A stretch of DNA of 64,000 nucleotides from Candidatus Binatia bacterium. Lineage in GTDB: Bacteria; Desulfobacterota; Binatia; Bin18. The notes beneath the pieces were generated by a model. The model ran no database searches, had not been told where the DNA came from, and was given only the letters and a program-made list of their open reading frames with translations. The stretch is from the NCBI GenBank assembly GCA_963664395.2, contig OY761159.2, forward strand, positions 3,232,001 through 3,296,000, written 5' to 3'. Positions 1 through 64,000 of the stretch are shown here, one piece after another. Every line of letters begins with the position of its first letter. Position 1 is the stretch's first letter. A program made the position numbers and the translations under genes.

Positions 1-572
1 CGGTCGGCGGCGACAGCAATGTCGCCCGTCTGGTGAATGCCGACCGCACTATCGGACGAGGGGCTGAGGCCGAACTTGCATTGGCACTGACCCGCGGCCT
101 GCGCTTCACCGCCAGCGCCAGCTACAATTATACGCGGCTCGATGACCCTGGCCTGTTCATCCCTCCGTGCGGCTCGGGTTGTACGGTGACTGACTCGCCC
201 GGCCCGGTTCCGGGTACGGTCTCCGTTGATGGCAACCGCCTGCCCCAGGCTCCTCGCTGGATCGTGAATGTTGGCCTACACTACACCCGGGTGTTTGCCG
301 GCGGCTCCGCCCTGGTCATGTCCACCGATTGGGCCTACCGCAGCCGTATCAATTTTTTTCTGTACGAATCGCGCGAGTATCGTGACAACCACCTGCTTGA
401 AGGCGGGACCCGTGTGGCCTGGGTGTCGCCCGGTGGAGGGCTGGAGGTCGCGGCCTTTGGGCGCAACATTCTGAACGACACCTCCCCTGCCGGCGGCATC
501 GACTTCAACAACCTGACCGCCTACGTCAACGAGCCGTCCTATTGGGGCGTTGAAGCGATCGTGCGTTTCTGA
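1..572 (+). CDS. TonB-dependent receptor, C-terminal part (runs in from window start)
   Basis: Beta-barrel C-terminus ending ...WGVEAIVRF (terminal Phe); strongly similar to the C-terminus of the next gene. Confidence 0.9.
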   Translation, partial: VGGDSNVARLVNADRTIGRGAEAELALALTRGLRFTASASYNYTRLDDPGLFIPPCGSGCTVTDSPGPVPGTVSVDGNRLPQAPRWIVNVGLHYTRVFAGGSALVMSTDWAYRSRINFFLYESREYRDNHLLEGGTRVAWVSPGGGLEVAAFGRNILNDTSPAGGIDFNNLTAYVNEPSYWGVEAIVRF

Positions 573-621
573 CGGGCGGTATGACTCGGACCGGAGCCAC
601 GACACCGTGGAGGAGAAGAAG

Positions 622-2922
622 ATGCCGCCGTGCGACTCTACCCGACGCCTCGCGTCACTGCTGACCAGACCAGCGGTGACAGACTGCACGTGCAACGCCT
701 CCCGGACGGGCGTGCGCTGGCTTGGCGGGTGGATCGTGCTGCTGTGGGTCGTGCTGCTGCCGTCTCTCGTGACCGCTCAGCCGCAGCACGCGCTCGACGA
801 TATTACCGTCACCGCCCGTAAGCAGGAGCAACGCGCGTTCGATGTGCCGCTGTCGCTGTCCGTGCTCCAGGGCGAGGGGCTCGACCGGCTGCGCGCCTCG
901 GGCATGGATGTCCGTTTTCTGACCAACCGGACGCCCAGCCTCCAGGTCATGTCGGGCTTCGGACGCATCTATCCATATTTCTTTATTCGCGGTCTGGGCA
1001 ATACGGACTTCGACATGAATGCCTCCCAGCCGGTGTCGGTCATGCACGACGGCATCGTGCTGGAAAATCCGTGGCTCAAGGGACATCCCATCTTTGATGT
1101 CGAGCGGGTCGAGGTGCTGCGCGGGCCGCAGGGCACGCTGTTTGGGCGGAATACGCCGGCCGGTATCGTGAAGGTCGAATCGGCCCGGCCGACCTGGGAT
1201 GTCGAAGGCTACGGCCGGCTATCTTACGGTCGCTTCAACAGCGTCAATTTCGAGGGGGCGCTGTCCGGCCCGCTGATTCCGTCCGTCCTGGCGGCGCGCG
1301 CTTCTCTGCTGGTACAGCGCCGGAGCGACTGGATAGACAATACCTATACCGGCAAGAACAACGCCCTGGGCGGCTACGATGATATTGCCGGGCGCGTCCA
1401 GTTTGTATGGACACCGGGGGGGAATTTTTCCGGGCGGTTCAAGGTTCACGTCCGGGACTTTGACGGCAATGCACGGGTCTTCCGGGCGAATATACTCAGG
1501 CCGGGCCGGACTGGCTTACGCTCGGGTTTACGGCGCGACAAAACTGCTCAGGACGCTGGCAATCCGCAGTACCTGGCGAGCCACGGATTCGCCACCGAGC
1601 TGCACTATACGCTGGGTGAGTTCCGTCTGATCTCGCTGACCGGTGGAGACTGGCTGGACGGCAGATCGCGTGGCGACGTGGACGGTGGCTTTGGCGCGGT
1701 CTGGAGTCCGCCCAGCGGACCGGGTCTGATTCCGTTTCCAACCGAGACGGCCGACGGCCTCTCGGCTCTGCGCCAGTTGAGCCAGGAATTCCGCCTGGAA
1801 CACACGGCCTGGCAGCGCCTGGACTGGCGGGTGGGCTTCTTCTATTTCCACGAGGAACTCGACATCGAGGGCTTCAGCTACGACACCCTGGCCGGGAGTG
1901 TACAGAATGGCCGCATTCGCCAGGATCAACGCACCGAAGCCTGGGCGGTGTTTGCCGCCGCTACCTTCACCCTGACCGAGAACATCGAAATCGCCGCAGG
2001 CGTGCGCGTCTCCGAGGACGACAAGGAGTACGCGAGCGAGCGTCTTCAGTCGCCCATCGGCGCCGGTCCGCTCGGCCCGATCCGCAGGGCTCCCCGTGAC
2101 TTGGTGCCGAGCTGGGACCTGAGCCTGCGTTACCAGGTGACGCCTGGCGTTCAGCCTTATGTGCGGGTGGCCAGCAGCTTTCGGGCGCCCAGCATCCAGG
2201 GCCGGTTGCTGTTCGGAGACGAGGTAACCGTGGCCGACACCGAGGACGTCATATCGGTCGAGGTCGGCCTGAAGCTGCGCCTGTGGCAGCAGCGGCTCCA
2301 TCTGGACCTGGCGGCCTATCACTTCTGGATGCACGATCAACAGCTCACCGCGGGGAGTGGTGTGGACAACGCCAACCGGCTGCTGAACGCCGACCGCACC
2401 CTCGGACGGGGCATCGAGGCGGAGGGGGCGCTGGCCCTGGGCTATGGCCTGCACCTGACGGCCGGCCTGAGTTATAACTACACCCGGCTCGACGATCCTG
2501 GTCTGTTCGTTCAGCCGTGCGGCTCGGGCTGTACGGTCCTTGACCCGCCCGGCCCGGTTCCGGGTACGGTCTCCATTGACGGCAACCGTTTGCCTCAGGC
2601 TCCTCGCTGGATCGCCAACCTGAACCTGAGCTATACGCGCGTATTACCCGGCGGCGCGGCGCTGATCCTTGCGACCGACTGGGCGTATCGCAGTCGCATC
2701 AACTTTTTTCTGTACGAGTCGCGCGAGTTCCGCGACAATCAGCTGCTTGAGGGCGGCCTGCGCCTGTCCTGGCTGTCGGCCTCGGGCGGTCTGGAAGTGG
2801 CCGCCTTTGGCCGCAACATCCTGAACGACCTCTCGCCCACCGGCGGTCTCGACTTCAACAATCTGGCCGGCTTCGTCAACGAGCCGCCGGTGTGGGGTAT
2901 CGAGGCGGCGGTGCGTTTGTGA
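622..2922 (+). CDS. TonB-dependent receptor
   Basis: Signal peptide, TonB-box-like DDITVTARK, plug motif RVEVLRGPQGTLFGRNTPAG; ATG at 622 after GGAGGA (ORF track opens at 550). Confidence 0.93.
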   Translation: MPPCDSTRRLASLLTRPAVTDCTCNASRTGVRWLGGWIVLLWVVLLPSLVTAQPQHALDDITVTARKQEQRAFDVPLSLSVLQGEGLDRLRASGMDVRFLTNRTPSLQVMSGFGRIYPYFFIRGLGNTDFDMNASQPVSVMHDGIVLENPWLKGHPIFDVERVEVLRGPQGTLFGRNTPAGIVKVESARPTWDVEGYGRLSYGRFNSVNFEGALSGPLIPSVLAARASLLVQRRSDWIDNTYTGKNNALGGYDDIAGRVQFVWTPGGNFSGRFKVHVRDFDGNARVFRANILRPGRTGLRSGLRRDKTAQDAGNPQYLASHGFATELHYTLGEFRLISLTGGDWLDGRSRGDVDGGFGAVWSPPSGPGLIPFPTETADGLSALRQLSQEFRLEHTAWQRLDWRVGFFYFHEELDIEGFSYDTLAGSVQNGRIRQDQRTEAWAVFAAATFTLTENIEIAAGVRVSEDDKEYASERLQSPIGAGPLGPIRRAPRDLVPSWDLSLRYQVTPGVQPYVRVASSFRAPSIQGRLLFGDEVTVADTEDVISVEVGLKLRLWQQRLHLDLAAYHFWMHDQQLTAGSGVDNANRLLNADRTLGRGIEAEGALALGYGLHLTAGLSYNYTRLDDPGLFVQPCGSGCTVLDPPGPVPGTVSIDGNRLPQAPRWIANLNLSYTRVLPGGAALILATDWAYRSRINFFLYESREFRDNQLLEGGLRLSWLSASGGLEVAAFGRNILNDLSPTGGLDFNNLAGFVNEPPVWGIEAAVRL

Positions 2923-3010
2923 CGAGAGGTCAGACCTGGCTCTTGCGGTGTTGCCAAACGGTCCGGGCTCAGGCAAAACGAAGAGTATCTTACGGAAAAG
3001 GAGACAGGGC

Positions 3011-3292
3011 ATGATCTCATTGATTGCAAAGCTGACGATTCAAGAGGGCAAGGAGCAGGATTTTATTGACGCCATGAAGGACGTGGTTCCGGCGGTGCGT
3101 GATGAGCCTGGCAATAACGCCTATATTATGAATCGTTCAAAAGAAAATCCGAGCATGTTTGTGTTCTACGAAGAGTATACCGATCAGGCCGCTTTTGATG
3201 CCCATCGCAAACATCTGGGCGAACTCGGGGTTGACCTGGGGGCCATCCTTGCCGGCGCACCAACGCTCGAATTCTATGAGAAGGTCTACTAA
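3011..3292 (+). CDS. Antibiotic biosynthesis monooxygenase (ABM/YgiN-like) protein
   Basis: ~93 aa; motifs EPGN..Y and FVFYEEYTDQAAFDAH. Confidence 0.88.
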   Translation: MISLIAKLTIQEGKEQDFIDAMKDVVPAVRDEPGNNAYIMNRSKENPSMFVFYEEYTDQAAFDAHRKHLGELGVDLGAILAGAPTLEFYEKVY

Positions 3293-3344
3293 GGCGCGTT
3301 CTCCATCGGAGTAGCGTACCTATTGAGAAGGGGCACGGCAGATC

Positions 3345-4121
3345 GTGTCCCTTTTTTCGTTTGCTGGTATGAGTCGTGAATATTTCCTCATCCTGTGCGC
3401 TCTTGTCGGCCTGTCAATCCTGGCCTGGATTGTCGCGGTGCAGCATATGGGCGGGATGGGATATGCGTTGGTGACGGGCAGCATGACCATGGGCATGCCC
3501 TTCTCTGTCACGCATATGCTGCTGTATATCGTCCTGTGGGGAGTCATGATGGTGGCCATGATGTTTCCTGCCATTGTCCCGGTTGCCGGGATATTTGCCA
3601 CCATGGCCAGACAAAGACGGGAACAACAGCTTCCGTCTACGCCGGTCTGGGTGTTTGTGTCGGGCTATGCGCTGCTGTGGACGCTCACGGGCAGCGTTGG
3701 CTATGCCGCGGACTTGACGATGCAGACCTTACCGGCTCGCTTTCCCATGCTGAAGACCTACAATATGCTCATCAGCGGCGCATTGCTGATTGTTGCGGGC
3801 CTCTATCAACTGACTCCACTCAAAGACCGCTGCTTAGCGCACTGCCGCTCGCCTTTTGCGTTTCTGATGGCACACTGGCGCGACGGATATGGAGGCGCCT
3901 TTCAGATGGGTGTGGCTCATGGGCTGTATTGCCTCGCCTGTTGCTGGAGCCTGATGATGGTCATGTTTATCATGGGGACGATGAATCTGGTGTGGATGGG
4001 GTTTTTGGCCATTGCCATCTTTTTTGAAAAGAGCTTGCCCGCGGGTCCGACGTTCGGACGTGGGGTCGGGACTGCTTTGATTGTGCTGGGTATTGCGTTG
4101 AGTACAGGAATGCTTGTGTAG
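3345..4121 (+). CDS. DUF2182-like metal-binding integral membrane protein
   Basis: WGVMMVAMMFP, YQLTPLKDRCLAHCRSP, YCLACCWSLM motifs; multiple TM segments. Confidence 0.88.
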   Translation: MSLFSFAGMSREYFLILCALVGLSILAWIVAVQHMGGMGYALVTGSMTMGMPFSVTHMLLYIVLWGVMMVAMMFPAIVPVAGIFATMARQRREQQLPSTPVWVFVSGYALLWTLTGSVGYAADLTMQTLPARFPMLKTYNMLISGALLIVAGLYQLTPLKDRCLAHCRSPFAFLMAHWRDGYGGAFQMGVAHGLYCLACCWSLMMVMFIMGTMNLVWMGFLAIAIFFEKSLPAGPTFGRGVGTALIVLGIALSTGMLV

Positions 4122-4160
4122 TGTTGAGATGAAAAGCCACACCAAGAATGAGGGACTCGC

Positions 4161-4616
4161 ATGATGCTCGAAATTGACCCGCAGGCGAAACAGGGTGTCC
4201 AACTCGGTCCGGTGACGGTGACCGCCAAGGATATTCAATCCTTCGCCGAGGCGATGGGCGATCTGAACCCACTGTATACGGACGTTGAGGCGGCGCGCGC
4301 CGCGGGCTATCCGGATGTCATTGCCCCCCCAATGTTTTGTATGCGAATGCGCGGCGGTACAATGCTCCCCGAGGTGCCGCTCCCGTCCGGCTTGATGAGT
4401 CTGCACGCGGGACAGGAAATCGAATTTCACGCCGAGATTATTGCCGGGCAAACCTATACCATTACCTCACGTGTGGCCGATGTGTATGAAAAAACAGGTC
4501 GGAGCGGCCCCATGGAGATCATTGTTCGGGAGTCGACGATTACGGACACCGAGGGGCGAACTATCGTGACGATCCGCGAGCGACAAATCGTGCGCTCACC
4601 GGAAAAGAAAATCTAG
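4161..4616 (+). CDS. MaoC-like (hot-dog) dehydratase
   Basis: FAEAMGDLNPLYTD..AAR..GY..VIAPP, HAGQEIEF, EKTGRSG. Confidence 0.85.
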   Translation: MMLEIDPQAKQGVQLGPVTVTAKDIQSFAEAMGDLNPLYTDVEAARAAGYPDVIAPPMFCMRMRGGTMLPEVPLPSGLMSLHAGQEIEFHAEIIAGQTYTITSRVADVYEKTGRSGPMEIIVRESTITDTEGRTIVTIRERQIVRSPEKKI

Positions 4617-4619
4617 CCA

Positions 4620-5594
4620 ATGCGTATCAGTTTAGACCCCTGGGGCGGCGATTACGGCAGCCAGATTTCGACATCACAAGCGGTCGATGAGGAGCAGCTC
4701 TCCGCCCAAGTGACAGGTCAGCAGGTTGAGGCCGGTGCGTGGCAGCCCCGGACACCGACCCCTGAGAATATGCCGAACATGACCGTGGTGATTGACGGCG
4801 TCATGCGGGTTGATGCACCCGCGGTCCTGAGTGACGCCGAATCCCGCTTCCTGGCGCTGTTCGGATCGTATGCAGCCGGGGCGGTTGTCATCGATCGCCG
4901 CGTCGAGATTATCGAAGAACAGCTCGACCGCCTTTTTATTGTCGGCGGGAAGCAATCCGGACCGGATGTGACGGTTGCGGCAGGGACGGGTGGAAAGATT
5001 CCGATGCGCTACCGGAGTGTCAGTGCCTCAGACCCGGCGCCGGACGCGTTACGCGAAAGCCTGATGACCCAGATGCGACAGGCGGAGATCGATGTGGCGC
5101 GAAAACTGTCAGGTGATGAACGTCTCATTCTTGCGGACGGCAATTTAACTTTTTTGAGTGACAGCTCCTCAGTCGTTGGGGTCATCAAGACTATTCAACG
5201 TATGTATCTCGCACCTCAGGAAGCAAAAATTTTAGAACGGCTCCAGCCGGGGGAACGGACGCCGTTGTTTCAGTTTTCCGGCAGCAGCAAACGCAGGAGT
5301 TTTGAAGTGTTCACCTGTTATCTGCGCCTGGTGAACCCCCGCCCGATTGAGCATCCCTTTACCGGCATGGTGCGTCTGGAAGTGAAAGCCGGGCTGGGTA
5401 TTCAGAAGGCGGTCTCCCTGTTGGATCAAGCTGCCAGTGCCGTGTCGGCTTTAGCCTCGCGGGCGCCAAAAGACCCCCGCGCGCCACAAAACTTAATTCC
5501 CATTGGTGGATTGGAGCGACGCTTGCGGCATCGCCTCGGCGACCCCAAGCTGGTACGTCGCTGTATTGAGAAAGCCTTATTGAATCAGATATAG
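4620..5594 (+). CDS. nurA: NurA-family nuclease
   Basis: N-terminal LDPWG, IDGVMRVD, LADG, GVIKT, DPRAPQNLIPIGGLERRLRHRLGD; directly upstream of herA. Confidence 0.82.
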   Translation: MRISLDPWGGDYGSQISTSQAVDEEQLSAQVTGQQVEAGAWQPRTPTPENMPNMTVVIDGVMRVDAPAVLSDAESRFLALFGSYAAGAVVIDRRVEIIEEQLDRLFIVGGKQSGPDVTVAAGTGGKIPMRYRSVSASDPAPDALRESLMTQMRQAEIDVARKLSGDERLILADGNLTFLSDSSSVVGVIKTIQRMYLAPQEAKILERLQPGERTPLFQFSGSSKRRSFEVFTCYLRLVNPRPIEHPFTGMVRLEVKAGLGIQKAVSLLDQAASAVSALASRAPKDPRAPQNLIPIGGLERRLRHRLGDPKLVRRCIEKALLNQI

Positions 5595-5613
5595 CCGAAC
5601 CAAAGGAGGCTGC

Positions 5614-7305
5614 ATGGGCAGAGTTATCGGGACGCAGGATGCTACTCCGCTCGAATTCTGGGTCTTGCTTGACCCCGGCGAGGCCGTTCAGGTCGATGAC
5701 GCCATCGTGGTTGAAACCGCAGCGCCCAACGGGCCGCTCAAGCTATTCGGCATGGTCGATATCGTGCGCTCGCGTCATCAAGGCTCAACGTTTGACTCTG
5801 ACGTGGTTGAGGCCGAACGCGGCCTGCCGGTCGAACTCTCCATTGCCGCGCATGTCAGAGTGACCCGTTTGATGCCGGAGTATTATTATCCGCCGATGCC
5901 GGGCGACACGGTCCGCGTGGTCACTGGTGAGGAATTTGCCCAAGCCCTGTTCATGGACACGATGGTGCACAAGTTTCCGATTGGCCTCTCTCTGTCCGGC
6001 AAAGAGGTCGTGTACGGCAACCTTGACTTTCTGAATGGGCGCAAGGGTGCGCATATGAATATCAGCGGTGTGTCCGGCATTGCGACCAAGACCACGTATG
6101 CGACGTTCTTGCTGCACAGCTTGCTGCACTGCGGGCAGCTGACGGATGCGAAAAATACGCATGCCATTGTTTTCAATGTCAAAGGCGAAGACCTCTTATT
6201 TCTGGACAAAGCCAGTAACGCCATTGCTCTCGAAGACGAAGCCCTCTACGGGCAACTGGGCTTGCCGGCGGAGCCGTTTGATTCGGTCCAATTCTATGTC
6301 CCGCCGACAGAAAACGCGCGCGGACCGATCATGCCCAAGGTCAGCTCTCGCAAGGCAGACGAAGTCACGCCTTATTTTTGGACCGTGCGTGATTTCTGTC
6401 GGCAGCGCTTGCTGCGCTATCTGTTCTCTGAGGGAGGGGAGGATGCCTCGCTGCTCTCAACGTTGATCTACCAAGTCGAGCGCAAGCTTATTGAAGCGGC
6501 TGAAGACGCGGACAAAGACGGTCCCGGTCCAGGAGTGTTTCTGCAATTTGGCAAAGAAGACGCAGAGGCGGCTGGCAGCCCTCCGACCGAGATTCGCGAT
6601 TTCCCGACGTTGCTTCGGGCGATGGAAGCTCTGGCGAGTTCGACCAACCATTCGACCGGCACGGTTGGCGCGTTCATGCGCCGTCTGTACGGTGCGGAGG
6701 ATAAGGTCTCGTATATTGTCCGCGACCCGGTAGACTCCGATGCCACCCAACACACCATCAATTGGCGCAACAAACAAGTGACCGTGGTCAGTCTGAATGG
6801 GCTTTACGAGGTGGGCAAGAGCTTTGTGGTCGGCTCGGTGTTGCAACAGATTCAGGAAGAAAAAGAGGCGACCGGGTCGGCCGAACCCCTGTGCTTTATC
6901 GTCGTGGATGAGCTCAACCGCTATGCTCCGCGCGATGGCTGGTCACCTATTCGAGAACGGCTGCTTGAAATCGCCGAGCGCGGACGTTCCAGTGGGACGA
7001 TTCTGATCGGCGCGCAACAAACCGCATCCGAGGTGGAGCGCCGTATTGTCGCCAATCCCGCTTTTAGGATTGTCGGTCGGCTGGATGCCGCTGAAGCCGA
7101 ACGGGCTGAGTACGGTTTTTTACCTCCAACCTTGCGCAAGCGGGCTGCCATTCTCACCTCCGGGCGGATGATCGTGTCTCAGCCTGACATCCCAACCCCG
7201 GTCCCGATTCTATTTCCTATGCCAGCCTGGGCGACCCGGGCGGATGAACAGAAACTGCCGCCCCCTAATTTGAAGCTGTCCCGAATCAGGGAAAGTGAGT
7301 ATTAG
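5614..7305 (+). CDS. herA: HerA-family ATPase/helicase (HAS barrel + DUF87)
   Basis: N-terminal HAS barrel, variant Walker A GVSGIATKT, Walker B IVVDELNRYAP, ERGRS.G..LIGAQQ. Confidence 0.88.
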   Translation: MGRVIGTQDATPLEFWVLLDPGEAVQVDDAIVVETAAPNGPLKLFGMVDIVRSRHQGSTFDSDVVEAERGLPVELSIAAHVRVTRLMPEYYYPPMPGDTVRVVTGEEFAQALFMDTMVHKFPIGLSLSGKEVVYGNLDFLNGRKGAHMNISGVSGIATKTTYATFLLHSLLHCGQLTDAKNTHAIVFNVKGEDLLFLDKASNAIALEDEALYGQLGLPAEPFDSVQFYVPPTENARGPIMPKVSSRKADEVTPYFWTVRDFCRQRLLRYLFSEGGEDASLLSTLIYQVERKLIEAAEDADKDGPGPGVFLQFGKEDAEAAGSPPTEIRDFPTLLRAMEALASSTNHSTGTVGAFMRRLYGAEDKVSYIVRDPVDSDATQHTINWRNKQVTVVSLNGLYEVGKSFVVGSVLQQIQEEKEATGSAEPLCFIVVDELNRYAPRDGWSPIRERLLEIAERGRSSGTILIGAQQTASEVERRIVANPAFRIVGRLDAAEAERAEYGFLPPTLRKRAAILTSGRMIVSQPDIPTPVPILFPMPAWATRADEQKLPPPNLKLSRIRESEY

Positions 7306-7319
7306 GAAACGATACGGAC

Positions 7320-8498
7320 ATGAAGTTTCTCCACACCTCAGATTGGCATGTGGGCCGGACTATCCGCAATCGTTCTCGCATGGACGAGCACCGGGCTGTG
7401 TTCGCTGAGATCGTTGAGATTGCCAAGCGCGAACAGGTCGATGCGGTTCTCGTCACTGGAGACGTTTTTCACGAGCGGCGTCCGCCTCTTGCTGCGGAGG
7501 AACTGGTGGCGCGCACACTGGCGCAACTCGCCCGCGAAAACATCGTATCCGTCGTCATTCCCGGCAATCATGACGACGCTGCCCGGCTGCGTACCTTGAA
7601 ACCCATGGGTGATTTGCTCCAGGTGCATATGATGACGGATGTGAGTGAAGACCCCTCGGATCTCATTGTTGCCATTCCCCAGCGGACTGGAGGGGAGCAG
7701 GCGCTGGTGGGTTGTTTGCCCTACCTGCATCCCCACCAAGTCCTGCCCGCGGCCGCAGGGACCGACAAAAGTGAGAATAAACGCCTGAGTATCTATCAGG
7801 ATAAGGTGCAGGAGTATCTGCGTGCCTTGGAAGAATCGATGCGACGGATGGATAGCAATGCGGTGTCCGTCGTGCTGGCCCATGCTCATATTTCAGGCAC
7901 GGAGTTTGGTGGGGGTGAATGGCGCTCAAGTGTATTCCCTGTCAGTCCTGGGATTTTACCCAGTCAGGTGCACTATGTGGCTCTGGGGCATATGCATCAG
8001 CCCCAAAAAGTGTCCGGGACACAGGCGCAGACGCGCTATGCCGGATCGATCCTGCAAATGGACTTTGGCGAGCGGGGCCAACAAAAAAGTGTGTGTCTCA
8101 TTGAGGCGCATCCGGGGAAACCCGCGGAAGTCTCGCCGATTGAGCTGACCACAGGAAAAGCGCTGCTGCGCCGGACGGGAACAGCCGAGGAGATACTGTC
8201 GCAGGCGGAAGAATTCACCAATGCCTGGGTTGAAGTCGTCTTACAGCCGGCGGGCCAAACGTCCGAGCTGATCGAACGCATACGGGCTTTGCCTGAGGTT
8301 GTGTCGCTTCGGTTCGAAGACACGCAAACGAGAGGCTCGGTAAGCGGAGCGGTACACAACCCGAGTGAGCGACCCGCGGCAGAGCTTTTTACCGACTATT
8401 ACAAGTCAAAACGTGGCGCGGAGCCCGAGCCTCAACTCGTGGCCCTGTTTGAGCGACTGTATCAGGAGGTCAGCACCGCGCGGGACGAGCCGGTATAA
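7320..8498 (+). CDS. sbcD: SbcD/Mre11 nuclease
   Basis: HTSDWHVG, GDVF, GNHD, LAHAH, YVALGHMH, YAGS phosphoesterase motifs. Confidence 0.95.
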   Translation: MKFLHTSDWHVGRTIRNRSRMDEHRAVFAEIVEIAKREQVDAVLVTGDVFHERRPPLAAEELVARTLAQLARENIVSVVIPGNHDDAARLRTLKPMGDLLQVHMMTDVSEDPSDLIVAIPQRTGGEQALVGCLPYLHPHQVLPAAAGTDKSENKRLSIYQDKVQEYLRALEESMRRMDSNAVSVVLAHAHISGTEFGGGEWRSSVFPVSPGILPSQVHYVALGHMHQPQKVSGTQAQTRYAGSILQMDFGERGQQKSVCLIEAHPGKPAEVSPIELTTGKALLRRTGTAEEILSQAEEFTNAWVEVVLQPAGQTSELIERIRALPEVVSLRFEDTQTRGSVSGAVHNPSERPAAELFTDYYKSKRGAEPEPQLVALFERLYQEVSTARDEPV

Positions 8499-8538
8499 GT
8501 GCAGGCCAACCCCGAACCCCCAATCCCCTATCAAAGTC

Positions 8539-11500
8539 ATGCGTCCACAAAAACTCAGTCTCAAAAATTTCATGCCCTTTCGGGTGACAGGAGATCAGGT
8601 CCACGAAGTTGACTTTTCGCAACTTGACCTCTTCTCCATCACCGGACCCATGGCCAGTGGAAAGTCTGCGCTGATCGACGCTATTGTGTGGTGCCTGTAT
8701 GGCCGCACGGCCCGGTATGGGTCAGATTCAAAAGGTGTGATCTCAACCGGTGAGAATACGTGCGAAGTTGCGCTCGACTTCACTATTGGCGAGCGGTGGT
8801 TCCGAGCGGTTCGTAGAACGGGCAAAATTACAGATTCCGGTCTCAGCGAACGCGAAGGCGAAGAGTGGATACAAGATAAATCCGGGTCCGCGCTACTCAC
8901 CAAGCGCATTGAAGAACTCTTGGGTCTCGATTTTGACAGCTTCACCAAAACCGTCATTTTACCCCAAGGCCGCTACGCCGAGTTTCTGACCAGTGAGCCG
9001 AGCAAGCGACGTGAGCTGCTGGCTAAAATTTTAGAACTTGGCGTATACGCGCGCGTGGCCGACCAGGCCAAACTTGTTGCCGGTCAAGCCAGAACCCGGG
9101 CCGAAACCCTGCGTGAAACCTTGGCCCAATACGCCGGGTTGAGTCAGGACCACATTGCTCTTCAGAAAGAAGAGCTTTCCAAACTCATACGACACATTGA
9201 ACAAATCGCTCAGCAAGAGCAACTATTGCAAGGTGTGGCCCAACACGTCGATCAAGTAGCCGGCTTGCGAAGGCGTGTCGCTGAGCTTCAGACAGAAGTG
9301 CAGGCGCGTCATCAAGAGAAAGAGCTGGCGCAAAAGAAGGCCGATGAGGTCACTGTCCAGGGTGCTGGACTGGCCAATGAATTAGCAAAGATCGGTCAAG
9401 AACGAGAAGCGCTGGGATATGATGCGGCGCGACACGAGGTCGTCAAACGGGCCGTTGCCCATCTCAACGCATGGGCCGGGGCTCAAAAGGAAGCCGACCG
9501 GAAAAACGCCGAACGGACCGCTGTCCAGGGAGAAGTTGATACCCTTATTCAACAGATCGCAGCACACACGCGCCAAGTCGAACAGGCGCGGTCTCGGTAT
9601 CAGTCTCACACTGCCGGGTTTGAGCAGCTTGTTGCCGAAGCGGGCAACGTGGCCGCGCTGACGGAAAAGCTCGGTGCGGCAAAACGCTGGAAAGAGCTGC
9701 AACAGGAACAGCAGCGACTCACCGCTCGGATAGATTCCCTGCGTCAAAAACAAACCTCGACCCAACACACTCTGGATGACCTGAAACAGCAGGAAGTGAA
9801 CCACGAGCAGACCGCCCGGGAATTGAAAGAAAAACTCGACCGCGCAAAAGAAGACGAGCAGCAAAAACGCCAACTGCGGGCTGAAGCTGAGCTCCTTGGC
9901 CGAGAACTGCAAGAGGCGGCCAAAGGAGAGAAACGGGTTCAATCTGAATGCGAGACTGCTGGTACTGCGCTTACCAAAGCCGAACACACGGTGCAGCACG
10001 TCCGGCCCGCGCTCGCCCAGGCCGAAGCGCAAGAGCAAGCGGCCCGCACCGCGCTTGAGGACAACCAACGTCGGCACGAAGCCGTACATCTACGCGCGAC
10101 GCTTCACGTCGGCGACGCCTGCCCTGTGTGTCAGACGATTGTCAGCGAAATTCTCGCTGTTCAAGAAGCGGGGGACGACCTGAAGATGCGTCAGGCTCAA
10201 ATGGAACGTGCCAAACAGACCGCTGAGCAAAGACGCAAAGAAGCGCAGGAAGCAAGCGCTGCTGTTGCCGCACGACAGGCGAAGCGTGATGCTGCGGAGC
10301 AGGAGCTTAAAGAACGCGTCCGCGTCCGGCAAGAAGTCCAAGACCGATTCGTGTCACGTTTCCCTGGCTATGCGTCTCTGTCCGAAGCGCTCGGTGCTTT
10401 ACAGGCCCAACAAAAAGAGCTGGGCGCAACGCTCAAAGACGTTGCAGTCCGGACGGCGTCCGCCGAGCAGGCAAAAGTGAACCTGGTACGCCAACGTGAA
10501 ACCGTGCAACAAGAAGAGGCAAAGCTGGGTGAAGCGCTGCGAGGGACAACCGAAAGGCTGGACACCGATACACGTCAGTTAGAAGTGCTTGGTCGTGAGA
10601 TTGCAGCGTTTCTCACCCCGCATGAAGACCCCGAGCAGAGTGTGGCCCAACGCCGGACTATGGTGACGCAGGCTGAGCAACAGATGAAAGAGTCAGAGAA
10701 AGTCTTACGTCAGGCAGAATCGGCCCTCAACTCGCTGAACACAACGCAAGCCCGAAAAGAGGGCGACCTCAAAGTGCTCGCCTCTCAACATGAAACTGCG
10801 CTAGGACGATCAGATCGCGAAGCGCAAGCCGCCCGAGCCTGCCTTGGGCTGGCGGAAGACGCGTCTCTGCCAAAGACCGAAGAAATAGAGGGCGAACTCA
10901 ACGCACTGTCACACAAGCAAACCCAGCACGCAGATTTGTCGCAGCGCGAAGAAAAAGTGCAGGCCCGGCGAGCACAGGCCGAACGTCAGGCCGCCGAGTC
11001 GCACGCCGACCTTCAAGCCCGGATGCGCATGTTGGAAGAATCGCAGCAGAAGCAGCGGCAGGCTCAGAGCAGGCTCGAAAAAGAACGGGAAGAGCTTCAG
11101 GCGGCGATTGCACAACACAACTTCGCTAACGCCGGCGAGGACGGAGAGCATATCAAACCACAACTTGAAGCTGTCCGAGGGCGAATGATGTCTCTCCAAG
11201 AACACCGCGGGCGTTTAGAGGCTGAACAGACCGAAGCCGAACGCCGCTGGCAGGAGAAAGAGCAAGAAGAAGAAAAGCTGCACGCCACAGAAACCGAAGA
11301 GCGTTTGGCCTCGGACCTGCGCAAGCTCCTGGGTTCGGAGTTTACTGACTTTCTTTCGCGTGGAGCCATAGAGGCCCTGATGCACGATGCGTCCGGCCAC
11401 CTGCACCGTCTCACCCACGGGCGGTATACGTTTGACATTGCGTATCGTGGGCGGGCCATTGCGCTTCAAATTGTTGACCACGAAGATCAACGCCGCGCCC

Positions 11501-11820
11501 GGCCTACCCATTCACTGTCCGGCGGAGAAACGTTTTTAGCGTCACTCGCTATTGCGTTAGCGCTCTCACAAGGCTTTCGGACCGTTGCGACGGGACGCGC
11601 AGCCCAGACCTCAACCGAATGCCTGATCTTGGACGAAGGCTTTGGGACGTTGGATCGTGAAGGTGTGCAGATGGTCACGGAAACCCTGCAAGAGCTGCGG
11701 GGCGAAGAAGGCCGGATGGTCGGTATTATTACCCATGTCGAAGAAGTCGCCGCAGCCATGCCCATGCGGATAGAAGTGCGCAAAGGTGGCAGGACGAGCG
11801 AGATTACGGTATCAGGCTAG
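8539..11820 (+). CDS. sbcC: SbcC/Rad50 SMC-like ATPase
   Basis: Walker A GPMASGKS, LPQG Q-loop, long coiled coils with CPVC zinc hook, LSGGE signature, LILDEGFGTLD; ATG at 8539. Confidence 0.95.
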   Translation: MRPQKLSLKNFMPFRVTGDQVHEVDFSQLDLFSITGPMASGKSALIDAIVWCLYGRTARYGSDSKGVISTGENTCEVALDFTIGERWFRAVRRTGKITDSGLSEREGEEWIQDKSGSALLTKRIEELLGLDFDSFTKTVILPQGRYAEFLTSEPSKRRELLAKILELGVYARVADQAKLVAGQARTRAETLRETLAQYAGLSQDHIALQKEELSKLIRHIEQIAQQEQLLQGVAQHVDQVAGLRRRVAELQTEVQARHQEKELAQKKADEVTVQGAGLANELAKIGQEREALGYDAARHEVVKRAVAHLNAWAGAQKEADRKNAERTAVQGEVDTLIQQIAAHTRQVEQARSRYQSHTAGFEQLVAEAGNVAALTEKLGAAKRWKELQQEQQRLTARIDSLRQKQTSTQHTLDDLKQQEVNHEQTARELKEKLDRAKEDEQQKRQLRAEAELLGRELQEAAKGEKRVQSECETAGTALTKAEHTVQHVRPALAQAEAQEQAARTALEDNQRRHEAVHLRATLHVGDACPVCQTIVSEILAVQEAGDDLKMRQAQMERAKQTAEQRRKEAQEASAAVAARQAKRDAAEQELKERVRVRQEVQDRFVSRFPGYASLSEALGALQAQQKELGATLKDVAVRTASAEQAKVNLVRQRETVQQEEAKLGEALRGTTERLDTDTRQLEVLGREIAAFLTPHEDPEQSVAQRRTMVTQAEQQMKESEKVLRQAESALNSLNTTQARKEGDLKVLASQHETALGRSDREAQAARACLGLAEDASLPKTEEIEGELNALSHKQTQHADLSQREEKVQARRAQAERQAAESHADLQARMRMLEESQQKQRQAQSRLEKEREELQAAIAQHNFANAGEDGEHIKPQLEAVRGRMMSLQEHRGRLEAEQTEAERRWQEKEQEEEKLHATETEERLASDLRKLLGSEFTDFLSRGAIEALMHDASGHLHRLTHGRYTFDIAYRGRAIALQIVDHEDQRRARPTHSLSGGETFLASLAIALALSQGFRTVATGRAAQTSTECLILDEGFGTLDREGVQMVTETLQELRGEEGRMVGIITHVEEVAAAMPMRIEVRKGGRTSEITVSG

Positions 11821-11859
11821 GCATTCACTACCTGGAAGAGAACGTTAAGGAGGAGGGTC

Positions 11860-12729
11860 ATGGCACTGCATTCAGAAACGGTCGGCCTTGTCGGACAACC
11901 TGTTGTCAGCGAAATCGATCCCCGCTGGGTCATGTCGTACGCGGCCGGGCTCGACGATTATTTACCCTGTTATATGGACACCTGCCGGCCGGACGGGATC
12001 GTTGCCCATCCGCTCTTTCCGGTCTGTATCGAGTGGCCGGTCATGCTCGCCATGCGAGACAGTGCCCTGAAACGAGAAGAGGCCCTACGGGGCGTGCATG
12101 CCACGCACGATCTGGTCATTCACCGTCTTATCCGGGCGGGTGAAAAATTGACGACCCAGGCAACCGTGGCCGGCGTTGAACAGCGCAGGCCGGGGGCCTA
12201 CCAGACCGTCCGTTTTGATACCCGAGACGCCGCCGGCCTGCCGGTCTGTTCGACCTGGTACGGGACTCTCTTTCGGGGGGTTGATGTCGAGGGGGAGGAC
12301 ATCCCGGTCTCCGACCTGCCGGCCCCATTGGAAGCCCTCAATGAATCCAGCCCGACGAAGGCGGAAATCCCGGTGTCGATTGCCGCCGGGGCGGCCCATG
12401 TCTATACCGAGTGCGCGCGCATCTGGAACCCTATCCATACCGACCCGGCGGTCGCCGAGCAGTACGGATTGCCGGGGCTGATCCTGCACGGAACCGCAAC
12501 GCTCGCGCATGGCATCTCCCGTGTCATTGCCGAGGAAACCGACGGTCACCCGGAACGGGTGAAACGGATAACCGGGCGTTTTGGTGCCATGGTGTTCATG
12601 CCCTCACACCTGACCGTCCGTATCGTGTCGCGGGAAGCGAGCGCGGAGGGCGATGTGGTGCGGTTTGAGATGCGGACTGAGGAGGGCAAACCCGCGATTC
12701 GGGACGGGGCCGTTGTTTTAGGTCAATAA
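11860..12729 (+). CDS. Double hot-dog MaoC-family dehydratase
   Basis: WNPIHTDP..A...GLPGLILHGTAT hydratase motif. Confidence 0.85.
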   Translation: MALHSETVGLVGQPVVSEIDPRWVMSYAAGLDDYLPCYMDTCRPDGIVAHPLFPVCIEWPVMLAMRDSALKREEALRGVHATHDLVIHRLIRAGEKLTTQATVAGVEQRRPGAYQTVRFDTRDAAGLPVCSTWYGTLFRGVDVEGEDIPVSDLPAPLEALNESSPTKAEIPVSIAAGAAHVYTECARIWNPIHTDPAVAEQYGLPGLILHGTATLAHGISRVIAEETDGHPERVKRITGRFGAMVFMPSHLTVRIVSREASAEGDVVRFEMRTEEGKPAIRDGAVVLGQ

Positions 12730-12766
12730 AGGCGCAGTCAATAAGGACACGGCGAAGGAGGGGCGT

Positions 12767-13774
12767 ATGCAACGCGGACTGATTTTCCCCGGAGGCGGGA
12801 TGTCGCAGCGCGACATGATGGTCGTGGCCAAAGAAGCCGAAGCGGCCGGTTTTGATTCTCTGTATGTCACCGAAGCCTGGCGCAGCGCGTTCGTGCCGTT
12901 GACCGCGCTCGCCCTGGCAACCGAACGAGTCCGTATCGGTTCCTACGTGCTGAATGCCTACGGACGCAGCCCTTTTATTGCCGGCATGAGCGCGGTTGAT
13001 GTGGACGAGATTTCCGGCGGGCGGCTGCTGCTTGGGGTCGGCAGCGGTAACCGCCATATTAACGCCGAATGGCAGGGCGTCCCACATGAAAAGCCCTATC
13101 AGAAAATGACCGAGTATATTGAAAACCTCAAACAAATCGTCCGTACTCCGGCCGGCTCGCGCGTCTCATACCAAGGCGAAATTCATAGCATGGACTGGGT
13201 GCCGGCAGTGACACCCGTCCGCGAGAGTATTCCCATATACATTTCCGCCATTTTTCCACGTATGGTCCGCGTCGCCGGCCGGGTCGCGGATGGCATCGCC
13301 ATGGGCGCGATATTATCCGCGCCGTACGCGCGTGATGTGATTCAGCCCGCAGCCCGAAAATCTGCGGAAGAGGCGGACCGGGACCCGCACGCCCTCGGTT
13401 TTCTGATGGGTTCGTTCGTCTCGGTGCATGAAGAGCGTGAGGTCGCCCGCCAGGCCGCGCGTGAAGCAATCTGCCGTCTCTTCGCTCCGCTGCCGCATCC
13501 GTATTACGAGTACATGCTGCGGGAGCAGGGTTTCTCGTCTGCCGCGGACGCAGCGTTAAAATATGTGCCTGAGGGGAATATCCAGAAAGCGGCAGAGGCG
13601 ATGACCGACGAAATAATTGACACTGTCACCATTGCCGGGACCCCCGAAGAGTGCCGCCGCCGTCTGGCCGAGTATGAGGGCGTGGTGGACGAGGTGATTT
13701 TTGTCAACGTGTCGTACGCGGACGGGGAGGGCGCCGGCATGCTGGAGGGGTATCGGGGTTTGTTGGCGGTGTAG
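12767..13774 (+). CDS. LLM-class flavin/F420-dependent oxidoreductase
   Basis: AEAAGFDSLYVTE, ATERVRIG, SGGRLLLGVGSG, AGRVADG. Confidence 0.9.
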   Translation: MQRGLIFPGGGMSQRDMMVVAKEAEAAGFDSLYVTEAWRSAFVPLTALALATERVRIGSYVLNAYGRSPFIAGMSAVDVDEISGGRLLLGVGSGNRHINAEWQGVPHEKPYQKMTEYIENLKQIVRTPAGSRVSYQGEIHSMDWVPAVTPVRESIPIYISAIFPRMVRVAGRVADGIAMGAILSAPYARDVIQPAARKSAEEADRDPHALGFLMGSFVSVHEEREVARQAAREAICRLFAPLPHPYYEYMLREQGFSSAADAALKYVPEGNIQKAAEAMTDEIIDTVTIAGTPEECRRRLAEYEGVVDEVIFVNVSYADGEGAGMLEGYRGLLAV

Positions 13775-13824
13775 TGTCTCTGCTGGTCCGAAGGCACGCT
13801 TACGATAAAAGCTTGCTCAATGAG

Positions 13825-14562
13825 TCAGCGCGTCTGTGCGAGGCGGGCCAAAGAGCCGTCGCGGGGGAGGGCGATCCAACCTTCTCGTTTGGCGGCCGCC
13901 ATATGCTCCTGTGGAATGGGTTCGATCTGATCCGTGGCGGCCGCCCGAGCGATAAGAGTGGCCACGACCGCATCAAGCGCATCGTCGCTTTTCTCACATG
14001 CGCGTTGTGCATCAACCGGCCAATCCAGCCAGGTTTTTGTGGCGGTAATCAAACGGCGCGTCAACACCCGTCGTTTTTCCTCGCTCGGCTTCTTTTTGTA
14101 TCCGGTGGAAGGGAAACCCCAAATATGCAGAGCAGCGGCGGGATACACCTCGACAAAGCGACCGTGGCCACTGCGATCGATCCGTCCGTTCTCGGAGAGT
14201 AATCGGGCGGCGCGCATGGCCGTGACACCGATCAGGTCCGATGACACGCTCAACGGCCAGCGCTTGATGCGCTCACGCACGATATGATCCGTCACTCGGT
14301 ATCTGAGCGAAGCGGTACCGACCGCCGGCCACACGTTCCGACGCTGGTGCGTGTAAACGGCGGCGGCGAATGCGGTCGGCCAGCCGAACGGGGCGTCGAT
14401 GCCGATCTTGTTCGAGCGGCCAAATATCTCCAGTAGGGTCGCGTCGTCTGCTCCACACCGAAGCTCAATGATCCGGGCTTTCGGCTTGACCCATTCGATG
14501 AGGCAATACGCCGTATTCTCCGGCTGTGCCGCCAAATCGACGCCGAGCGTCGTGTGTGACAC
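13825..14562 (-). CDS. DUF429-family protein (predicted RNase H-fold nuclease)
   Basis: LGVDLAA, IGIDAPFGWP, EVYPAAAL, DDALDAVVA, EGWIALP. Confidence 0.85.
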   Translation of the reverse strand: MSHTTLGVDLAAQPENTAYCLIEWVKPKARIIELRCGADDATLLEIFGRSNKIGIDAPFGWPTAFAAAVYTHQRRNVWPAVGTASLRYRVTDHIVRERIKRWPLSVSSDLIGVTAMRAARLLSENGRIDRSGHGRFVEVYPAAALHIWGFPSTGYKKKPSEEKRRVLTRRLITATKTWLDWPVDAQRACEKSDDALDAVVATLIARAAATDQIEPIPQEHMAAAKREGWIALPRDGSLARLAQTR

Positions 14563-14698
14563 CTGGAACCTCGCGCCAACTATTTTTGGAACGGCGGACT
14601 TCCTTTAAAGCTTATGTATATGGATCAGTTTATGGCCAAGTAAGTGGGTATTTTAGGGGGAAGTCGGCAAGGGACTCGGAGCCCCTTGCCGACGCCCG

Positions 14699-15079
14699 TT
14701 ACTCGCTCTTGGCTTTCTTCTCGTCGATGCTGTCGAACACCTGTTTGGCGATGCGCAGGCCGTTGACGCCGACCGGCCAGCCGCCGTAGTGGGCCAGGTG
14801 GATCATGATCTCGTTGATCTTGTCCCGGCTGATGCCGATGTTCAGCGCGCCGCGGATGTGGACCTTGAGTTCCGGGTCGCGGCCCAGCACGGTCAGAGCG
14901 GCCATGGTAATCATCGAGCGCTCTTGAATGGCCAGGCCGTCCCGGCCCCAAATATCGCCGAACAGATTTTTTACCGTGATGTCCAGAAAATCTTCGTGCA
15001 TGCTGCCCGGTCGGGGTTCTACGCCGAAGAGTTCTTTCATCTTTGCCGCACCCTTTTGATAGCGTTCGGAATCTGCCAT
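14699..15079 (-). CDS. Carboxymuconolactone decarboxylase family protein
   Basis: FGDIWGRDGL..ERSMITMAAL, HIRGALNIG, HLAHYGGWP. Confidence 0.9.
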   Translation of the reverse strand: MADSERYQKGAAKMKELFGVEPRPGSMHEDFLDITVKNLFGDIWGRDGLAIQERSMITMAALTVLGRDPELKVHIRGALNIGISRDKINEIMIHLAHYGGWPVGVNGLRIAKQVFDSIDEKKAKSE

Positions 15080-15198
15080 ATCTGCCTCCTTCATACGTTG
15101 TGAGATATAAACCGGACCCTTGCCCGGCAAGAGTCCATTGTTTAGTATCAGACCGACTATTCTGTCGTCAAAACAGGGCGACTGAAAAAGAGTGCTTG

Positions 15199-15519
15199 AT
15201 GTCTCTCGAAATCACAGTCCACGAACTCCACGCCAAACGAAACGCCGGTGAAGACTTTGTGCTGCTCGATGTGCGAGAGGCTGAAGAAGTTGCTCTTGTT
15301 CAGCTTCCGAACTCGGTTCACATTCCGATGGGTGATATCCCCGGCCGCTTGCACGAACTCGATCCTGATTCCGAGATTGTGGCCTACTGCCATCATGGGG
15401 TGCGGAGTCTGCACGTTGTCCACTTCCTGCGTCAACACGACTTTGAGCAGGTCGTGAGTCTTGCCGGGGGCATTGATGCCTGGGCGGTTGAAGTCGAACC
15501 TGGTCTGCCCCGATATTAA
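15199..15519 (+). CDS. Rhodanese-like protein
   Basis: LLDVRE, YCHHGVRS, LAGGIDAW. Confidence 0.92.
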   Translation: MSLEITVHELHAKRNAGEDFVLLDVREAEEVALVQLPNSVHIPMGDIPGRLHELDPDSEIVAYCHHGVRSLHVVHFLRQHDFEQVVSLAGGIDAWAVEVEPGLPRY

Positions 15520-15570
15520 AATCGAAGAGCGAAACTTTCTCTCCAAAGTCTGTGTTGAGACAGGAATACT

Positions 15571-16800
15571 ATGAGTGAACAACCTTCCCCCCTCCCTCAG
15601 GCCCCCGGCCCTCTGCACGGTATTCGCGTGGTTGAATGTGGTCACATGGTTGCGGCTGCGTATGCGGGTAAGCTGATGGCCGACCTTGGCGCGGAGGTGA
15701 TCAAGGTCGAAGAACCGAGCGGCGACCTTGCCCGGCAGCGAGGACCGTATCCGGGTCATACGCCCCATCCCGAGAAAAGTGGACTGTTTCTGTACCTGAA
15801 TGCCAATAAGCGTGGGGTGACACTGAACCTGGAGATGGCAAAAGGCCAAGAGTTATTCCGGCGACTGGTCAAAGACGCGGATGCCGTAGTCCATAATTAT
15901 CATCCCACCCGGATATCTTCCCTTGGTTTGGAGTATGAGGCACTGGCCCAGCACAATCCCAGTCTGGTCATGACCTCGATTTCACCCTTTGGACAAACCG
16001 GGCCGCGCCGGGAGTACACCGCGCATGATTTAACAATGTGGAGCGCGGGGGGCATTGTCTTCCTCGGCGGAGCGGGCGGACGCCCCGACCTGCCGCCCCT
16101 CAAGGCAGCCGGTCAACAGGCCGGATTCCAGGCCGGGGTCAACGCGGGCATTGCCTCTTTGGCTGCCCTGTATGCACGCCTCAGGAGTGGCACAGGCCAG
16201 CACATCGATATCTCGGTTCAAGAGTGTTTGGTCGCCATTATGGAGAATAACTATATTGCCTGGCCGTACGACCGGACGACGCCGTCGAGGTTAGGCTTTC
16301 GGTTGATTCCCCAAGATGTCTTGCAGTGCCGAGATGGCTATATTTATGTGCTCGCGGTTGAAGAGCACCAGTGGCAAAACGCGGTTGAGTTAATGGGAAA
16401 TCCGGAATGGGCGGACACCGAGCTCTTCCAGGATTTTGTGTCTCGCTCGGTCAACTGGGACGCCTTGAAACCACTGCTGGAAGATTGGCTGCAGGACAAG
16501 TCGGTCCAAGAGGTGTACCACGGCGCGCAAAAACGGCGCGTGCCTTTCGCTCCGGTTTCGACCATGGGCGATCTGCTCAAATCCGAACATCTCAATGCGC
16601 GGGGGTTTTTTGCCGAGATTGGTCATCCTGAAGTTGGTGCTCTCCGCTATCCGGGTGCGCCGTTCAAGTTTTCCGCCTCGCCGTGGACACTGCGCAGTCC
16701 GGCCCCGTGCTTGGGCCAACACAATGAGGAAGTCTACTGTGGGCAGCTTGGGCTTACGCCACAAGAATTGAAATCGTTGCAAGCAACGAAGGTGATTTGA
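15571..16800 (+). CDS. CaiB/BaiF family III CoA-transferase (subunit apparently lacking the catalytic Asp)
   Basis: LADLGAEVIKVE-type N-terminus, NANKRGVTLNL, SGTGQHIDIS, APCLGQH. Confidence 0.9.
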   Translation: MSEQPSPLPQAPGPLHGIRVVECGHMVAAAYAGKLMADLGAEVIKVEEPSGDLARQRGPYPGHTPHPEKSGLFLYLNANKRGVTLNLEMAKGQELFRRLVKDADAVVHNYHPTRISSLGLEYEALAQHNPSLVMTSISPFGQTGPRREYTAHDLTMWSAGGIVFLGGAGGRPDLPPLKAAGQQAGFQAGVNAGIASLAALYARLRSGTGQHIDISVQECLVAIMENNYIAWPYDRTTPSRLGFRLIPQDVLQCRDGYIYVLAVEEHQWQNAVELMGNPEWADTELFQDFVSRSVNWDALKPLLEDWLQDKSVQEVYHGAQKRRVPFAPVSTMGDLLKSEHLNARGFFAEIGHPEVGALRYPGAPFKFSASPWTLRSPAPCLGQHNEEVYCGQLGLTPQELKSLQATKVI

Positions 16801-16811
16801 AGGAAAACGGT

Positions 16812-18029
16812 ATGCCAAACACACTCCCCCTCGAAGGCGTTCGTGTCGCAGATTTTACCTGGGTATGGGCCGGACCGTTTTGTACTTTGCAATTGGCCCA
16901 TCTGGGAGCCGAGGTCATTCGGATTGAGTCGGAGAGCCGACTGTGTATCACCCGGCGTATTCCCCCTGTCGCGGATGGAGAGGCCGGGCATAACCGCTGC
17001 GGGTATTTTAATCAGTACAACCAGGGAAAACACTCGATTTGCCTCAACCTGAAAAAGTCGCAAGGGCTGGAAGTCGCAAAAAAGCTGGTCGCGGCAAGCG
17101 ATATTGTTGCTGAGAATTTTGCCGCGGGCGTAATGGACAAGATGGGGTTGGGATACGATACACTCAAGGCCGTTAAGTCCGATATCATTATGATTGCGCT
17201 CTCCGGCTATGGTGCGACCGGACCGGAAAGTCCGTATGTGTCGTACGGTCCGGCCCAGGTGCCGATGAGTGGGCTGGCGTCCATGACCGGCTTTCCTGAC
17301 TCACGCCCGATGAGTGTGGGGTTTTCCTATGGTGATCCGAACGGTGGTCTGCATGGCGCTTTTGCCGTGTTAGCCGCGTTGATGCACCGCGCCCGCACCG
17401 GAGAGGGGCAGTATATTGACTTGTCGCAGTGGGAGACCTCGCTCGCTCTTGTGGGGGAGGGGATCATGGCCCAGGAAATGAATGGGGCCGCGCCGCAGCG
17501 GATCGGCAATCGAGATCTCTATATGGCTCCGCACGGTCTGTTCCGCTGTCAGGGAGACGATCGCTGGGTCAGTATTGTTGTGGCAGATGACGCCGAATGG
17601 CAGCAGCTGTGCGCCGCCATGGGGAAAACAGAGCTGGCAAACGATGTGCGTTTTGCGACCCTGGCAGCCCGTAAGCACAATGAAGACACCTTAGAAGCCG
17701 CTGTCACGGAATGGACCGCGACGCTGTCCGCGGAAGAGGTCACCCGCACGCTCCAGGCCGCCGGGCTGGCCGCCTTTCCTGCCATGACCAATAAGGAATT
17801 GGCAGAAGACGAGCACCTGCGCTCTCGCGACTTCTTCGCTGAACTTGAGCATCCGGAAATCGGCGTCCGGCAGCATGCCGGCGTGCCGTGGAACTTCTCT
17901 GATACGCCCTGCCGGGTGCGTCGGCCCGCTCCGTGTTTAGGCCAGGACAGCGCAGACGTTTTGCAGCGGGTGTTGGGCTATTCGGCAGACGAAGTAGCCA
18001 CGCTCAAGGACAATGAGGTCTTAACGTAG
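16812..18029 (+). CDS. CaiB/BaiF family III CoA-transferase
   Basis: DFTWVWAGP, LGAEVIRIES, SYGDPNGG (catalytic Asp), TGEGQYIDLSQ. Confidence 0.92.
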   Translation: MPNTLPLEGVRVADFTWVWAGPFCTLQLAHLGAEVIRIESESRLCITRRIPPVADGEAGHNRCGYFNQYNQGKHSICLNLKKSQGLEVAKKLVAASDIVAENFAAGVMDKMGLGYDTLKAVKSDIIMIALSGYGATGPESPYVSYGPAQVPMSGLASMTGFPDSRPMSVGFSYGDPNGGLHGAFAVLAALMHRARTGEGQYIDLSQWETSLALVGEGIMAQEMNGAAPQRIGNRDLYMAPHGLFRCQGDDRWVSIVVADDAEWQQLCAAMGKTELANDVRFATLAARKHNEDTLEAAVTEWTATLSAEEVTRTLQAAGLAAFPAMTNKELAEDEHLRSRDFFAELEHPEIGVRQHAGVPWNFSDTPCRVRRPAPCLGQDSADVLQRVLGYSADEVATLKDNEVLT

Positions 18030-18063
18030 GCGCGGCTGGCTTCCCTCAAAAGAAAGCCCTCCC

Positions 18064-18501
18064 ATGCGATTATCTCTGCGATTAGCTCTCCGCCTTCCCC
18101 TTTTGCTTGCCGGGCTGCTTCTGCTGCAATGCGTGATAGTCCGCCCGGTGGATGCGCAGTTTGGCGGCATGCTGATGGAGCTGTATGGGATAGTCAGCTT
18201 TGCGCCGGGCAGTCAGGTGGTGACGCTCGCCGTTGGAAAAGGAGAGACCCTGCGCTTTCGGGTACAGGATGTGAAGAGCCGTCATCCCGACTTCTCGGTG
18301 GTGACCTTTCTGTCCGAAATTCGTCACCGCCAGCCGAATCTGTATATCAAGGGCCCGGCTCACTATGTGGACATGTTGCGTACAGAAGAGCCCGAAAAAC
18401 GTCTGCTCAGACTCACCGGCTTATACTATGCCAATGCCCGAAACTTTGTGCTGAGTCGAGTGCGGCCGGTCCGACCCGGTGAGCAACAACAACGGTTTTA
18501 G
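18064..18501 (+). CDS. Hypothetical exported protein
   Basis: Signal-peptide-like N-terminus; co-directional with neighbours; no recognised motif. Confidence 0.6.
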   Translation: MRLSLRLALRLPLLLAGLLLLQCVIVRPVDAQFGGMLMELYGIVSFAPGSQVVTLAVGKGETLRFRVQDVKSRHPDFSVVTFLSEIRHRQPNLYIKGPAHYVDMLRTEEPEKRLLRLTGLYYANARNFVLSRVRPVRPGEQQQRF

Positions 18502-18512
18502 GTAGGGGTAGG

Positions 18513-18970
18513 ATGAGTGAAAAAAAGAAAGCGATTGTGGTCGGCGTTGGAGCCGAAGTTGGGGTTGGCTGCCTGGGCGGCTTTCTGGTTGGCCGGGAAG
18601 CCGGGAAGCCGGCCGGCGCATGATTCCCCGCGGCCGGGGGACCATTATTTTTAGCGGGGCGACCGCCTCGATTAAGGGTCGGCCGCCGTTTGGTTCATTT
18701 GCCGCAGCCAAGGCGGCCCTGCGCTCGCTGTCGCAAACCATGGCGCGCGATTGGGGACCGCAGGGGATACACGTGGCGCATGTGATTATCGACGGTGGCA
18801 TTAACGGCGACCTGCTGAATACGCGCGCCCCGCAGTTGAAGGCGCAGCGCGGGGAAGACGGTCTGTTGGGTGTGAATGCCATTGCGGATACCTATTGGCA
18901 TCTCTATACCCAGGATAAAACCGCCTGGGCCCAGGAAATCGATCTGCGACCGTATAAAGAAACGTTTTAA
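18513..18970 (+). pseudogene. SDR oxidoreductase pseudogene (internal deletion + frameshift)
   Basis: MSEKKKAIVVGVGAEVGVG Rossmann start joins almost directly to GFLVGREA..RGTIIFSGATAS..FAAAKAALRSL; 8-bp duplication CCGGGAAG near 18593-18608. Confidence 0.8.
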
Positions 18971-19006
18971 GCCTGGGGCCGGTCGGGGCCAAAAGAAGGG
19001 GAAGGT

Positions 19007-20044
19007 ATGGATTTTGGATTACTGTTGCCGTTTCGGAATCCGAAACAATGGGAAGTGCCGTTTCCGCAGCTCTACCGGGACCATATCGAGCAAGCGGTCC
19101 TGGCCGAGGAGTTGGGCTACGATCATATCTGGACGACCGAGCACCATTTTGCGGACGACGCCTGGTCGCCGTCCCTCCTGCCGCTTTTGTCCGCCATGGC
19201 CATGAAAACCAGCCGGATTCGACTCGGGACCTATATCATTATCCTGCCTCTGCATAACCCGGTCCGCGTCGCGGAAGATGCCGCAACCGTGGACATCCTC
19301 TCCAACGGGCGGCTCGACCTGGGCCTCGGGCAGGGCTATTGGCTGAGCGAATTCGCCAGTTTTGGCATTCCGCGCAAAGAGCGTGCGGCGCGGCTCGAAG
19401 AAGGAACCGAGATTATCCGGCGCTGCTTTACCGAAGACAGCTTCTCCTTTGAGGGTAAGCACTACAATCTGCGCGAGGTTGTCCTGGCTCCCAAGCCCGT
19501 CCAAAAGCCGCACCCGCCGATCTGGATTGCGGCGATGGCGGAAAAATCGGTCGCCCGGGCCGCGAGGCTGGGTTACCATCTGGGCGGTAGTGGCGGGGCT
19601 GATTTGCAGCACATGTATGATGCCGGACTCCAGCAGTATGGGCGTAATACGGACGACTATCACATTGCCCAACTGCGGGCGGTCTATGTGGCCGAGAGCC
19701 GAGAACAAGCCTGGGACGACGTGGAACCGCATCTGCACTATATGATGAGTTCCTATGACCGGCGCTTCAAAGAGGCTGACGACCTGCCCTGGAGTGACTC
19801 GGTCATGTCCACCCCGACGGTGCCACCGGTAGGCGAGCTGCGCCACGTCAAGGACCTGTCCTTTTTCCAAGCGCCGCTCATTATCGGCACCCCGGACGAC
19901 GCCATTCAGGAGATTGAGCGCTACAGCGCGGAAACGCGCGTCACCCACCTGGTGATGTGGATGCAGATGGCTGGACTCGATCCGCAAAAATCCCAGCGGT
20001 CAATGGAGCTGTTTGCCAAAGAGGTCATGCCGCATTTTCGGTAG
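19007..20044 (+). CDS. LLM-class flavin-dependent oxidoreductase
   Basis: AEELGYDHIWTTEHHF, NPVRVAEDAATVDILSNGRLDLGLGQGY, PKPVQKPHPPIW. Confidence 0.93.
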   Translation: MDFGLLLPFRNPKQWEVPFPQLYRDHIEQAVLAEELGYDHIWTTEHHFADDAWSPSLLPLLSAMAMKTSRIRLGTYIIILPLHNPVRVAEDAATVDILSNGRLDLGLGQGYWLSEFASFGIPRKERAARLEEGTEIIRRCFTEDSFSFEGKHYNLREVVLAPKPVQKPHPPIWIAAMAEKSVARAARLGYHLGGSGGADLQHMYDAGLQQYGRNTDDYHIAQLRAVYVAESREQAWDDVEPHLHYMMSSYDRRFKEADDLPWSDSVMSTPTVPPVGELRHVKDLSFFQAPLIIGTPDDAIQEIERYSAETRVTHLVMWMQMAGLDPQKSQRSMELFAKEVMPHFR

Positions 20045-20058
20045 GAGGAGTCCATCTT

Positions 20059-20290
20059 ATGCCGTCCACCGCACGTGTTGCCGGTGTCTGTGATCCGGCA
20101 TTCAAGGCCGTCCGCGAAGCGCTTGAGCAAAACCTGGCCGATGGTGAAGAGATTGGCGAGTGTGTTGCCGTTGTTGTGAATGGCAAGATGGTTGTTGATT
20201 TGTGGGGTGGGTATAAGGATAGGGCACGGACGCAGCCCTGGGAGCGCGATACGCTCGTATGCATGTTCTCGGTCGGAAAGCCGCTCTCCT
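20059..20290 (+). pseudogene. Truncated serine hydrolase (beta-lactamase family)
   Basis: GKMVVDLWGG..PWERDTLVCMFSVGK (SxxK); similarity ends right after, at the edge of the accessory block. Confidence 0.8.
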
Positions 20291-20403
20291 TCAGACAGGC
20301 AATGTGCAGGGAAAATCCGGCGGCTGCGGTGACGAATAGTGAGATAGGTAGGAAAAATAAAGAGTTTTCTGTTTTCAATTAAGAGAGGGCATCGGCCCCG
20401 TCG

Positions 20404-20422
20404 CCTATCAAATGATAGAAAA
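20404..20422 (-). promoter_or_regulatory. Palindromic box copy 1 (CCTATCAAATGATAGAAAA); orphan, points toward no intact gene
   Basis: Exact CTATCA-AA-TGATAG core with A-tail, same as copies 2, 4, 5. Confidence 0.7.
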
Positions 20423-20473
20423 GTGACCCCGGCCGGTCCTGCGCATGTTGCCGGGCCGGGGTGAGCAGAGCCG

Positions 20474-23400
20474 CTACTCCACAGCCGTCATCACAAAATT
20501 CTGACTGTTCTGTTGCCACTCCAACAGCACGCTCTGCCCCAGGCGCGGAAAGTCGTCCACCACACATTCTCCCTCGGCCCCCCGTAGAAACTCGTGCCCC
20601 AAGGTCGTCACCCGCACCGTGGCCCGGCCCAACTCCACCGCGTCCACGTAGGCCACCACGGTATGCTCCCCCTCCCCCAACAGGTTCCAGTTGAACAACA
20701 ACCCAAACCCATTGTCCGTATCCCCACACACCGCCAGCGTGTCCACCCGTTCCGTCCCATACGCCGCCACCTGCCGCCCGGCAGTCCCAATCGCCAGCTC
20801 GACCGTGTCGGCGTCACACACCCAGCCCGACAGCACCCGGACCCCACTCTGAAAGGAGTTATGCCCCGGATTCTCCAGAACCCCTGTCAGGGCGCTTGTC
20901 CGGCCCGTGGTAGCCCCGGCCGGGGGACTTCCCCCCGCAATCACGAAGTTCTGACTGTTCTGCTGCCACTCCAGGGTCACGTACTCGCCCAGGGTCGGGA
21001 AGTCTTCGGCCTCGCACGTCCCCGTTACGTTCCGCAGAAACTCCTGTCCCAGGGTCGTCACCATCACCGTCGCCCGACCCAACTCTACGCCATCTACGAG
21101 CGCTACGACTTCATGCTCCCCGTCTCTCAACAGGTTCCAGTTGAACAAGAGACCAAAGCCATTATCCGTATCCCCACACGCCCCGGCCGTATCTAACCGC
21201 TCCGTCCCATACGCCGCCTCCTGCGGCACCCCGTTCAACTCGATCTCCACTCTCTCCGCCTCGCACACCCAGCCCGACAGGACGCCCACCCCACTCTGGA
21301 AGGAATCGGCGCCGGGGTTCCCCAGAGTGCCCCGCACGAAGGTGACGACTATGTCGTACACCCCGGTCGCCCCGCCCTGCCCTTGCACGGCCACCACGAC
21401 CGGGCCGGCCTCGACGCGCGCGCCAAGCCGCTCGGCCGGCGGATTGTTCCCTGTAGGGCCGGAGGCCAAGACTGCGTCGTTCTGCCAGATGGTGCCCCGG
21501 GTCTGTACGCCGCCGGTGGTGTCCACAAAGAGGAGTCCTTGGCCGGGGGCGGTCACGGTAAAGTAATCCATGTCGGCTGTGGGGCAGATGGCCCCCACCG
21601 TCACACTAGCCAGTGCAAGACTGGTGGCCTGCGCAGCGCTGTTGCCGTGGACGTCGTCCTGTGGACAGGCGCCACCGCCGCCGCCACCACCACCGCCACC
21701 ACCACCGCCGCCGACGATGGAAGATGAACTCTGCGGGCGGGGCAGAGTCACTGTCTCTTCCGCCGCCACCATCACTGGCTCTGTTTTGCGCGTCTCCTGG
21801 ACGTCGGTATAGGTGACCCTGACCCGCAGATGTTTGCCGAGGTCGGCGTCCACTGGCGTATAGGTGTCTGTCGTGGTCGAGGTGCAGTCGACCATGATAA
21901 TGTCGCCCGGGGGGAAGGTTGGGAATTGGGACCGCTCCCAGCACCAGTCGTCGGGGGTTGTCGGGGCCGGGTTCACGCCGTCCGGGTCGCTCACCGTCGC
22001 GGTGAGTTCTCTCCCCAACTGGGGCTGATTCGACGACAGACGGACCATGCCGAGGGCATCCTCTATCGTGACAGTCACATCCAGGGTCCCGGTGAATGTC
22101 CCGTCGGAGGCTTGCACGGTCACCTCATACTCTTTGTCCGTGTTGTTGGGGTCCTCATAGTCCGGTGACTGCTGGAAACGCAGCACTCCGTTCGAGATGG
22201 TAAAGGCATCTTTATCCGTCCCTTCCACCGACCACGTCAGCCGGACGTTGGCCGGGTTGCGCGCCGTGTACGTGGCCACCGGACTCCTACCACCCTCTCC
22301 GTACGCGGGGGCGGGCTCTCCCTCCACCTCGGGTGGGTCATCATCGGTGATGGTCACGGTCACCGGCCTCACAGTCGTCGACTGCACCCCTTGGGTGTTC
22401 TCCGCCCGCCCCGTCACGGTCACCTGCTTGTCCGCCTCGTCCTCCGAGTTGTTCTGCGCCGTGAGCGTTGCACTCCCCCTACTCTCCATCTCCCCTGCCA
22501 GAATCGTCAGGCTCGTCCCGCTCAACGTAAAGGCGTCGTCCACCGCCGGATGCACCGGCGTTGCCGACACCTCGACCTCTGTATCCTCGCTCGACGGATG
22601 ATTGAGCGTCGCCATCACTGTCGTGCTGCTATCCACGCCACTCTCCGTGATCGAATCCGCCGACAACTCCAACATCACCGTCGGTGGAGCGTCGTTGTCC
22701 GTGATCGTCACCGTCGTCGGCGTCACCGTCAGCCCCGTAGTACTGCCCCCCACCGTCACGGTCTCGTCCGGCTCATCAATGATGTCATTCACCGGCATCA
22801 GGGTGAAGGTCACCGTCCCGCTCGGCTGATCCGCCGCAATCGTCAGCGTGGAGACGTTCGCCACGGTGAAGTCCGTATCCAGCATGGCCGTGCCAGCCGT
22901 GACCGCGACCGTCACCACGGTGGCGGCCGAGCGGGGCGCGCCATCCAACTCGCTCGTCACGGTCACCGTCCTGCTGCTGGTGTCCTCTGACACGGCCTCC
23001 GGGGTCACGCGCAGGGTCACGGCCGTGGACGGACTCTCGTCGTCGGTCACGGTCACCGCCACGGAGGCCGCGCTCTCCCCTGCGTAATCCCCGCCACTGA
23101 CCGTATGCGTAATCGTCGCGGTCTCGGGCGGGACGTTCTCCACTTGGTCGTTGGTCGTCTCCACCGTCACCGTCTGGACGGCGTCCCAGTCCTTGGCCAT
23201 GAACGTCAGACTGGGCTTGTCCACGCGGATCTCCGTGTCGTCGGACGCCACGGAGATCGTCACCGTGGCGGTCGGCTCGGAGTCCAGCACCACCGTGTAG
23301 GTGCCGGTGCTCCCCTCCCGAATCGACAGCATGGCCTTACTCACCGTCACCCCGCGGGTGTCGTCATCCGTAATGGTCAGGTCCACCGGAGCGAGGCCGG

Positions 23401-26400
23401 TCACCAGGCGGTTGGTCGTCGTGCCACTCACTTGCACGGTCTTATTGGGGGCGTCCACGTCGTTGGGCTGAGCTTTCAGCGTCACCGTCCCACTGCTGAC
23501 CGTCGCCCCCGCTGCGATGGTCAGCGTCCGGTTGCTACTCAGCGTCACGTCGCCCGTCGGGGCTGAGACCGTCACGGTCGTCACGGCGCTCGACGCCGTG
23601 TCCAGCTCTGCCGTGACCATGCTGCTCTCCGTGCCGGCCTCGCTGATGGAGGTATCGGACAGGTACAGCTTGACCACCGGCGCGGCCTGCACCGGTGCCG
23701 TCTCCACCGCCGCACTCTTCCCGGCCCCCTGGCGGTCGGTATAGGTCACGGTGGCCCGCAGATACCGTCCCACGTCGGCCATCATCGGCGTATACTGCGT
23801 GGCGGTGGAGACGGTGATATCGGTCCAGGTGCTCTGGTCGGTGGACCACGCCCACTGCCAGGCGATGTCGATCAGACCGCCGTCCGGGTCACTGAGCGTC
23901 GCCGTCAGTTGCTGGCGTTCCTGCGCCGGGGTCCCCGTCAGGGTCACCATCCCCGCTTCGTCCACGTTGACGATATTGATCATCACGGTGATGCTGTCGT
24001 CCGTCGCCGTGTCGGCTGCGTCCTGGTAGCTCTTGCTGTCCCGGACCGACACGGTGACTGTGTAGCGGGGCTTGGTCTCGTAGTTCAGCGCCGCCTGGGT
24101 CCGCAACTGCCCGGTGGACGTGTGGAGGGTGAAGGACGCGGCGTCGGTCCCGCTCAGACTGTAGATCAGCGCCGTGTCGTCGGGGTCGGTGGCCGAAACG
24201 GGGAGGCCGATAGCGACGCCCGTGGCCGTGTTCTCGGCCACGCTGCGGGTCGTGGTGCTGGTGCCGTCATCGAACGCCGGCTTCTGGTTCGGGGTCGTAG
24301 TCAACGCCAGCTGGGCACTGCGCGTGCCTTCCCCGCCGTCCACGACCGCGGCCACCTGATAGACGTAGGTGGTGCCGCCGCGCACGGTGCGATCGGTGTA
24401 AGCACGTGCGGTGAGGTCCTCGGCAACGGCCGCCACGGTGGAGCCGGTGCGGCGGTAGACGGTGTAGGTCACGGCCGGCGGCGAGGTCCAGGGGCTCGTG
24501 ACCGCAGACCAACTCAGCTCCACGAGACCCCTACTAATCGTCACTACTGTCAGGTCTGGGCCGGCGCGGAGCTGATGGCCGAACTCCTGCCAGTCGTCCG
24601 CCCCGAGCGCTGGGTACTGGCTGGCCGTGCCGAAGTCCCAGGGGGCGTCGTTATTGCCGTCGCCGTCCAGGTCTACGTTCCAGTCGGCATAGATGCCGCC
24701 GGTGATATATCCGGTGGGGGTCTGTAATTGCGTGGTGGTTTTGCCCTCGCCATGATTCCCGGTCATGCGGCCTGACGTGTCTGTGTCCCAGTAGCTGGCG
24801 GTGATCGGGCCCTTGTTCTGCCCGACCAGCCCGCCGACATCGGTGCCGCCTGACACCCCCCCGGCCGCATAGCTGTTTGTGATGGTGTCGTCGTTCAACC
24901 CGACCAGCCCGCCGACAAGGGATTTGCCCGAGACGTACTCGGCGGCGTAGCTGGTGTGAATCGTGCCGTCGTTCAACCCGACCAACCCCCCGACAGATTG
25001 AGTGCCTGACACCCGCCCCGTCGCGTAGCTGATGTGAATCGTGCCGTCGTTCAACCCGACCAGCCCGCCGACATCGAAGCCGCCTGACACGCGTCCAGTG
25101 GCGTAGCTGCCCTGAATCGTGCCGCTGTTCTGTGCCCGATCAGCCCGCCGACATCGAAGCCGCCTGACACCCCCCCGGTCGCATAGATGTTTATGATGGT
25201 GCCGTCGTTCCGCCCGACCAGCCCGCCGACAACATTTTCCCCCGTCACATCGACATCGACCACTCCGACAAAGCGAATGGCACCAGACGAGCCTATGGAG
25301 CCGAACAACCCGACGTTATTAGTGCGTCGGTCAATGAACAGGTTCCGGATGGTGTGGTCGTTGCCCTCAAAGGTCGCGCTGAATGGGTTACTGTTCGTCC
25401 CGATGGGCACCCAGCCAGCGCCGCTATTCCAGTACTCGTCGTCCACGTCAATCTGGCCGTCGCCGTCGGTGTCGAAGTCCAGGTCCGCGGCCAGTTCATA
25501 GCCCACGCACTCCCGGTTCCTCGTGCGGCAGACCACCCGCGTCACATTGGGAAACGCCGCAGCATACGCGGTCGCTCCAGCGGGCGTCGGGATACCGTCG
25601 CCGTTTGGGTCGTGCCCCATCGCATCCAACTGCGCCAGGGTCGCAACTTCAAGCAGCCCGTCAGCGTCCGTGTCGTACAGCGGCTCCGGGGTATTGTTCG
25701 TTACCGCCAGTCCAGAGAAGGCGGCCATCAGGTTGCCAGCCACATCCCGAAGCGGCCGCGTCCCCGGTGTATAGCTCAGCGTCACGGCCTGGTCATGGGC
25801 AACATGGGAGTCCAGCGTCATCGTCACAGTCCGCCCGGACACTACGACGGAGTTGACCGCTACCCTCGTACCATCGGCGGTGACCGTCAACGCGCTCGCC
25901 GCCGGCACTGACAGCTCGTCCAGTGCCTCGTTACACGCCAGCGTCACGGTGTCGCCGTCCACAACCGGAAAGAGCACCGCCGTCGGCGCGACGCCGTCCA
26001 CGGCGTGGCTGCTGGTGGCCTCGATTGCATCATGGTTGAGCCCGGCGTCCCGGTTCGCGGTGTCCTTGATCGTCGTCCCACTGGGCAGCGACAGGCTGTT
26101 CGCGAGCATAGTCACCCCTTCGGGACCTCTCTGGTTGACCGCCACGGTGTAGGTGAAGACCAGCACCTCACTCGCGCTTCGGTCGGCCTGATACACCATC
26201 TCATATGATAGAAATCCGATCGTCAGCGCGATGCTGGGTGTGCCGGTCACAGTGATGGGCTTGGTGAAGACTACCGCGACCGCAATCTCCTCCCCCGCTG
26301 CATATCCCCCCCGGGGGTCTGAGATGAGCGCCACCGTGCTGACGCTCGGCGCAGCCGTGGTGGTAGGGTCGTTGTCGGTCAGCGTCACCGTGGCGGTAGC

Positions 26401-27612
26401 CTGACTGCCGACCGCCACCCCTGCGGGCAGCGGTGCGCCAAAGCCCAAGATCACCGTCTCTTCGTCCTCTTGGCGGCTGTCCTGATTCGCGCTGAAGGTG
26501 AAGGTTCGTGAGGTCTGGTTCTCCCCAAAGGTGATGCTCGCCGGGAGGGTATAGTCGCCGGGCCAGGCGCCGTCCGTACTTGTCGCGGTAAGCGGAATGG
26601 GCAGGTCGAGCGTACGCCCCGGCGCGGCGTCCAGCCGCACCGTCACGGGTACCGTTCCGCCTTCGGTCACCGCGTATGCCCCCGCATCGAAAGAGACCTT
26701 CACGGCCCGGCCCTGCCGGAATTCGGCCACGGTCGTGCGGGTTTCGTTGAGTCTCAGCGCGGCGTTGGCCGGCCCATCCACCGCATTCGTGGTCTGGGTG
26801 CCAGCCACACCCATGGGATCGCCGTTGTTCCTTGGGTAGGAATTGGACGGGTTTGAAAAATAGAGCACCCTCTCACAATCGAAGCGAGGATTATTTTGGC
26901 TACACTGAGTTTTGTACGCCATAATCGTGGTCCAGCGCTTGGAAGTCGCCGCGCCCTCCTCGAACGCCTTCTGGTTCACATAGCCGTAGGCGTAAGGATA
27001 GTTTGGGGGACACAGAGGATTGTCAGTATCGTGCCGACATTCTACATACCGGTCGTGGCGAAGCCCCATGAGGTGGCCCAGTTCATGAGCGAAGATACCC
27101 GCGTCGGCTATGGAAACGCCAAAGGCAAGGCTAGCGAATTTCGTTGATCGCGCGCCCATGAAATTCGCGAGTCCGCCGTCCCGCGAGCGGAGCAGAATGA
27201 CAGCGTCCGCCCACATCCGGTCACGGATGGTGTGGACTTCGTCCATATAGCCGTCCGACTTACTCTGAAGACGGTCGAGATCGACATACATCGCGTCAAT
27301 GGCTGTAAAAGCCGACCCTGTTGACATCGACTCGGTGTATCCCACCACCTCCTCCACGGCCACCAGATTAATGGTCTGGCTCACACCGCTGTCTGCGTAG
27401 GCCATATTGGTGGCGACGACCAGCTCATCGATCTTGGTCTTGATCTGCGCGGTCCCGCCATGGGCGGTTTTGGCCTGAGGCGTGTAAAAAACGGCGACAT
27501 CAATCACCGACTCCGACTGCGCGTGTGCAGTGCCAGCCAGGAGGGGCAGCAGCAACAGCGCCAGGAGCAGCACGCACTTGATGTTGGGGGAAGAAAGAGT
27601 CCAGGGCGGCAT
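20474..27612 (-). CDS. Giant exported Zn-metalloprotease/adhesin (M12/M72-like protease, Calx-beta-like, SwmB-like, GLUG, FN3, cadherin, poly-Gly, PPC-like, 2x conserved C-terminal domain); frameshifted at ~25131
   Basis: Signal peptide; HELGHLMGLRHD; GGLVG GLUG repeats continue across ORFs 25051-27612 and 20474-25090 once a CA duplication is removed; LNYE/PDYE cadherin motifs. Confidence 0.85.
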
Positions 27613-28244
27613 CAGTGCTGGTGGTCAGTCTCGGAATAGAGCGCATCCGCCCCGCAGTCGAGCGGGGGCTCTTCCACCTCGCTAATGGCATACAGGCCGT
27701 CGCCCACCGAGCGGATCTCGTAGAGTTCGCCCAGCAGCCGCACCGTGCCCGCCACGGCCTCCCCATTGACGACCAGCGTCATCGTCCCGAGCGGCTCTTC
27801 AACCAGATGGCCCGCTACGGAATAGCCGCCCGAAAACGTGGGGGCCGTCCGCTCCACCAGGCCCGTGACGACCACATCGTCGAACAGATTGAAGGTCAGC
27901 GTCGTACCCGGTGCGGGTGCCGAACTGGATTTGTCCGTGCGCGTGGACGTGCCTTTGGTGTGCGCCGTCTGGCCGGGAGGTCCGGCGACGGCGGCTTGGA
28001 CTTGCGTCAGGTCCATGGTCACCATCCGGCTGCGCACCGTCAGATCGTCGGACGCTAGTGCCGGCGGGGGTGGCGCATTGACGGGCGTAAAGAGGTCGGC
28101 CGCCTGCCCCTCGACCGGGGGGGCGCCCAGTACCGCCAGCAGCACCCCCATGCCGGCGGCGAGGCAGCGGGGGGAGCACACGCGCCAGCCCCGGCCTCTC
28201 CTGGCGGTGTCATCAAAAGAAACTCTCATCGCCCTAGCCTTCAT
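27612..28244 (-). CDS. Exported metalloprotease-prodomain-like protein
   Basis: Own signal peptide; LTFNLFDD..GTVR..YEIR..PLDCG resembles reprolysin-type propeptides; TGATG overlap with the protease gene. Confidence 0.7.
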   Translation of the reverse strand: MKARAMRVSFDDTARRGRGWRVCSPRCLAAGMGVLLAVLGAPPVEGQAADLFTPVNAPPPPALASDDLTVRSRMVTMDLTQVQAAVAGPPGQTAHTKGTSTRTDKSSSAPAPGTTLTFNLFDDVVVTGLVERTAPTFSGGYSVAGHLVEEPLGTMTLVVNGEAVAGTVRLLGELYEIRSVGDGLYAISEVEEPPLDCGADALYSETDHQH

Positions 28245-28428
28245 CTCTGGTCTGGTCTGACAGAACCGCCGGGGATAAACCCTGTCCGCAGGGCGGAGCG
28301 CGGGCCGCTCCTACGATCTCAGCGGGCTGTCGGGTCCAAAATCCTCATTGTTTTGTTGCCTCTCCAACGTGGTTGCCACCGCCGCCTCAGGGAGGGACCT
28401 CTGTACTACAATGACGCGGTCCCCGTCA

Positions 28429-28447
28429 CCTATCAAATGATAGAAAA
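28429..28447 (-). promoter_or_regulatory. Palindromic box copy 2
   Basis: CCTATCAAATGATAGAAAA ~185 bp upstream of ATG 28244. Confidence 0.75.
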
Positions 28448-28457
28448 ATGATTCGGT

Positions 28458-28521
28458 CCGGTGGTCCGGCGAGCGCGGCGACCGACAACACTAGTCGTAC
28501 CGAGCCCACCTGCCCGGCGAG
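28458..28521 (+). repeat. ~63-bp repeat, second copy at 44110-44172 (both distal to a box)
   Basis: CCGGTGGTCCGGCGAG(C/T)GCGGC..CCGA(C/T)AACAC..CGTACC..CCACCTGCC. Confidence 0.8.
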
Positions 28522-28679
28522 GCGGTGTGGTTACGGCGGCCCAAGCCAGCGGAGGACGGGCGACGGCACGGACGGGAGTTAAGGGGGCAAAGAGCAGGCC
28601 GGGAGGGAAGCCGAGGGCGCCGTCAGGGGCAGGCGGATACGAAGGCTGCTGGGCAGAGGCCGTTAGTGCGGTTTACGAT

Positions 28680-28900
28680 AAGATGCAACCCTGGCCGAGT
28701 TGCGCGCCGCCGTGGGCGTGCCGGTCCGTCTCTCCCCGGTCTGGCGGGCCGTACACCGCTTAGGGCTGACCGTAAAAAAGTCCTGCACGCTGCGGAACAA
28801 GACCGGCCTGATGGCGGAGCGGCCCGGCAGCGCTGGCGCGCCCAAGCGGCCCACCTCAATGCGCACAGCCTCGTCTTCCTGGATGAGACAGCTGTGCGCA
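28680..28900 (+). mobile_element. IS630-family transposase remnant
   Basis: VWRAVHRLGLTVKK, then shifted frame KKVLHAAEQDRPD..LVFLDET. Confidence 0.75.
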
Positions 28901-29069
28901 TGTGGATACAGCACGGCGTGGGGCACCCGACTCTGTGTCACTTCTCCCCGTAGACGCCGGGAAAAGGAGGCGAACCGATGATCCAGGCGCGTATCGAATG
29001 CGTGCAGCCGCTCCTCGATGCGCTGCTCAACGGCCGCAACTGTGTGCTCCAAGCGGTCCTTGATGAGGG

Positions 29070-29183
29070 GCAGGCGCGCGTGCACAGGACGGTCTGCCAG
29101 GAGACGATCTCTTGCCGATACCGATAAGCCACCGGCCATGAATGTGCTCTGCCTTTGCGGGCATGAGAGGGGGGGCAAGTCCC
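29070..29183 (+). repeat. 114-bp conserved 3' flank, second copy at 31288-31401
   Basis: Near-identical sequence immediately downstream of the stops of two family genes. Confidence 0.9.
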
Positions 29184-31061
29184 CTACTCCACAGCCGTAA
29201 TCATGAAGTTCTGACTGTTCTGTTGCCACTCCAGCGTGACGGATTCTTCGTCACCCGGCCAGTCTTCCACGATGCAGGTAGCAGGCAAAATATCTCGCAC
29301 AAACTCCTCGCCCAGGGTCGTGACGGTAAAGGTTGCTCGTCCAAATTCGACATTATCCGCATAAGCTACGACTTCATGCTCTCCGTCACCCAACAGATTA
29401 TAATTGAAGAGTAGTCCGAACCCGTTATCTGTGTCGCCACACATCGCCTCGGTGTCCATTCTGTCGGTGCCATACGAGGCCACTTGTTTCTCTCCGTTCA
29501 ACTCGATCTCGACTTCCTCGGCCTCGCATACCCAGCCCGAAATGAGTCCAACCCCGCTTTGAAAGGAATCCATTCCTGGATTCTCCAGAGAGTAAACAGG
29601 AGATTCCGGTCCTAATTGGGTTTCATCGTCAGGGCTAGAGTCAGGAGTCGTATTTGTTGAAGAAGAATTTCCACTTCTGTTTCCGCCGCCGCCGCCACCA
29701 CCACCACCGCCGCCACCCGTGCTCCCGCCCGTACTGCCACCTCCACTACCGACACTACCGCCACTACTTCCGGTCCGTGTTTCTACTGGAGTTGTAGACG
29801 AATCGGTCTCTTCTTGCGTCGGTTCCGGTTCGGTACAACTAGGATCATCCCACACTGTTACATCAGGAACGCTTTCAATGTGTGTAGCGCTTTCTGTAAA
29901 GTTCGAGGGCGCGGGGGAATGAGGCCAATTTATAGTAGGCGGACCACAAGCCTCATTCACTAAATCAATGACCCGAATGGTAAAGTCTGCCTCGTCCACT
30001 CCGCCATCAGCATCCGTTACCCGAAACGTCAAGTGGTATTCACTTTTAGTTTCATAATCAAATGCCTGTGTCGAATACATCAATCCATTAGGTCGGCCGT
30101 TTCCAGGATCAACACTGCCAGAAAGCATGCGGAACGCTGAAGCATCTACACCTAACAGCTCATAGGTCCAATCATTACGGGCACCGTCTATGTCTTCCCG
30201 ATCTTCCACGTCCGGCCAGTCACAACAGATAACAGTATCAGCCGGGGCATTTTCAAAAATGCGCAAGTTGCTCAGGTCCGATTCCTCAATCACGGGAAGA
30301 TTATTGACTGACTCATCTTCATCAGTCACGTACACGCGAAAAGTGTTTGAGATCTCCAAGGATGAATCAGAAGGTCGTATGACGCTCGAAGACCCACAGG
30401 AAGTTACCTCTGGTTGGGCATCTCGCTTATCCCACGCTGTGATGGTGTATTCATAATACGGTCCCTTTTCGTCTACAAAGGGTGCTTTCTCGTAGTCGAA
30501 ACCGCCGCCATATCTCACAAACTGTACGAGTCCCGCGTCATACGTCCTTGCGTCTTTATGAAAGACGTATCCTTCCTCGCTGAAAGGATGCGTGGGGTGT
30601 GTTCCAGCAGTTATCCCAATACCGCCAGCACGCATACTTACTACGCCACCGCTTTCAACAAGGTAGCAAGTGGAAGGGTTTTCAAATGCGAAGTCCCTGT
30701 CAAAAAGGGGTATCTGATGCAGGTATCCTGAAAAATGGCCCAATTCCAAGTCCGCTCCAGATGAAGCCCATCCGTACCATTCCGAAAGTGTGAGGGTATA
30801 GTCTACCCCAGGGTCGCCCAACGCTCTTGGCAGATGGCGATGGTCCTCATCTTCGTCATACAGCCTTGAAGAATCAGAATGGTAGGGGTCGGGCTTAATA
30901 TCGACCACGCCGCGTTCACAGCCATTTGTGCTCAAAGTGTAGTCCTCTTCTAAGCAGGGGTTGCCCCTGTGCGCTTCCGCATAGGGCGCTAGAAGAAACA
31001 TGAAACCAAACAAAATAGACAAAAACATAAGTGGTCCTTTTCTGCTTTCTTTATTCGACAT
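29184..31061 (-). CDS. Exported cadherin-domain protein with Gly/Ser linker and 1x conserved C-terminal domain
   Basis: Signal peptide (..LLAPYAEA), IFENAP..FDYETKSEYHLTFRVTD cadherin motif, LENPGMDSFQSG..WQQNSQNFMITAVE; start uncertain. Confidence 0.8.
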   Translation of the reverse strand: MSNKESRKGPLMFLSILFGFMFLLAPYAEAHRGNPCLEEDYTLSTNGCERGVVDIKPDPYHSDSSRLYDEDEDHRHLPRALGDPGVDYTLTLSEWYGWASSGADLELGHFSGYLHQIPLFDRDFAFENPSTCYLVESGGVVSMRAGGIGITAGTHPTHPFSEEGYVFHKDARTYDAGLVQFVRYGGGFDYEKAPFVDEKGPYYEYTITAWDKRDAQPEVTSCGSSSVIRPSDSSLEISNTFRVYVTDEDESVNNLPVIEESDLSNLRIFENAPADTVICCDWPDVEDREDIDGARNDWTYELLGVDASAFRMLSGSVDPGNGRPNGLMYSTQAFDYETKSEYHLTFRVTDADGGVDEADFTIRVIDLVNEACGPPTINWPHSPAPSNFTESATHIESVPDVTVWDDPSCTEPEPTQEETDSSTTPVETRTGSSGGSVGSGGGSTGGSTGGGGGGGGGGGGNRSGNSSSTNTTPDSSPDDETQLGPESPVYSLENPGMDSFQSGVGLISGWVCEAEEVEIELNGEKQVASYGTDRMDTEAMCGDTDNGFGLLFNYNLLGDGEHEVVAYADNVEFGRATFTVTTLGEEFVRDILPATCIVEDWPGDEESVTLEWQQNSQNFMITAVE

Positions 31062-31247
31062 CCGTAATCGCAAAGTTCTGAACGCTCTGTTGCCATTCCA
31101 GGGTAACGGTCCTGCCCAGCGTCGGGAAATCTCCAACAACACATTCGCCTTCAACGCCACGCAGAAACTCTTCTCCCGTGGATGGTGTAGTCCCCGACCC
31201 CTGGATAAGAGTCCTATACTGCTACAGCAAGGACGCGGTCCTTGTCC

Positions 31248-31266
31248 CCTATCAGATGATAGAAAA
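31248..31266 (-). promoter_or_regulatory. Palindromic box copy 3 (CCTATCAGATGATAGAAAA)
   Basis: ~187 bp upstream of ATG 31061; flanks nearly identical to copy 2. Confidence 0.75.
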
Positions 31267-31287
31267 ATGATTCGGTCCGGGGCATGC

Positions 31288-31401
31288 GCAGGAGCGCGTG
31301 CACAAGACGGTCTGCCAGAAGACGATCTCTTGCCGGTACCGATAAGCCACCGGCCATGAATGTGCTCTGCCTTTGCGGGCATGAGAGGGTGGGCAAGTCC
31401 C
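31288..31401 (+). repeat. 114-bp conserved 3' flank, first copy at 29070-29183
   Basis: Direct sequence match. Confidence 0.9.
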
Positions 31402-34400
31402 CTACTCCACATCCGTAATCACAAAGTTCTGACTATTCTGTTGCCATTCCAAGGTGACCGTCTGGGCCACTGTCGGGAAGTCCTCAACGACACATTCCCC
31501 CGCGACCCCCCGTAGAAACTCTTCTCCCAGGGTCGTCACCCGCACCGTGGCCCGGCCTAACTCTACGTCATCCACATAGGCGACGACTTCATGCTCCCCG
31601 TCCCCCAATAGGTTCCAGTTGAACAAGAGGCCAAACCCATTGTCCGTGTCCCCACACGCCGGCTCCGTGTCCACCCGCTCGGTGCCATACGCCGCCACCT
31701 GCCGCCCGGCGGTCCCAATCGCAAGCTCCACCGCGTCGGCGTCACACACCCAGCCCGAGAGCACCCGGACCCCACTCTGAAAGGAGTTATGCCCAGGATT
31801 CTCCAGAACCCCCGGCAGGGCGCTCGTCCCGCCCGTGGTGACACCGGCCGGGGGACTCCCCTCGGTAATCACAAAGTTCTGGCTGGTCTGCTGCCACGCC
31901 AGCGTCACCGTCTTGCCGAGCAGGGGGAAGTCGTCCACCACACACTCGCCCGCCACGCCCCGCAGAAACTCCGCGCCCAGGGTCGTGACCGTCACCGTGG
32001 CCCGACTGAACTCGATGTCGTCCACATAGGCCACGACTTCGTGCTCGCCTTCGCCCAACAGATTCCAGTTGAACAACAACCCAAAGCCGTTGTCCGTATC
32101 CCCACAGAGTTCTTCACCCTCCTCCGTATACTCCGTGTCGGCTCGGTCTGTGCCATACGCGGCGAACTGCCGCCCGAGGTGCCCAATCGCAAGCTCCACC
32201 GCGTCGGCCGCACACACCCAGCCCGAAATGACGCCGATGCCACTTTGAAAGGAGTCCGGGCCGGGATTCTCCAGATTGCCTGGCAGTACGGTCACCCGGA
32301 GGGTATAGCGCCCGGTCTGGCGGCCATTGCCCGCCACGGCAATGACCACTGGCCCGGCTTCGACCCGCACGCTGAGCCGGAAGTTCTGCCCCGCCCCGCC
32401 ACTGTCGGCGGTGGCCAGTTCCTCCCCGTTCTGCCACACCGTCCCCATAGTAGCGGTGGACCCGGTGGTTTCGACCGACAGAATGCCCGCGTAGGGCGCG
32501 TCGAACTGAAAGTAATCCCGGTCGCGGGCTGGCGCGATCTCGCCCGAGGTGGACGAGGTCGGCGCGATGGATGTCGCCGCCCCTGCACTGTTGCCGTGCA
32601 CGTCGCGGGACTGCCGCCGCCACCACCACCGCCCCCGCCCCCACCGCCGGTACCCGTCCCGCCGCCACCAGGTGGGGGCGGGACGGGGATACGGTGGGCC
32701 GCGGGCACTTTCGATAGCCGGGTGTTGCCGGCGGTACAGATGCCGCCAGCCACACAGGACTCGCCGGTCACCAGGCGGAAGGTGAGTTGAGCATTTCCGG
32801 CGGGACCCAGGGTGAAGAGGTAGGCGTGGGCCGCCTCGCCCGCTACGAGATGCGGCGCGACGCTCACGACCGTGCCACCGGTGACACTGACGGATGGGGT
32901 GTCGGCAGCGAAGTCTACTACCGGCTGATTGAACGCCACGACTACCGTCGGCTGACTCGACGGACCGGTGTGGAAGCCAGAGTTGGACGCACTGGCCGAG
33001 ATCGTCGCCGTCAGCAGACCGAGCTCGTCCGCCAAGGCCGCTGACGGCACCGGGTAGGCCCGGGTGGGAAGTACGACATCGCTCTCGTCATAGGTCATCG
33101 TTATTGACAGCACTTCCTCGCCAGTCTCTGGGTTCACCTCGGTGATCGACTCGTCGGGAGGAAGCGGGGTATTCGGGTCATCATCGAAAGTCCCCCTCCC
33201 CCAACTGACCAGCCAGTTTCCGCTGTCCAGCAGCTCGACATGACCCTGAGACCGCGCATGCCTGTTAAAAGCCCTGTGGAGCGAATGGTGGCGTTGGAAG
33301 GTCGCTTCGCCTGCATCGACATCGAGCGCATACTCCACCACTCTGCTGAATTCGCCGCCGGTCCGCGTGCTGTCACTCGTTTCCGGATCAACGAGGCAGT
33401 GGCCGCCGTTGTCGAAGAGCAGGAGATTCCCATTGCCCGTCATCCGTGCCGCATGTTGTCCACAGAACTCTCCGTAGGGATCGTTCAGAATCGTCAAGGG
33501 CGGGGTGCCGCCCCCGGCAACCCAGTCCTCTTCGCTCCGGTTGCTCTTGCCCAACCGCCAGATCACATCCCCGCTCGTGCCATCAATTCTCAAAATCTGT
33601 GAGCAACCCCTGAACGAGGCGATAATGTCTCCATCGGCTACGTCGAGGGAGTTGATGTGAGCGTAATCCCAGGGGAAACGGTGCTGCGTACAGTCCTCTA
33701 TGGCCATGTGATCCCAAGAATTCCATAAGAAAACCTGGCTCCCTCCCGGCGTCACTTCCTGAATGACCGAATCTTCCACGCTCTCATCACTCGTGCAGGG
33801 GCCTGGCATTCCAGATCCAGATCCGTAGGGACAGGTCAAGTCTGTGAGGTCCCGATGATCGGCGGGCTCATAGCCCATGAGCACATAGTTCCCATCATTC
33901 TTGATGACGAAGTCGTGGTCGTCGGTATGCGTTAATGGTGTGACGACCTGGACCCTGTCTGCCTCCTCAAGCTGATCGTCCAACACTACGCTTTGGGTAT
34001 TTTGAAGTAGGTCAGCCCTCCCCGTGGCGTTACTGGGGATGGTCGTGCCGGTTCTTCGGGCATAGGAGTAGGGGTATTTACCATTTCTATGAAACTTGAA
34101 GGAGGTCCCCCCGCCTTCGCTCAGTCTCCGGCGGAACCGTGGCACTCCGTTGTTGTCAATAATCGCGAGGTACGCGTCCTCCCGTCTTGCGCTTATCGTG
34201 ATGAGGCCATCCGAAGCTCCCGCTGTTTTGGTAGCCGTGAGGCGCGGGAAGTCGTCAGCCAGACAATGGACGACATAGGTCGTGCTTGCACCGCTGCTGT
34301 TGCTGAGCACGATGTCGATGTCATTCTCGCCATCGAGTCCCGTCAGTTCGACCTCTCCATTCTGATTCGCGACCTGTCTGCCGTTGACCGCCACGCGCGT

Positions 34401-35681
34401 GCTTGTCTCCTGCGACGACACCCGCACCGTCAGGCTATCGTCGCATCCCACGGCGTAGTGGAACGTGTCGGCATTGAACGCCGGGTACATCTCCCGGTCG
34501 GAAGTCGTGGTGACGTGGAGTACACTGAGTTTGAGCGGCGGCGCATCGTCATCCGCAATGATGACAGTCTGTTGTGTGCCGACCGCAGTTCCGTCAAGAG
34601 TTGCGGCGATGACGATGGTCTCAGCGTTCTCGTCGTGAGTATCGTTCACCGCAGTGATGATGCCCGTGACCTCGTGCCCGCCCGCCGGAAGGGTGAGAGA
34701 GAAGGGCTTTGAAACCGGACGGCCATAAGCACCGGTGAACGTGTAGTCGCTCCCAACCGTGGCACTCCCGCCGAGGGTGATGTCGATCACCTGCGCGGAC
34801 TGGAAGGTGACGCCATTCGTAACGCTGATTGTGACGGTTGCCGTGCCTGTATCCGCCTCTGCGATGCTGGGAGAATCAACACTCAGACTGAACACAGCCG
34901 TGTCGTTATCTTCCACCGTCACCGTGGCCTCACCTGCGTTGGCGTCAACCGTATAAGCGGAGTCGTCCGTGATGGTTGCCGTCACTTCGCTGGAGTCCTC
35001 GACGACGGTATCGTCGTCCGTCGCGACCGACAGGGTCGTGGTGCTGTGATTTACCGCGAAGGTCACCGTCGTATCCGACGGGCTGGTCAGTATGGAGCCC
35101 GTCTCTTGCACGCTGACGGCGACGAGCAGCTCGGCCGCCGTCGTCCCGGTTCGTACCAGGGTGAAGGGGGCGTCCGTTCCCTCCACCAGGCTTGTCTGTG
35201 CCGAAATCGAGACTTTGGGTAATGACTGTGCCGCCGCTTTATCCGGCGCCCCGAGAATAGCGACGGGCAAAAAGCAGTACCACCACCAGTCGGGAATGAG
35301 AGACCGAAACCGCCCAGGCGCACGACAAGCATGTGATCGAAGCGGCTGACAGAATTGGGGGAATATGCTGTTAAGGGAAATTCGGTTCGGAGAGACCGTC
35401 ACCATTAGCCGCAGGGCAGCCCAGCCATTGTGCAGCAAAAACAGCCCGCGGAGAAGCTTCCACAACCGACCTGCCCTTTCCCCAAAATGTATGCAGCAAG
35501 TATATGTTGAGGAGACGGCGTGGCGCATTAGGTGTACTCCAGAGGTTGGGGAGAGCGTCATACCTTGCGAGTGCTGTACCTCCTCAGGGGATGCTTCCCG
35601 TGCCGTCCTCGCTGATCGTCCTGCATCTGTCACCCAGAAGCGACGGTCTGTGCCGCCGCCGCCCCGGCCCACAAGACGCAC
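31402..35681 (-). CDS. Exported arylsulfotransferase (ASST)-domain protein with Calx-beta-like domains, poly-Gly, PPC-like and 2x conserved C-terminal domain; frameshifted at ~32605
   Basis: HDF, WNSWDH, DYAHINSLD, IIASFR..IWRLG, GQHAAR, LLFDNG ASST motifs; DVHGNS PPC-like start lies in a shifted frame right after the Gly linker; true start uncertain. Confidence 0.8.
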
Positions 35682-35817
35682 AGGGCCACAGTCATCACTC
35701 TCAGTCGCTTCATGACGTTCGCTCCTCTCTTCTCCCCTCTGTTGAGTTGTTCAGTAGGGGGGCCACCGGCACCTGGATGAAGGCCTCTAATCTAATGCAA
35801 TGCCGTGCTCCCGGTCA

Positions 35818-35836
35818 CCTATCAAATGATAGAAAA
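35818..35836 (-). promoter_or_regulatory. Palindromic box copy 4
   Basis: CCTATCAAATGATAGAAAA upstream of the ASST gene. Confidence 0.75.
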
Positions 35837-35855
35837 ATAACCCTGTCCGGGGACC

Positions 35856-35963
35856 ATGGACGCGGCCCTCGCCCACACCAATCCAAACAAGGTAGAAGCG
35901 GCCTATGCGCGCTCAGACCTGTTTGCACGCCGGCGGACACTCATGGAGCAGTGGGCGGCGTAC
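35856..35963 (+). pseudogene. C-terminal remnant of a P4-like tyrosine integrase
   Basis: Translates MDAALAHTNPNKVEAAYARSDLFARRRTLMEQWAAY (box II LAH..Y and C-terminal helix). Confidence 0.8.
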
Positions 35964-36280
35964 CGGGTAGTGTCCTGTACCGAGAAGAACGAAGATTGTA
36001 GGCCGGACGCGGCCGCCCAGTAGTCCATTGCCACTGAGTCGGACCCTCTCTGTTAAACAGGTCGTTCTCTTGATTATCGAGGTCGCGATCTGCCCTATCT
36101 TGCTCTGATCGCTCTCTTCGTCATTGGTAAAGGGTGTCTCGTAGAGAATACAATTGGAAGCGATTTTGGTCCTCAAGAGGAGAGTCTCTCACCCTCTTTG
36201 ACCCTGCGCGGTTCCTCTCCGTTCCGCCTCTCGCCCGCGCTTGCCGGGGCAGCCTGTCCCGCCCCTCCTAGTGGGGTAGG

Positions 36281-36337
36281 GCCGGGCAGGGGGACGTGGG
36301 GGGGGCTGGTCCTGGCGGTGTGACAACGCTCATCTGA
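36281..36337 (+). pseudogene. 3' remnant of a paralog of the LuxR-type regulator
   Basis: Degenerate AGQGDV..LVLAV/TTLI* versus SGKVDLVRLVLSVATFV* of 42775-43911; followed by a box at similar spacing. Confidence 0.6.
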
Positions 36338-36354
36338 CCCCCGGCCGGTGGGAC

Positions 36355-36373
36355 TTTTCTATCATTTGATAGG
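36355..36373 (+). promoter_or_regulatory. Palindromic box copy 5 (inverted: TTTTCTATCATTTGATAGG)
   Basis: ~155 bp upstream of the + strand gene at 36529; orientation flips with the gene. Confidence 0.78.
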
Positions 36374-36528
36374 TGGCAGGGACTACGGAATAGGTTAGGG
36401 ATTCTTCTCTAGGGGTCGGTGACCGCCAAAACCCACACCGACCGCCTGGCCGCTACCCGACAGTTCGGCGGACACTGGGCAAGGGCTCAGAACGTTGAGA
36501 GCCAGCGAGCAATTTCAAACCGAGGCTT

Positions 36529-39500
36529 ATGCGTCTGTTGCGCTCATTACTACCGCGAACCGCAAATATGCTCAGGACAGTTTGCTTGTCCCGACGAGTG
36601 TACTCGCTGGTTTTCGTCCTTGGGTGTCTCACTATGCTGAGTGTCCATGGTGGTCCGGTTTTTGCCGCCTACAACAATCCGGCCACCGATTGGATGCGGG
36701 ACGGCAAATACGGACTTCACGTCAAATATCTCAACTGGATTCGCAGAAACGAAACAACAATTGAGGAGTTCAATCAGTGGGTGAATGCGTTTGATGTCAA
36801 TGCCTTTGCAGAAGACGTAGAGCTGACTGGCGCAAGCTGGGTCATCTGGGGCTTGGGGCGGACGTGGTTCAATTCACCGAATGCACCGCTGGAAAGCACG
36901 GTCGGCGATTTCACCTCCGATCGTGACTTGCCGCTCGAAATCTACGACGCACTGCACGAACGCGGCATACGATTGATGCTGTATGCCGCCGGCGATAAAG
37001 CGAGAACTGGGGAGAATAGCGCAGGAAAAGTCGCCTTGGGATGGGACGGAATCAATGACAATTATACCCGCACTTTTGTTAATAATTGGGCGGATGCGCT
37101 GCAAGTCTGGTCGGATCGCTATGGAACAAAGGTGTCGGGGTGGTGGTTCGATCATAGCTACCCTGATTATGCTGTTTCGGATACCGCCTGTGGGACTTCC
37201 AATCCGGAATTGGCGATCTATAGAACTCACCTCCTTTCCGGCAACCCAGATGACGGCATAGTGGGTATTAACCATGGTAACAGGATGGGGGGCGAGCTCT
37301 GCCATAGCCCCGAAGATGACTATAGGGCTGGGCACATTAGGGAAGATTCCTTAGAAGTTGCATCTTCTCGATGGTGGAATGGACTGCAATGGCACTACAT
37401 GTTTCCGATTGGCACTAGCGGTTGGGGTTCCCCGTATGTCCGATGGGATACACAGGACCAGATCGATTACGTCATCGAAAACAACAGGCACGAAGGTGTG
37501 AACACCTTCAGCGTGTTTGTCTATACGATGCCGGGGGAGTCGGCTGAGGGTGTCGTAAAGGTGCCGGGGCACCTCAGCAATGCACAACTCCGGCAACTGG
37601 CAGCGCTCCGGGATGCTTCGCTAGGGTTTGTAGACAATACGTCGAGCGACATTTCCTTCAATGGTACCTGGGCGAAGCAAGACGACGGCATGGACTTCCG
37701 TGGATCGACGAGCTGGTCGGCGGTGGCGGACAACTATGCCGAGGTGGCTTTTACCGGAACCGGTGTGGAGGTGGTCGTCAGAAAGGGGCCTAACGGCGGC
37801 CTGGTCAACGTGGTGGTGGATGGCGCCGTGGTGGTGGATGATTTCGACACGTATTCGAGTACAACCGAATATAAGCAGACCATCTACGACAATCAGACTC
37901 TCAGTTCGGGGTCCCATACAATCCGCCTGGTGGCGACCGGCGAGAAAAACGCCAGCGCGACAGCAGCCGACGCCATGTTGGATTACTTTGCGGTCACCAA
38001 GGCGGATACGACGGCCCCGAGAGTATTGTCAATCACGAGCGACGCGACGCACCCGGCGAAAGACTCCTTCACGGTAACGATCGACTTCCTGGAGGATGTC
38101 ACGGGGCTCACGGCCGGAGAGATAGTGGTCACCAACGGCACAGGCGCGAACCTCACGGGCACGGGCGCGAGCTACACGCTCGACATTGAGCCGATTGCCA
38201 ACCTCGCAGGCGAGGTGACGGTGCGGGTTCCAGCCGATGCAGCGGAGGACGAAGGGAACAACGGCAACCTTGAGAGGAGCGAAACGTTCGCGGTGGACGC
38301 TCAGGCGCCGGCGTTCCAGAACGCGGCGGTGGACGGAGCCAGGCTGACGCTGGCTTACAATGAGGAGCTGGACCGGTTTTCGGTGCCGCCGACGAATGCC
38401 TTCACGGTGACGGGGAGCGCTCAGGCGCAGACGGTTTCCCAAGTCGTGGTCGGGGGCACGGTGGTAGAGCTGACCCTGAATCCGGGGGTCGAGCAGGGGG
38501 AAGCGGGGATCCGGGTAAACTATACGCAGGGGATGAATCCGATCCGGGATGTACCGGGCAATCAGGCAGAGGGACTGAGCCAGGTATCGGTGACCACCGA
38601 CAACCTGTCTCCGCTCCCACTCCTCCCGCTGTACACGGTCTCTTCGCCCGACGGCAGCCTGACCGCGACGGTCGCGGCCACCAGCGGTAATCTGAGCTAT
38701 ACGGTCAGCCGTGACGGGACCACGCTCATTGCCGATTCGCCGCTCTCGATTCGGGATGCCGCCGCGCACACAGTCACCGGGAATGCGACCACGAGTCACG
38801 ATAGTACCTGGGAGCCGACCTGGGGCCAGTTCAGCAGGATCCGAGATCATCACAATCGCCTGACGCTAAACCTGGATGTCGGCGGCCTATTGTTCGATCT
38901 GATCTTTCAGGTCTACGACGACGGGCTCGGCTTCCGTTTCGTGGCGGACGAACAAGCCTCGCTGTCGGGAAAGATCCTGAGTTACAAGGTGAGGTACAAC
39001 ATGGATGGAAGCTACTGGGCATACTGGCCCATGGGAGAAAGCTCGCCAGAAGGGCCACACCCCATGGATGCCCTGCCGAGTAATCCCCGCAGGTCGGTGG
39101 TGGTGGTCTATGCGGCGGGCAACGACGAGTATTTTGCATTGCTGGAGTCGGACCTGTTTTCCGCCGACGCATTCGAAGCAATTAAATTTTGGAGGGTGAC
39201 CGGAGAGGCGGCGTTGAAGACGAACCACAAATCGCAGACCGTGCCGGCGGGGGATTTTGTCTCGCCCTGGCGGGTCGTTCTGGTGGGGGATACGCCAGGG
39301 GATCTGCTGGAGAGCACCGTGGCGCTCAATCTGGCCGCACCGCTGGCGCTCGACGATGCCTCGTGGGTGAAGCCGGGTAAGGGCCTCTCCAACTGGCGGA
39401 CCCTGGGCTACCAGACCGACGACGGCCTCTTCACCTATCGTCTGAATACGGCAACCCTGAAGCGCTTGATCGACTTCGCAGCCGACAATGGTATTGAGTA

Positions 39501-42108
39501 CGTTGACGTTGACGACGATTGGTTCACGAGGATCAACAACGGCCAGCTTGTCAGCCAGGCATCTGATTTTGACATCGAGGAGGTCATCGCCCATGCTGAC
39601 ACCAAAGGCGTTGCCATCACCATCTATGTAGACCAGAGGCCGGCTGGCCGGATCACCAACACGACGGACAAGCAGCTCTATCAGCTCTTCAGCAATTTGG
39701 GCGGCTCGGCTATTAAGTACGGCTTCAGGAGCAACGACGCACCGTTCACCCGCGCCGCGCTCCGAGGCACCGCGGCAAAACAGATGCTGATCAATTTCCA
39801 CGACGATCCGACCCCCATGACTGGGGCGCGCCGGACAATGCCAAACGCCATCACCCGGCAGACAGGGTGGGGCCAACAGGACAACCGCACGGCCTTCGCA
39901 CCAACGGATTTCCTGGAAATGGCAATGATCAATGCCTTGCTGGGACCCTTCGATCAAGTCAACGGCATCTACGACCTCAACGAAATGCCGGATCGGGACA
40001 ATGGCTCCGACAATCTCATCAATTCCACCGTCGCCGGCGAAAACGCGCGGGTTCTGATCATGTTCAGCGGCATGATCAAGCTGCCGGATGTGCCGGAGGA
40101 ATACGCCAAGAAGGCCGACATGTTCGAATTCCTGCGGGAAATGCCGGTGACCTGGGACGAGACCCGCATCCTGCACAGCTCCCTGCCCCACTACATCACC
40201 ACGGCCCGACGCAGCGGCAAGGCGTGGTTTGTGTGCTCGGCCACGAACGAAAGCGTGAAAACCCTGAACAGCACCCTGGATTTCCTCGAGGCCGGCGTGA
40301 CCTACAATGTGACCTACTACGAAGACGATCATGATGGGACGCCGCCGACCCACTACATCGACAACCGCGAAACGTACCAAGTCCGTACCGGGATGGTGAC
40401 CAGCGCCGATACGGTGTCCGCCGTCATGGTCGCAGGAGGCGGCCACTGTATGTGGATTCGCACGCAGCCGGTGCCGCCACAGCCCGGCCACCCGGTGGAC
40501 GGGGTCCGGCCGGTGCTCCAGGGTGCGACGGTGGGTGGGGCCACACTGACGCTGACCTACAATGAGGCGCTCGACGAGGACTCGACGCCTGCGGCGAACG
40601 ATTTCACGGTGGATGTCGCGAGCGCCGAGAGGCTGCTAACCCAGGTTCTGGTGAGCGGCCGCACGGTCACGCTGACGCTGATATCGGAGGTAACGCCGGG
40701 CGAGACGGTCAAGGTGAGCTATACCGCGGGGACGCGCCCGATCCGGGACGCGGCGGGCAACGCGGCCGTAGATCTGACCGAATACACGGTGGGCACGCCG
40801 CCTCCCGTAGTCATCACGCCCCCACGCCCGCCCACCACGGGTGGTGGCGGTGGTGGCGGCGGTGGCGGCGGCGGTGGTGGTGGTGGTGGTGGCGGCGGCG
40901 GCGGTGGCGCCTGTACACAGGACGACGTACACGGTAACAGCCCTGCACAAGCCACTGACTTGGCCCTGTCTGTTGCGACCGCCGGTGCTGTCTGTCCAGC
41001 CGCGGACGTGGATTATTTTACCGTGACCGCCCCCGGCCAAGGACTCCTCTTTGTGGACACTCCCGGTGGAGGACAGACTCGCGGGACCATCTGGCAGAAC
41101 GACGCGGTCTTGGCGGCTGGCTCCACGGGGAGTGGTCAGCAGCCCGACCGGCTGGGCGCCCGCGTTGCGGCGGGGCCGGTCGTGGTGGCCGTGCAAGGCC
41201 AAGGCGGGGCAACCGGTGCCTACGCCCTGGTTGTCAGCTTCGTGCGGGGCTACCTGGAGAACCCTGGCCCGGATTCCTTCCAGGGTGGCGTGGGGGTACT
41301 GTCGGGTTGGGTGTGTGCCGCGAACCAAGTCGAGATCGCGATTGGGAACCTCCCGCCGCAAGTGGCGGCGTATGGGACCGAGCGGGTGGACACGGCCGGG
41401 ATGTGCGGGGATACGGACAACGGCTTTGGGCTGTTGTTCAACTGGAATCTGTTGGGGGATGGGGAGCATGAGGTGGTCGCCTTGGTCGATGGGGTGGAGT
41501 TAGGCCGGGCGACGGTGACCGTGACGACGTTGGGCGAAGAGTTTCTGCGGGGCGCCGCAGGGACTTGTGAGGCGGAGGACTTCCCGACGCTCGGCGAGAC
41601 GGTGACCCTCGTGTGGCAGCAGAATAGTCAGAACTTTGTCATGGCACGGGGGAGTGCCCCGGCCAAGGCTATCACGAGCAGACCGAGGGGGCTGACGGGG
41701 TATCTGGGGAATCCAGGCCACAATTCCTTTCAGAGCGGCATTGGCGTCCTCTCGGGCTGGGTGTGTGAGGCGAATCAGGTCGAGCTCGCAATTGGGGACC
41801 TCCCGCCGCAAGTGGCGGCGTATGGGACCGAGCGGCGGGACACGCGAGAGGTGTGTGGGGATACGGACAATGGCTTTGGGTTATTGTTCAACTGGAATCT
41901 ATTAGGGGACGGAGAACATGTCGTGGTCGCCTTTGTGGATGGGGTGGAACTGGGGCGAGCCACGGTGCAGGTGACAACCTTGGGGCAGGAATTCCTGCGG
42001 GGAGCTGAGGGCGAGTGTGTCGCGGACGACTTTCCCCGCCTGGGGCAGCAGGTGTGGCTGGCGTGGCAGCAGAATAGCCAGAACTTCGTGATTGTGGACG
42101 TGGAGTAG
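36529..42108 (+). CDS. Exported multidomain glycosidase: alpha-L-fucosidase-like TIM barrel + CBM-like + Ig-like + SwmB-like + GH97 + SwmB-like + poly-Gly + PPC-like + 2x conserved C-terminal domain
   Basis: RDLPLEIYDALHERGIRLMLY..RYGTKVSGWWFD; GH97 motifs SPWRVV, SWVKPGK, IDFAADNG, INFHD, PVTWDETR, ARRSGKAWFV. Confidence 0.85.
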   Translation: MRLLRSLLPRTANMLRTVCLSRRVYSLVFVLGCLTMLSVHGGPVFAAYNNPATDWMRDGKYGLHVKYLNWIRRNETTIEEFNQWVNAFDVNAFAEDVELTGASWVIWGLGRTWFNSPNAPLESTVGDFTSDRDLPLEIYDALHERGIRLMLYAAGDKARTGENSAGKVALGWDGINDNYTRTFVNNWADALQVWSDRYGTKVSGWWFDHSYPDYAVSDTACGTSNPELAIYRTHLLSGNPDDGIVGINHGNRMGGELCHSPEDDYRAGHIREDSLEVASSRWWNGLQWHYMFPIGTSGWGSPYVRWDTQDQIDYVIENNRHEGVNTFSVFVYTMPGESAEGVVKVPGHLSNAQLRQLAALRDASLGFVDNTSSDISFNGTWAKQDDGMDFRGSTSWSAVADNYAEVAFTGTGVEVVVRKGPNGGLVNVVVDGAVVVDDFDTYSSTTEYKQTIYDNQTLSSGSHTIRLVATGEKNASATAADAMLDYFAVTKADTTAPRVLSITSDATHPAKDSFTVTIDFLEDVTGLTAGEIVVTNGTGANLTGTGASYTLDIEPIANLAGEVTVRVPADAAEDEGNNGNLERSETFAVDAQAPAFQNAAVDGARLTLAYNEELDRFSVPPTNAFTVTGSAQAQTVSQVVVGGTVVELTLNPGVEQGEAGIRVNYTQGMNPIRDVPGNQAEGLSQVSVTTDNLSPLPLLPLYTVSSPDGSLTATVAATSGNLSYTVSRDGTTLIADSPLSIRDAAAHTVTGNATTSHDSTWEPTWGQFSRIRDHHNRLTLNLDVGGLLFDLIFQVYDDGLGFRFVADEQASLSGKILSYKVRYNMDGSYWAYWPMGESSPEGPHPMDALPSNPRRSVVVVYAAGNDEYFALLESDLFSADAFEAIKFWRVTGEAALKTNHKSQTVPAGDFVSPWRVVLVGDTPGDLLESTVALNLAAPLALDDASWVKPGKGLSNWRTLGYQTDDGLFTYRLNTATLKRLIDFAADNGIEYVDVDDDWFTRINNGQLVSQASDFDIEEVIAHADTKGVAITIYVDQRPAGRITNTTDKQLYQLFSNLGGSAIKYGFRSNDAPFTRAALRGTAAKQMLINFHDDPTPMTGARRTMPNAITRQTGWGQQDNRTAFAPTDFLEMAMINALLGPFDQVNGIYDLNEMPDRDNGSDNLINSTVAGENARVLIMFSGMIKLPDVPEEYAKKADMFEFLREMPVTWDETRILHSSLPHYITTARRSGKAWFVCSATNESVKTLNSTLDFLEAGVTYNVTYYEDDHDGTPPTHYIDNRETYQVRTGMVTSADTVSAVMVAGGGHCMWIRTQPVPPQPGHPVDGVRPVLQGATVGGATLTLTYNEALDEDSTPAANDFTVDVASAERLLTQVLVSGRTVTLTLISEVTPGETVKVSYTAGTRPIRDAAGNAAVDLTEYTVGTPPPVVITPPRPPTTGGGGGGGGGGGGGGGGGGGGGGGACTQDDVHGNSPAQATDLALSVATAGAVCPAADVDYFTVTAPGQGLLFVDTPGGGQTRGTIWQNDAVLAAGSTGSGQQPDRLGARVAAGPVVVAVQGQGGATGAYALVVSFVRGYLENPGPDSFQGGVGVLSGWVCAANQVEIAIGNLPPQVAAYGTERVDTAGMCGDTDNGFGLLFNWNLLGDGEHEVVALVDGVELGRATVTVTTLGEEFLRGAAGTCEAEDFPTLGETVTLVWQQNSQNFVMARGSAPAKAITSRPRGLTGYLGNPGHNSFQSGIGVLSGWVCEANQVELAIGDLPPQVAAYGTERRDTREVCGDTDNGFGLLFNWNLLGDGEHVVVAFVDGVELGRATVQVTTLGQEFLRGAEGECVADDFPRLGQQVWLAWQQNSQNFVIVDVE

Positions 42109-42129
42109 AGGACCCGCTCACTCCTCTTT

Positions 42130-42603
42130 TTATAGAGTCAGTATGAAAAGAACGGGAAGATTGCCTGCTGCCAGTGGGCGGCGTATTTGACCGAGGAACG
42201 CGGCACGGTCGTGCCGCTGGTGCGACGAGGGTAAGCTCCGAGCGACCAAACACGGGTGGTCATGGCCAGGGTTTTTATGCACCGGGTGATGGGCACTCTG
42301 CAAAAAAATGGGACTCTTCCGCTTTGGACTTATGGGCCGTCTTGCCACACCGTGCCCACCGTATCGACCCGTCCCGTGGTCTCGACCACCAGCGTCCCGG
42401 CTGGGGCGGCGGGGACGGTCGGGCCACCCCAGGACCGGCAAGGCACTAGCGCAGAGCAGAAAACGCTCCCACCTGCCGAGAACCGAGCCGAGGGTCTGTC
42501 CGAATGTGCGGATGGACTGCCGCATGTCACCAGGCGCTACATAATCTGAACGGGCAGGGGCGGGTCGCCCGGCTGCCATACACCACAGGCGTGTCAAAAA
42601 CAT
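42130..42603 (-). pseudogene. Decayed family member (PPC-like fragment)
   Basis: APAGTLVVETTGRVDTVGTVWQDG matches the PPC-like domain of 31402-32601; frames broken; box copy 6 upstream. Confidence 0.55.
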
Positions 42604-42738
42604 GCACGGCTCCTCCTCTTCCAGCCACCTCTCCGTCCTCTGCCGAGCTGTTGGTGTGGCGGCACGGCGTCGGTGTGGATGTTGCGGTCACCGACCCCCA
42701 GGGAAGGCCCCTTATAATTCAATGCCGTAGCCCGGCCC

Positions 42739-42757
42739 CCTATCAAATGGTAGAAAA
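42739..42757 (-). promoter_or_regulatory. Palindromic box copy 6 (CCTATCAAATGGTAGAAAA)
   Basis: One mismatch; lies between the luxR stop and the decayed gene; TATAAG 22 nt downstream on the - strand. Confidence 0.72.
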
Positions 42758-42774
42758 ATAACCCCGCCCTGGGG

Positions 42775-43911
42775 TCAGACGAACGTGGCGACCGACAGCA
42801 CCAGCCGCACCAAGTCCACCTTCCCGGAGAGACCCTGCTTGTGGTAGATTTGATGCAGGTACCACCGGACCGAGCGTTCCGTATACTCCAGCGCCACAGC
42901 AATCTCGCGTACGGTCTGGCCTTCCGCCACCCAGGCCGCGATCTGGCTCTCCACCGGTGTCAGCCCCAGGGTCACGGCCACTAGGGCAGGGTCGATGTGG
43001 GACACCAGCCCCCGCTCGACCAGCAGCACCTGGGCAGCCACGCGCCCCGCCCCAAAGTCCATCTGCCGGACCCCCACCGGTTTGACGTGCACCACGAACG
43101 GTGGCAGCGCGGACGCGCGGTGGAGCCGCATTGACCCACTGACGGCGGGCGCACTGGAGGTCGGCAGTGCGGCGGCGACCAGCCGCTCCAGGCAGGCATG
43201 GTCAGCCGGCACGCGGGCGGCCAGCACGCCGCCCCGGTCCATCAGCCCATCGCCGTTTTGCAGGATGGCATGGGCACGGTCATTGGCCTCCACGATCTGC
43301 CTACGCCGGTCCAAGTAGATGACCCCGATCCGAGAGATGTCGAGCAGGGCGGTCATGGACGCGCCCAGTGCTTCGGCTTTGGCCAGCGCCTGCCGGATGC
43401 GGACAAATTGCCGGATATGGGGCAGTAGCCCTTTGACCAGCGTGAGTTGCGAGGACTCCCAACCACCTGGGGTGACCGGGTCAAAGGGGTGCCAGGCAAT
43501 ATGGGAGTCGTCAGACCCGTCCAGGCGGACATTCAAGCCATCCTGGCAATGCCAACGGGGAAACGCCTCGTTGTAGGTCGGCGAGGTCTTCAACTCTTGG
43601 GGGATGTACAGGGCGGGGGTGTGCACCACGCGGCTGTCGGGCAGTTGCCGGAAACGCGGTATGCCTTCGTTGATAGGGTGGTAGACTTCAAGGTACTCGC
43701 GCTCCCAGTCCTCACGGCGCTCCCCCCGGTAGTAGGAGCCGAGGAAGAAGACCCGGCTATCGTCCTGTGAGCCTTCGCGAATTATGAGGGAGTTGCCCAC
43801 CATGCCGCAGGCATCATCAATCAGCGCCGAGGTGGCCGGCCATAAGGTATCGTCAAGCATGGCGTCGTATAACGACGCCAGGATCCGCTCAAACGCGTCT
43901 TGGTCACTCAT
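42775..43911 (-). CDS. LuxR-type HTH transcriptional regulator with N-terminal sensor/PAS-like region
   Basis: C-terminal LTPVESQIAAWVAEGQTVREIA..SVRWYLHQIYHKQG; PAS-like GVIYLD...IVEANDRA. Confidence 0.9.
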   Translation of the reverse strand: MSDQDAFERILASLYDAMLDDTLWPATSALIDDACGMVGNSLIIREGSQDDSRVFFLGSYYRGERREDWEREYLEVYHPINEGIPRFRQLPDSRVVHTPALYIPQELKTSPTYNEAFPRWHCQDGLNVRLDGSDDSHIAWHPFDPVTPGGWESSQLTLVKGLLPHIRQFVRIRQALAKAEALGASMTALLDISRIGVIYLDRRRQIVEANDRAHAILQNGDGLMDRGGVLAARVPADHACLERLVAAALPTSSAPAVSGSMRLHRASALPPFVVHVKPVGVRQMDFGAGRVAAQVLLVERGLVSHIDPALVAVTLGLTPVESQIAAWVAEGQTVREIAVALEYTERSVRWYLHQIYHKQGLSGKVDLVRLVLSVATFV

Positions 43912-44077
43912 GCCGGTGCGTCCTTGTCCGGTGTTTCCAGTGAGGCGCAGTCATGGAGTCCGGACAGGAAAAGAAGAGCTGTGCTCGAACGGAGCGCCCC
44001 CATATGCCTTCAGCGCTTCACAAGAGAAGTTCATATACATGCTGTTCGCATATGCGTACCAAACCCTGCGGGCCCGG

Positions 44078-44099
44078 TCACCTATCAAATGATAGGTGA
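44078..44099. promoter_or_regulatory. Palindromic box copy 7, extended palindrome TCACCTATCA-AA-TGATAGGTGA
   Basis: Perfect 10-bp arms, ~170 bp upstream of the regulator ATG. Confidence 0.8.
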
Positions 44100-44358
44100 G
44101 ACGCACCGCCCGGTGGTCCGGCGAGTGCGGCCACCGATAACACCCGCCGTACCACGTCCACCTGCCGGAGAGACCCGGACGCCAAACTGGGCTTTAGCTT
44201 TTGTGGCAATCGCATGGCGCCCGTCGGCGACCTTGGGCCGTATGCCAGCCGGCTGCTCCAGGCGACAGAGTCCTCACTGTAGGGCTGAAGTCGTGATGTC
44301 GCCGGAGAGGGGCTGGGGAAATGGGTAGGTATCAGGGCCGTCCTTTGGTACTCTGTAA

Positions 44359-44985
44359 GTGGAGTTTCCGATGACGAGCGTTCCAGTATATGAGCCGAGT
44401 CCGCCGTTGGTGTTGCATACGCGACCGGCGATCGACCTGAGCCCTGAGCAATTCTATGAGTTCTGTTTGCTGAACAGCGAATGGCGTATCGAGCGAACCG
44501 CTGAGGGAGACCTGCGGATTATGGCGCCAGCCGGAGGAGGAACGGGCAGTCGGAACGCAATCATCACCTCAATGCTCACAACCTGGGCGTTGCAAGACGG
44601 AAGGGGCGTCGCCTTTGACTCTTCTACCGGGTTTACCTTGCCAAACGGAGCAACCCGTTCCCCCGATGCCGCCTGGGTGCAGCGCGCCCGCCTGACGGTA
44701 TTGACTGCCGAACAAAAGGAGAAATTCCTGCCCCTATGCCCTGACTTCGTGATTGAATTACGCTCCCCGTCCGATGACCTCGGGAGTGTGCAGGAGAAGA
44801 TGCAGGAATACCTGGACAATGGTGCTCAATTGGGTTGGCTGATTGATCCCTCCACGCGACAGGTCTACGTCTACCGTCCGTCTGTCACAGTTGAGCGGGT
44901 AGACGATCCCCCCCGCATGTCAGGAGACCCGGAACTCCCCGGCTTTGTGCTGGAGTTGATGCCTATTTGGGAACCGCTGTTTTGA
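44359..44985 (+). CDS. Uma2-family (DUF820) endonuclease-fold protein
   Basis: FDSSTGFTLPNGATRSPDAAW, CPDFVIELRSPSD, KMQEYLDNGAQLGWLIDP. Confidence 0.95.
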   Translation: MEFPMTSVPVYEPSPPLVLHTRPAIDLSPEQFYEFCLLNSEWRIERTAEGDLRIMAPAGGGTGSRNAIITSMLTTWALQDGRGVAFDSSTGFTLPNGATRSPDAAWVQRARLTVLTAEQKEKFLPLCPDFVIELRSPSDDLGSVQEKMQEYLDNGAQLGWLIDPSTRQVYVYRPSVTVERVDDPPRMSGDPELPGFVLELMPIWEPLF

Positions 44986-45273
44986 GGCGGGGTGGGGCGT
45001 TTGGGTCTCTATTCTAGGTGCTATCTCTCCATAAATAATCACACCGCTATACTCCGAGTTGACATCCGCTCTCGTATTGGGCTGGTTCTTGTCCGTCAAC
45101 ACTGCATGGGACTCGCTACGTCGGGTCACCTGCTCAATAGAACAGCCAGATACCCGGCGTGGGGTCGCTCCCCGTGCCCCGGTAAATAGGCGGGGACTTC
45201 ACACTTCCATGTGGTGTTGACAATGGCCCGGCATACTGGCTGGGTACACTGTATGTCATACGGGGAGATGGAT

Positions 45274-47324
45274 ATGACTTACCGGACAAAGGATACAGAC
45301 ACTATCTGGAAAGGATACAGCGCGGTGGGCGTGGGCGGCATTATCCTGTTGCTCTTCCTCAGTTGTCGTCTGGCCTCCGCCCAGGCAACGCTGGAAAATC
45401 CCCAGCTGAACTCTCGTTTCAGAGCGGTATTAGCGTAATCTCGGGCTGGGCGTGTGACGCGATTGCGGTCGTTATTGCCATCGATGACGATGAGAACTTC
45501 GACGAAGATGCCGACGGATTTGCCGATGCCGATGTCGAGCTGCTATTCCCAGTCTATGGCACAAGCCGAGGGGATACGATGGGCGTGTGCGGTGACACCG
45601 ACAACGGCTTTGGAGTGTTATACAACTGGAATAATCTCGGAGATGGGGTGTATACCGTGTGGGCGGGTTATGTAGGGCTAGATTCCGATGGAAACTCCAC
45701 GACGACCCTGTCTGCCCCGGTTGCGGTCACTGTGACGACACTCGGCTATGAATTTCTCAGGGGCGTGGAGAGGGAAGCAAGCTTTACGGGCTTTCCGTCT
45801 GCCGGAGACGGAATCAATCTTCAGTGGCAACAGAGTCTCCAGAATTTCGTCATCCGAGGGACTGCTAGTGCGAGCGGTGGTAATGCGGGCGCTCCGCCGA
45901 AGATTTTAGAAAATCCTCAGCCGGGGGCGTTTGTGAGTGGAATCGGTACCATCTCGGGCTGGGTGTGTGATGCCAACACGATAGAGATCGAGTTTGATAA
46001 TGACGCGGCCAACAGGTGGCAAGCGGGTTATGGGACGGCGCGAGTGGATACGTATGGTGTGTGCGGTGACGCCAACAACGGCTTTGGGCTGTTGTACAAT
46101 TGGAATAATCTCGGAGATGGCATTCACACTGTTCGTGCTCTCGCTGACGGCGTAGAGTTTGCCAGTGCAACGGTCGCGGTGACGACATTCGGAGAAGAAT
46201 TTCTCAGGGGTGCCAGCGGCACCTTTACGGTATCCGACTTTCCTCAACCTGGGGTCAGTGTTGATCTCCTGTGGCAGCAGAGTCAGCAGAATTTTACCAT
46301 CTCCAGAGTCTCCGGAGATGGGTCTGAGGGAGTACGCGCTGGTTTAGCGGCACTGAAGGCTGGCAATATGCGTGAAGCCAACACCGCTTTTCGTCGGGCA
46401 ACGATAAACGACCCGGCCGACACGACCGCCGGCTTCTATCATGCTTTGACCCGAATTCTGACAAAAGTGATTGACACGCCCCAACTCAGAGAACTTGCTC
46501 GTCGTAGCGATATATCCCTCAGTGGCGATGCCAGTGACGTTTGCCCGTTGGACCTCTCGCTTCCGAAAGATTTTCCGCACAGCGCCCCGCGAACCGAAGA
46601 GATCCTCGACGCCTTGCGAGATGTCCTCGTACCAGAGATTGATGCGGCTCTCACGACCCTGAACGGACTTCCCACCTCCATGGAAGTTCCTTTTGTTCTG
46701 GGGAATCTACCGCCCTGCTTGTCGGGAATCGCTGATGATTTTGTCGTCGAGATTGACCGGAGTGATGTGCAGACGCTCATCGCCATCTTACGGGCAATCC
46801 GGGGCGCGTCAGCAGTTCTTGCCGCGTATGACGTAGATGTGAGTTTGCAAGTGCTAACAACATCGACCCTGCAAGAAGTCCTGGCCGCAGAACCGACGAT
46901 TCTTTCCTTAGTGTCGCGCACACGTCTTTCGTCGGCACGGACGTTCTTTGACCAAGCCTTAACACAGGCGAGCCAGGCTATTCAGTCGGCTTTGGCGGAG
47001 ACGGACAGTCAAGCGGACGACCTCCTTGTTATTACTCCAGGGGATATTTCAGACGCCCAACGTCTCAGGCGGACTCTGGATTTCGTACGCCAGTCCTTGT
47101 ATGGGACCGTCGTACTACCGACAGATATTGGTCTCAACGATCCTGAACGACTGAACTTGAGTCTATTCTTTTCAGGTCGTCTCGGAGCGTTACGGTCGTT
47201 GGTGCCGGCTCCTGACGGGAGCTTCCCTGATCCGACGTTCGGCGGAATGGCTCCGGACTTAACGCAGCAAGATATCGAGGAATACCTCCCGGAGAAGGTC
47301 CTGACGTGGTTGAGGCGTGAATGA
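45274..47324 (+). CDS. Exported protein with 2x conserved domain at the N-terminus plus a helical C-terminal region; frameshifted at ~45411
   Basis: Signal peptide ..RLASAQATLENPQLNS continues as FQSGISVISGWACD if a CT duplication is removed. Confidence 0.8.
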
Positions 47325-48070
47325 TAAGCGCGACACAAGTCTTCAGAGGAGTCCGATTAGCGCGTTGGCTTCTCTGTGTCAGTGTCCTGAGCCTATGCTT
47401 AGGTGCTATCCTGTTGAGTTTTTACAACCAGCGTGAAGAACCCACCCTTTCTCCCAAGACTGGTGCAAGCGTATCTTTACAAGAATTTCGGACCACGCTG
47501 CTTGCGAACGGTCGTCCTCAGTTGCACGTCTCTGGAGACTCATTACGCATTTCTAAAACGCGCCTTATAGGTCCATTTCGCCTCGGCTTCATGCACACCC
47601 TTAAGGGGCAGAATATTGCGATTGAGATCGTTGATATGGCGGAGTTTGAAGCGACTCAATATACAGGTGATTCCGCCTTTTCGCCTCAACACATTCTCTC
47701 CCGCCTTGCCCCACAACAGACATTGGGGATCATATCCAGGATTGACCTGCAATCTGTCTCCTTGCAACTCAACCGAGACGAGCAGTTTTTTCTGAGTCTC
47801 TCTGCCGACCGCGCACAGGTCAAGCTCGGCAGTCCGAAGGTGAAGCTCCGGGGACATGTCACATTACGTTCTCATACCGGAGAGCGGCTCAGCGCGGAGG
47901 AGATGCGCTGGGACCAGCAAAATAAGGTCCTTGAGGTGGAAGGGGACTATGTCTTGGCAAGGCCCCACGCAGAGCAACGGGGCGCCAACGCATCATTTAT
48001 CGTCGACCGGAACGGTGCTCTGAAACGCTATTCCCGTACCCCACGAATTGCTCTCGGTGAGACATCGTAG
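47321..48070 (+). CDS. Membrane-anchored protein with LptC-like C-terminal region
   Basis: N-terminal TM helix; VKLRGHVTL..GERLSAEEMRWD..K pattern; ATGA overlap with the upstream gene. Confidence 0.5.
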   Translation: MISATQVFRGVRLARWLLCVSVLSLCLGAILLSFYNQREEPTLSPKTGASVSLQEFRTTLLANGRPQLHVSGDSLRISKTRLIGPFRLGFMHTLKGQNIAIEIVDMAEFEATQYTGDSAFSPQHILSRLAPQQTLGIISRIDLQSVSLQLNRDEQFFLSLSADRAQVKLGSPKVKLRGHVTLRSHTGERLSAEEMRWDQQNKVLEVEGDYVLARPHAEQRGANASFIVDRNGALKRYSRTPRIALGETS

Positions 48071-48094
48071 GCGCTCAAAGTCTTGTTCAGCCGC

Positions 48095-49495
48095 CTACAA
48101 CTCCGGGTGCTGTTGGTGCCACTCGGTGGCCTGTTCATACGCATGGCCAACCTGACAGACAGTCTGCTCATCGAACGGCTTGCCGGCAATCTGAAGACCG
48201 ACAGGTAAGCCGTCAGCATCAAAGCCGCACGGCACCTGAATGGCCGGCAGGCCGGTGAAATTGAAAATCGGTGTATAGACGCTGAAGTCCGTGGAAACGA
48301 TACTCAATCCGGGCGACTCTTCGGCAATGGGATTCACCTGAAAGCCGGCGGTGGGCAGCATCAGGACATCGACGCTGGTGTCGAGGGCATTGAGGAGAGC
48401 GTCCCGTACCTGGGCGCGGACTTGGGCGCCCATCAGATATTGCGCACCACTGACCAAAAGACCGTAGGCCACAAAGAGTTTGGCGTGGGGGTTATACTTC
48501 TCTCCGCAGTTGCGCACATTGTCCACATGGATGGCAGCGCAGTCAGCAAATAAACCGGGCCATTCAATGGCCTGTAGCTGGGTTAGCGAGATTGAAGGCA
48601 CATCGATAATTTCTGCCCCAAGCTCCTCGAATTTTTTCAGCGCTTTGTTATAAGGTCCGAGCAGTTTGGGATCACAGTTGTCTTCATAAATGGAACGTAA
48701 CAGCCCAATCCGCATGCCCGTAATGTCCTGACCAAGCTTCTCGGTAAAGTTCGGAACAGGCATATTTGCCGAGGCCGGGTCCAAGGGGTCATAACCGGCA
48801 CAGCCTTGCAGCATGAGGGCGGCGTCGGTCACGGTTCGGGTGAGCGGGCCGGTATGGTCGAGGCTCCACGAGAGCGGATACACGCCCGCTCGACTGACCC
48901 GCCCATAGGTCGCTTTGAGTCCGACAATGCCGCAGCACTGCGCCGGCCAGCGGATTGAACCGCCCGTACACGAACCCATACCGGCGTAGGCCATACCAGC
49001 CGCGGTCGAAGCTGCGGTGCCACTGCTCGACCCGCCGGCATCATGGGCAAGGTTCCAGGGATTATGGGTGGGCTGGTAATAGGACTGTTTGGTGGGAAAG
49101 CCATAGGCAAACTCATAGGTCGCGGTCTTGCCCAGGACCAGCGCGCCGGCTTCCTTGAGCTTGGCAACCGAGGTGCAGTCCTTTTCGGCAACATAGTGTT
49201 CCAGCGATTGGGAACCGCAGGTGGTTGGCCCGCATTCGTAGATGTCTTTGATTCCGATGGGGACGCCGTGCAGGGGGCCACGATAGGCCCCGCGTTGGAT
49301 CTCGGACTCAGCCGCTCGTGCAGCTTTGACAACCTCATCCTTGAAAACGGTATTAAAAGCATGGATCTGGGGTTCGAGTTGCTCTACTCGATCAAGCATG
49401 GCTTGGGTAACTTCAACCGGGGAGACGTCTCTCCGCTGAATTTTACCCGCGAGTTCCTCAATCGACATATACGCGAGTTCTTGGGCGGCTGTCAT
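48095..49495 (-). CDS. Amidase-signature family enzyme
   Basis: GPLHGVPIGIKD, AGGSSSG, GSCTGGSIRWPA. Confidence 0.93.
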   Translation of the reverse strand: MTAAQELAYMSIEELAGKIQRRDVSPVEVTQAMLDRVEQLEPQIHAFNTVFKDEVVKAARAAESEIQRGAYRGPLHGVPIGIKDIYECGPTTCGSQSLEHYVAEKDCTSVAKLKEAGALVLGKTATYEFAYGFPTKQSYYQPTHNPWNLAHDAGGSSSGTAASTAAGMAYAGMGSCTGGSIRWPAQCCGIVGLKATYGRVSRAGVYPLSWSLDHTGPLTRTVTDAALMLQGCAGYDPLDPASANMPVPNFTEKLGQDITGMRIGLLRSIYEDNCDPKLLGPYNKALKKFEELGAEIIDVPSISLTQLQAIEWPGLFADCAAIHVDNVRNCGEKYNPHAKLFVAYGLLVSGAQYLMGAQVRAQVRDALLNALDTSVDVLMLPTAGFQVNPIAEESPGLSIVSTDFSVYTPIFNFTGLPAIQVPCGFDADGLPVGLQIAGKPFDEQTVCQVGHAYEQATEWHQQHPEL

Positions 49496-49713
49496 TGTGC
49501 GCCCCCTTTCTTATCGAGGGCATGAATCAGCAAGGGTTCGCTTTCCGGCACGCTCATACCTTCAACAAGTTGGCGGGACTGCCGCATGTCTTCTACGACG
49601 CGCTGCCAGCGTAAGAGGTTTTCATACGGGCGTACAAGCTGATTGAGTTCCGCGTCAGTAAGCGCAAGATTCCATTCGGCGAGTCTTGCCGCAATGAGGG
49701 CTTTTGTGTCCAT
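49492..49713 (-). CDS. Small amidase-associated protein
   Basis: 73 aa, overlaps the amidase start by 4 nt, C-terminal ESEP. Confidence 0.6.
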   Translation of the reverse strand: MDTKALIAARLAEWNLALTDAELNQLVRPYENLLRWQRVVEDMRQSRQLVEGMSVPESEPLLIHALDKKGGAQ

Positions 49714-49722
49714 GCTACTCTC

Positions 49723-50007
49723 CTATTTCAGTTCTGTTTCCACAAAGACGAACTCATAGTCATTGGCATTAATCACATCGTGTTCGACCCCGACATTCCG
49801 AAAATAAGGGACGCCTTGGGTCAACTCGGCTTCGTGGTCGCCGTCGGGTGCTTTGAGTAATAACTGCCCCGTTGTCATTGGCACGACAACATAGTCGTAA
49901 GCATGCCGATGGTAGCCGGTGGCCGCACCGGGGGCGAAACGCCATTCCGTTACGCGTACGCGTTCGTTGTCAATGCGGATTGTTGATTGGGCTTTCTCCT
50001 GCGACAT
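49723..50007 (-). CDS. Cupin-domain protein (BauB-like)
   Basis: DNERVRVTEWRFAPGAATGYHRH..DYVVVP, GVEHDVIN. Confidence 0.88.
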   Translation of the reverse strand: MSQEKAQSTIRIDNERVRVTEWRFAPGAATGYHRHAYDYVVVPMTTGQLLLKAPDGDHEAELTQGVPYFRNVGVEHDVINANDYEFVFVETELK

Positions 50008-50096
50008 AAGACCCTCCTGCCCTGTTCCTGTGGAAAGAGCGTAGCGCAAGAATTTTGAGATGCAACTCTTTCTGCAAGTGGTTGCACGCCGGGAAT

Positions 50097-50804
50097 TTAC
50101 TCCTCAGCCACCCATTCACGTTGCATACGGTCCGGGGAGAGTCCCAGACGTGGCTTTCGCTCGGGGATAATCTGAAAACATGTGGAGTGAGCGGCTCCGA
50201 GCCCACAGAGCGTTTCATATCCGGCTGCCTGCTGCCAACGCCGGCAATCCGTGCTGCTGCTCCAGGAGCTGAGCAGGACGTAATGCACAGGAGCGCGCTG
50301 TGGAACAATGCCGGCGAGCTGGGCAAAAACATAGGGTGTATGGATGTGCTCGCCCTTCAGCGCCTCATAGGGAATGACACCGAAGCGCGAAATGTCTGAG
50401 AGCGCAACTGTTACCTGACTGTGCTCTTCATCTGAAAGCGCTGTATCCCGCAGCAGCATGGTTTCATTCAAGATGGTGCCGGTCGCCGCCTCGTGGTCCG
50501 CCAGTATACGTCCTTTGCGTAGGTAATAGGCGGTCCACCATTTTTCTCGGGCTTCATCCTGAATCTTCACATGTTCACGGTCGCGCTGCCAGTCTTCCAT
50601 CGCTTCAAGCGTGTCAAATTTGGCAAAGAAGAGCCACCAGGGAGTTCCCGCAATCGGCCCGCCATAGGTTTCTCGAAAGCCACCCTGTGCCCTGGCATGG
50701 GGCATGAACTGTTCATGGCGTTTACCGTAGGCTTCCAATAGTTCCAGGCGCGGACGAAAGCCGCCTTCGGCAATATGGAGGGTGGGTGGTACATCTTCAG
50801 GCAT
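50097..50804 (-). CDS. ABM/monooxygenase-fold protein
   Basis: FDTLEAMEDWQRDREHVKIQ..WWTAY resembles ABM/HmoA-type domains. Confidence 0.6.
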   Translation of the reverse strand: MPEDVPPTLHIAEGGFRPRLELLEAYGKRHEQFMPHARAQGGFRETYGGPIAGTPWWLFFAKFDTLEAMEDWQRDREHVKIQDEAREKWWTAYYLRKGRILADHEAATGTILNETMLLRDTALSDEEHSQVTVALSDISRFGVIPYEALKGEHIHTPYVFAQLAGIVPQRAPVHYVLLSSWSSSTDCRRWQQAAGYETLCGLGAAHSTCFQIIPERKPRLGLSPDRMQREWVAEE

Positions 50805-51153
50805 GCTGCTCTCCCTTAATTCTGTCCTGGGCTGGTTCCCATGCTATTTCGACCTTGTGAATTTTGTAGTCCCAGCAATCTCCCATAACGCCGTCTTCCT
50901 TGCTCACAAAGATATAGCACCCCCCTCTTCCGTTGACATATCCGCTGGCTTTGTACACAGTCCTTTCTGTCAACTTCCAGTAGCGAGCCCGCTGAGTCGG
51001 GTCGCCTGCTGAATACAAGAACCGTCACACGGGAGGGAGTCATGATCCTCCTGTGGTGAATAGGCAGGACCTCACTCCATTCGTTGCTGTGAAGTTGACA
51101 CGGCCCGGCATTCCCCGGGCGGAAACGGTTGATATATTGAGGAGGAGCGTACC

Positions 51154-53250
51154 ATGTTCTTGATTAGCGTAATCGCGGCGTGTGTGTTGACGGCCAGTCA
51201 TGCCCTGGCGGTTGAATGGGAAGTCTGGTTGTCCGACCAATCGAATAGTGCCGATATCAGCACCGGGAATCCCACCGGAACTTTTGGCAGCCGGATTCTC
51301 ATCTACGAAGGCCGCGACATCATGATGGCGCAGCCCGGAACGTATGCTGAAGACCATGAGGAATTTGCGCCGGCTGTCATCGAAGCGGACGATGTCTTTC
51401 CACACGCGTTCTCAGAACTCGGCGCGAATGTCGAGCGTCTGCACGGCATGTTCCCGCATCCGTCACATCGATATATGAATGCGAACTTTTTTGGGCCGGG
51501 CGTTGGGCTGGTGGGCATTATCGATGCGGAGGGACAATGTACGCTGTCTGGCAACGGGTTCAAGCAATGTGGACCGATTCAAGGGGGACCGCGTGAGGCG
51601 GAGAAGTTGGCCAAAGCTCTCTTTCGGACCACTGGACCGGAAGGCTCCGCGCCCTCGAATCATATGTCTTATTTCAGTCTGGACGGCACTAAGCTGCTTG
51701 TGGCCAATCTTGGCGCAAAGCTGTTGGAACGCATTGATTATGATAAGGAGACCGGCACCTTCATTTTCAACAAAGCGGCCACGCTCGATTTGGTGGGGGG
51801 CCGAGACCTAACCGCTATGGAAGCGATGGCCGATTCCACCTTGCCCGCCGGGCAGGTGAGCGGGGAGTATACCAACTTCCAAACGATGGACACGCCAAGC
51901 GGCACACTCAAGGAAGGGCCGGGACGGCCCAATAACGTCCTGGTTTGCGCCCGACCCAGCAGCAACAATCAGCATGTGTATCTCACGCTCGGCGGTGGCG
52001 GACTGTTTGTGGTTGATATGACGACCGAACCGATGTCCATCGTTGCCGAATATACCAATGACGTCATCAACGGCGCCGGGTGTGGCGGCGATGAAGGGGG
52101 TGGCTTTATATATATCAACGCGGGTGTGTCCGCGAGTGCCGCCGGCGCGGATGACTCCGTGTTCATCATGTATCGGCTGCCGCTCGACTATCCTGATGGC
52201 GCCAGCCCTCTCACAACGCCTAATATGCCGCGGCCCGTGAAATTTTTGGAAGAGAAAACGCTGGGGATCACCTCTGAAGAGGATTTAGCCAATCGCCGTG
52301 ATGCCCACGGCATGATCATCTCACCCACCACCGGCCGATATCTCTATCAGGCTGATCGAATCCAAAACGTCATAGAAGTCTTCGATCTGGGCAAGATTAT
52401 CAACGATCCCGACGCAACGCTGGAAGAGCAGGCAGCAGCACATGCGGGAACCATCGACCTCACCGGGTCAGAATGGTGTGTCGGCGAAGGAGCGCCCTTT
52501 GTCAATCAGGATGATGAAGACTATGAATTCAACGACGATCCTGCCCCGGACTCCATTGATGTCTCTCCCGATGGCAGCAGGCTCATCGTCTCCTTCCGAG
52601 GTCCACATCCCGTCTCCGTGAAGCACGCGGCCTTGGGCAGTTGCGGTGGGTTCGGGGTGGTGACGCTCAACGGCGATGGATCAAATGGAACACTAAGCCA
52701 CGTGTTCCGCACCTTCCTATCTGACGAGACCGGCACCAAAAACCTGAGTGACATTCATATGACAGTCATACGGATCAAAGGCCCGAATGTCGTGCCCCCA
52801 TTCCATCACAGCGAACCGCCAGTGTCTACTGAGCCGCAGCCGGGAAGGTTGGAGAATCCGGGACCGATGTCATTTCAGAGCGGCATTGGGTTCATTCACG
52901 GCTGGGTCTGTGCAGCCGACGAAGTGACGATTGAGATCAACGGGCGGGCGCAACCTGCGGGCTATGGGATGGCACGGTTGGATACCAAACCCGTGTGTGG
53001 CGACACGTATAACGGCTTTGGGTTGTTGTTTAACTGGAATCTGCTGGGGGATGGGGAGCATATGGTGGTGGCCAAGGCGGATGGGGTAGAGATCGGCAGA
53101 TCGACAGTACAGGTGACAACGCTGGGGCAGGAGTTCCTGCCAGACGTAGTAGGCGCGTGTGAGCTGACAGACTTTCCGAGGGTAGGTGAAACGGTCACAC
53201 TGGAATGGTTAGAGGCCGTGCAGAATTTCGCGATTACCGAGAGGCGGTAA
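51154..53250 (+). CDS. Exported beta-propeller-like protein with 1x conserved C-terminal domain
   Basis: Signal peptide, SLDGTKLLVAN and DVSPDGSRL blade-like motifs, LENPGPMSFQSG..CGDTYNGFGLLFNWNLL. Confidence 0.8.
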   Translation: MFLISVIAACVLTASHALAVEWEVWLSDQSNSADISTGNPTGTFGSRILIYEGRDIMMAQPGTYAEDHEEFAPAVIEADDVFPHAFSELGANVERLHGMFPHPSHRYMNANFFGPGVGLVGIIDAEGQCTLSGNGFKQCGPIQGGPREAEKLAKALFRTTGPEGSAPSNHMSYFSLDGTKLLVANLGAKLLERIDYDKETGTFIFNKAATLDLVGGRDLTAMEAMADSTLPAGQVSGEYTNFQTMDTPSGTLKEGPGRPNNVLVCARPSSNNQHVYLTLGGGGLFVVDMTTEPMSIVAEYTNDVINGAGCGGDEGGGFIYINAGVSASAAGADDSVFIMYRLPLDYPDGASPLTTPNMPRPVKFLEEKTLGITSEEDLANRRDAHGMIISPTTGRYLYQADRIQNVIEVFDLGKIINDPDATLEEQAAAHAGTIDLTGSEWCVGEGAPFVNQDDEDYEFNDDPAPDSIDVSPDGSRLIVSFRGPHPVSVKHAALGSCGGFGVVTLNGDGSNGTLSHVFRTFLSDETGTKNLSDIHMTVIRIKGPNVVPPFHHSEPPVSTEPQPGRLENPGPMSFQSGIGFIHGWVCAADEVTIEINGRAQPAGYGMARLDTKPVCGDTYNGFGLLFNWNLLGDGEHMVVAKADGVEIGRSTVQVTTLGQEFLPDVVGACELTDFPRVGETVTLEWLEAVQNFAITERR

Positions 53251-53406
53251 TCATTGAAGAGGCGGGAAAATATAGGGTTCCCCGACCCCATCCCCGATCA
53301 CCCAGATTATGTGCTCCGGGTGTGTTTCAAGGCCCCTCTCCAGAGGCGGCGGCAGAGAGAATATACCTCTTCCTCTGCTGCCGCCCCCCCTCTCCCTGCG
53401 GTGACA

Positions 53407-53882
53407 TGAACAGGTTCTCTGAGATGCCCCTCTGGACGGGCATAATCACCATTCTGCGGCTGGCACGCCCATTCTCTCCATGCCCTGTCTCTCGCCATAA
53501 ACAACGTGCCTATGGCCGTGCGTACCGCCGATTACTCCAGGAGTCCGACCTGTGTATCCGTTGCAAGGAAACGAACCCGACCCCGCAGTTCTTGCGCTGT
53601 CCGTTGTGTCGAGCGCTTGCCAGCACGTCCGTCAAGCGCACTCGCACGCCGTCGCCCCCTGGTGCGTGTAAGTCCTGCCGCAATCCTGTCGATCGTGAGG
53701 GCTACAAGACGTGTGACCGGTGTATTAAACGGGAGACGGAGCGGAATCGGAAACGATGGAAACGGCGGGTGCGGGACGGATATTGCACGCGCTGTGGCGA
53801 CCGCAACCCGGAGTGCATGGATTTTAAGACGTGCCGGATCTGTCGCAAAAAGGCGAGGGAGCGGGAAGCCGCCCACCGGTAG
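53407..53882 (+). CDS. Cys-rich repeat (CxxC..CxxC x3) basic protein, start uncertain
   Basis: CIRC..CPLC, CKSC..CDRC, CTRC..CRIC. Confidence 0.55.
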
Positions 53883-54145
53883 GCTACGCGCGAGGGCACT
53901 AATATACTTGACTCAGCCATGGATTTAAATGGGCCCCGTAGACAGAGGTGGGAAAGAGCGATAACTGAGACTCATGTTTGGGGAAGTTGGACAGAGAGGT
54001 GAGAACATGACAAAAAAATCAAAAAAGTCAGACCATCAAGACGAACCATCCCTCGCTAAGTCTCTCAATTCTGGGCTACGGCTTAATCGGAGACTCAGCG
54101 CAACGCTCACAACTACACTTCTTGATAAAAGGGGAACTTCTACCC

Positions 54146-55006
54146 CTACGGCAAAGCTTCCTGTGTTCGGAGGTCGAAAGCTACACACATCTGACTAACC
54201 GCTGCTCTTAGTAGAGCCCCAAGATCATCACTCTTTCGGTATTTGGGGGAATTCAACGTTGCTACCCTGTGGGGGGTGACGAGTTTTTCCCATGCCTTTT
54301 TAGGAGAACCCTCTTTGGATGGATCAAATACCCCAAAGGCTTTTCCTCCGGCTCTCTGTATCAGGGAAAAGCACGGCACATCAGTAAGCCCATCGCCAAG
54401 GTAGATCATATTGCTCAATGGGATTCTGCGCTTATCCTCATCCATTTTTTCATTGACGGCATAGGGGCCAGAATTTTTTTTATGGGAGATCCCTTTGTTT
54501 ATCTGAAAGATGTATCTTGTCTTCTCGGTGAAAGTGATAATACGCTTAGGGTATTGGACAATATCATTTTCATCAGTGGCAAATTCACAACCCCACGAGC
54601 CGGTCAAATGGCTTGCAATCTTGCTGCCCCGGATTATTTCTTCGAGACCACCACTGATCACATAAAACTCGATACTAGGATTGGAAATGTCGTGCTCTTT
54701 GACTATTTTTCGTAGGTCAGCAAAAATGCCGGGAAGCCCAGGATAAAGTTTGAGAGTCTCTCCAAATTTTTTCAGGTCCCCGTTTGTTAATTCTCCCAGC
54801 GGCTTTCCTTGTCCGACATTTTGAATGATGAGGTGAAGGTATGCCAGTGTCGGGTCCCATCCTTGCTTAACCAGCTTCCCCGCTTGATTGCTCCAGAAGT
54901 TAGCGATATCGATACCGCCCCACTTCAAAAGTTGTGAAGTAGAATCGTCAGTCAGTGTATCGTCAAAATCAAAGATGACAGCGATAGTATTTTGAGATAT
55001 AGCCAT
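54146..55006 (-). CDS. HAD-superfamily hydrolase (low GC)
   Basis: DFDDTLT, VISGG, MIYLGDGLTDVPCF. Confidence 0.88.
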   Translation of the reverse strand: MAISQNTIAVIFDFDDTLTDDSTSQLLKWGGIDIANFWSNQAGKLVKQGWDPTLAYLHLIIQNVGQGKPLGELTNGDLKKFGETLKLYPGLPGIFADLRKIVKEHDISNPSIEFYVISGGLEEIIRGSKIASHLTGSWGCEFATDENDIVQYPKRIITFTEKTRYIFQINKGISHKKNSGPYAVNEKMDEDKRRIPLSNMIYLGDGLTDVPCFSLIQRAGGKAFGVFDPSKEGSPKKAWEKLVTPHRVATLNSPKYRKSDDLGALLRAAVSQMCVAFDLRTQEALP

Positions 55007-55057
55007 GATACTATTTTTCTTTAATCAGTAAGGTGAGACCAGACTCATCAACGCAAG

Positions 55058-55393
55058 CTAAAAATAAATATAGAGGCCAATTCCAACAATATGGACAGAG
55101 GTGCTCTCGGTATCATGGACGAGATGTACAGCCAAGTCAGGGAACTCAGAGTCTTCTGAAAATACAACTGTCCTCTGACATTCCACTCTACGATAGACCT
55201 TATCACTGAGAGCCCGCTCAATCTCCTCAAAAATATCAGAATCGAATTCTTGCTCTTGAATCAGGTTTCCTAGAAAAACTTCGACGCTGGGTTCCCATAC
55301 GATTGTTGGAGCATATGGCCCCTCCTCTTGCTCCATCCGTCCACAGATCCTCATCGGGCACACCTCCAGTGTTAAGGTCTGCCCGGATCGCAC
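55058..55393 (-). CDS. Hypothetical protein (low GC)
   Basis: Open frame upstream of and co-directional with the HAD gene; no motif. Confidence 0.35.
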   Translation of the reverse strand: MRSGQTLTLEVCPMRICGRMEQEEGPYAPTIVWEPSVEVFLGNLIQEQEFDSDIFEEIERALSDKVYRRVECQRTVVFSEDSEFPDLAVHLVHDTESTSVHIVGIGLYIYF

Positions 55394-55512
55394 GATCTGG
55401 TTGATGGGAGGCGTAATTTACGGTGGGCTAAGTCTGCTTAGGTTGCCTACATCGGGCTCCCAAATGCTGAAAGGTGGCCACCTTTCAGCGTTAAAATTGC
55501 CGTTAGTGCCTA

Positions 55513-56381
55513 GGGCCTGTCATCAGTTAATAAGAACCCTTGGGGTTTTCCTCCCCTGATGCGCTATACTTCTCGCGGTAGCCATAGCGAGGAGGGTTCT
55601 CAGCATGACGAAGCGGTATGCCCTACGGGATGACCAGTGGGAGCGGATTCGGGATCTCTTGCCAGGGCGAGAGGGCCATGTGGGGGGCACGGCGAAGGAT
55701 AACCGCCGGTTTGTGGAAGCGGTACTGTACCGCTATCGTGCCGGCATTCCCTGGCGTGACCTCCCCCTGCGGTTTGGGGATTTCCGCGTGGTTCATACGC
55801 GGCATATGCGCTGGAGTACGAGCGGGGTGTGGGAGAAGGTGTTCAGGCACCTCGCGGCCGACGCCGACAACGAATACGCCATGATCGCTGCCACGATTAT
55901 CCGGGCCCATCAACACGCTGCCGGGGCAAAAGGGGGGACCAAGAGACAGAATGCCTTGGCCGCTCCCGAGGGGGCTTGAGTACCAAACTCCATGCGACCT
56001 GTGATGCCCTGGGCAATCCGACCAGCTTCCATCTCACGCCGGGCCACGCCTCGGACCTCGCTGGCGCGGATGCGCTGCTCCCCGATTTGGTGAAGCACAT
56101 CCAGGCCTTGCTCGCGGATACCGCGTATGATGCCCAGGAGCGCGTCCTTGACGTGTTGGAGAAGGCGGAGGTGACGATTGTTATTCCCCCCAAAACGAAT
56201 CGACGCCAGCCACGCCCCTATGATACGCACCTCTATCAGGCACGCCATCTGATTGAAAACTTCTTCGCTAAACTGAAACAATATCGTGCGCTTGCCACCC
56301 GCTATGACAAACGCGCTGTCAGCTTTCTGGGAGCTATCTATCTAGCCGCCTCGGTGATCCTCCTTAACTGATGACACCCCC
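55513..56381 (+). mobile_element. IS5-family insertion sequence (IS427-like, two-ORF frameshift transposase 55605-56371)
   Basis: Ends CTAGGGCCTGTCATCAGTTAA / TTAACTGATGACACCCCCTAG (19/21 inverted match, CTAG at both ends); WRDLP, GRSRGGLSTKLH, RHLIENFFAKLKQYRALATRYDK; slippery AAAAGGGGGG at ~55928. Confidence 0.93.
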
Positions 56382-56403
56382 TAGGCTGTAGCCGTTCCGT
56401 TCT

Positions 56404-56480
56404 CGTCATGCCGGACGTGATCCGGCATCCAGCGGGCGGCGGGGCGGGGAGGCTAGATTCCCGCTTGCGCGGGAATGACG
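56404..56480. repeat. REP-like double-hairpin element
   Basis: CGTCATGCCGGA-CGTGA-TCCGGCAT ... ATTCCC-N8-GGGAATGACG. Confidence 0.75.
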
Positions 56481-56622
56481 GTAGGGGCTGGCTGGCTATA
56501 TGGAATCGTGAATTGCTCTAAGAGACTCGGTTTGTTCAGAGATTGCTTGAGGACAAAGAATGCTGTTGCCGGTGCACTCAGTTTCGACTTGATGTGCAAG
56601 TTTGGGAGTCGGAATATCTCAT

Positions 56623-56752
56623 CCCCTCTTGGGAGGGGTGCCGCAACGCGGCGGGGTGGGTTTCAGTCGGTTGAGTAGGCTGCGTCAGGGCGGGGAGGGC
56701 TAGGCCAGAGGAACCCACCCCGGCCCTTCGGGCCACCTCTCCAAGGAGGGGA
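56623..56752. repeat. Inverted pair of a REP-like repeat (also at 61166-61258)
   Basis: CCCCTC..GGAGGGGTGCCGC..GCGGCGGGGTGGGTT and its inverse AACCCACCCCGGCC..GGCCACC..GGAGGGG. Confidence 0.75.
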
Positions 56753-56815
56753 GTGGGTATAAAAGGCTTTTGTCCGGCTCGGCAAAGTGCTATGGCGGCA
56801 GGGGAGGAGGACCCT

Positions 56816-58282
56816 ATGCCAACATCAAAATCTGCTGCAATCCACGCTAAGCTGGATCATCCGGTCATTGATTCAGACGGCCATATGATCGAATTTGAAC
56901 CCGGCTTTCTCGACTATCTCAAGCGAGAGGGCGGCGCCTCTATGGTCAAACGCTTTCTCTCGCCCGAGCGCAACTCCGGGGGCTGGGGCCGCCTGTTCCG
57001 CTGGTATGGGCTGTCGCCCGAAGAACGGCTGGACCAACGCGCGACGCGCTCGCCGTGGTGGCCGTTGCCGACCAAGAACACCCTGGATCGTGCAACCGCC
57101 ATGCTGCCCAAGCTGCTGTCCGAACGGATGGACTCTATTGGCCTGGACTTTACGGTTCTCTATCCGACGCTGGGCCTACAGTTCCCGCATATTGAAAACA
57201 CCGAAATACGCCGGGCAAGCTGCCGCGCGCTGAATACCTTTCATGCCGAGTATTTCCGCGAGTATGCCAGCCGGATGACCCCGGCGGCCGCCATTCCCAT
57301 GCACACCCCGCAGGAGGCCATTGAAGAGCTTGAGTTTGTGGTCAATGAACTCGGTCTCAAGGCGGTGATGATGGCTGGGCATGTGCAGCGTCCCATTCCG
57401 GTTGTCGAACGCGCCGCCCCGGAGGTTGCCGAGCATGCGTTTTGGCTGGACACCTTCTGTTTGGACAGCGCCTATGACTACGACCCGGTCTGGGCGCGCT
57501 GTGTGGAGCTGAAGATCGCGCCGACCTTTCACTCGCCGGCCATGGGCTGGGGCAGCCGGACTTCCATCTCGAACTATATGTATAACCACATCGGACATTT
57601 TGCCGCTTCGGGCGAGGCGCTGTGTAAAGCCATGTTCATGAGTGGCGTTACGCGGCGATTTCCGACGCTCAAGTTCGGCTTCCTGGAAAGTGGGGTCGGC
57701 TGGGCGTGTAATCTGTACGCCGATATGATCGGCCACTGGGAGAAGCGCAACGGCAAAAAGATGGACAATTACGATCCGGCCAATCTGAACCCCGAGCAAT
57801 TGCTCGACCTGTATCAACGCTACGGCGGCAAATGGGCCGAGGAGTATCCTGGCCGTCTGATCGATGAAAAAAACTTGATGGGCGGGACGCGGGAAGATCG
57901 GAACACGCTGGATGACTGGGCGCGCTGCGGGATTGAAACAGCCGAAGACATCAAAGACCTGTTTGTCCACAATTTCTATTTCGGTTGTGAAGCCGACGAT
58001 CCCATGAATGCCATCGCGTTCAATGCCGGGCTGAATCCGTTTGGTGCTCGCCTCAAGGCTATTTTCAGTTCGGATATCGGCCACTGGGACGTACCTGACA
58101 TGGAAGAAGTCCTGGAAGAAGCGCATGAAATGGTCGAGCACGAATTGATCACCGCAGATGACTTTCGGGATTTTGTCTTTACCAATCCGACCACGCTGTG
58201 GACGGGGACTAATCCTGACTTTTTCAAAGGCACGGTGGTGGAGGCGGCGGTGGACAAATTGCTGGCTCAAGCGGCCGCGTAA
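56816..58282 (+). CDS. Amidohydrolase family protein
   Basis: IDSDGH, YPTLG, YDPVW, PTFH, FLESGVGW, SSDIGHWD. Confidence 0.9.
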   Translation: MPTSKSAAIHAKLDHPVIDSDGHMIEFEPGFLDYLKREGGASMVKRFLSPERNSGGWGRLFRWYGLSPEERLDQRATRSPWWPLPTKNTLDRATAMLPKLLSERMDSIGLDFTVLYPTLGLQFPHIENTEIRRASCRALNTFHAEYFREYASRMTPAAAIPMHTPQEAIEELEFVVNELGLKAVMMAGHVQRPIPVVERAAPEVAEHAFWLDTFCLDSAYDYDPVWARCVELKIAPTFHSPAMGWGSRTSISNYMYNHIGHFAASGEALCKAMFMSGVTRRFPTLKFGFLESGVGWACNLYADMIGHWEKRNGKKMDNYDPANLNPEQLLDLYQRYGGKWAEEYPGRLIDEKNLMGGTREDRNTLDDWARCGIETAEDIKDLFVHNFYFGCEADDPMNAIAFNAGLNPFGARLKAIFSSDIGHWDVPDMEEVLEEAHEMVEHELITADDFRDFVFTNPTTLWTGTNPDFFKGTVVEAAVDKLLAQAAA

Positions 58283-58307
58283 CTGCGCGGGATAATAGAG
58301 GAGCACC

Positions 58308-59996
58308 ATGGCCTACGAGCTGTTGATCAAAAACGGAACCGTTGTGGATGGTACGGGCGCGGCCCGCTATCAGGCCGATATCGGAGTGGCGCAGGGCCGG
58401 ATCGTCGAAATTGCGCCAACCGGAACGCTCAATGGGAGCGCTACCCGCGTTATTGACGCGTCCGACCTGATTGTCGCACCCGGCTTTATTGACCCTCACA
58501 CCCACTACGACGCCCAGGTCTGCTGGGACCCGCTGATTTCCTGTTCTTCGTGGAACGGGGTGACGAGTGTGGTGATGGGAAATTGCGGGGTAGGGCTTGC
58601 GCCGTGTCTACCCGAGAAGCGGGAAGTGCTGGCCTGGGATTTGGTCAATGTGGAGGGGATGTCCTTTGAGGTGCTGTCACAGGGCGTGACCTGGGAGTGG
58701 GAGAGCCTGGCGGATTTCATGGCCGCTCCGTTCCGGACGGGGATGGGTATCAATCTCGGTTTTTTGGTGCCGCTGTCGCCGATTCGATCCTACGTCATTG
58801 GGGAAGCCGCTCAGGAACGCGCCGCAACGCCTGAAGAGACCCTGCGGATTGCGACCCTCCTGCGAGAGGGCGTCCAGGCCGGGGCGCTCGGCTTTTCCAC
58901 CACCGTGGCCACGCAACACGTGGGCTTCAAGGGCCGCCCCCTGGCGTGTCGCCTCGCTAGTCGGGACGAACTGCGGGCGTATGCTCGGGTGCTGCGCGAC
59001 CTCGGGCGAGGTACGATTGAGGTGAACCTGGGTGGTGCCGGGTCATCCATCTTGCCCTCAGGCAGTCCCGAGCTGATTGATTTCCTGCTGGTCGAAAGCC
59101 AGCGTCCGGTCACCTGGCTGTCGGTGCAAACGCGCAGCGACCAGCCGACCGCCCACCGCGAACTGCTGACCAACACCGATGGGCTGATTAAACGCGGAGG
59201 CATTCCCCAGGCGAGCTGCCAACCCACCGAGTTGCAGTTCAATCTGCGCAATCCTTTTATCCTGGGTGCGTATGACGTGTGTCACTCCTTGTTTAATTGC
59301 AGCGCTGAGGAACAGGCGCGCATCTATGCCGACCCGACATTCCGGGCGGAATTCCGGGCGGCGTGCGCGGCAACGCCCAAAGCCTTCAGCGGCCAGTGGC
59401 AGCAGACGCAGGTGTGTAAGGTTGGCAAACCTGCGCATCAGGCCTGGCTGGGGAAAAGCATTGCGGAGTTGAGTCAGCAGGCCGGCACGGAACCCTTTGA
59501 CACCTTTTTCGATCTGGCCCTGGCCGACGATTTGGCGACCGAGTTCTCCCTGGCCATGCTGAATTTTGATCTCGACCTGGTTGAGGAAGTCATTACGGAC
59601 CCACGCGTGTTGATCGGCCTGTCGGACGGCGGGGCGCATGTCGATATGCTGTGTAACGCCGGCTATCCGACCTATCTGCTCGGCACCTGGGTGCGCAGGC
59701 GTCAGGCCATGAGTCTGGAACGAGCGGTGCAGCGCATCACCTCCGAACCGGCCCGGTTTTTTGGGGTGTTGGATCGAGGTGTGATTACAACAGGCAAAGC
59801 CGCGGACTTGGTGGTCTTCGATCCCGACACGGTTGATGCCGGCGAAAAAGTGATGCTGAACGATCTGCCGGGGGGAGAGCGCCGCTTCGTGCAACGCGCC
59901 GAGGGCATACACGCTGTCGTCGTGAACGGGGAGATCGTGCTCACTCATGGTGAGCACTCCGGAGCCCTGCCGGGGCAGATGGTGCGCGCGGGTTGA
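58308..59996 (+). CDS. N-acyl-D-amino-acid deacylase family amidohydrolase
   Basis: PGFIDPHTHYD, GVTSVVMGNCG, LSDGGAH, ADLVVFDP. Confidence 0.92.
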   Translation: MAYELLIKNGTVVDGTGAARYQADIGVAQGRIVEIAPTGTLNGSATRVIDASDLIVAPGFIDPHTHYDAQVCWDPLISCSSWNGVTSVVMGNCGVGLAPCLPEKREVLAWDLVNVEGMSFEVLSQGVTWEWESLADFMAAPFRTGMGINLGFLVPLSPIRSYVIGEAAQERAATPEETLRIATLLREGVQAGALGFSTTVATQHVGFKGRPLACRLASRDELRAYARVLRDLGRGTIEVNLGGAGSSILPSGSPELIDFLLVESQRPVTWLSVQTRSDQPTAHRELLTNTDGLIKRGGIPQASCQPTELQFNLRNPFILGAYDVCHSLFNCSAEEQARIYADPTFRAEFRAACAATPKAFSGQWQQTQVCKVGKPAHQAWLGKSIAELSQQAGTEPFDTFFDLALADDLATEFSLAMLNFDLDLVEEVITDPRVLIGLSDGGAHVDMLCNAGYPTYLLGTWVRRRQAMSLERAVQRITSEPARFFGVLDRGVITTGKAADLVVFDPDTVDAGEKVMLNDLPGGERRFVQRAEGIHAVVVNGEIVLTHGEHSGALPGQMVRAG

Positions 59997-60068
59997 GAAT
60001 ACCCCTTTTTCCCCTCGCCCTTTTAGGGAGAGGGCCAGGGTGAGGGTCGTTGAAGAAAAGGAGGGGGC

Positions 60069-61133
60069 ATGAAATTCGCTATTCTCTACAATACCGACTA
60101 TTACCCTGACGTCCACGGCTCGGCTGAGCAGTATTACAACCAGATTCTGGAACAGGTCGAACTGGAAGAAGAACTCGGCTTTGACGCGGTCTGGTTTGGC
60201 GAGCACCACTACTCGGGCTATTCGTTCGGGTCGCCGCCTGTCATCGCCATGGCGGCCGCCGGCCGGACCAAACGTATTCGACTCGGGACCGGCATCTCCC
60301 TGGTGCCGCTTAATAACCCTATCCGGCTGGCCGAAGAGTATGCCATGCTGGATGTGCTCTCCGGTGGCCGCCTGGAGTACGGCATCGGCAGAGGCTTTCT
60401 CAAATACTCGCATAAAATTTTTGGGGTGGACGAAGCGGAAAATACCGAGCGCTATCACGAGGGGACGGATATTATCTGTAAAGCCTGGACGAGCGCGCAG
60501 CCCTTCTCGTATCGCGGCAAATTCTGGGAACTCGAAGACTACACATTTTTTCCCAGCCCCCTGCAAAAGCCCCATCCGCCCATCTATGCTTCAGGGGCGA
60601 TTACGCCCGAGAGCTACCAATGGGCCGGTCAGCGCGGCTTTCATCTGGCGACCGCCTTTTTTTTACCCAACCAAGAGCATGTCCAAGAGTGCATAGGCCT
60701 CTACCGGCAGGCGCTCCGGGAAAACGGCCATGAGCCGGCAGACCGTGATGTCGCCGGCGTGTATCAGATGTATTGCGGTGAATCGAACGCAGAAGCCCGG
60801 CGCAACGGCGGTCAGCATGCGCTGACGTATTACGCCTTCTTTGGGGCCTTGGCCCAGCGCGGCGCCTTAACCTCTCAGTCGTTTGCCTACCACAAAGGAA
60901 CGATTTCGCATCTCTTTGCCGGGCTGACCTTCGAGGATATGGACAAGCGCAACCTGGTCCTGGTAGGTGATCCTGAGAATCTGATTGAGCGTATCCGCTG
61001 GGCCAAAGAGTTTTACGGTACGAACTATTTGATTCTTGAAATCGCCCAAGGCGGCATGAAGCACGAACATGTCGTGCCCTCGCTGGAACGCTTTGCCAAA
61101 TATGTCATGCCCGCGTTTCGGGATGCAGCATGA
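60069..61133 (+). CDS. LLM-class flavin-dependent oxidoreductase
   Basis: EELGFDAVWFGEHH, NPIRLAEEYAMLDVLSGGRLEYGIGRG. Confidence 0.93.
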   Translation: MKFAILYNTDYYPDVHGSAEQYYNQILEQVELEEELGFDAVWFGEHHYSGYSFGSPPVIAMAAAGRTKRIRLGTGISLVPLNNPIRLAEEYAMLDVLSGGRLEYGIGRGFLKYSHKIFGVDEAENTERYHEGTDIICKAWTSAQPFSYRGKFWELEDYTFFPSPLQKPHPPIYASGAITPESYQWAGQRGFHLATAFFLPNQEHVQECIGLYRQALRENGHEPADRDVAGVYQMYCGESNAEARRNGGQHALTYYAFFGALAQRGALTSQSFAYHKGTISHLFAGLTFEDMDKRNLVLVGDPENLIERIRWAKEFYGTNYLILEIAQGGMKHEHVVPSLERFAKYVMPAFRDAA

Positions 61134-61165
61134 GGTGTCCCCTCCTGGGACGTGTGATGCAAGAA

Positions 61166-61258
61166 GGAACCCACCCCGGCCTTCGGCCACCCCTCCGAGG
61201 AGGGGATGAATGCAGCTCCCCTCCTCGGAGGGGTGCCGCGTAGCGGCGGGGTGGGTTT
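61166..61258. repeat. Inverted pair of a REP-like repeat (same family as 56623-56752)
   Basis: GGAACCCACCCCGGCCTTCGGCCACCCCTCCGAGGAGGGG..CCCCTCCTCGGAGGGGTGCCGCGTAGCGGCGGGGTGGGTT. Confidence 0.78.
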
Positions 61259-61382
61259 CCCTGCTGCCCATCTCTTGCCATATACCCCTAAAATATGAAA
61301 AAGTCGGCGTGACCGCTCGCTGCCGGTAGTAGGCAGGAGCAAATCTCAAAAAGTAGAAACGAGGAAAAAGGGAGGACTGCAT

Positions 61383-62678
61383 ATGCATATTATGTCTTTC
61401 TCGGAACGTGAATACATCGATGTCTCCGAGGACGCGATCATCGAAAACGGGAGTAGCTATTTTGGCCTCCCCAATACGATGTTTGACCCCGATAGGGGCG
61501 GCCAGCTCATGAACGAGTATCTGGACGAGCGGGTCTATGCCGAAGAGCTGGGCTTTGATGGGGTGATGCTCAACGAGCATCACCAGACCCCGTTTTGTGG
61601 GGGCGGGGTCATGGACGTGGAAGCCGCGATTCTTGCCCGTATTACCAAGCGGGTGAAAATTGTCCTGCTCGGCAACCCCCTCCCCGTGGGTGATCCGCTG
61701 CGGCTGGCGGAAGAGTTGGCCACGATTGATATGATTTCCGGTGGACGACTGGTATCGGGCTGGGTGCGTGGTGCGGGTACGGAACAACTCGCCAATAACA
61801 TCAACCCGGCCTACAACCGGGAGCGCTTTAACGAAGCCCATGAGTTTATTCAACAGGCCTGGACGAAACCGGGGCCGTGGCGCTATGAGGGCAAACACTA
61901 CCATTACCGGAATGTGAATCCCTGGCAGTTGCCGGTGCAGAAGCCGGTGCCGCAACAATGGATTCCGGGGCTGATTAGCCCGGAAACAGTCATCTGGTGT
62001 GCCAAACACCGCTATCCCTATGTCGCGCTGGGCACCAATATCGAAGCCACGGTCGAGATGGTCAACCTGTACGCCGACGTGGCCGAGCAGGAAGGCTATC
62101 AGGCCGGACCGGAAAATTTCGGCTATTTGCAGAACGTATGTGTGGCGGAAACCGAAGAGCAGGCGCGCGAGTTGGCCAAGGGCTTTGTCTTCGGCGGCGG
62201 GTTCGGCTCGTTTGCCCGCGCCGAGTGGATGTTCCCGCCGGGCTATAACTCCAAGGCGGCGACCAAGCGTCTGGCGCACGCCCTGACCGACCCGCGTACC
62301 GGCGCTGAAATCGTCAAGCACACCCAGGGTGAAATCGACGTTGAAGAAATCAAACGGAGCATTGAATCGGGTTTCCAGGCCTCGCTTGACAGCGATCTGA
62401 TTATGGCCGGCACGCCGGAGACCGTTATGAAAAAGATTCGCAAAATGTGCGAAACGCTCCGACCCGGCATCATGGGCCTATGGTATCACCACGGTCCCAT
62501 GGACTTCGCGCAGCGCAAAACCTGTCTGCGCCTGCTCGGCCAGGAAGTCCTGCCGGCCATGCGCGAAATGGCCAAGGAACTCGACCTGCCCGGGCCGTTT
62601 GAGTTGGCGCCGGGTTTGCGTCCGCTGCCGGCCTCCGGCAAACGGGAACAGATCGTGCCTGATATTGCAGCGGCCTGA
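61383..62678 (+). CDS. LLM-class flavin-dependent oxidoreductase
   Basis: AEELGFDGVMLNEHH, PLRLAEELATIDMISGGRL. Confidence 0.92.
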   Translation: MHIMSFSEREYIDVSEDAIIENGSSYFGLPNTMFDPDRGGQLMNEYLDERVYAEELGFDGVMLNEHHQTPFCGGGVMDVEAAILARITKRVKIVLLGNPLPVGDPLRLAEELATIDMISGGRLVSGWVRGAGTEQLANNINPAYNRERFNEAHEFIQQAWTKPGPWRYEGKHYHYRNVNPWQLPVQKPVPQQWIPGLISPETVIWCAKHRYPYVALGTNIEATVEMVNLYADVAEQEGYQAGPENFGYLQNVCVAETEEQARELAKGFVFGGGFGSFARAEWMFPPGYNSKAATKRLAHALTDPRTGAEIVKHTQGEIDVEEIKRSIESGFQASLDSDLIMAGTPETVMKKIRKMCETLRPGIMGLWYHHGPMDFAQRKTCLRLLGQEVLPAMREMAKELDLPGPFELAPGLRPLPASGKREQIVPDIAAA

Positions 62679-62705
62679 GGCGTAGTTCAGATTAAGCAAC
62701 GAAAC

Positions 62706-62739
62706 AGGGGCGGCTCGTTGGACCGCCCCTTTCTTTTTT
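62706..62739 (+). terminator. Rho-independent terminator
   Basis: AGGGGCGG/CCGCCCCT stem followed by TTCTTTTTT after the LLM stop. Confidence 0.75.
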
Positions 62740-62900
62740 CAGGACAGGGTCGGCAGTCGGGCTTTTAGTCAAAGTCCATGACGTCATGATAATAGCCCCA
62801 ATAGCCACGGATGGCGCTTTCGGTTAAGAGATTCTCCTGATTCTGTTTTTCTGTGCTACCGATTAGCACTTACACACTGAATAACAGGGCAGGGCAACCC

Positions 62901-64000
62901 ATGCTGCGATTAACCGACCAGGAAAAGCAGGAGATTATTCGGTTTCTGGAAGCGAACCAGGAACTGCCAGAAAAATATCGTTTTCTGCTGTTTAAGGACA
63001 AGCGCGAGGTAGAGTTAGTCTGGAACGGTAAGACCAACGAGGTCTGTAATATCGTGCTGCCGTTTCAGACCATTGAGCATGTGGACGAGCCACGGGCGGA
63101 AAAGCCACAAGACACCACGTCCCAGATGTCGCTGTTTGACGCGCGCGGGCGGCAGCTCAAGGGCTGGACCAATAAGCTCATCTGGGGCGATAACAAACTG
63201 GTCCTCTCCAGCCTTAAGAACGGTCCGCTACGCGAGGAAATTGAGGCCCAGGGCGGGTTAAAACTTATTTATATTGACCCGCCGTTTGACGTGGGGGCCG
63301 ATTTTTCCATGGGTATTGAGGTCGGGGGCGACACCCTCACCAAGAAGCCCAACATCCTCGAAGAAATCGCCTATCGCGATACCTGGGGCAAGGGGGCGGA
63401 TTCCTTTATCGCGATGATCTATGAGCGAATGATTCTGATGCGGGATTTGCTCGCAGAGGATGGGAGTATTTATGTGCATTGCGATTGGCGGGTTTCTGCC
63501 TACATTAGAAATGCGATGGATGAAGTATATTCCCCAAATAATTTTAGAAATGAGATTGTTTGGAAAAGAGGAACAGTGAAAGGAGCAAAAGCTCGTGGCT
63601 ATCAAATGGCTAGAAACCATGATGCCATCATGTATTTCACAAAATCAGAAAAAACAATTTTCAATAGGCAATACCTTGATTTCGATGAGCAGTATAAATC
63701 AAGGTTTAATAAAGATGACGGAGATGGCAGAGGGCCTTATAGAGACGATCAGCCGATAGGAACCCGTTCAGATAAATCTATTGAAGAAATGAAAAAGATT
63801 GGAAAGGTCTTCCATGGAAAGAACGGCAAGCTAAAAATAAAGACATATCTTTCTGAGTTAGAAGGAATAGTCTTAGACGACAATTGGTTGGATATTCCTG
63901 AAGTAAATGTAATGTCAAATGAGCGTGCTTTTTACCCCACCCAAAAACCCGAAGCACTCTTAGATCGCATCATTAAAGCCTCCTCGAACGAAGGCGACCT
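62901..64000 (+). CDS. Site-specific DNA methyltransferase (type III R-M Mod-like), runs off the window
   Basis: Translated by hand from ATG 62901: NKLIWGDNKL, KLIYIDPPF (motif IV), GSIYVHCDW, YPTQKPEALLDRIIKASSNEGD; absent from the ORF track because there is no stop in the window. Confidence 0.92.
   Translation, partial: MLRLTDQEKQEIIRFLEANQELPEKYRFLLFKDKREVELVWNGKTNEVCNIVLPFQTIEHVDEPRAEKPQDTTSQMSLFDARGRQLKGWTNKLIWGDNKLVLSSLKNGPLREEIEAQGGLKLIYIDPPFDVGADFSMGIEVGGDTLTKKPNILEEIAYRDTWGKGADSFIAMIYERMILMRDLLAEDGSIYVHCDWRVSAYIRNAMDEVYSPNNFRNEIVWKRGTVKGAKARGYQMARNHDAIMYFTKSEKTIFNRQYLDFDEQYKSRFNKDDGDGRGPYRDDQPIGTRSDKSIEEMKKIGKVFHGKNGKLKIKTYLSELEGIVLDDNWLDIPEVNVMSNERAFYPTQKPEALLDRIIKASSNEGD

Follow-up and report, generated by a model that had tools for sequence, protein, structure and literature searches.

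A palindromic box confined to two gene clusters is very probably the docking site of a LuxR-type regulator encoded on the same island

A palindromic box that occurs seven times in the DNA analyzed here (64,000 nucleotides in all, hereafter the window) is very probably the docking site of the LuxR-type regulator encoded among its copies, so that box and regulator would make up a self-contained gene switch. A docking site paired with its own regulator is very probably a switch of a familiar kind, built here around a sensor protein family that is unstudied. That the box is the binding site of this regulator, whichever the sign of control, is considered highly likely; the complete proposal, in which the box is the operator of an autoregulated, ligand-dependent class II activator regulon, is considered probable. 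In the proposed mechanism, a dimer of the regulator would sit on the box, reading it in a 7-2-7 layout (CCTATCA-TT-TGATAGG) at its fullest and 6-2-6 elsewhere. The box would abut a weak −35-like hexamer, and a TA-starting hexamer lying 17 to 18 nt plus that hexamer downstream would bring the box centre near −42.5. Sensing of a ligand would lead the dimer to recruit RNA polymerase as a class II activator, both at the regulator's own gene (box c7) and at five neighbouring units, which would supply large secreted multidomain proteins and enzymes (boxes c2 to c6).

The exact core CTATCANNTGATAG was found at 20405, 28430, 31249, 35819, 36359 and 44082 in the window, against a mean of 0.01 exact cores in the shuffled window, with none of 100 shuffles reaching six. 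The copy at 42740 has a single mismatch (CTATCAAATGGTAG). The seven copies of CTATCA-N2-TGATAG claimed in the earlier note were thus recovered as six exact sites and one with one mismatch, and its claim that none lies elsewhere in the window also held, as the only remaining matches with up to two mismatches (26198, 30152 and 63746) each have two and are without the flanks. In transcriptional orientation, the consensus of six copies is TTTTCTAYCATYTGATAGG. The similarity between copies exceeds the palindrome, running from about 25 nt upstream to about 60 to 100 nt downstream.

Apart from c5, the boxes read on the minus strand. Box c1 (20405-20418) has an exact core and retains the T-run and GCGACG; the conserved spacer and −10 region are lost, there is no TTG..TA hexamer, and homology to the other modules stops 9 nt past the box. 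It is an orphan, with no gene after it, as had been observed before. Box c2 (28430-28443; −35-like GTGACG at 28424-28429, TACAGA at 28400-28405) heads three abutting or overlapping minus-strand ORFs (20474-28244), an arrangement suggestive of an operon running from 28244 to 20474. These are an ORF without a family match (27612-28244), a reprolysin-like metalloprotease with Ig-like repeats (25051-27612), and an ORF in which cadherin and GLUG domains are joined by a PPC-like part and, at the C terminus, by a tandem family domain (20474-25090). Box c3 (31249-31262; GGGACA at 31243-31248, TAGCAG at 31219-31224) carries a GA/TC spacer variant. Its leader contains a 41-codon tail of the family domain ahead of gene 3 (29184-31028, minus strand), which begins like a signal peptide (MFLSILFGFMFLLAPYAEA), matches cadherin weakly, and carries a single family domain at the C terminus. 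Box c4 (35819-35832; GTGACC at 35813-35818, TAGATT at 35789-35794) precedes a minus-strand gene at 31402-35713 that combines arylsulfotransferase and cadherin-like domains with tandem family domains. Its frame has at least two breaks: an ORF with a signal peptide ends after 27 codons, and two further ORFs, 32292-35681 and 31402-32601, overlap in different frames. These breaks may represent a pseudogene or an assembly error.

Box c5 (36359-36372, plus strand) is inverted to match the divergent plus-strand gene at 36529-42108, in line with the orientation flip reported earlier; that gene encodes 1,859 aa with GH97, Ig-like, and SWM repeats, and a tandem family domain at the C terminus. The box is followed by GTGGCA (36373-36378), and the sole TA-hexamer in register is the weak TAGGGA at 36396-36401, with no TTG ahead of it. 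Box c6 (42740-42753; GGGGCC at 42734-42739, TATAAG at 42711-42716), the copy with the mismatched CTACCA half-site, lies directly 3' of the regulator stop codon and is the only box with a terminator-like hairpin ahead. The 157-aa ORF in the minus-strand region after it (42130-42603) looks spurious, and another frame there retains what is left of a family gene's PPC-like part, interrupted by stops. Box c7, which precedes the regulator gene (44078-44099, core 44082-44095; GTGACC at 44076-44081, TACGCA at 44053-44058), reads TCACCTATCA-TT-TGATAGGTGA, a 22-bp palindrome with perfect 10-bp arms that includes ACCT-N10-AGGT, exactly as previously described. Remnants of luxR-type 3' ends lie upstream of c7 (44100-44176, minus strand, ..LRQVDVVRRVLSVAALAGPP, no stop codon) and upstream of c2 (28444-28525, minus strand, ..LAGQVGSVRLVLSVAALAGPP). 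The distance from box end to likely start codon was 105 nt for c4, 136 nt for c6, 156 nt for c5, 170 nt for c7, 185 nt for c2, and either 187 or 220 nt for c3; the spacing of 135 to 190 nt given earlier was too narrow, the measured range being 105 to 220 nt. Since c1 is an orphan, c6 lies before a decayed remnant, and c4 lies before a frame-broken gene, no intact gene follows three of the seven boxes in the window, and a box need not mark a working gene.

A scan of the 5.04-Mb genome, which the earlier note had suggested as a check, returned 11 sites (nine exact, two with one mismatch), confined to the window cluster, with its six exact sites, and a paralogous cluster at C1:2.80-2.82 Mb with three exact sites and one with a single mismatch. 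Each of the two clusters contains a regulator gene, and in both the regulator is flanked by a box. When scored with a 34-nt weight matrix, the 11 sites ranged from 37.5 to 58.0, while the next best position in the genome reached 19.0. The motif is restricted to two regulator clusters and not scattered; recent duplication may explain much of how alike the 11 sites are. The description of the boxes as lying upstream of the family genes was found to be too broad: some family genes are boxed, but the genome has 71 loci with the shared C-terminal family domain, and only 9 of these are within 7 kb of a box.

Of 24 other genomes of the genus, 7 also have exact boxes. In six of these seven (G004, G005, G012, G016, G018, and G023), a box flanks the closest homologue of the regulator or its pseudogene; in the seventh (G015), the single site lacks both the T-run and the −35-like flank, and no regulator match was obtained. 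The boxed genes in the relatives include ankyrin-repeat, FGE-sulfatase, TetR, and SNF2-helicase genes, and in the autoregulatory promoters of the relatives a partial second box lies another 21 bp upstream. In a set of 42 sites, drawn from this genome and 12 further loci of relatives (6 to 8 other genomes), column identity was at least 90% in the core, 70 to 90% in the T-run and GGTGAC, and about 40 to 50% in the outer flanks; because the compared sequences are relatives and paralogues, these counts are not independent. The 85-nt C-rich leader is also conserved. This conservation, the extension of the repeats among window modules to about 170 nt, and the decay of several boxed genes would all suit a functionless box, carried as a passenger in a promoter-leader module that spreads by local duplication. 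Such a box is considered extremely unlikely, as it is the core that is best kept across species, well above the flanks, and the core changes in step with the recognition helix of the regulator, as set out below.

The regulator (42775-43911, minus strand, 378 aa) is a LuxR/FixJ/GerE-type HTH protein, with a Pfam GerE match (PF00196) at residues 317-370 scoring 36.9 bits against a cut-off of 23.5. Fold matches were obtained from an AlphaFold2 model (pLDDT 81), in which a LasR/GAF-like fold (residues 1-178) is followed by a PAS part (184-300) and a GerE/NarL-type HTH (313-376) with the recognition helix EYTERSVRWYLHQIYHK. The HTH aligned with the DosR C-terminal domain-DNA complex (Z 10.8), the NarL-DNA complex (Z 10.5), and GerE (Z 9.4), with an rmsd of 1.3 to 2.3 over 63 to 64 residues, and the PAS part aligned with a PAS domain (Z 9.8). 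Residues 10-176 matched the LasR ligand-binding domain (Z 14.3, rmsd 2.7, 155/163 residues, 12% identity), other matches to this fold being CepR2 (Z 14.2), TraR (Z 11.8), and GAF domains (Z 10 to 11.6); the N terminus is predicted to have the fold of an AHL-receptor ligand-binding domain. Autoind_bind (PF03472) had no match in the regulator or in the whole genome, with the control matching in E. coli, and the LuxI-type synthase model (PF00765) had no match in the genome but likewise none in 14 control genomes. Response_reg had no match in the regulator, which is thus without a receiver domain by Pfam. Since its input is a ligand-binding-type fold plus PAS, with no receiver or partner kinase, it was deduced to be a one-component system. 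The regulator family has eight loci in this genome (G000), and according to public records it is carried by uncultured bacteria with at least eight phylum- or class-level labels. The paralogue in the second cluster is 88% identical to the regulator, with zero substitutions across residues 236 to 361, recognition helix included, and would read the same boxes there.

The connection between regulator and box was supported by a comparison of 96 distinct regulator homologues, a set from which paralogues of box-negative genomes were in part left out (e.g., G006:2287208 and G011:C4:962263). For class A helices (S[VI]RW[YH]L[HY]Q), box A was present in 9/10, within 400 nt upstream or 160 nt downstream, and boxes B and C in none; one class A regulator (L094) has no box within 400 nt upstream. 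Class B helices (VYW.LN) were accompanied by CTATAA-N2-TTATAG in 3/3, and class C helices (SIHWHL) by CCGTAA-N2-TTACGG in 9/14, with the box missing in 5/14 and the 14 including one entry with wrong coordinates (L046). Among the remaining 69 helices, box A was found in 1 and box C in 3. There were zero cross-matches of boxes among classes A, B, and C, and an Arg-to-Tyr change in the recognition helix accompanies a C-to-A change in the half-site. At the level of sequence, the box covaries with the recognition helix across the paralogue classes. With a box ahead of the regulator in 9 of the 10 class A genes, autoregulation is plausible. The claim that the regulator autoregulates and activates the surface-protein genes is supported in part, by the linkage, the helix covariation, and these class A boxes, while the activation is what we infer.

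The link between regulator and box rests on association, and the modules are duplicated as blocks, the luxR 3' end included, as would be expected if a different, unlinked transcription factor read the box and the luxR-type genes merely traveled along. This was deemed very unlikely. Each of the three helix classes goes with a separate box and none cross-matches another, and the linkage persists where the flanks have diverged to about 40 to 50% column identity. Dimers of the GerE/NarL type are expected to read an inverted 7-2-7 or 6-2-6 layout, which is the layout of the box. The encoded regulator itself is thus the preferred reader.

A TTG-N1-4-TA-hexamer lies about 23 to 25 nt past the box in 32/43 oriented sites, compared to 2.2% of random 22-nt genome windows used as the control. 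Directly adjoining the box is a −35-like hexamer (GTGACC type), and the first 6 nt past the box match TTGACA at four or more of six positions in 27/42 sites, though the match is weak, at best 4/6 in most sites. The −10-like hexamers are poor (TACAGA, TAGCAG, TACGCA, and TAGGGA), and a standard sigma-70 scan gave no promoter at any box. A box centre near −42.5 fits these data if the TA-hexamers are −10 elements; since they are poor, the placement depends on putative hexamers. With that proviso, the earlier placement of the centre near −42 agrees with the spacing in these 32/43 sites. The TA-hexamer said to lie 22 to 23 nt downstream is present but starts 24 to 25 nt past the box end. Among the runs registered as RNA, none contains this region.

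A centre near −42.5 is the classic position for class II activators. The regulator could instead act on the box as a repressor, or as one released by its ligand in the manner of EsaR and ExpR, blocking polymerase at the −35 and UP region. The box does touch the −35-like hexamer, and the second partial box 21 bp upstream in the relatives is a layout also known at repressed promoters. The computed features are compatible with either sign of control. Repressor sites of the LuxR-type family, however, usually overlap −10 or +1, and weak −35-like hexamers with no detected consensus promoter are typical of activator-dependent promoters, as is the inferred centre. Repression was therefore judged unlikely, and class II activation by the regulator is favored.

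The boxes and the regulator lie on an island of 23,879 bp (20293-44171) that splits a PF00144 serine-hydrolase gene. Four relatives (G005, G006, G007, and G012) have the same site without the island and an open PF00144 gene of 456 to 484 aa, while here about 0.8 kb of the interrupted gene is missing and a PF00144 fragment remains at 19957-20382. The left island junction is 112 nt beyond c1, and the right one, 76 nt before c7, falls inside the luxR remnant, at its outer end, with 5-nt microhomology. This comparison indicates that the regulator and the boxes arrived together in one 23.9-kb insertion.

The earlier note had offered recombination sites delimiting gene cassettes as an alternative; site-specific recombination there would also shuffle the cassettes. 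Mosaic flanks would be consistent with this, as c3 and C1:2816317 share the downstream but not the upstream flank, and c6 and C1:2812982 do likewise. The orphan c1 is also close to the island edge, three strain joints end 20 to 28 nt from the c4 core, and the contigs from runs X5 and X7 lack gene 3 with c3. In this deletion, however, 29242 is fused to 31475, and the junction falls not at a box but within the 171-nt direct repeats located at the ends of the family-domain genes (29070-29240 and 31288-31458, 93% identical). In the strain comparison, which had been proposed to find breakpoints at the boxes, none of 30 endpoints fell inside a core among the 15 joints listed of 70. Both island junctions lie outside the cores, the one near c7 in the luxR remnant, and module homology does not begin in the core but about 20 to 25 nt upstream. 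Of the 40 window ORFs scanned, none matched a Pfam family of integrases, recombinases, or transposases, and a recombination model would not account for the fixed spacing to promoter hexamers. As no observed island or strain junction lies inside a core, the recombination alternative was set aside as having very little likelihood, and the operator reading was retained.

The proposed switch resembles known systems in part. LuxR on the lux box of Vibrio fischeri, TraR, LasR, and RhlR activate in the class II manner from about −42.5. As in LuxR, TraR, and LasR, the regulator has a C-terminal GerE-type HTH, and its predicted N-terminal fold is closest to AHL-receptor ligand-binding domains; the palindrome, like a lux box, adjoins a weak −35 with a putative centre at −42.5 and also stands before the regulator gene. 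Unlike those proteins, the regulator has no Autoind_bind match and shares 12 to 14% identity with their ligand-binding domains, and whereas AHL receptors have two domains and about 240 to 250 aa, its 378 aa include a PAS part between sensor and HTH. The core here is 14 to 16 bp (6-2-6 or 7-2-7), compared to 18 to 20 bp for a lux or tra box. The lux-box analogy drawn previously is loose: ACCT..AGGT and the probable position agree, but the lux box is ACCT-N12-AGGT (20 bp), against N10 (18 bp) here, which is more like the 7-2-7 sites of NarL-type proteins. Both c7 and the autoregulatory boxes of relatives show the full 7-2-7 form, the other sites being 6-2-6; in contrast to NarL, the regulator would take its input without a receiver domain or partner kinase. 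LuxR solos (OryR/XccR, PluR/PauR) sense non-AHL or host compounds, and the regulator resembles them in its LuxR-type ligand-binding fold with no linked synthase, its putative control of adjacent genes, and its several copies per genome; solos are two-domain proteins with an Autoind_bind match, and the regulator family shows neither feature. A PAS domain followed by a LuxR-type HTH is known from VqmA of Vibrio cholerae and the PAS-LuxR regulators of Streptomyces (PimM type). Residues 184-377 aligned with VqmA-DPO (Z 9.6, rmsd 8.7, 170 residues), which likewise has a palindromic operator, but the regulator has an extra LasR/GAF-like domain of 180 residues in front, and the box differs in sequence and length.

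The secreted proteins that would be under such control have adhesin-like and eukaryote-like domains (cadherin, fn3, Ig, and ankyrin). It is conceivable, though doubtful, that the three-domain LuxR-type family as a whole consists of private switches, each paralogue having its own 6-2-6 palindrome and its own movable island of secreted-protein genes. Such switches would have spread by gene transfer, and the family could therefore share the sensing of a partner or surface. If this were true, the family would provide a way to sense a partner organism or a surface and to display matching surface proteins.

The palindrome CTATCA-N2-TGATAG (the box, or box A), which the earlier note had counted seven times, was recovered by pattern search of the window as CTATCANNTGATAG, exact at 20405, 28430, 31249, 35819, 36359 and 44082. 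The seventh copy, at 42740, was found when mismatches were allowed and reads CTATCAAATGGTAG, with one mismatch. The six exact matches compare with a mean of 0.01 in dinucleotide-preserving shuffles, none of 100 of which reached six, and the three further window matches at two mismatches were all without flanks. The oriented consensus TTTTCTAYCATYTGATAGG was likewise reproduced in six copies read along the downstream gene, as were the inverted orientation of the copy at 36359, matching its divergent gene, and the perfect 22-bp palindrome TCACCTATCA-TT-TGATAGGTGA in front of the LuxR-type regulator gene (42775-43911, minus strand). The similarity between copies far exceeds the palindrome, covering about 25 nt on its upstream side and 60-100 nt on its downstream side. 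In the genome assembly (5.04 Mb in 14 contigs, the window being C1:3232001-3296000 on the contig coded C1), nine exact boxes were present, namely, the six of the window and those at C1:2804581, 2816317 and 2817660; a one-mismatch box at C1:2812982 carries the variant seen at 42740. The 11 sites were used to make a 34-nt weight matrix, which scored them at 37.5-58.0 and the next best genome position at 19.0. Given this gap and the nine exact sites in two clusters, the motif was deemed not to be scattered; the genome-wide scatter that the earlier note had named as counting against a dedicated regulon was looked for, and the motif proved confined to the two clusters.

The box at 44082 precedes the regulator gene, with 170 nt to the ATG. 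The box at 42740 follows the regulator stop codon, and downstream of it lies only a decayed remnant of a gene of the secreted-protein family, where a 157-aa ORF looks spurious. The box at 36359 precedes a 1859-aa GH97/Ig-like protein, and the one at 35819 precedes a gene of arylsulfotransferase/cadherin-like type with at least two breaks in its frame. This gene opens with a good signal peptide and a stop after 27 codons (35632-35713), and its two long ORFs overlap out of frame at 32292-32601; it is either decaying or affected by long-read assembly errors. Behind the box at 31249 is gene 3 (29184-31028, minus strand), whose leader retains the end of a family domain (41 codons plus the stop), and behind that at 28430 are three ORFs that abut, two of which encode a reprolysin-like metalloprotease and a 1538-aa cadherin/GLUG protein. 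The copy at 20405 had been described as geneless, and it was indeed found to be without a downstream gene and also without the conserved spacer and −10 region. In the second cluster (C1, 2.80-2.82 Mb), boxes lie ahead of a 378-aa regulator paralogue and three large genes with fn3, PPC, Calx-beta, CARDB, DUF11 and SWM domains. The paralogue is 88% identical to the window regulator, and its residues 236-361, which cover the HTH recognition helix, are without substitution.

The link between regulator and box was followed across other genomes, using relatives from a species-genome collection (80 kept of 144 returned; best loci per genus genome read). Exact boxes occurred in 7 of the 24 other genomes of the genus, and in six of these (G004, G005, G012, G016, G018 and G023) they flank the closest regulator homologue, that of G012 being a split pseudogene. 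The seventh, G015, has a single flankless site and no regulator match. Within the genome of the window, the regulator family occupies eight loci, including one pseudogene. When 96 distinct full-length proteins were sorted by recognition helix and three box types were sought in the 400 nt upstream and the 160 nt downstream, with up to one mismatch allowed, box A was found with 9 of 10 class A helices (S[VI]RW[YH]L[HY]Q), which had neither box B nor box C, CTATAA-N2-TTATAG (box B) with 3 of 3 class B helices (VYW.LN), and CCGTAA-N2-TTACGG (box C) with 9 of 14 class C helices (SIHWHL; one row, L046, is mis-coordinated), while the 69 other helices had box A once and box C three times; these counts overstate independence, since the sequences are kin. 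Single extra pairs were seen for CTAATCA-TT-TGATTAG, CTACCA-TT-TGGTAG and CTGTCA-TT-TGACAG. Three exact copies of the class B box TTTTTCTATAATTTTATAGG are present in the genome, all outside the window (C1:106169, 107590 and 115760) and each at one of two class B paralogues (106432-107568 and 114602-115738), beside family-domain genes. The HTH very probably reads the box, because three helix-box pairs without cross-hits among them would be hard to explain otherwise. Where the class A helix has Arg, that of class B has Tyr, and half-site position 5 is C in box A and A in box B, a difference that would fit an Arg-guanine contact. More distant homologues (48-65% identity) came from metagenome-assembled genomes labelled Vicinamibacterales/Acidobacteriota, Alpha- and Gammaproteobacteria, Entotheonella/Tectimicrobiota, Nitrospinota, Nitrospira and Spirochaetia.

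For the regulator itself (378 aa), Pfam matched GerE only, at residues 317-370. NCBIfam gave sub-threshold HTH-level matches only, and a sequence search of the PDB gave HTH-only matches at E values of at least 0.03. An AlphaFold2 model was built from a 22-sequence alignment (mean pLDDT, 81), and comparison with about 48,000 chains separated it into three parts. In this predicted model, the fold of residues 1-178 is like that of AHL-receptor ligand-binding domains (LasR, Z 14.3, rmsd 2.7 over 155 aligned residues; CepR2, Z 14.2; CviR, 12.6; TraR, 11.8), with GAF domains at Z 10-11.6; residues 184-300 match a PAS fold (Z 9-9.8) and residues 313-376 a DosR/NarL/GerE HTH (Z 9.4-10.8). Foldseek concurred on these folds. 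The order of LasR-like fold, PAS and HTH was seen in no single solved chain among the matches listed. PF03472 (Autoind_bind) had no match in the regulator or the genome in a search whose control was positive; a LuxI-type gene also had no match in the genome, but the control of that search was likewise silent. As a lead only, a protein atlas likened the sensor part to unnamed "CsgD/HTH regulator" clusters in which 11-16% of members have PAS_8 or GAF. From its modeled folds, the protein is predicted to work like a LuxR-type one-component sensor-regulator, although two features that define AHL receptors are absent from it. Literature searches on Binatota, sponge symbionts and LuxR/PAS/GerE regulators returned no description of this regulator family, and PMC9999580 makes no mention of LuxR, transcriptional regulator, eukaryotic-like, cadherin, ankyrin or fibronectin. 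Models of defense systems gave no match for the regulator or its neighbors except for weak matches to PDC-S03, a candidate defense family (E 6e-6), from a putative Uma2-family endonuclease gene at 44359-44985, immediately past the right edge of the 23.9-kb island described below.

Promoter geometry was deduced from 46 sites with up to one mismatch, drawn from this genome and the loci of relatives. Dropping three one-mismatch matches elsewhere in the genome that were without a T-run or flank left 43 sites, and dropping the flankless G015 site left 42. A TTG-N1-4 followed by a TA-hexamer was present in 32 of the 43, the hexamer starting 23 (2 sites), 24 (16 sites) or 25 (14 sites) nt past the box end; in a control of 20,000 random 22-nt genome windows, the TTG-N1-4-TA pattern was found in 2.2%. 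In 27 of 42 sites, the hexamer directly following the box (such as GTGACC or GGGACA) matched at least four positions of TTGACA, and a T-run (at least four in five) stood ahead of the box in 36 of 42. Column identity over the 42 sites was at least 90% in the core, 70-90% in the T-run and GGTGAC and about 40-50% farther out, and the 31 sites from other genomes gave the same picture. A standard sigma-70 scan found no consensus promoter at any box, and a search for RNA runs containing 35500-44300 listed none. If the TA-hexamer is the −10 element, the box would lie at about −49 to −36, centered near −42.5. Activation by a LuxR-type protein from a palindromic box near −42.5 is a textbook mechanism; the one proposed here would be the mechanism that LuxR, TraR and LasR use at class II promoters, and the box layout is closest to the NarL-type 7-2-7.

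The T-run was also considered as a terminator tail. A hairpin accompanied it at the 42740 box only (one of six boxes in 27500-45000), and terminator-like hairpins in that interval numbered 13 against 12.1 in shuffles, i.e., the shuffle level, which argues that the T-run is not generally a terminator tail; it may instead represent A/T-rich upstream promoter DNA. An RNA element in the leaders was likewise rejected, Rfam giving no match at gathering thresholds over 19500-45500, and RNAalifold on 16 leaders gave −0.17 kcal/mol with three pairs, i.e., no shared structure in the conserved leader of about 85 nt. This C-rich leader (..GGTCGGTGACCGCAACATCCACACCGAC..GCCGTGCCGCCACACC..CTCGGCAGAGGA; 42634-42721) is conserved between species ahead of different genes, with counterparts at loci L132, L133, L134, L137, L052, L054, L055 and L025 of relatives. 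Separately, a second, partial box (TTTCCTATCAT.TG or TTTTCTATTATTTGA) was seen about 21 bp upstream of the boxes of relatives' regulator genes (L130:11751, L133:5921, L134:6236, L137:7043 and L052:1273), and these promoters share the motif ..ATACG.AACAGCATGTATATGAAC.. just past the −10-like hexamer. At the 44082 box the downstream motif is kept and the upstream half-box is absent. The partial box and shared motif hint that the promoter of the regulator gene is under additional control.

A 23.9-kb insertion (20293-44171) carries the regulator gene together with the seven boxes. The ORF at 19957-20382 corresponds to the first ~116 codons of a PF00144 serine hydrolase. The insertion was deduced because the hydrolase is intact in four relatives (G005, G006, G007 and G012), where its orthologues are open over 456-484 aa and the flanks (to 20292 and from 44172) are about 0.8 kb apart. 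The island splits the PF00144 gene (19957-20382 and 44172-44480), about 0.8 kb of which is lost. The left junction lies 112 nt past the box at 20405; the right one falls within a luxR 3'-end remnant 76 nt upstream of the box at 44082, with 5-nt microhomology. Another luxR 3' remnant lies ahead of the box at 28430, and such remnants are explained by tandem regulator genes like those of relatives. An IS630-like transposase remnant suspected by eye between gene 3 and the box at 28430 was unconfirmed by Pfam in the three ORFs tested. Farther out, an ORF run at 4620-11820 encodes NurA, a family-less ORF, a calcineurin-like SbcD-type phosphoesterase and an SbcC/Rad50-like ATPase; it looks like a DNA-end-processing gene set unrelated to the boxes.

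The earlier note had offered as an alternative that the boxes are recombination sites delimiting gene cassettes. The flanks of paralogous boxes are mosaic, as such sites would have it, but the homology between paralogues begins 20-25 nt upstream of the core and not within it. Contigs of four coded runs on 26000-45500 gave 70 strain joints, and among the 15 listed, three endpoints fell 20-28 nt from the box at 35819, yet 0 of 30 lay in a core; many joints reflect paralogous modules aligning to each other (e.g., 42466 to 35767 and 35852 to 42791), and the reading is confined to the stretches that the contigs cover. Gene 3 and its box (29243-31474) are missing in runs X5 and X7, whose contigs join 29242 to 31475, and this joint lies inside 171-nt direct repeats (29070-29240 and 31288-31458; 93% identical) that end family-domain genes. 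A recombinase-type domain was found in none of the 40 window ORFs scanned. With the listed joints and the island junctions outside the cores, the homology starting upstream and no such domain in the scanned ORFs, a recombination-site role was judged highly improbable. The locus is clearly reshuffled by ordinary homologous recombination between repeated modules and domain-coding ends.

Many large secreted proteins terminate in the family unit, which is about 150 aa long (ENPG..SFQSG.GV.SGWVC ... CGDTDNGFGLLFNWNLLGDGEH ... WQQNSQNFVI) and is usually present as tandem copies that follow a PPC-like part and a poly-Gly linker. The unit occurs in the window at 20474-21400, 31402-32601, 41247-42108, 29296-29590 and 45414-45950 and had no match in Pfam or NCBIfam. 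A protein atlas likened it, at low recognition value and as a lead only, to unnamed clusters in which 11-12% of members carry Big_7. The unit may be a sorting or anchoring module. Genome-wide, it gave 137 tblastn matches in 71 loci; all eight regulator loci lie within 7.1 kb of a family locus and six of them within 1 kb, against 5.4% of random positions within 1 kb. The placement of boxes upstream of family genes, as first proposed, holds for some of them, but an A box lies within 7 kb of only 9 of the 71 family loci. Among the boxed genes of relatives are one for an ankyrin-repeat protein, with an FGE-sulfatase gene after it, and genes for a reprolysin, TetR regulators, an SNF2/NOV_C helicase, a CarboxypepD_reg giant protein and family-less proteins. 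Because the boxed genes differ among relatives and so few family loci adjoin an A box, the predicted regulon is small, local and variable and is not that of the whole family.

The operator, regulator and target set, all predicted, form a concrete, testable circuit in Candidatus Binatia, a lineage without cultured members. Taken together, the three natural helix-box pairs would make a small code of binding specificity for GerE-type HTH domains. Since the regulator family adjoins an expanded secreted-protein family, it could account for the switching of some of those proteins.

Follow-up and report, generated by a model that had tools for sequence, protein, structure and literature searches.

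The locus raises the question of why six exported proteins of a Binatia bacterium, otherwise unlike one another, carry the same small domain, and whether this domain sorts them to the cell surface or binds something outside the cell. In the window, that is, the whole stretch of 64,000 nucleotides analysed here, a regular expression for the core motif CGD..NGFG..N.N gave 10 sites only in all six frames, and NGFG occurs nowhere else in a six-frame search of the same stretch. The aligned copies have 52-82% identity to the first copy and 36 invariant columns, and a profile built from them scores each of the 10 at E 1e-54 to 6e-72, which rules out chance. Regular expression, alignment and profile thus bear out the sequence-only reading of ten copies of a ~130-aa domain in six genes (2, 2, 2, 2, 1 and 1 per gene), C-terminal in five and N-terminal in the gene at 45274. 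The places of the domain in the six genes were correct, but not the assumption of single open frames, as frame breaks of 1-2 nt interrupt three genes.

Gene 1 (20474..27612, reverse strand) is present in the assembly as two ORFs (25051-27612 and 20474-25090) with a break at ~25131-25137. Two letters at 25131 are absent from contigs of two public runs (run X1, 1/1; run X7, depth 32 of 96), giving one open frame. From N- to C-terminus, the gene encodes a signal peptide and, by Pfam, a reprolysin-type M12 protease, SWM/Big_5, GLUG repeats, fn3 and cadherin, followed by a long Ig-like stalk, a poly-Gly hinge with a PPC-like module (21326..21715) and, directly behind it, the twin domain (first copy 20939-21325; second, terminal copy 20489-20878; all reverse strand, the copies by profile and regular expression). 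The product ends with TAVE, 4 residues past the domain. Gene 2 (29184..31061, reverse strand) encodes a signal peptide, a cadherin-like region, a Gly/Ser hinge and a single terminal copy (29199-29588), again ending with TAVE; its signal peptide had been predicted and is present, although the start is not at 31412 but rather at an internal ATG near 31061. Gene 3 (31402..35681, reverse strand) is also divided into two ORFs (31402-32601 and 32292-35681), with a break at ~32600-32620, just past the Gly tract, on which the reads give no decision either way. It combines a Calx-beta/cadherin-like region, an arylsulfate sulfotransferase (ASST), a poly-Gly hinge, a PPC-like module (32275-32601) and the twin (first copy 31867-32274; terminal copy 31417-31806), ending with TDVE. 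Between genes 3 and 2, the spacer has a relic 3' piece of a domain copy (31054-31221, reverse strand; profile positions 92-130, then TDVE and a stop). The 3' flank at 29070-29240 is repeated at 31288-31458 with 93% identity.

Gene 4 (36529..42108, forward strand) is intact by ORF and Pfam analysis and encodes a signal peptide, CE2_N/Big_12, a GH97 enzyme (N-terminal, catalytic and C-terminal parts), SWM repeats, a poly-Gly hinge, a PPC-like module (40870-41253) and the twin (41254-41643 and 41704-42093), ending with VDVE. Gene 5 (45274..47324, forward strand; ORFs 45274-45390 and 45363-47324, frame break at ~45385) is of the N-terminal type: a signal peptide ending in ASAQA leads immediately into LENPQ and the twin (first copy 45396-45833, with a 15-aa acidic insert; second copy 45906-46301), which precedes a 340-aa helical domain that is 72-73% identical in the genomes L106 and L108. 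Gene 6 (51154..53250, forward strand) consists of a signal peptide, a ~560-aa passenger, a Pro-rich hinge and one terminal copy (52849-53235), and ends with TERR. Among the passengers, Pfam confirmed reprolysin M12, GLUG, cadherin, ASST and GH97, but 'fucosidase-like' found no match, and the gene 6 propeller and the gene 5 helical domain have sub-threshold Pfam hints only. The copies within the window are not alike by recent copying. Among 36 copy pairs, the 27 with unsaturated dS have dN/dS of 0.09-0.26, and over the window pairs the median pS is 0.69 and the median pN 0.20. The domain is under purifying selection and every window copy is constrained; judged by these substitution values, the copies are old paralogs maintained by selection, not recent conversions.

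The window is the densest site of a genome-wide expansion, which totals 138-145 copies in 86 open frames at about 67 loci and takes up 4.3% of the genome; one protein has four copies and little else (C1:3781032-3783038). The passengers include sulfatase, ASST, proteases of families M12, S8 and M14, cadherin, LRR, SRCR, fn3, GDSL lipase and nuclease, as well as a beta-lactamase fold and an FGE-type enzyme. The kinds from sulfatase to nuclease are compatible with matrix processing and adhesion; the FGE-type carrier might be expected to be periplasmic, counting against a surface location. Among five same-genus genomes, the GH97 passenger is found in none and the ASST passenger in one, while the tail gives 8-43 matches in each of the three that have the domain; the other two show 1-3 weak matches, to the PPC-like part only. 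The passengers vary while the tail persists, and Pfam, signal-peptide calls and this comparison together uphold the view of exported proteins with interchangeable passengers. The domain is also lineage-specific, as had been proposed: in a class-wide sample it occurs in 49/54 and 16/20 genomes of two GTDB families and in 0/306 genomes of 16 other families. Public data hold 2,849 representative proteins of the family, and a Competibacter MAG, of a genus known from wastewater sludge, has 14 matches.

The domain has no Pfam, NCBIfam or PDB sequence assignment, in keeping with its description as uncatalogued, and five proteins including whole tails hit 0 NCBIfam families at E<=0.1. The nearest entry is Big_7 (PF17957), matched by 3/65 domain copies (best E 0.021); a divergent copy in L122 scores 24.7 bits (cut-off 24.1), although none of its stretches passes by itself. 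In the ESM Atlas, the neighbouring clusters have Big_7 in 11-66% of their members, with a recognition value too low to be reliable. Bacterial Ig-like/E-set families such as Big_7 and the CBM48/CBM20 type share the fold class, yet in these searches they show neither the WVC...R.DT..CGDTDNGFG..FNWN motif nor the predicted disulfide or the 35-aa extension. As a family, it is new.

We tentatively favor the reading that the domain is an autonomous exported binding module, not a sorting signal, which holds exoproteins on a common extracellular ligand. Each copy would be a ~90-residue Ig-like (E-set) β-sandwich, with a loop that is fixed by a predicted Cys21-Cys51 disulfide and bears many invariant polar residues (R44, D46, D53, N56, N63, N65 and H72), a putative binding site; a ~35-residue extension follows. 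The pair, joined through a Gly/Pro hinge and often a PPC-like module to either end of ~70 Sec-exported enzymes and adhesins, may hold these passengers non-covalently on one ligand beyond the cytoplasmic membrane, most likely a glycan belonging to the envelope or coat of the bacterium itself. The entire exoproteome would thereby be retained on or near the cell and not be washed away, and the domain proteins may be displayed on its surface. Known anchors of this kind are SLH, CWB2 (Clostridioides Cwp), LysM and the choline-binding repeats, which likewise are tandem modules at either end of unrelated exported passengers, better conserved than these and expanded in their lineages. None is related to the present domain by Pfam (SLH, PF00395, is not listed for the 8 window ORFs and 65 domain copies), which is an Ig-like sandwich and not the SLH helical or CWB2 fold; the Binatia host, judged by its relatives, is moreover a diderm without a known secondary cell-wall polymer.

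The Ig-like nature suspected from the sequence agrees with the AlphaFold model, the structural neighbors and the ESM Atlas. The model (pLDDT 82) has a confident sandwich at residues 8-95, whereas the ~35-aa extension is poorly modelled, and an Ig-like/E-set sandwich is accordingly the fold class that the model supports. Among its best structural neighbors, which are Ig-like/E-set modules with Z 6.7-7.8, several bind carbohydrate (CBM48, CBM20/26). These would fit a twin that binds a polymer of the host matrix (a sulfated glycan or a collagen-like protein) and not the bacterium's own surface, in a CBM- or PKD-like role that concentrates secreted hydrolases and adhesins on their substrate. We regard this as possible, if on the unlikely side. 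The passengers are enzymes that typically act on matrix, and adhesion domains like those of eukaryotes, and near-identical DNA is found in runs from 8 studies, whose labels give 7 coded organisms. The jk18x..bins type of MAG name agrees with the naming in a sponge (Ircinia) metagenome paper (PMC9531527). Yet the structural similarity does not exceed what chance gives for a common fold: CBM48/CBM20 align with VIA Z 7.3-7.6 and rmsd 2.5-4.7 over 70-72 residues, all matches have Z < 8, and the best Foldseek E of 6.1e-3 falls short of 1e-3. The presence of one module on nuclease, lipase, beta-lactamase fold, FGE and LRR proteins is better explained by a common address, and the Competibacter matches would make a host-specific ligand unlikely.

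The favored binding module could be taken further, as an address tag special to the two Binatia families that docks ~70 enzymes and adhesins per cell on a single envelope receptor (glycan or protein), which we consider unlikely. The disulfide-stapled twin-Ig tag would then build a cellulosome-like working coat for the processing of host matrix, and a gain or loss of the system as one unit would be marked by the exact T-x-V-E end together with the absence of the whole set from two genomes of the same genus. The dockerin-cohesin pair of the cellulosome is likewise a small tag gathering many enzymes at one place; here, however, there is no dockerin or cohesin match and no scaffold protein was identified.

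The position of the domain bears on the sorting function that had been proposed for it. In the 70 full-copy frames of the genome, the domain is C-terminal in 54 and N-terminal in 12, with another position in 4. All 12 N-terminal-type frames have a signal peptide ending 3-15 residues ahead of the domain, and in 21/27 C-terminal-type frames of at least 1000 aa, a crude ad hoc rule finds a start resembling a signal peptide among the first 100 codons. Among the best 150 of the 2,849 public representatives, the match lies at the chain end or at about residues 30-160, and 145 have two matched stretches. On a tree of 68 rows, the clades of first and second copies are largely separate (7 changes against 15-29 in 200 shuffles); the working unit would be the pair, inherited as one unit. 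Pairs either at the very C-terminus or right behind the signal peptide argue against a C-terminal sorting signal such as the T9SS CTD or PEP-CTERM, and for an autonomous binding or tethering module.

A tail recognized in the periplasm by an outer-membrane route (type II or other), and perhaps removed later as T9SS C-terminal and PPC domains are, is decidedly unlikely, even though the chain end is exact and conserved. Chains end with T-x-V-E 4 residues past the folded domain, without a hydrophobic stretch or membrane-spanning tail; 245/306 distinct C-terminal ends stop exactly 4 residues past the profile, and 197 of these 245 read [TSA]-x-[VIL]-[EQ]. A plain binding module does not need such an end, which leaves room for a terminal signal. 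An HMM built from the three window modules places a PPC-like module directly ahead of the first copy in 25/54 C-terminal-type frames, and PPC-kind modules of known proteases are secretion-linked, cleaved extensions. One of the three window modules matches PPC (PF04151) below the cut-off (19.1 against 25.9 bits, E 0.0025, spanning profile positions 1-69 of 70), for the other two Pfam gives no PPC match at E<=1, and the twin itself has none. The PPC/PKD modules of marine-bacterial secreted proteases are also β-sandwiches behind the catalytic part of exported hydrolases, but serve a few proteases per genome, as opposed to ~70 proteins of all kinds. The T9SS CTD (Por_Secre_tail, TIGR04183) is likewise an Ig-like sandwich, comparable in size and placed at the chain end, behind a hinge and with a defined terminus, and one is in the structural list at Z 6.2; the present domain differs in being also N-terminal, in being paired and in lacking a model match (NCBIfam, 5 proteins; Pfam). 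The lineage is not among the groups known for T9SS. The same 5 proteins gave no NCBIfam match to PEP-CTERM/exosortase, LPXTG/sortase or GlyGly-CTERM tags. Secretins are present in the genome, but no less so where the domain is missing: the two such genomes of the same genus have 2 each and carriers 2-3. Within 6 kb of domain genes, neither a transporter nor a peptidase or sortase-like family is enriched, and no tested candidate partner tracks the domain across genomes; the co-distributed transporter or peptidase looked for by profiling did not emerge. Two full folded domains under selection would also exceed the needs of known signals.

All 753 full copies have Cys21, and 751 of them Cys51, a conservation compatible with the disulfide-bonded module proposed earlier and pointing to a Cys21-Cys51 bond in each copy. 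In 305 distinct pairs, a third cysteine is found in both copies of 230 and in neither of 74, with 1 discordant, a pattern that amounts to only about 3 independent tree changes; the third cysteines of the two copies are probably disulfide-linked in the commonest subfamily. It is very improbable that domains of different chains associate, perhaps through this cysteine, into a cross-linked coat or multi-enzyme array: the odd number (3 in 553/753 copies), its retention without an in-chain partner in 32/49 single-copy proteins and the four-copy protein would suit such a role, but in tandem pairs the third cysteines can bond within the chain, and no partner chain would then be needed.

A domain unnamed in the libraries is carried by about 4% of this genome and is found in thousands of public protein clusters; the proteins are currently annotated by their passenger alone or as hypothetical. 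A Pfam/NCBIfam model from the present alignments would bring an immediate gain in Binatia annotation. Should all these proteins share one tether in the domain, the working surface of this widespread, uncultured lineage of symbionts would be defined at a stroke; the domain would also show which enzymes and adhesins work extracellularly, and offer a small, foldable, disulfide-bonded handle for receptor pull-down and a probe for the bacteria and their products in host tissue.

Only LuxR-type regulators recur beside domain genes, and their distribution across genomes does not track the domain. The LuxR-family gene of the window (42775..43911, reverse strand; GerE helix-turn-helix at 317-370) is one of 9 paralogous loci, all adjoining domain-bearing genes. 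Gene H (47321..48070, forward strand) overlaps the gene 5 stop and encodes an N-terminal membrane helix and a weak LptC-like match (E 0.058 to Pfam LptC, below cut-off); it is present in 18/55 genomes of the family, and its position beside a gene of the gene 5 type is retained in L106 and L108. A 210-aa ORF with its own signal peptide (27612..28244, reverse strand) overlaps the start of gene 1, and its paralogs lie upstream of two further giant genes, while a fourth such gene includes one by fusion.

The core motif of the ~130-residue module occurs at exactly ten places in a six-frame motif search of the 64-kb window, which returned no further NGFG. Bounded by LENPG and QNFVI, the ten copies are 129–146 residues long, share 52–82% identity with the first copy and 36 invariant columns, and each scored between E 1e-54 and 6e-72 against a profile built from the set. 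Motif search, copy bounds and profile agree with the places and copy numbers of the sequence-only reading, which was also right about position, C-terminal in five genes and N-terminal in one. The genes lie at 20474–27612 (minus strand; gene 1), 29184 (minus; gene 2, with a signal peptide starting at an internal ATG near 31061), 31402–35681 (minus; gene 3), 36529 (plus; gene 4), 45274 (plus; gene 5) and 51154 (plus; gene 6). Among the remainders of these proteins, the passengers, Pfam bore out the proposed M12 reprolysin, cadherin, arylsulfotransferase (ASST) and GH97 domains and added GLUG; the ‘fucosidase-like’ part had no match, and the ‘beta-propeller’ and ‘helical’ parts gave only sub-threshold hints.

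Genome-wide, the domain has undergone a very large lineage-specific expansion, of which the window is the local peak. The 5.04-Mb assembly (14 contigs; window at C1:3232001–3296000, C denoting contigs of this genome) contains 138 profile matches, and our own hmmsearch of stop-to-stop frames gave 145 domain matches in 86 frames, which group into 67 loci and make up 4.3% of the genome; the 50-kb bin of the window holds seven frames, the most of any bin. A full copy is present in 70 frames, at the very C-terminus in 54, directly behind the signal peptide in 12 and elsewhere in four, the 16 further frames carrying fragments only. In 25 of the 54 C-terminal-type frames a PPC-like module of ~110 residues immediately precedes the first copy; one of three window copies of this module gave a Pfam PPC match, below the cut-off. 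A signal peptide is present in all 12 N-terminal-type frames, ending 3–15 residues before LENP, and by a crude rule of our own a signal-peptide-like start was seen in 21 of 27 long C-terminal-type frames, the remainder including 3' fragments of broken genes. By reading, the cleavage sites resemble signal peptidase I sites (A-x-A) and not lipoboxes. From these N-termini, the module is predicted to be exported.

Among 1.84 billion representative proteins, 2,849 matched at E ≤ 1e-3, of which 1,162 also passed E ≤ 1e-30. Of the 150 best, 145 match in two stretches, which lie either near residues 30–160 or at the end of the chain. The relatives are encoded in 290 stretches (one genome per species), from which 78 loci were kept. 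Nearly all are in metagenome-assembled genomes (MAGs) titled Candidatus Binatia or Binatota, and the window's genome belongs to the same coded genus as Binatia MAGs carrying the domain; the exceptions are one ‘Thermodesulfobacteriota’, one Competibacter, one Acidimicrobiia and two loci from an ‘Enterobacteriaceae’-labelled MAG. An even sample of the phylum had the domain in 0 of 400 other genomes. In the class sample it was found in 68 of 401 genomes, distributed over the coded families as 49/54 (f1), 16/20 (f114), 1/1 (f112) and 1/19 (f115), with 0/306 in the other 16 families. Five other carriers have 14–57 matches per genome, and the 138 of the window's genome is the highest count among the carriers counted. 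The coded genus of the window's genome, g1, has 25 carrier genomes; two complete genomes of it, G110 (4.2 Mb) and G678 (4.1 Mb), lack the domain and are natural nulls for comparative genomics.

Among the passengers to which N-terminal-type copies are joined are a GDSL lipase (an orthologue group conserved across genomes), an FGE-sulfatase domain, a beta-lactamase fold, a staphylococcal-type nuclease, CARDB repeats and Cache domains; those of C-terminal-type copies in public data include sulfatases, ASST, M12, S8 and M14 peptidases, cadherins, LRR, SRCR and fn3. In five same-genus genomes, the GH97 passenger was found in none and the ASST passenger in one, with tails plentiful in the three carriers among the five; passenger turnover is fast. 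The two null genomes contain neither of these tested passengers, no tail-less orthologue of either being found in them, and also no paralogs of the LuxR-type regulator discussed below.

Library searches returned no known relative of the domain. The tails of eight window ORFs had no Pfam match, and at E ≤ 5 a set of 65 copies gave scattered noise only (Big_7 in 3/65, best E 0.021; DUF3869 in 4/65; CarboxypepD_reg in 2/65), with one divergent copy barely exceeding the Big_7 cut-off (24.7 versus 24.1 bits). NCBIfam gave no match at E ≤ 0.1, and a profile search of PDB sequences none at E ≤ 10. Among 120 listed public homologues, none had a precomputed Pfam family on the tail, and the sole source name was ‘hypothetical protein [Desulfurellaceae bacterium]’. 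In the ESM Atlas the domain falls among unnamed clusters with Big_7 in 11–66% of members, at a recognition value below the reliable range. Full-text literature on Binatota, sponge symbionts and secreted or C-terminal domains yielded no description of the module. These negatives mean that there is no known relative, not that the fold is new. AlphaFold, given the 65-row alignment, predicted a confident beta-sandwich over residues 8–95 with a short helix at 45–51 (pLDDT 82), leaving residues 96–130 unmodelled in the single-domain prediction. The best structural neighbour (VIA wide) was the Ig-like C-terminal domain of a mannanase (Z 7.8), followed by CBM48 of SNF1/AMPK (Z 7.6 and 7.3), a CBM48-esterase (7.5), sulfite-oxidase dimerisation domains and CBM20/26; no neighbour reached Z ≥ 8, and Foldseek found none in the PDB at E ≤ 1e-3. 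Such generic Ig-like/E-set modules, as neighbours of a predicted model, point to a common fold. In our reading, the module is a new family within the bacterial Ig-like/E-set group with its own conserved signature and an extra C-terminal segment. In P0003, a public representative protein of 402 residues, the first two copies lack this ~35-residue segment, the next LENPG following at once; an Ig core can thus stand without it.

The copies are old and each is maintained by selection, as their synonymous sites have diverged and their replacement sites are conserved: DNA identity among window copies is 60–81%, median pS is 0.69 with 9 of 36 pairs saturated, median pN is 0.20, and dN/dS is 0.09–0.26 in the 27 unsaturated pairs. 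In a phylogeny of 115 full copies from the window's genome, the first and the second member of C-terminal pairs changed place 7 times versus 15–29 in shuffles, and N- and C-terminal types 7 times versus 16–23, contrasts that are inflated by kinship. The few changes indicate that pairs travel as units and that the two placements are largely separate subfamilies. Cys21 is present in 753 of 753 full copies and Cys51 in 751, a pattern that fits one disulfide. A third cysteine, at profile column 105 within the unmodelled extension, occurs in 550 of the 753. Of 305 distinct tandem pairs, 230 have it twice, 74 lack it altogether and a single pair is discordant, a pattern that fits a putative disulfide between the copies; if present, this bond would explain the pair as a unit. 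The phylogenetic support for the rule is weak: the state of the third cysteine changed only about three times on the tree, and the residue is retained in 32 of 49 single-copy proteins. A tandem prediction had a mean pLDDT of 63 and a pTM of 0.43, with the linker and both C-terminal extensions below 50.

Placement at either end of the chain and in pairs is the behaviour of binding or anchoring repeats, not of C-terminal sorting tags. The ‘sorting system’ of the sequence-only reading is not supported; what stood was its new, lineage-specific, probably disulfide-bonded module on interchangeable exported passengers. The best-supported reading, which we hold tentatively and at a little under even confidence, is that the twin (the tandem pair) is an autonomous tether with a ligand in the cell's own envelope; as a binding module of this kind, it would hold the exoproteome on a single shared ligand. 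Outside the sandwich core, the invariant residues (R44, D46, T47, D53, N56, G57, F58, N63, N65, G70 and H72) are polar and lie together in the helix-loop that follows strand 4 and in the next turn, where sequence and model together look like a metal- or sugar-binding site. That the twin targets a host or substrate ligand is possible and rather doubtful. The tail as an export extension is unlikely, given the placement at either end and in pairs. In its favour stands the exact, conserved chain end: 245 of 306 distinct C-terminal ends stop four residues past the profile, 197 of these as [TSA]-x-[VIL]-[EQ] and 89 as TDVE alone, a precision that keeps the export reading alive. Self-association of the twin is very improbable. 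A homodimer prediction (single domain, alignment A2, two copies; controls not run) scored 0.12 and 0.10 versus a mark of 0.42, and counts neither for nor against it.

The window encodes no transporter or peptidase as partner, and a scan with our own script for families enriched within 6 kb of the 86 domain frames returned no transporter, peptidase or sortase-like family. It returned a LuxR-type regulator (8/8 full-length members, P 6e-7), an FMO-like flavoprotein beside FGE-type members (9/13 genome-wide, P 4e-5) and, as a third class, passenger pieces of broken genes. The FGE-type genes encode a signal peptide, one domain copy and an FGE-sulfatase domain, and lie beside FMO-like flavin monooxygenases at C1:1727000–1734500, C4:4136–9254 and C1:3101885–3105640. 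The LuxR-family regulator of the window (42775–43911, minus; GerE HTH, weak PAS hint) is one of nine paralogous loci, the others being at C1:106432, 114602, 267619, 1912963, 2009388 and 2816358, C3:17533 and C9:195. Each of the nine is no more than 2,350 nt from a domain frame, as is 9.7% of the genome; a relic 3' domain piece is often found between regulator and next gene, and the regulator adjoins domain genes in other genomes too (public loci L041 and L059). As an obligatory partner it was rejected: its N-terminal part occurs in 54 of the 401 genomes sampled from the class, among them 12 of the 27 from the domain-free family f118, and many domain carriers (e.g. G742, G694, G809 and G710) gave no match to it. 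Gene 5 (twin plus a 340-residue helical domain with a weak TPR hint) and the following membrane-anchored gene H form a conserved pair (45274–48070, plus). Gene H has a weak LptC-like match (E 0.058) and keeps its synteny with an N-terminal-type gene in the public loci L106 and L108; with matches in just 18 of the 55 genomes of the family, it was dismissed as a core partner. The secretin PF00263 fails as a discriminator, being present in five of five genomes, both domain-free ones included. Of 24 sequencing runs listed as containing the window's DNA, none is an RNA run.

Three of the six window genes are split by 1–2-nt frame breaks in the assembly. Gene 1 (25051–27612 and 20474–25090, minus) breaks at ~25131–25137, inside a GLUG repeat. 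Two letters at 25131 are absent in contigs of the public sequencing runs X1 (1/1) and X7 (depth 32/96), and without them the expected repeat ...GGLIGQNSGTIQGSYATG... is read in a single frame, which makes the break either an error of the assembly or a difference between strains. Run X5 has no two-letter gap there (depth 11), and X3 does not cover the site. Gene 3 (32292–35681 and 31402–32601, minus) breaks at ~32600–32620, directly after a poly-Gly tract within which contigs stop, those of X1 with loose ends at 32614 and 32648. Gene 5 (45274 and 45363–47324, plus) breaks at ~45385, directly after LENPQ. Genome-wide, 14 of 67 loci have more than one domain-bearing frame and are interrupted within the tail, which makes breaks a frequent feature of these genes; the window genes for an amidase, a luciferase-like protein, CoA-transferases and SbcCD appear intact. 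A joint of 35852 to 42791 in X5 and X7 contigs, which would delete the whole GH97 gene (gene 4), was set aside: its short side is 28 letters only, and the joint may derive from a repeat or a different organism.

Genes 2 and 3 have 171 nt in common at their 3' ends (29070–29240 and 31288–31458, 93% identity), extending about 115 nt beyond the stop codons, and the spacer at 31054–31221 (minus) holds a relic, the last 39 residues of a domain copy followed by TDVE and a stop. An ORF of 210 residues with its own signal peptide (27612–28244, minus) overlaps the start codon of the M12 protease gene. Its paralogs (C1:1912211–1912777, 784311–784928 and 1755105–1755566) occupy the same place before two other giant genes, and one paralog is fused to a small M12-plus-twin protein; the ORF could encode a pro-domain-like partner of these proteases.
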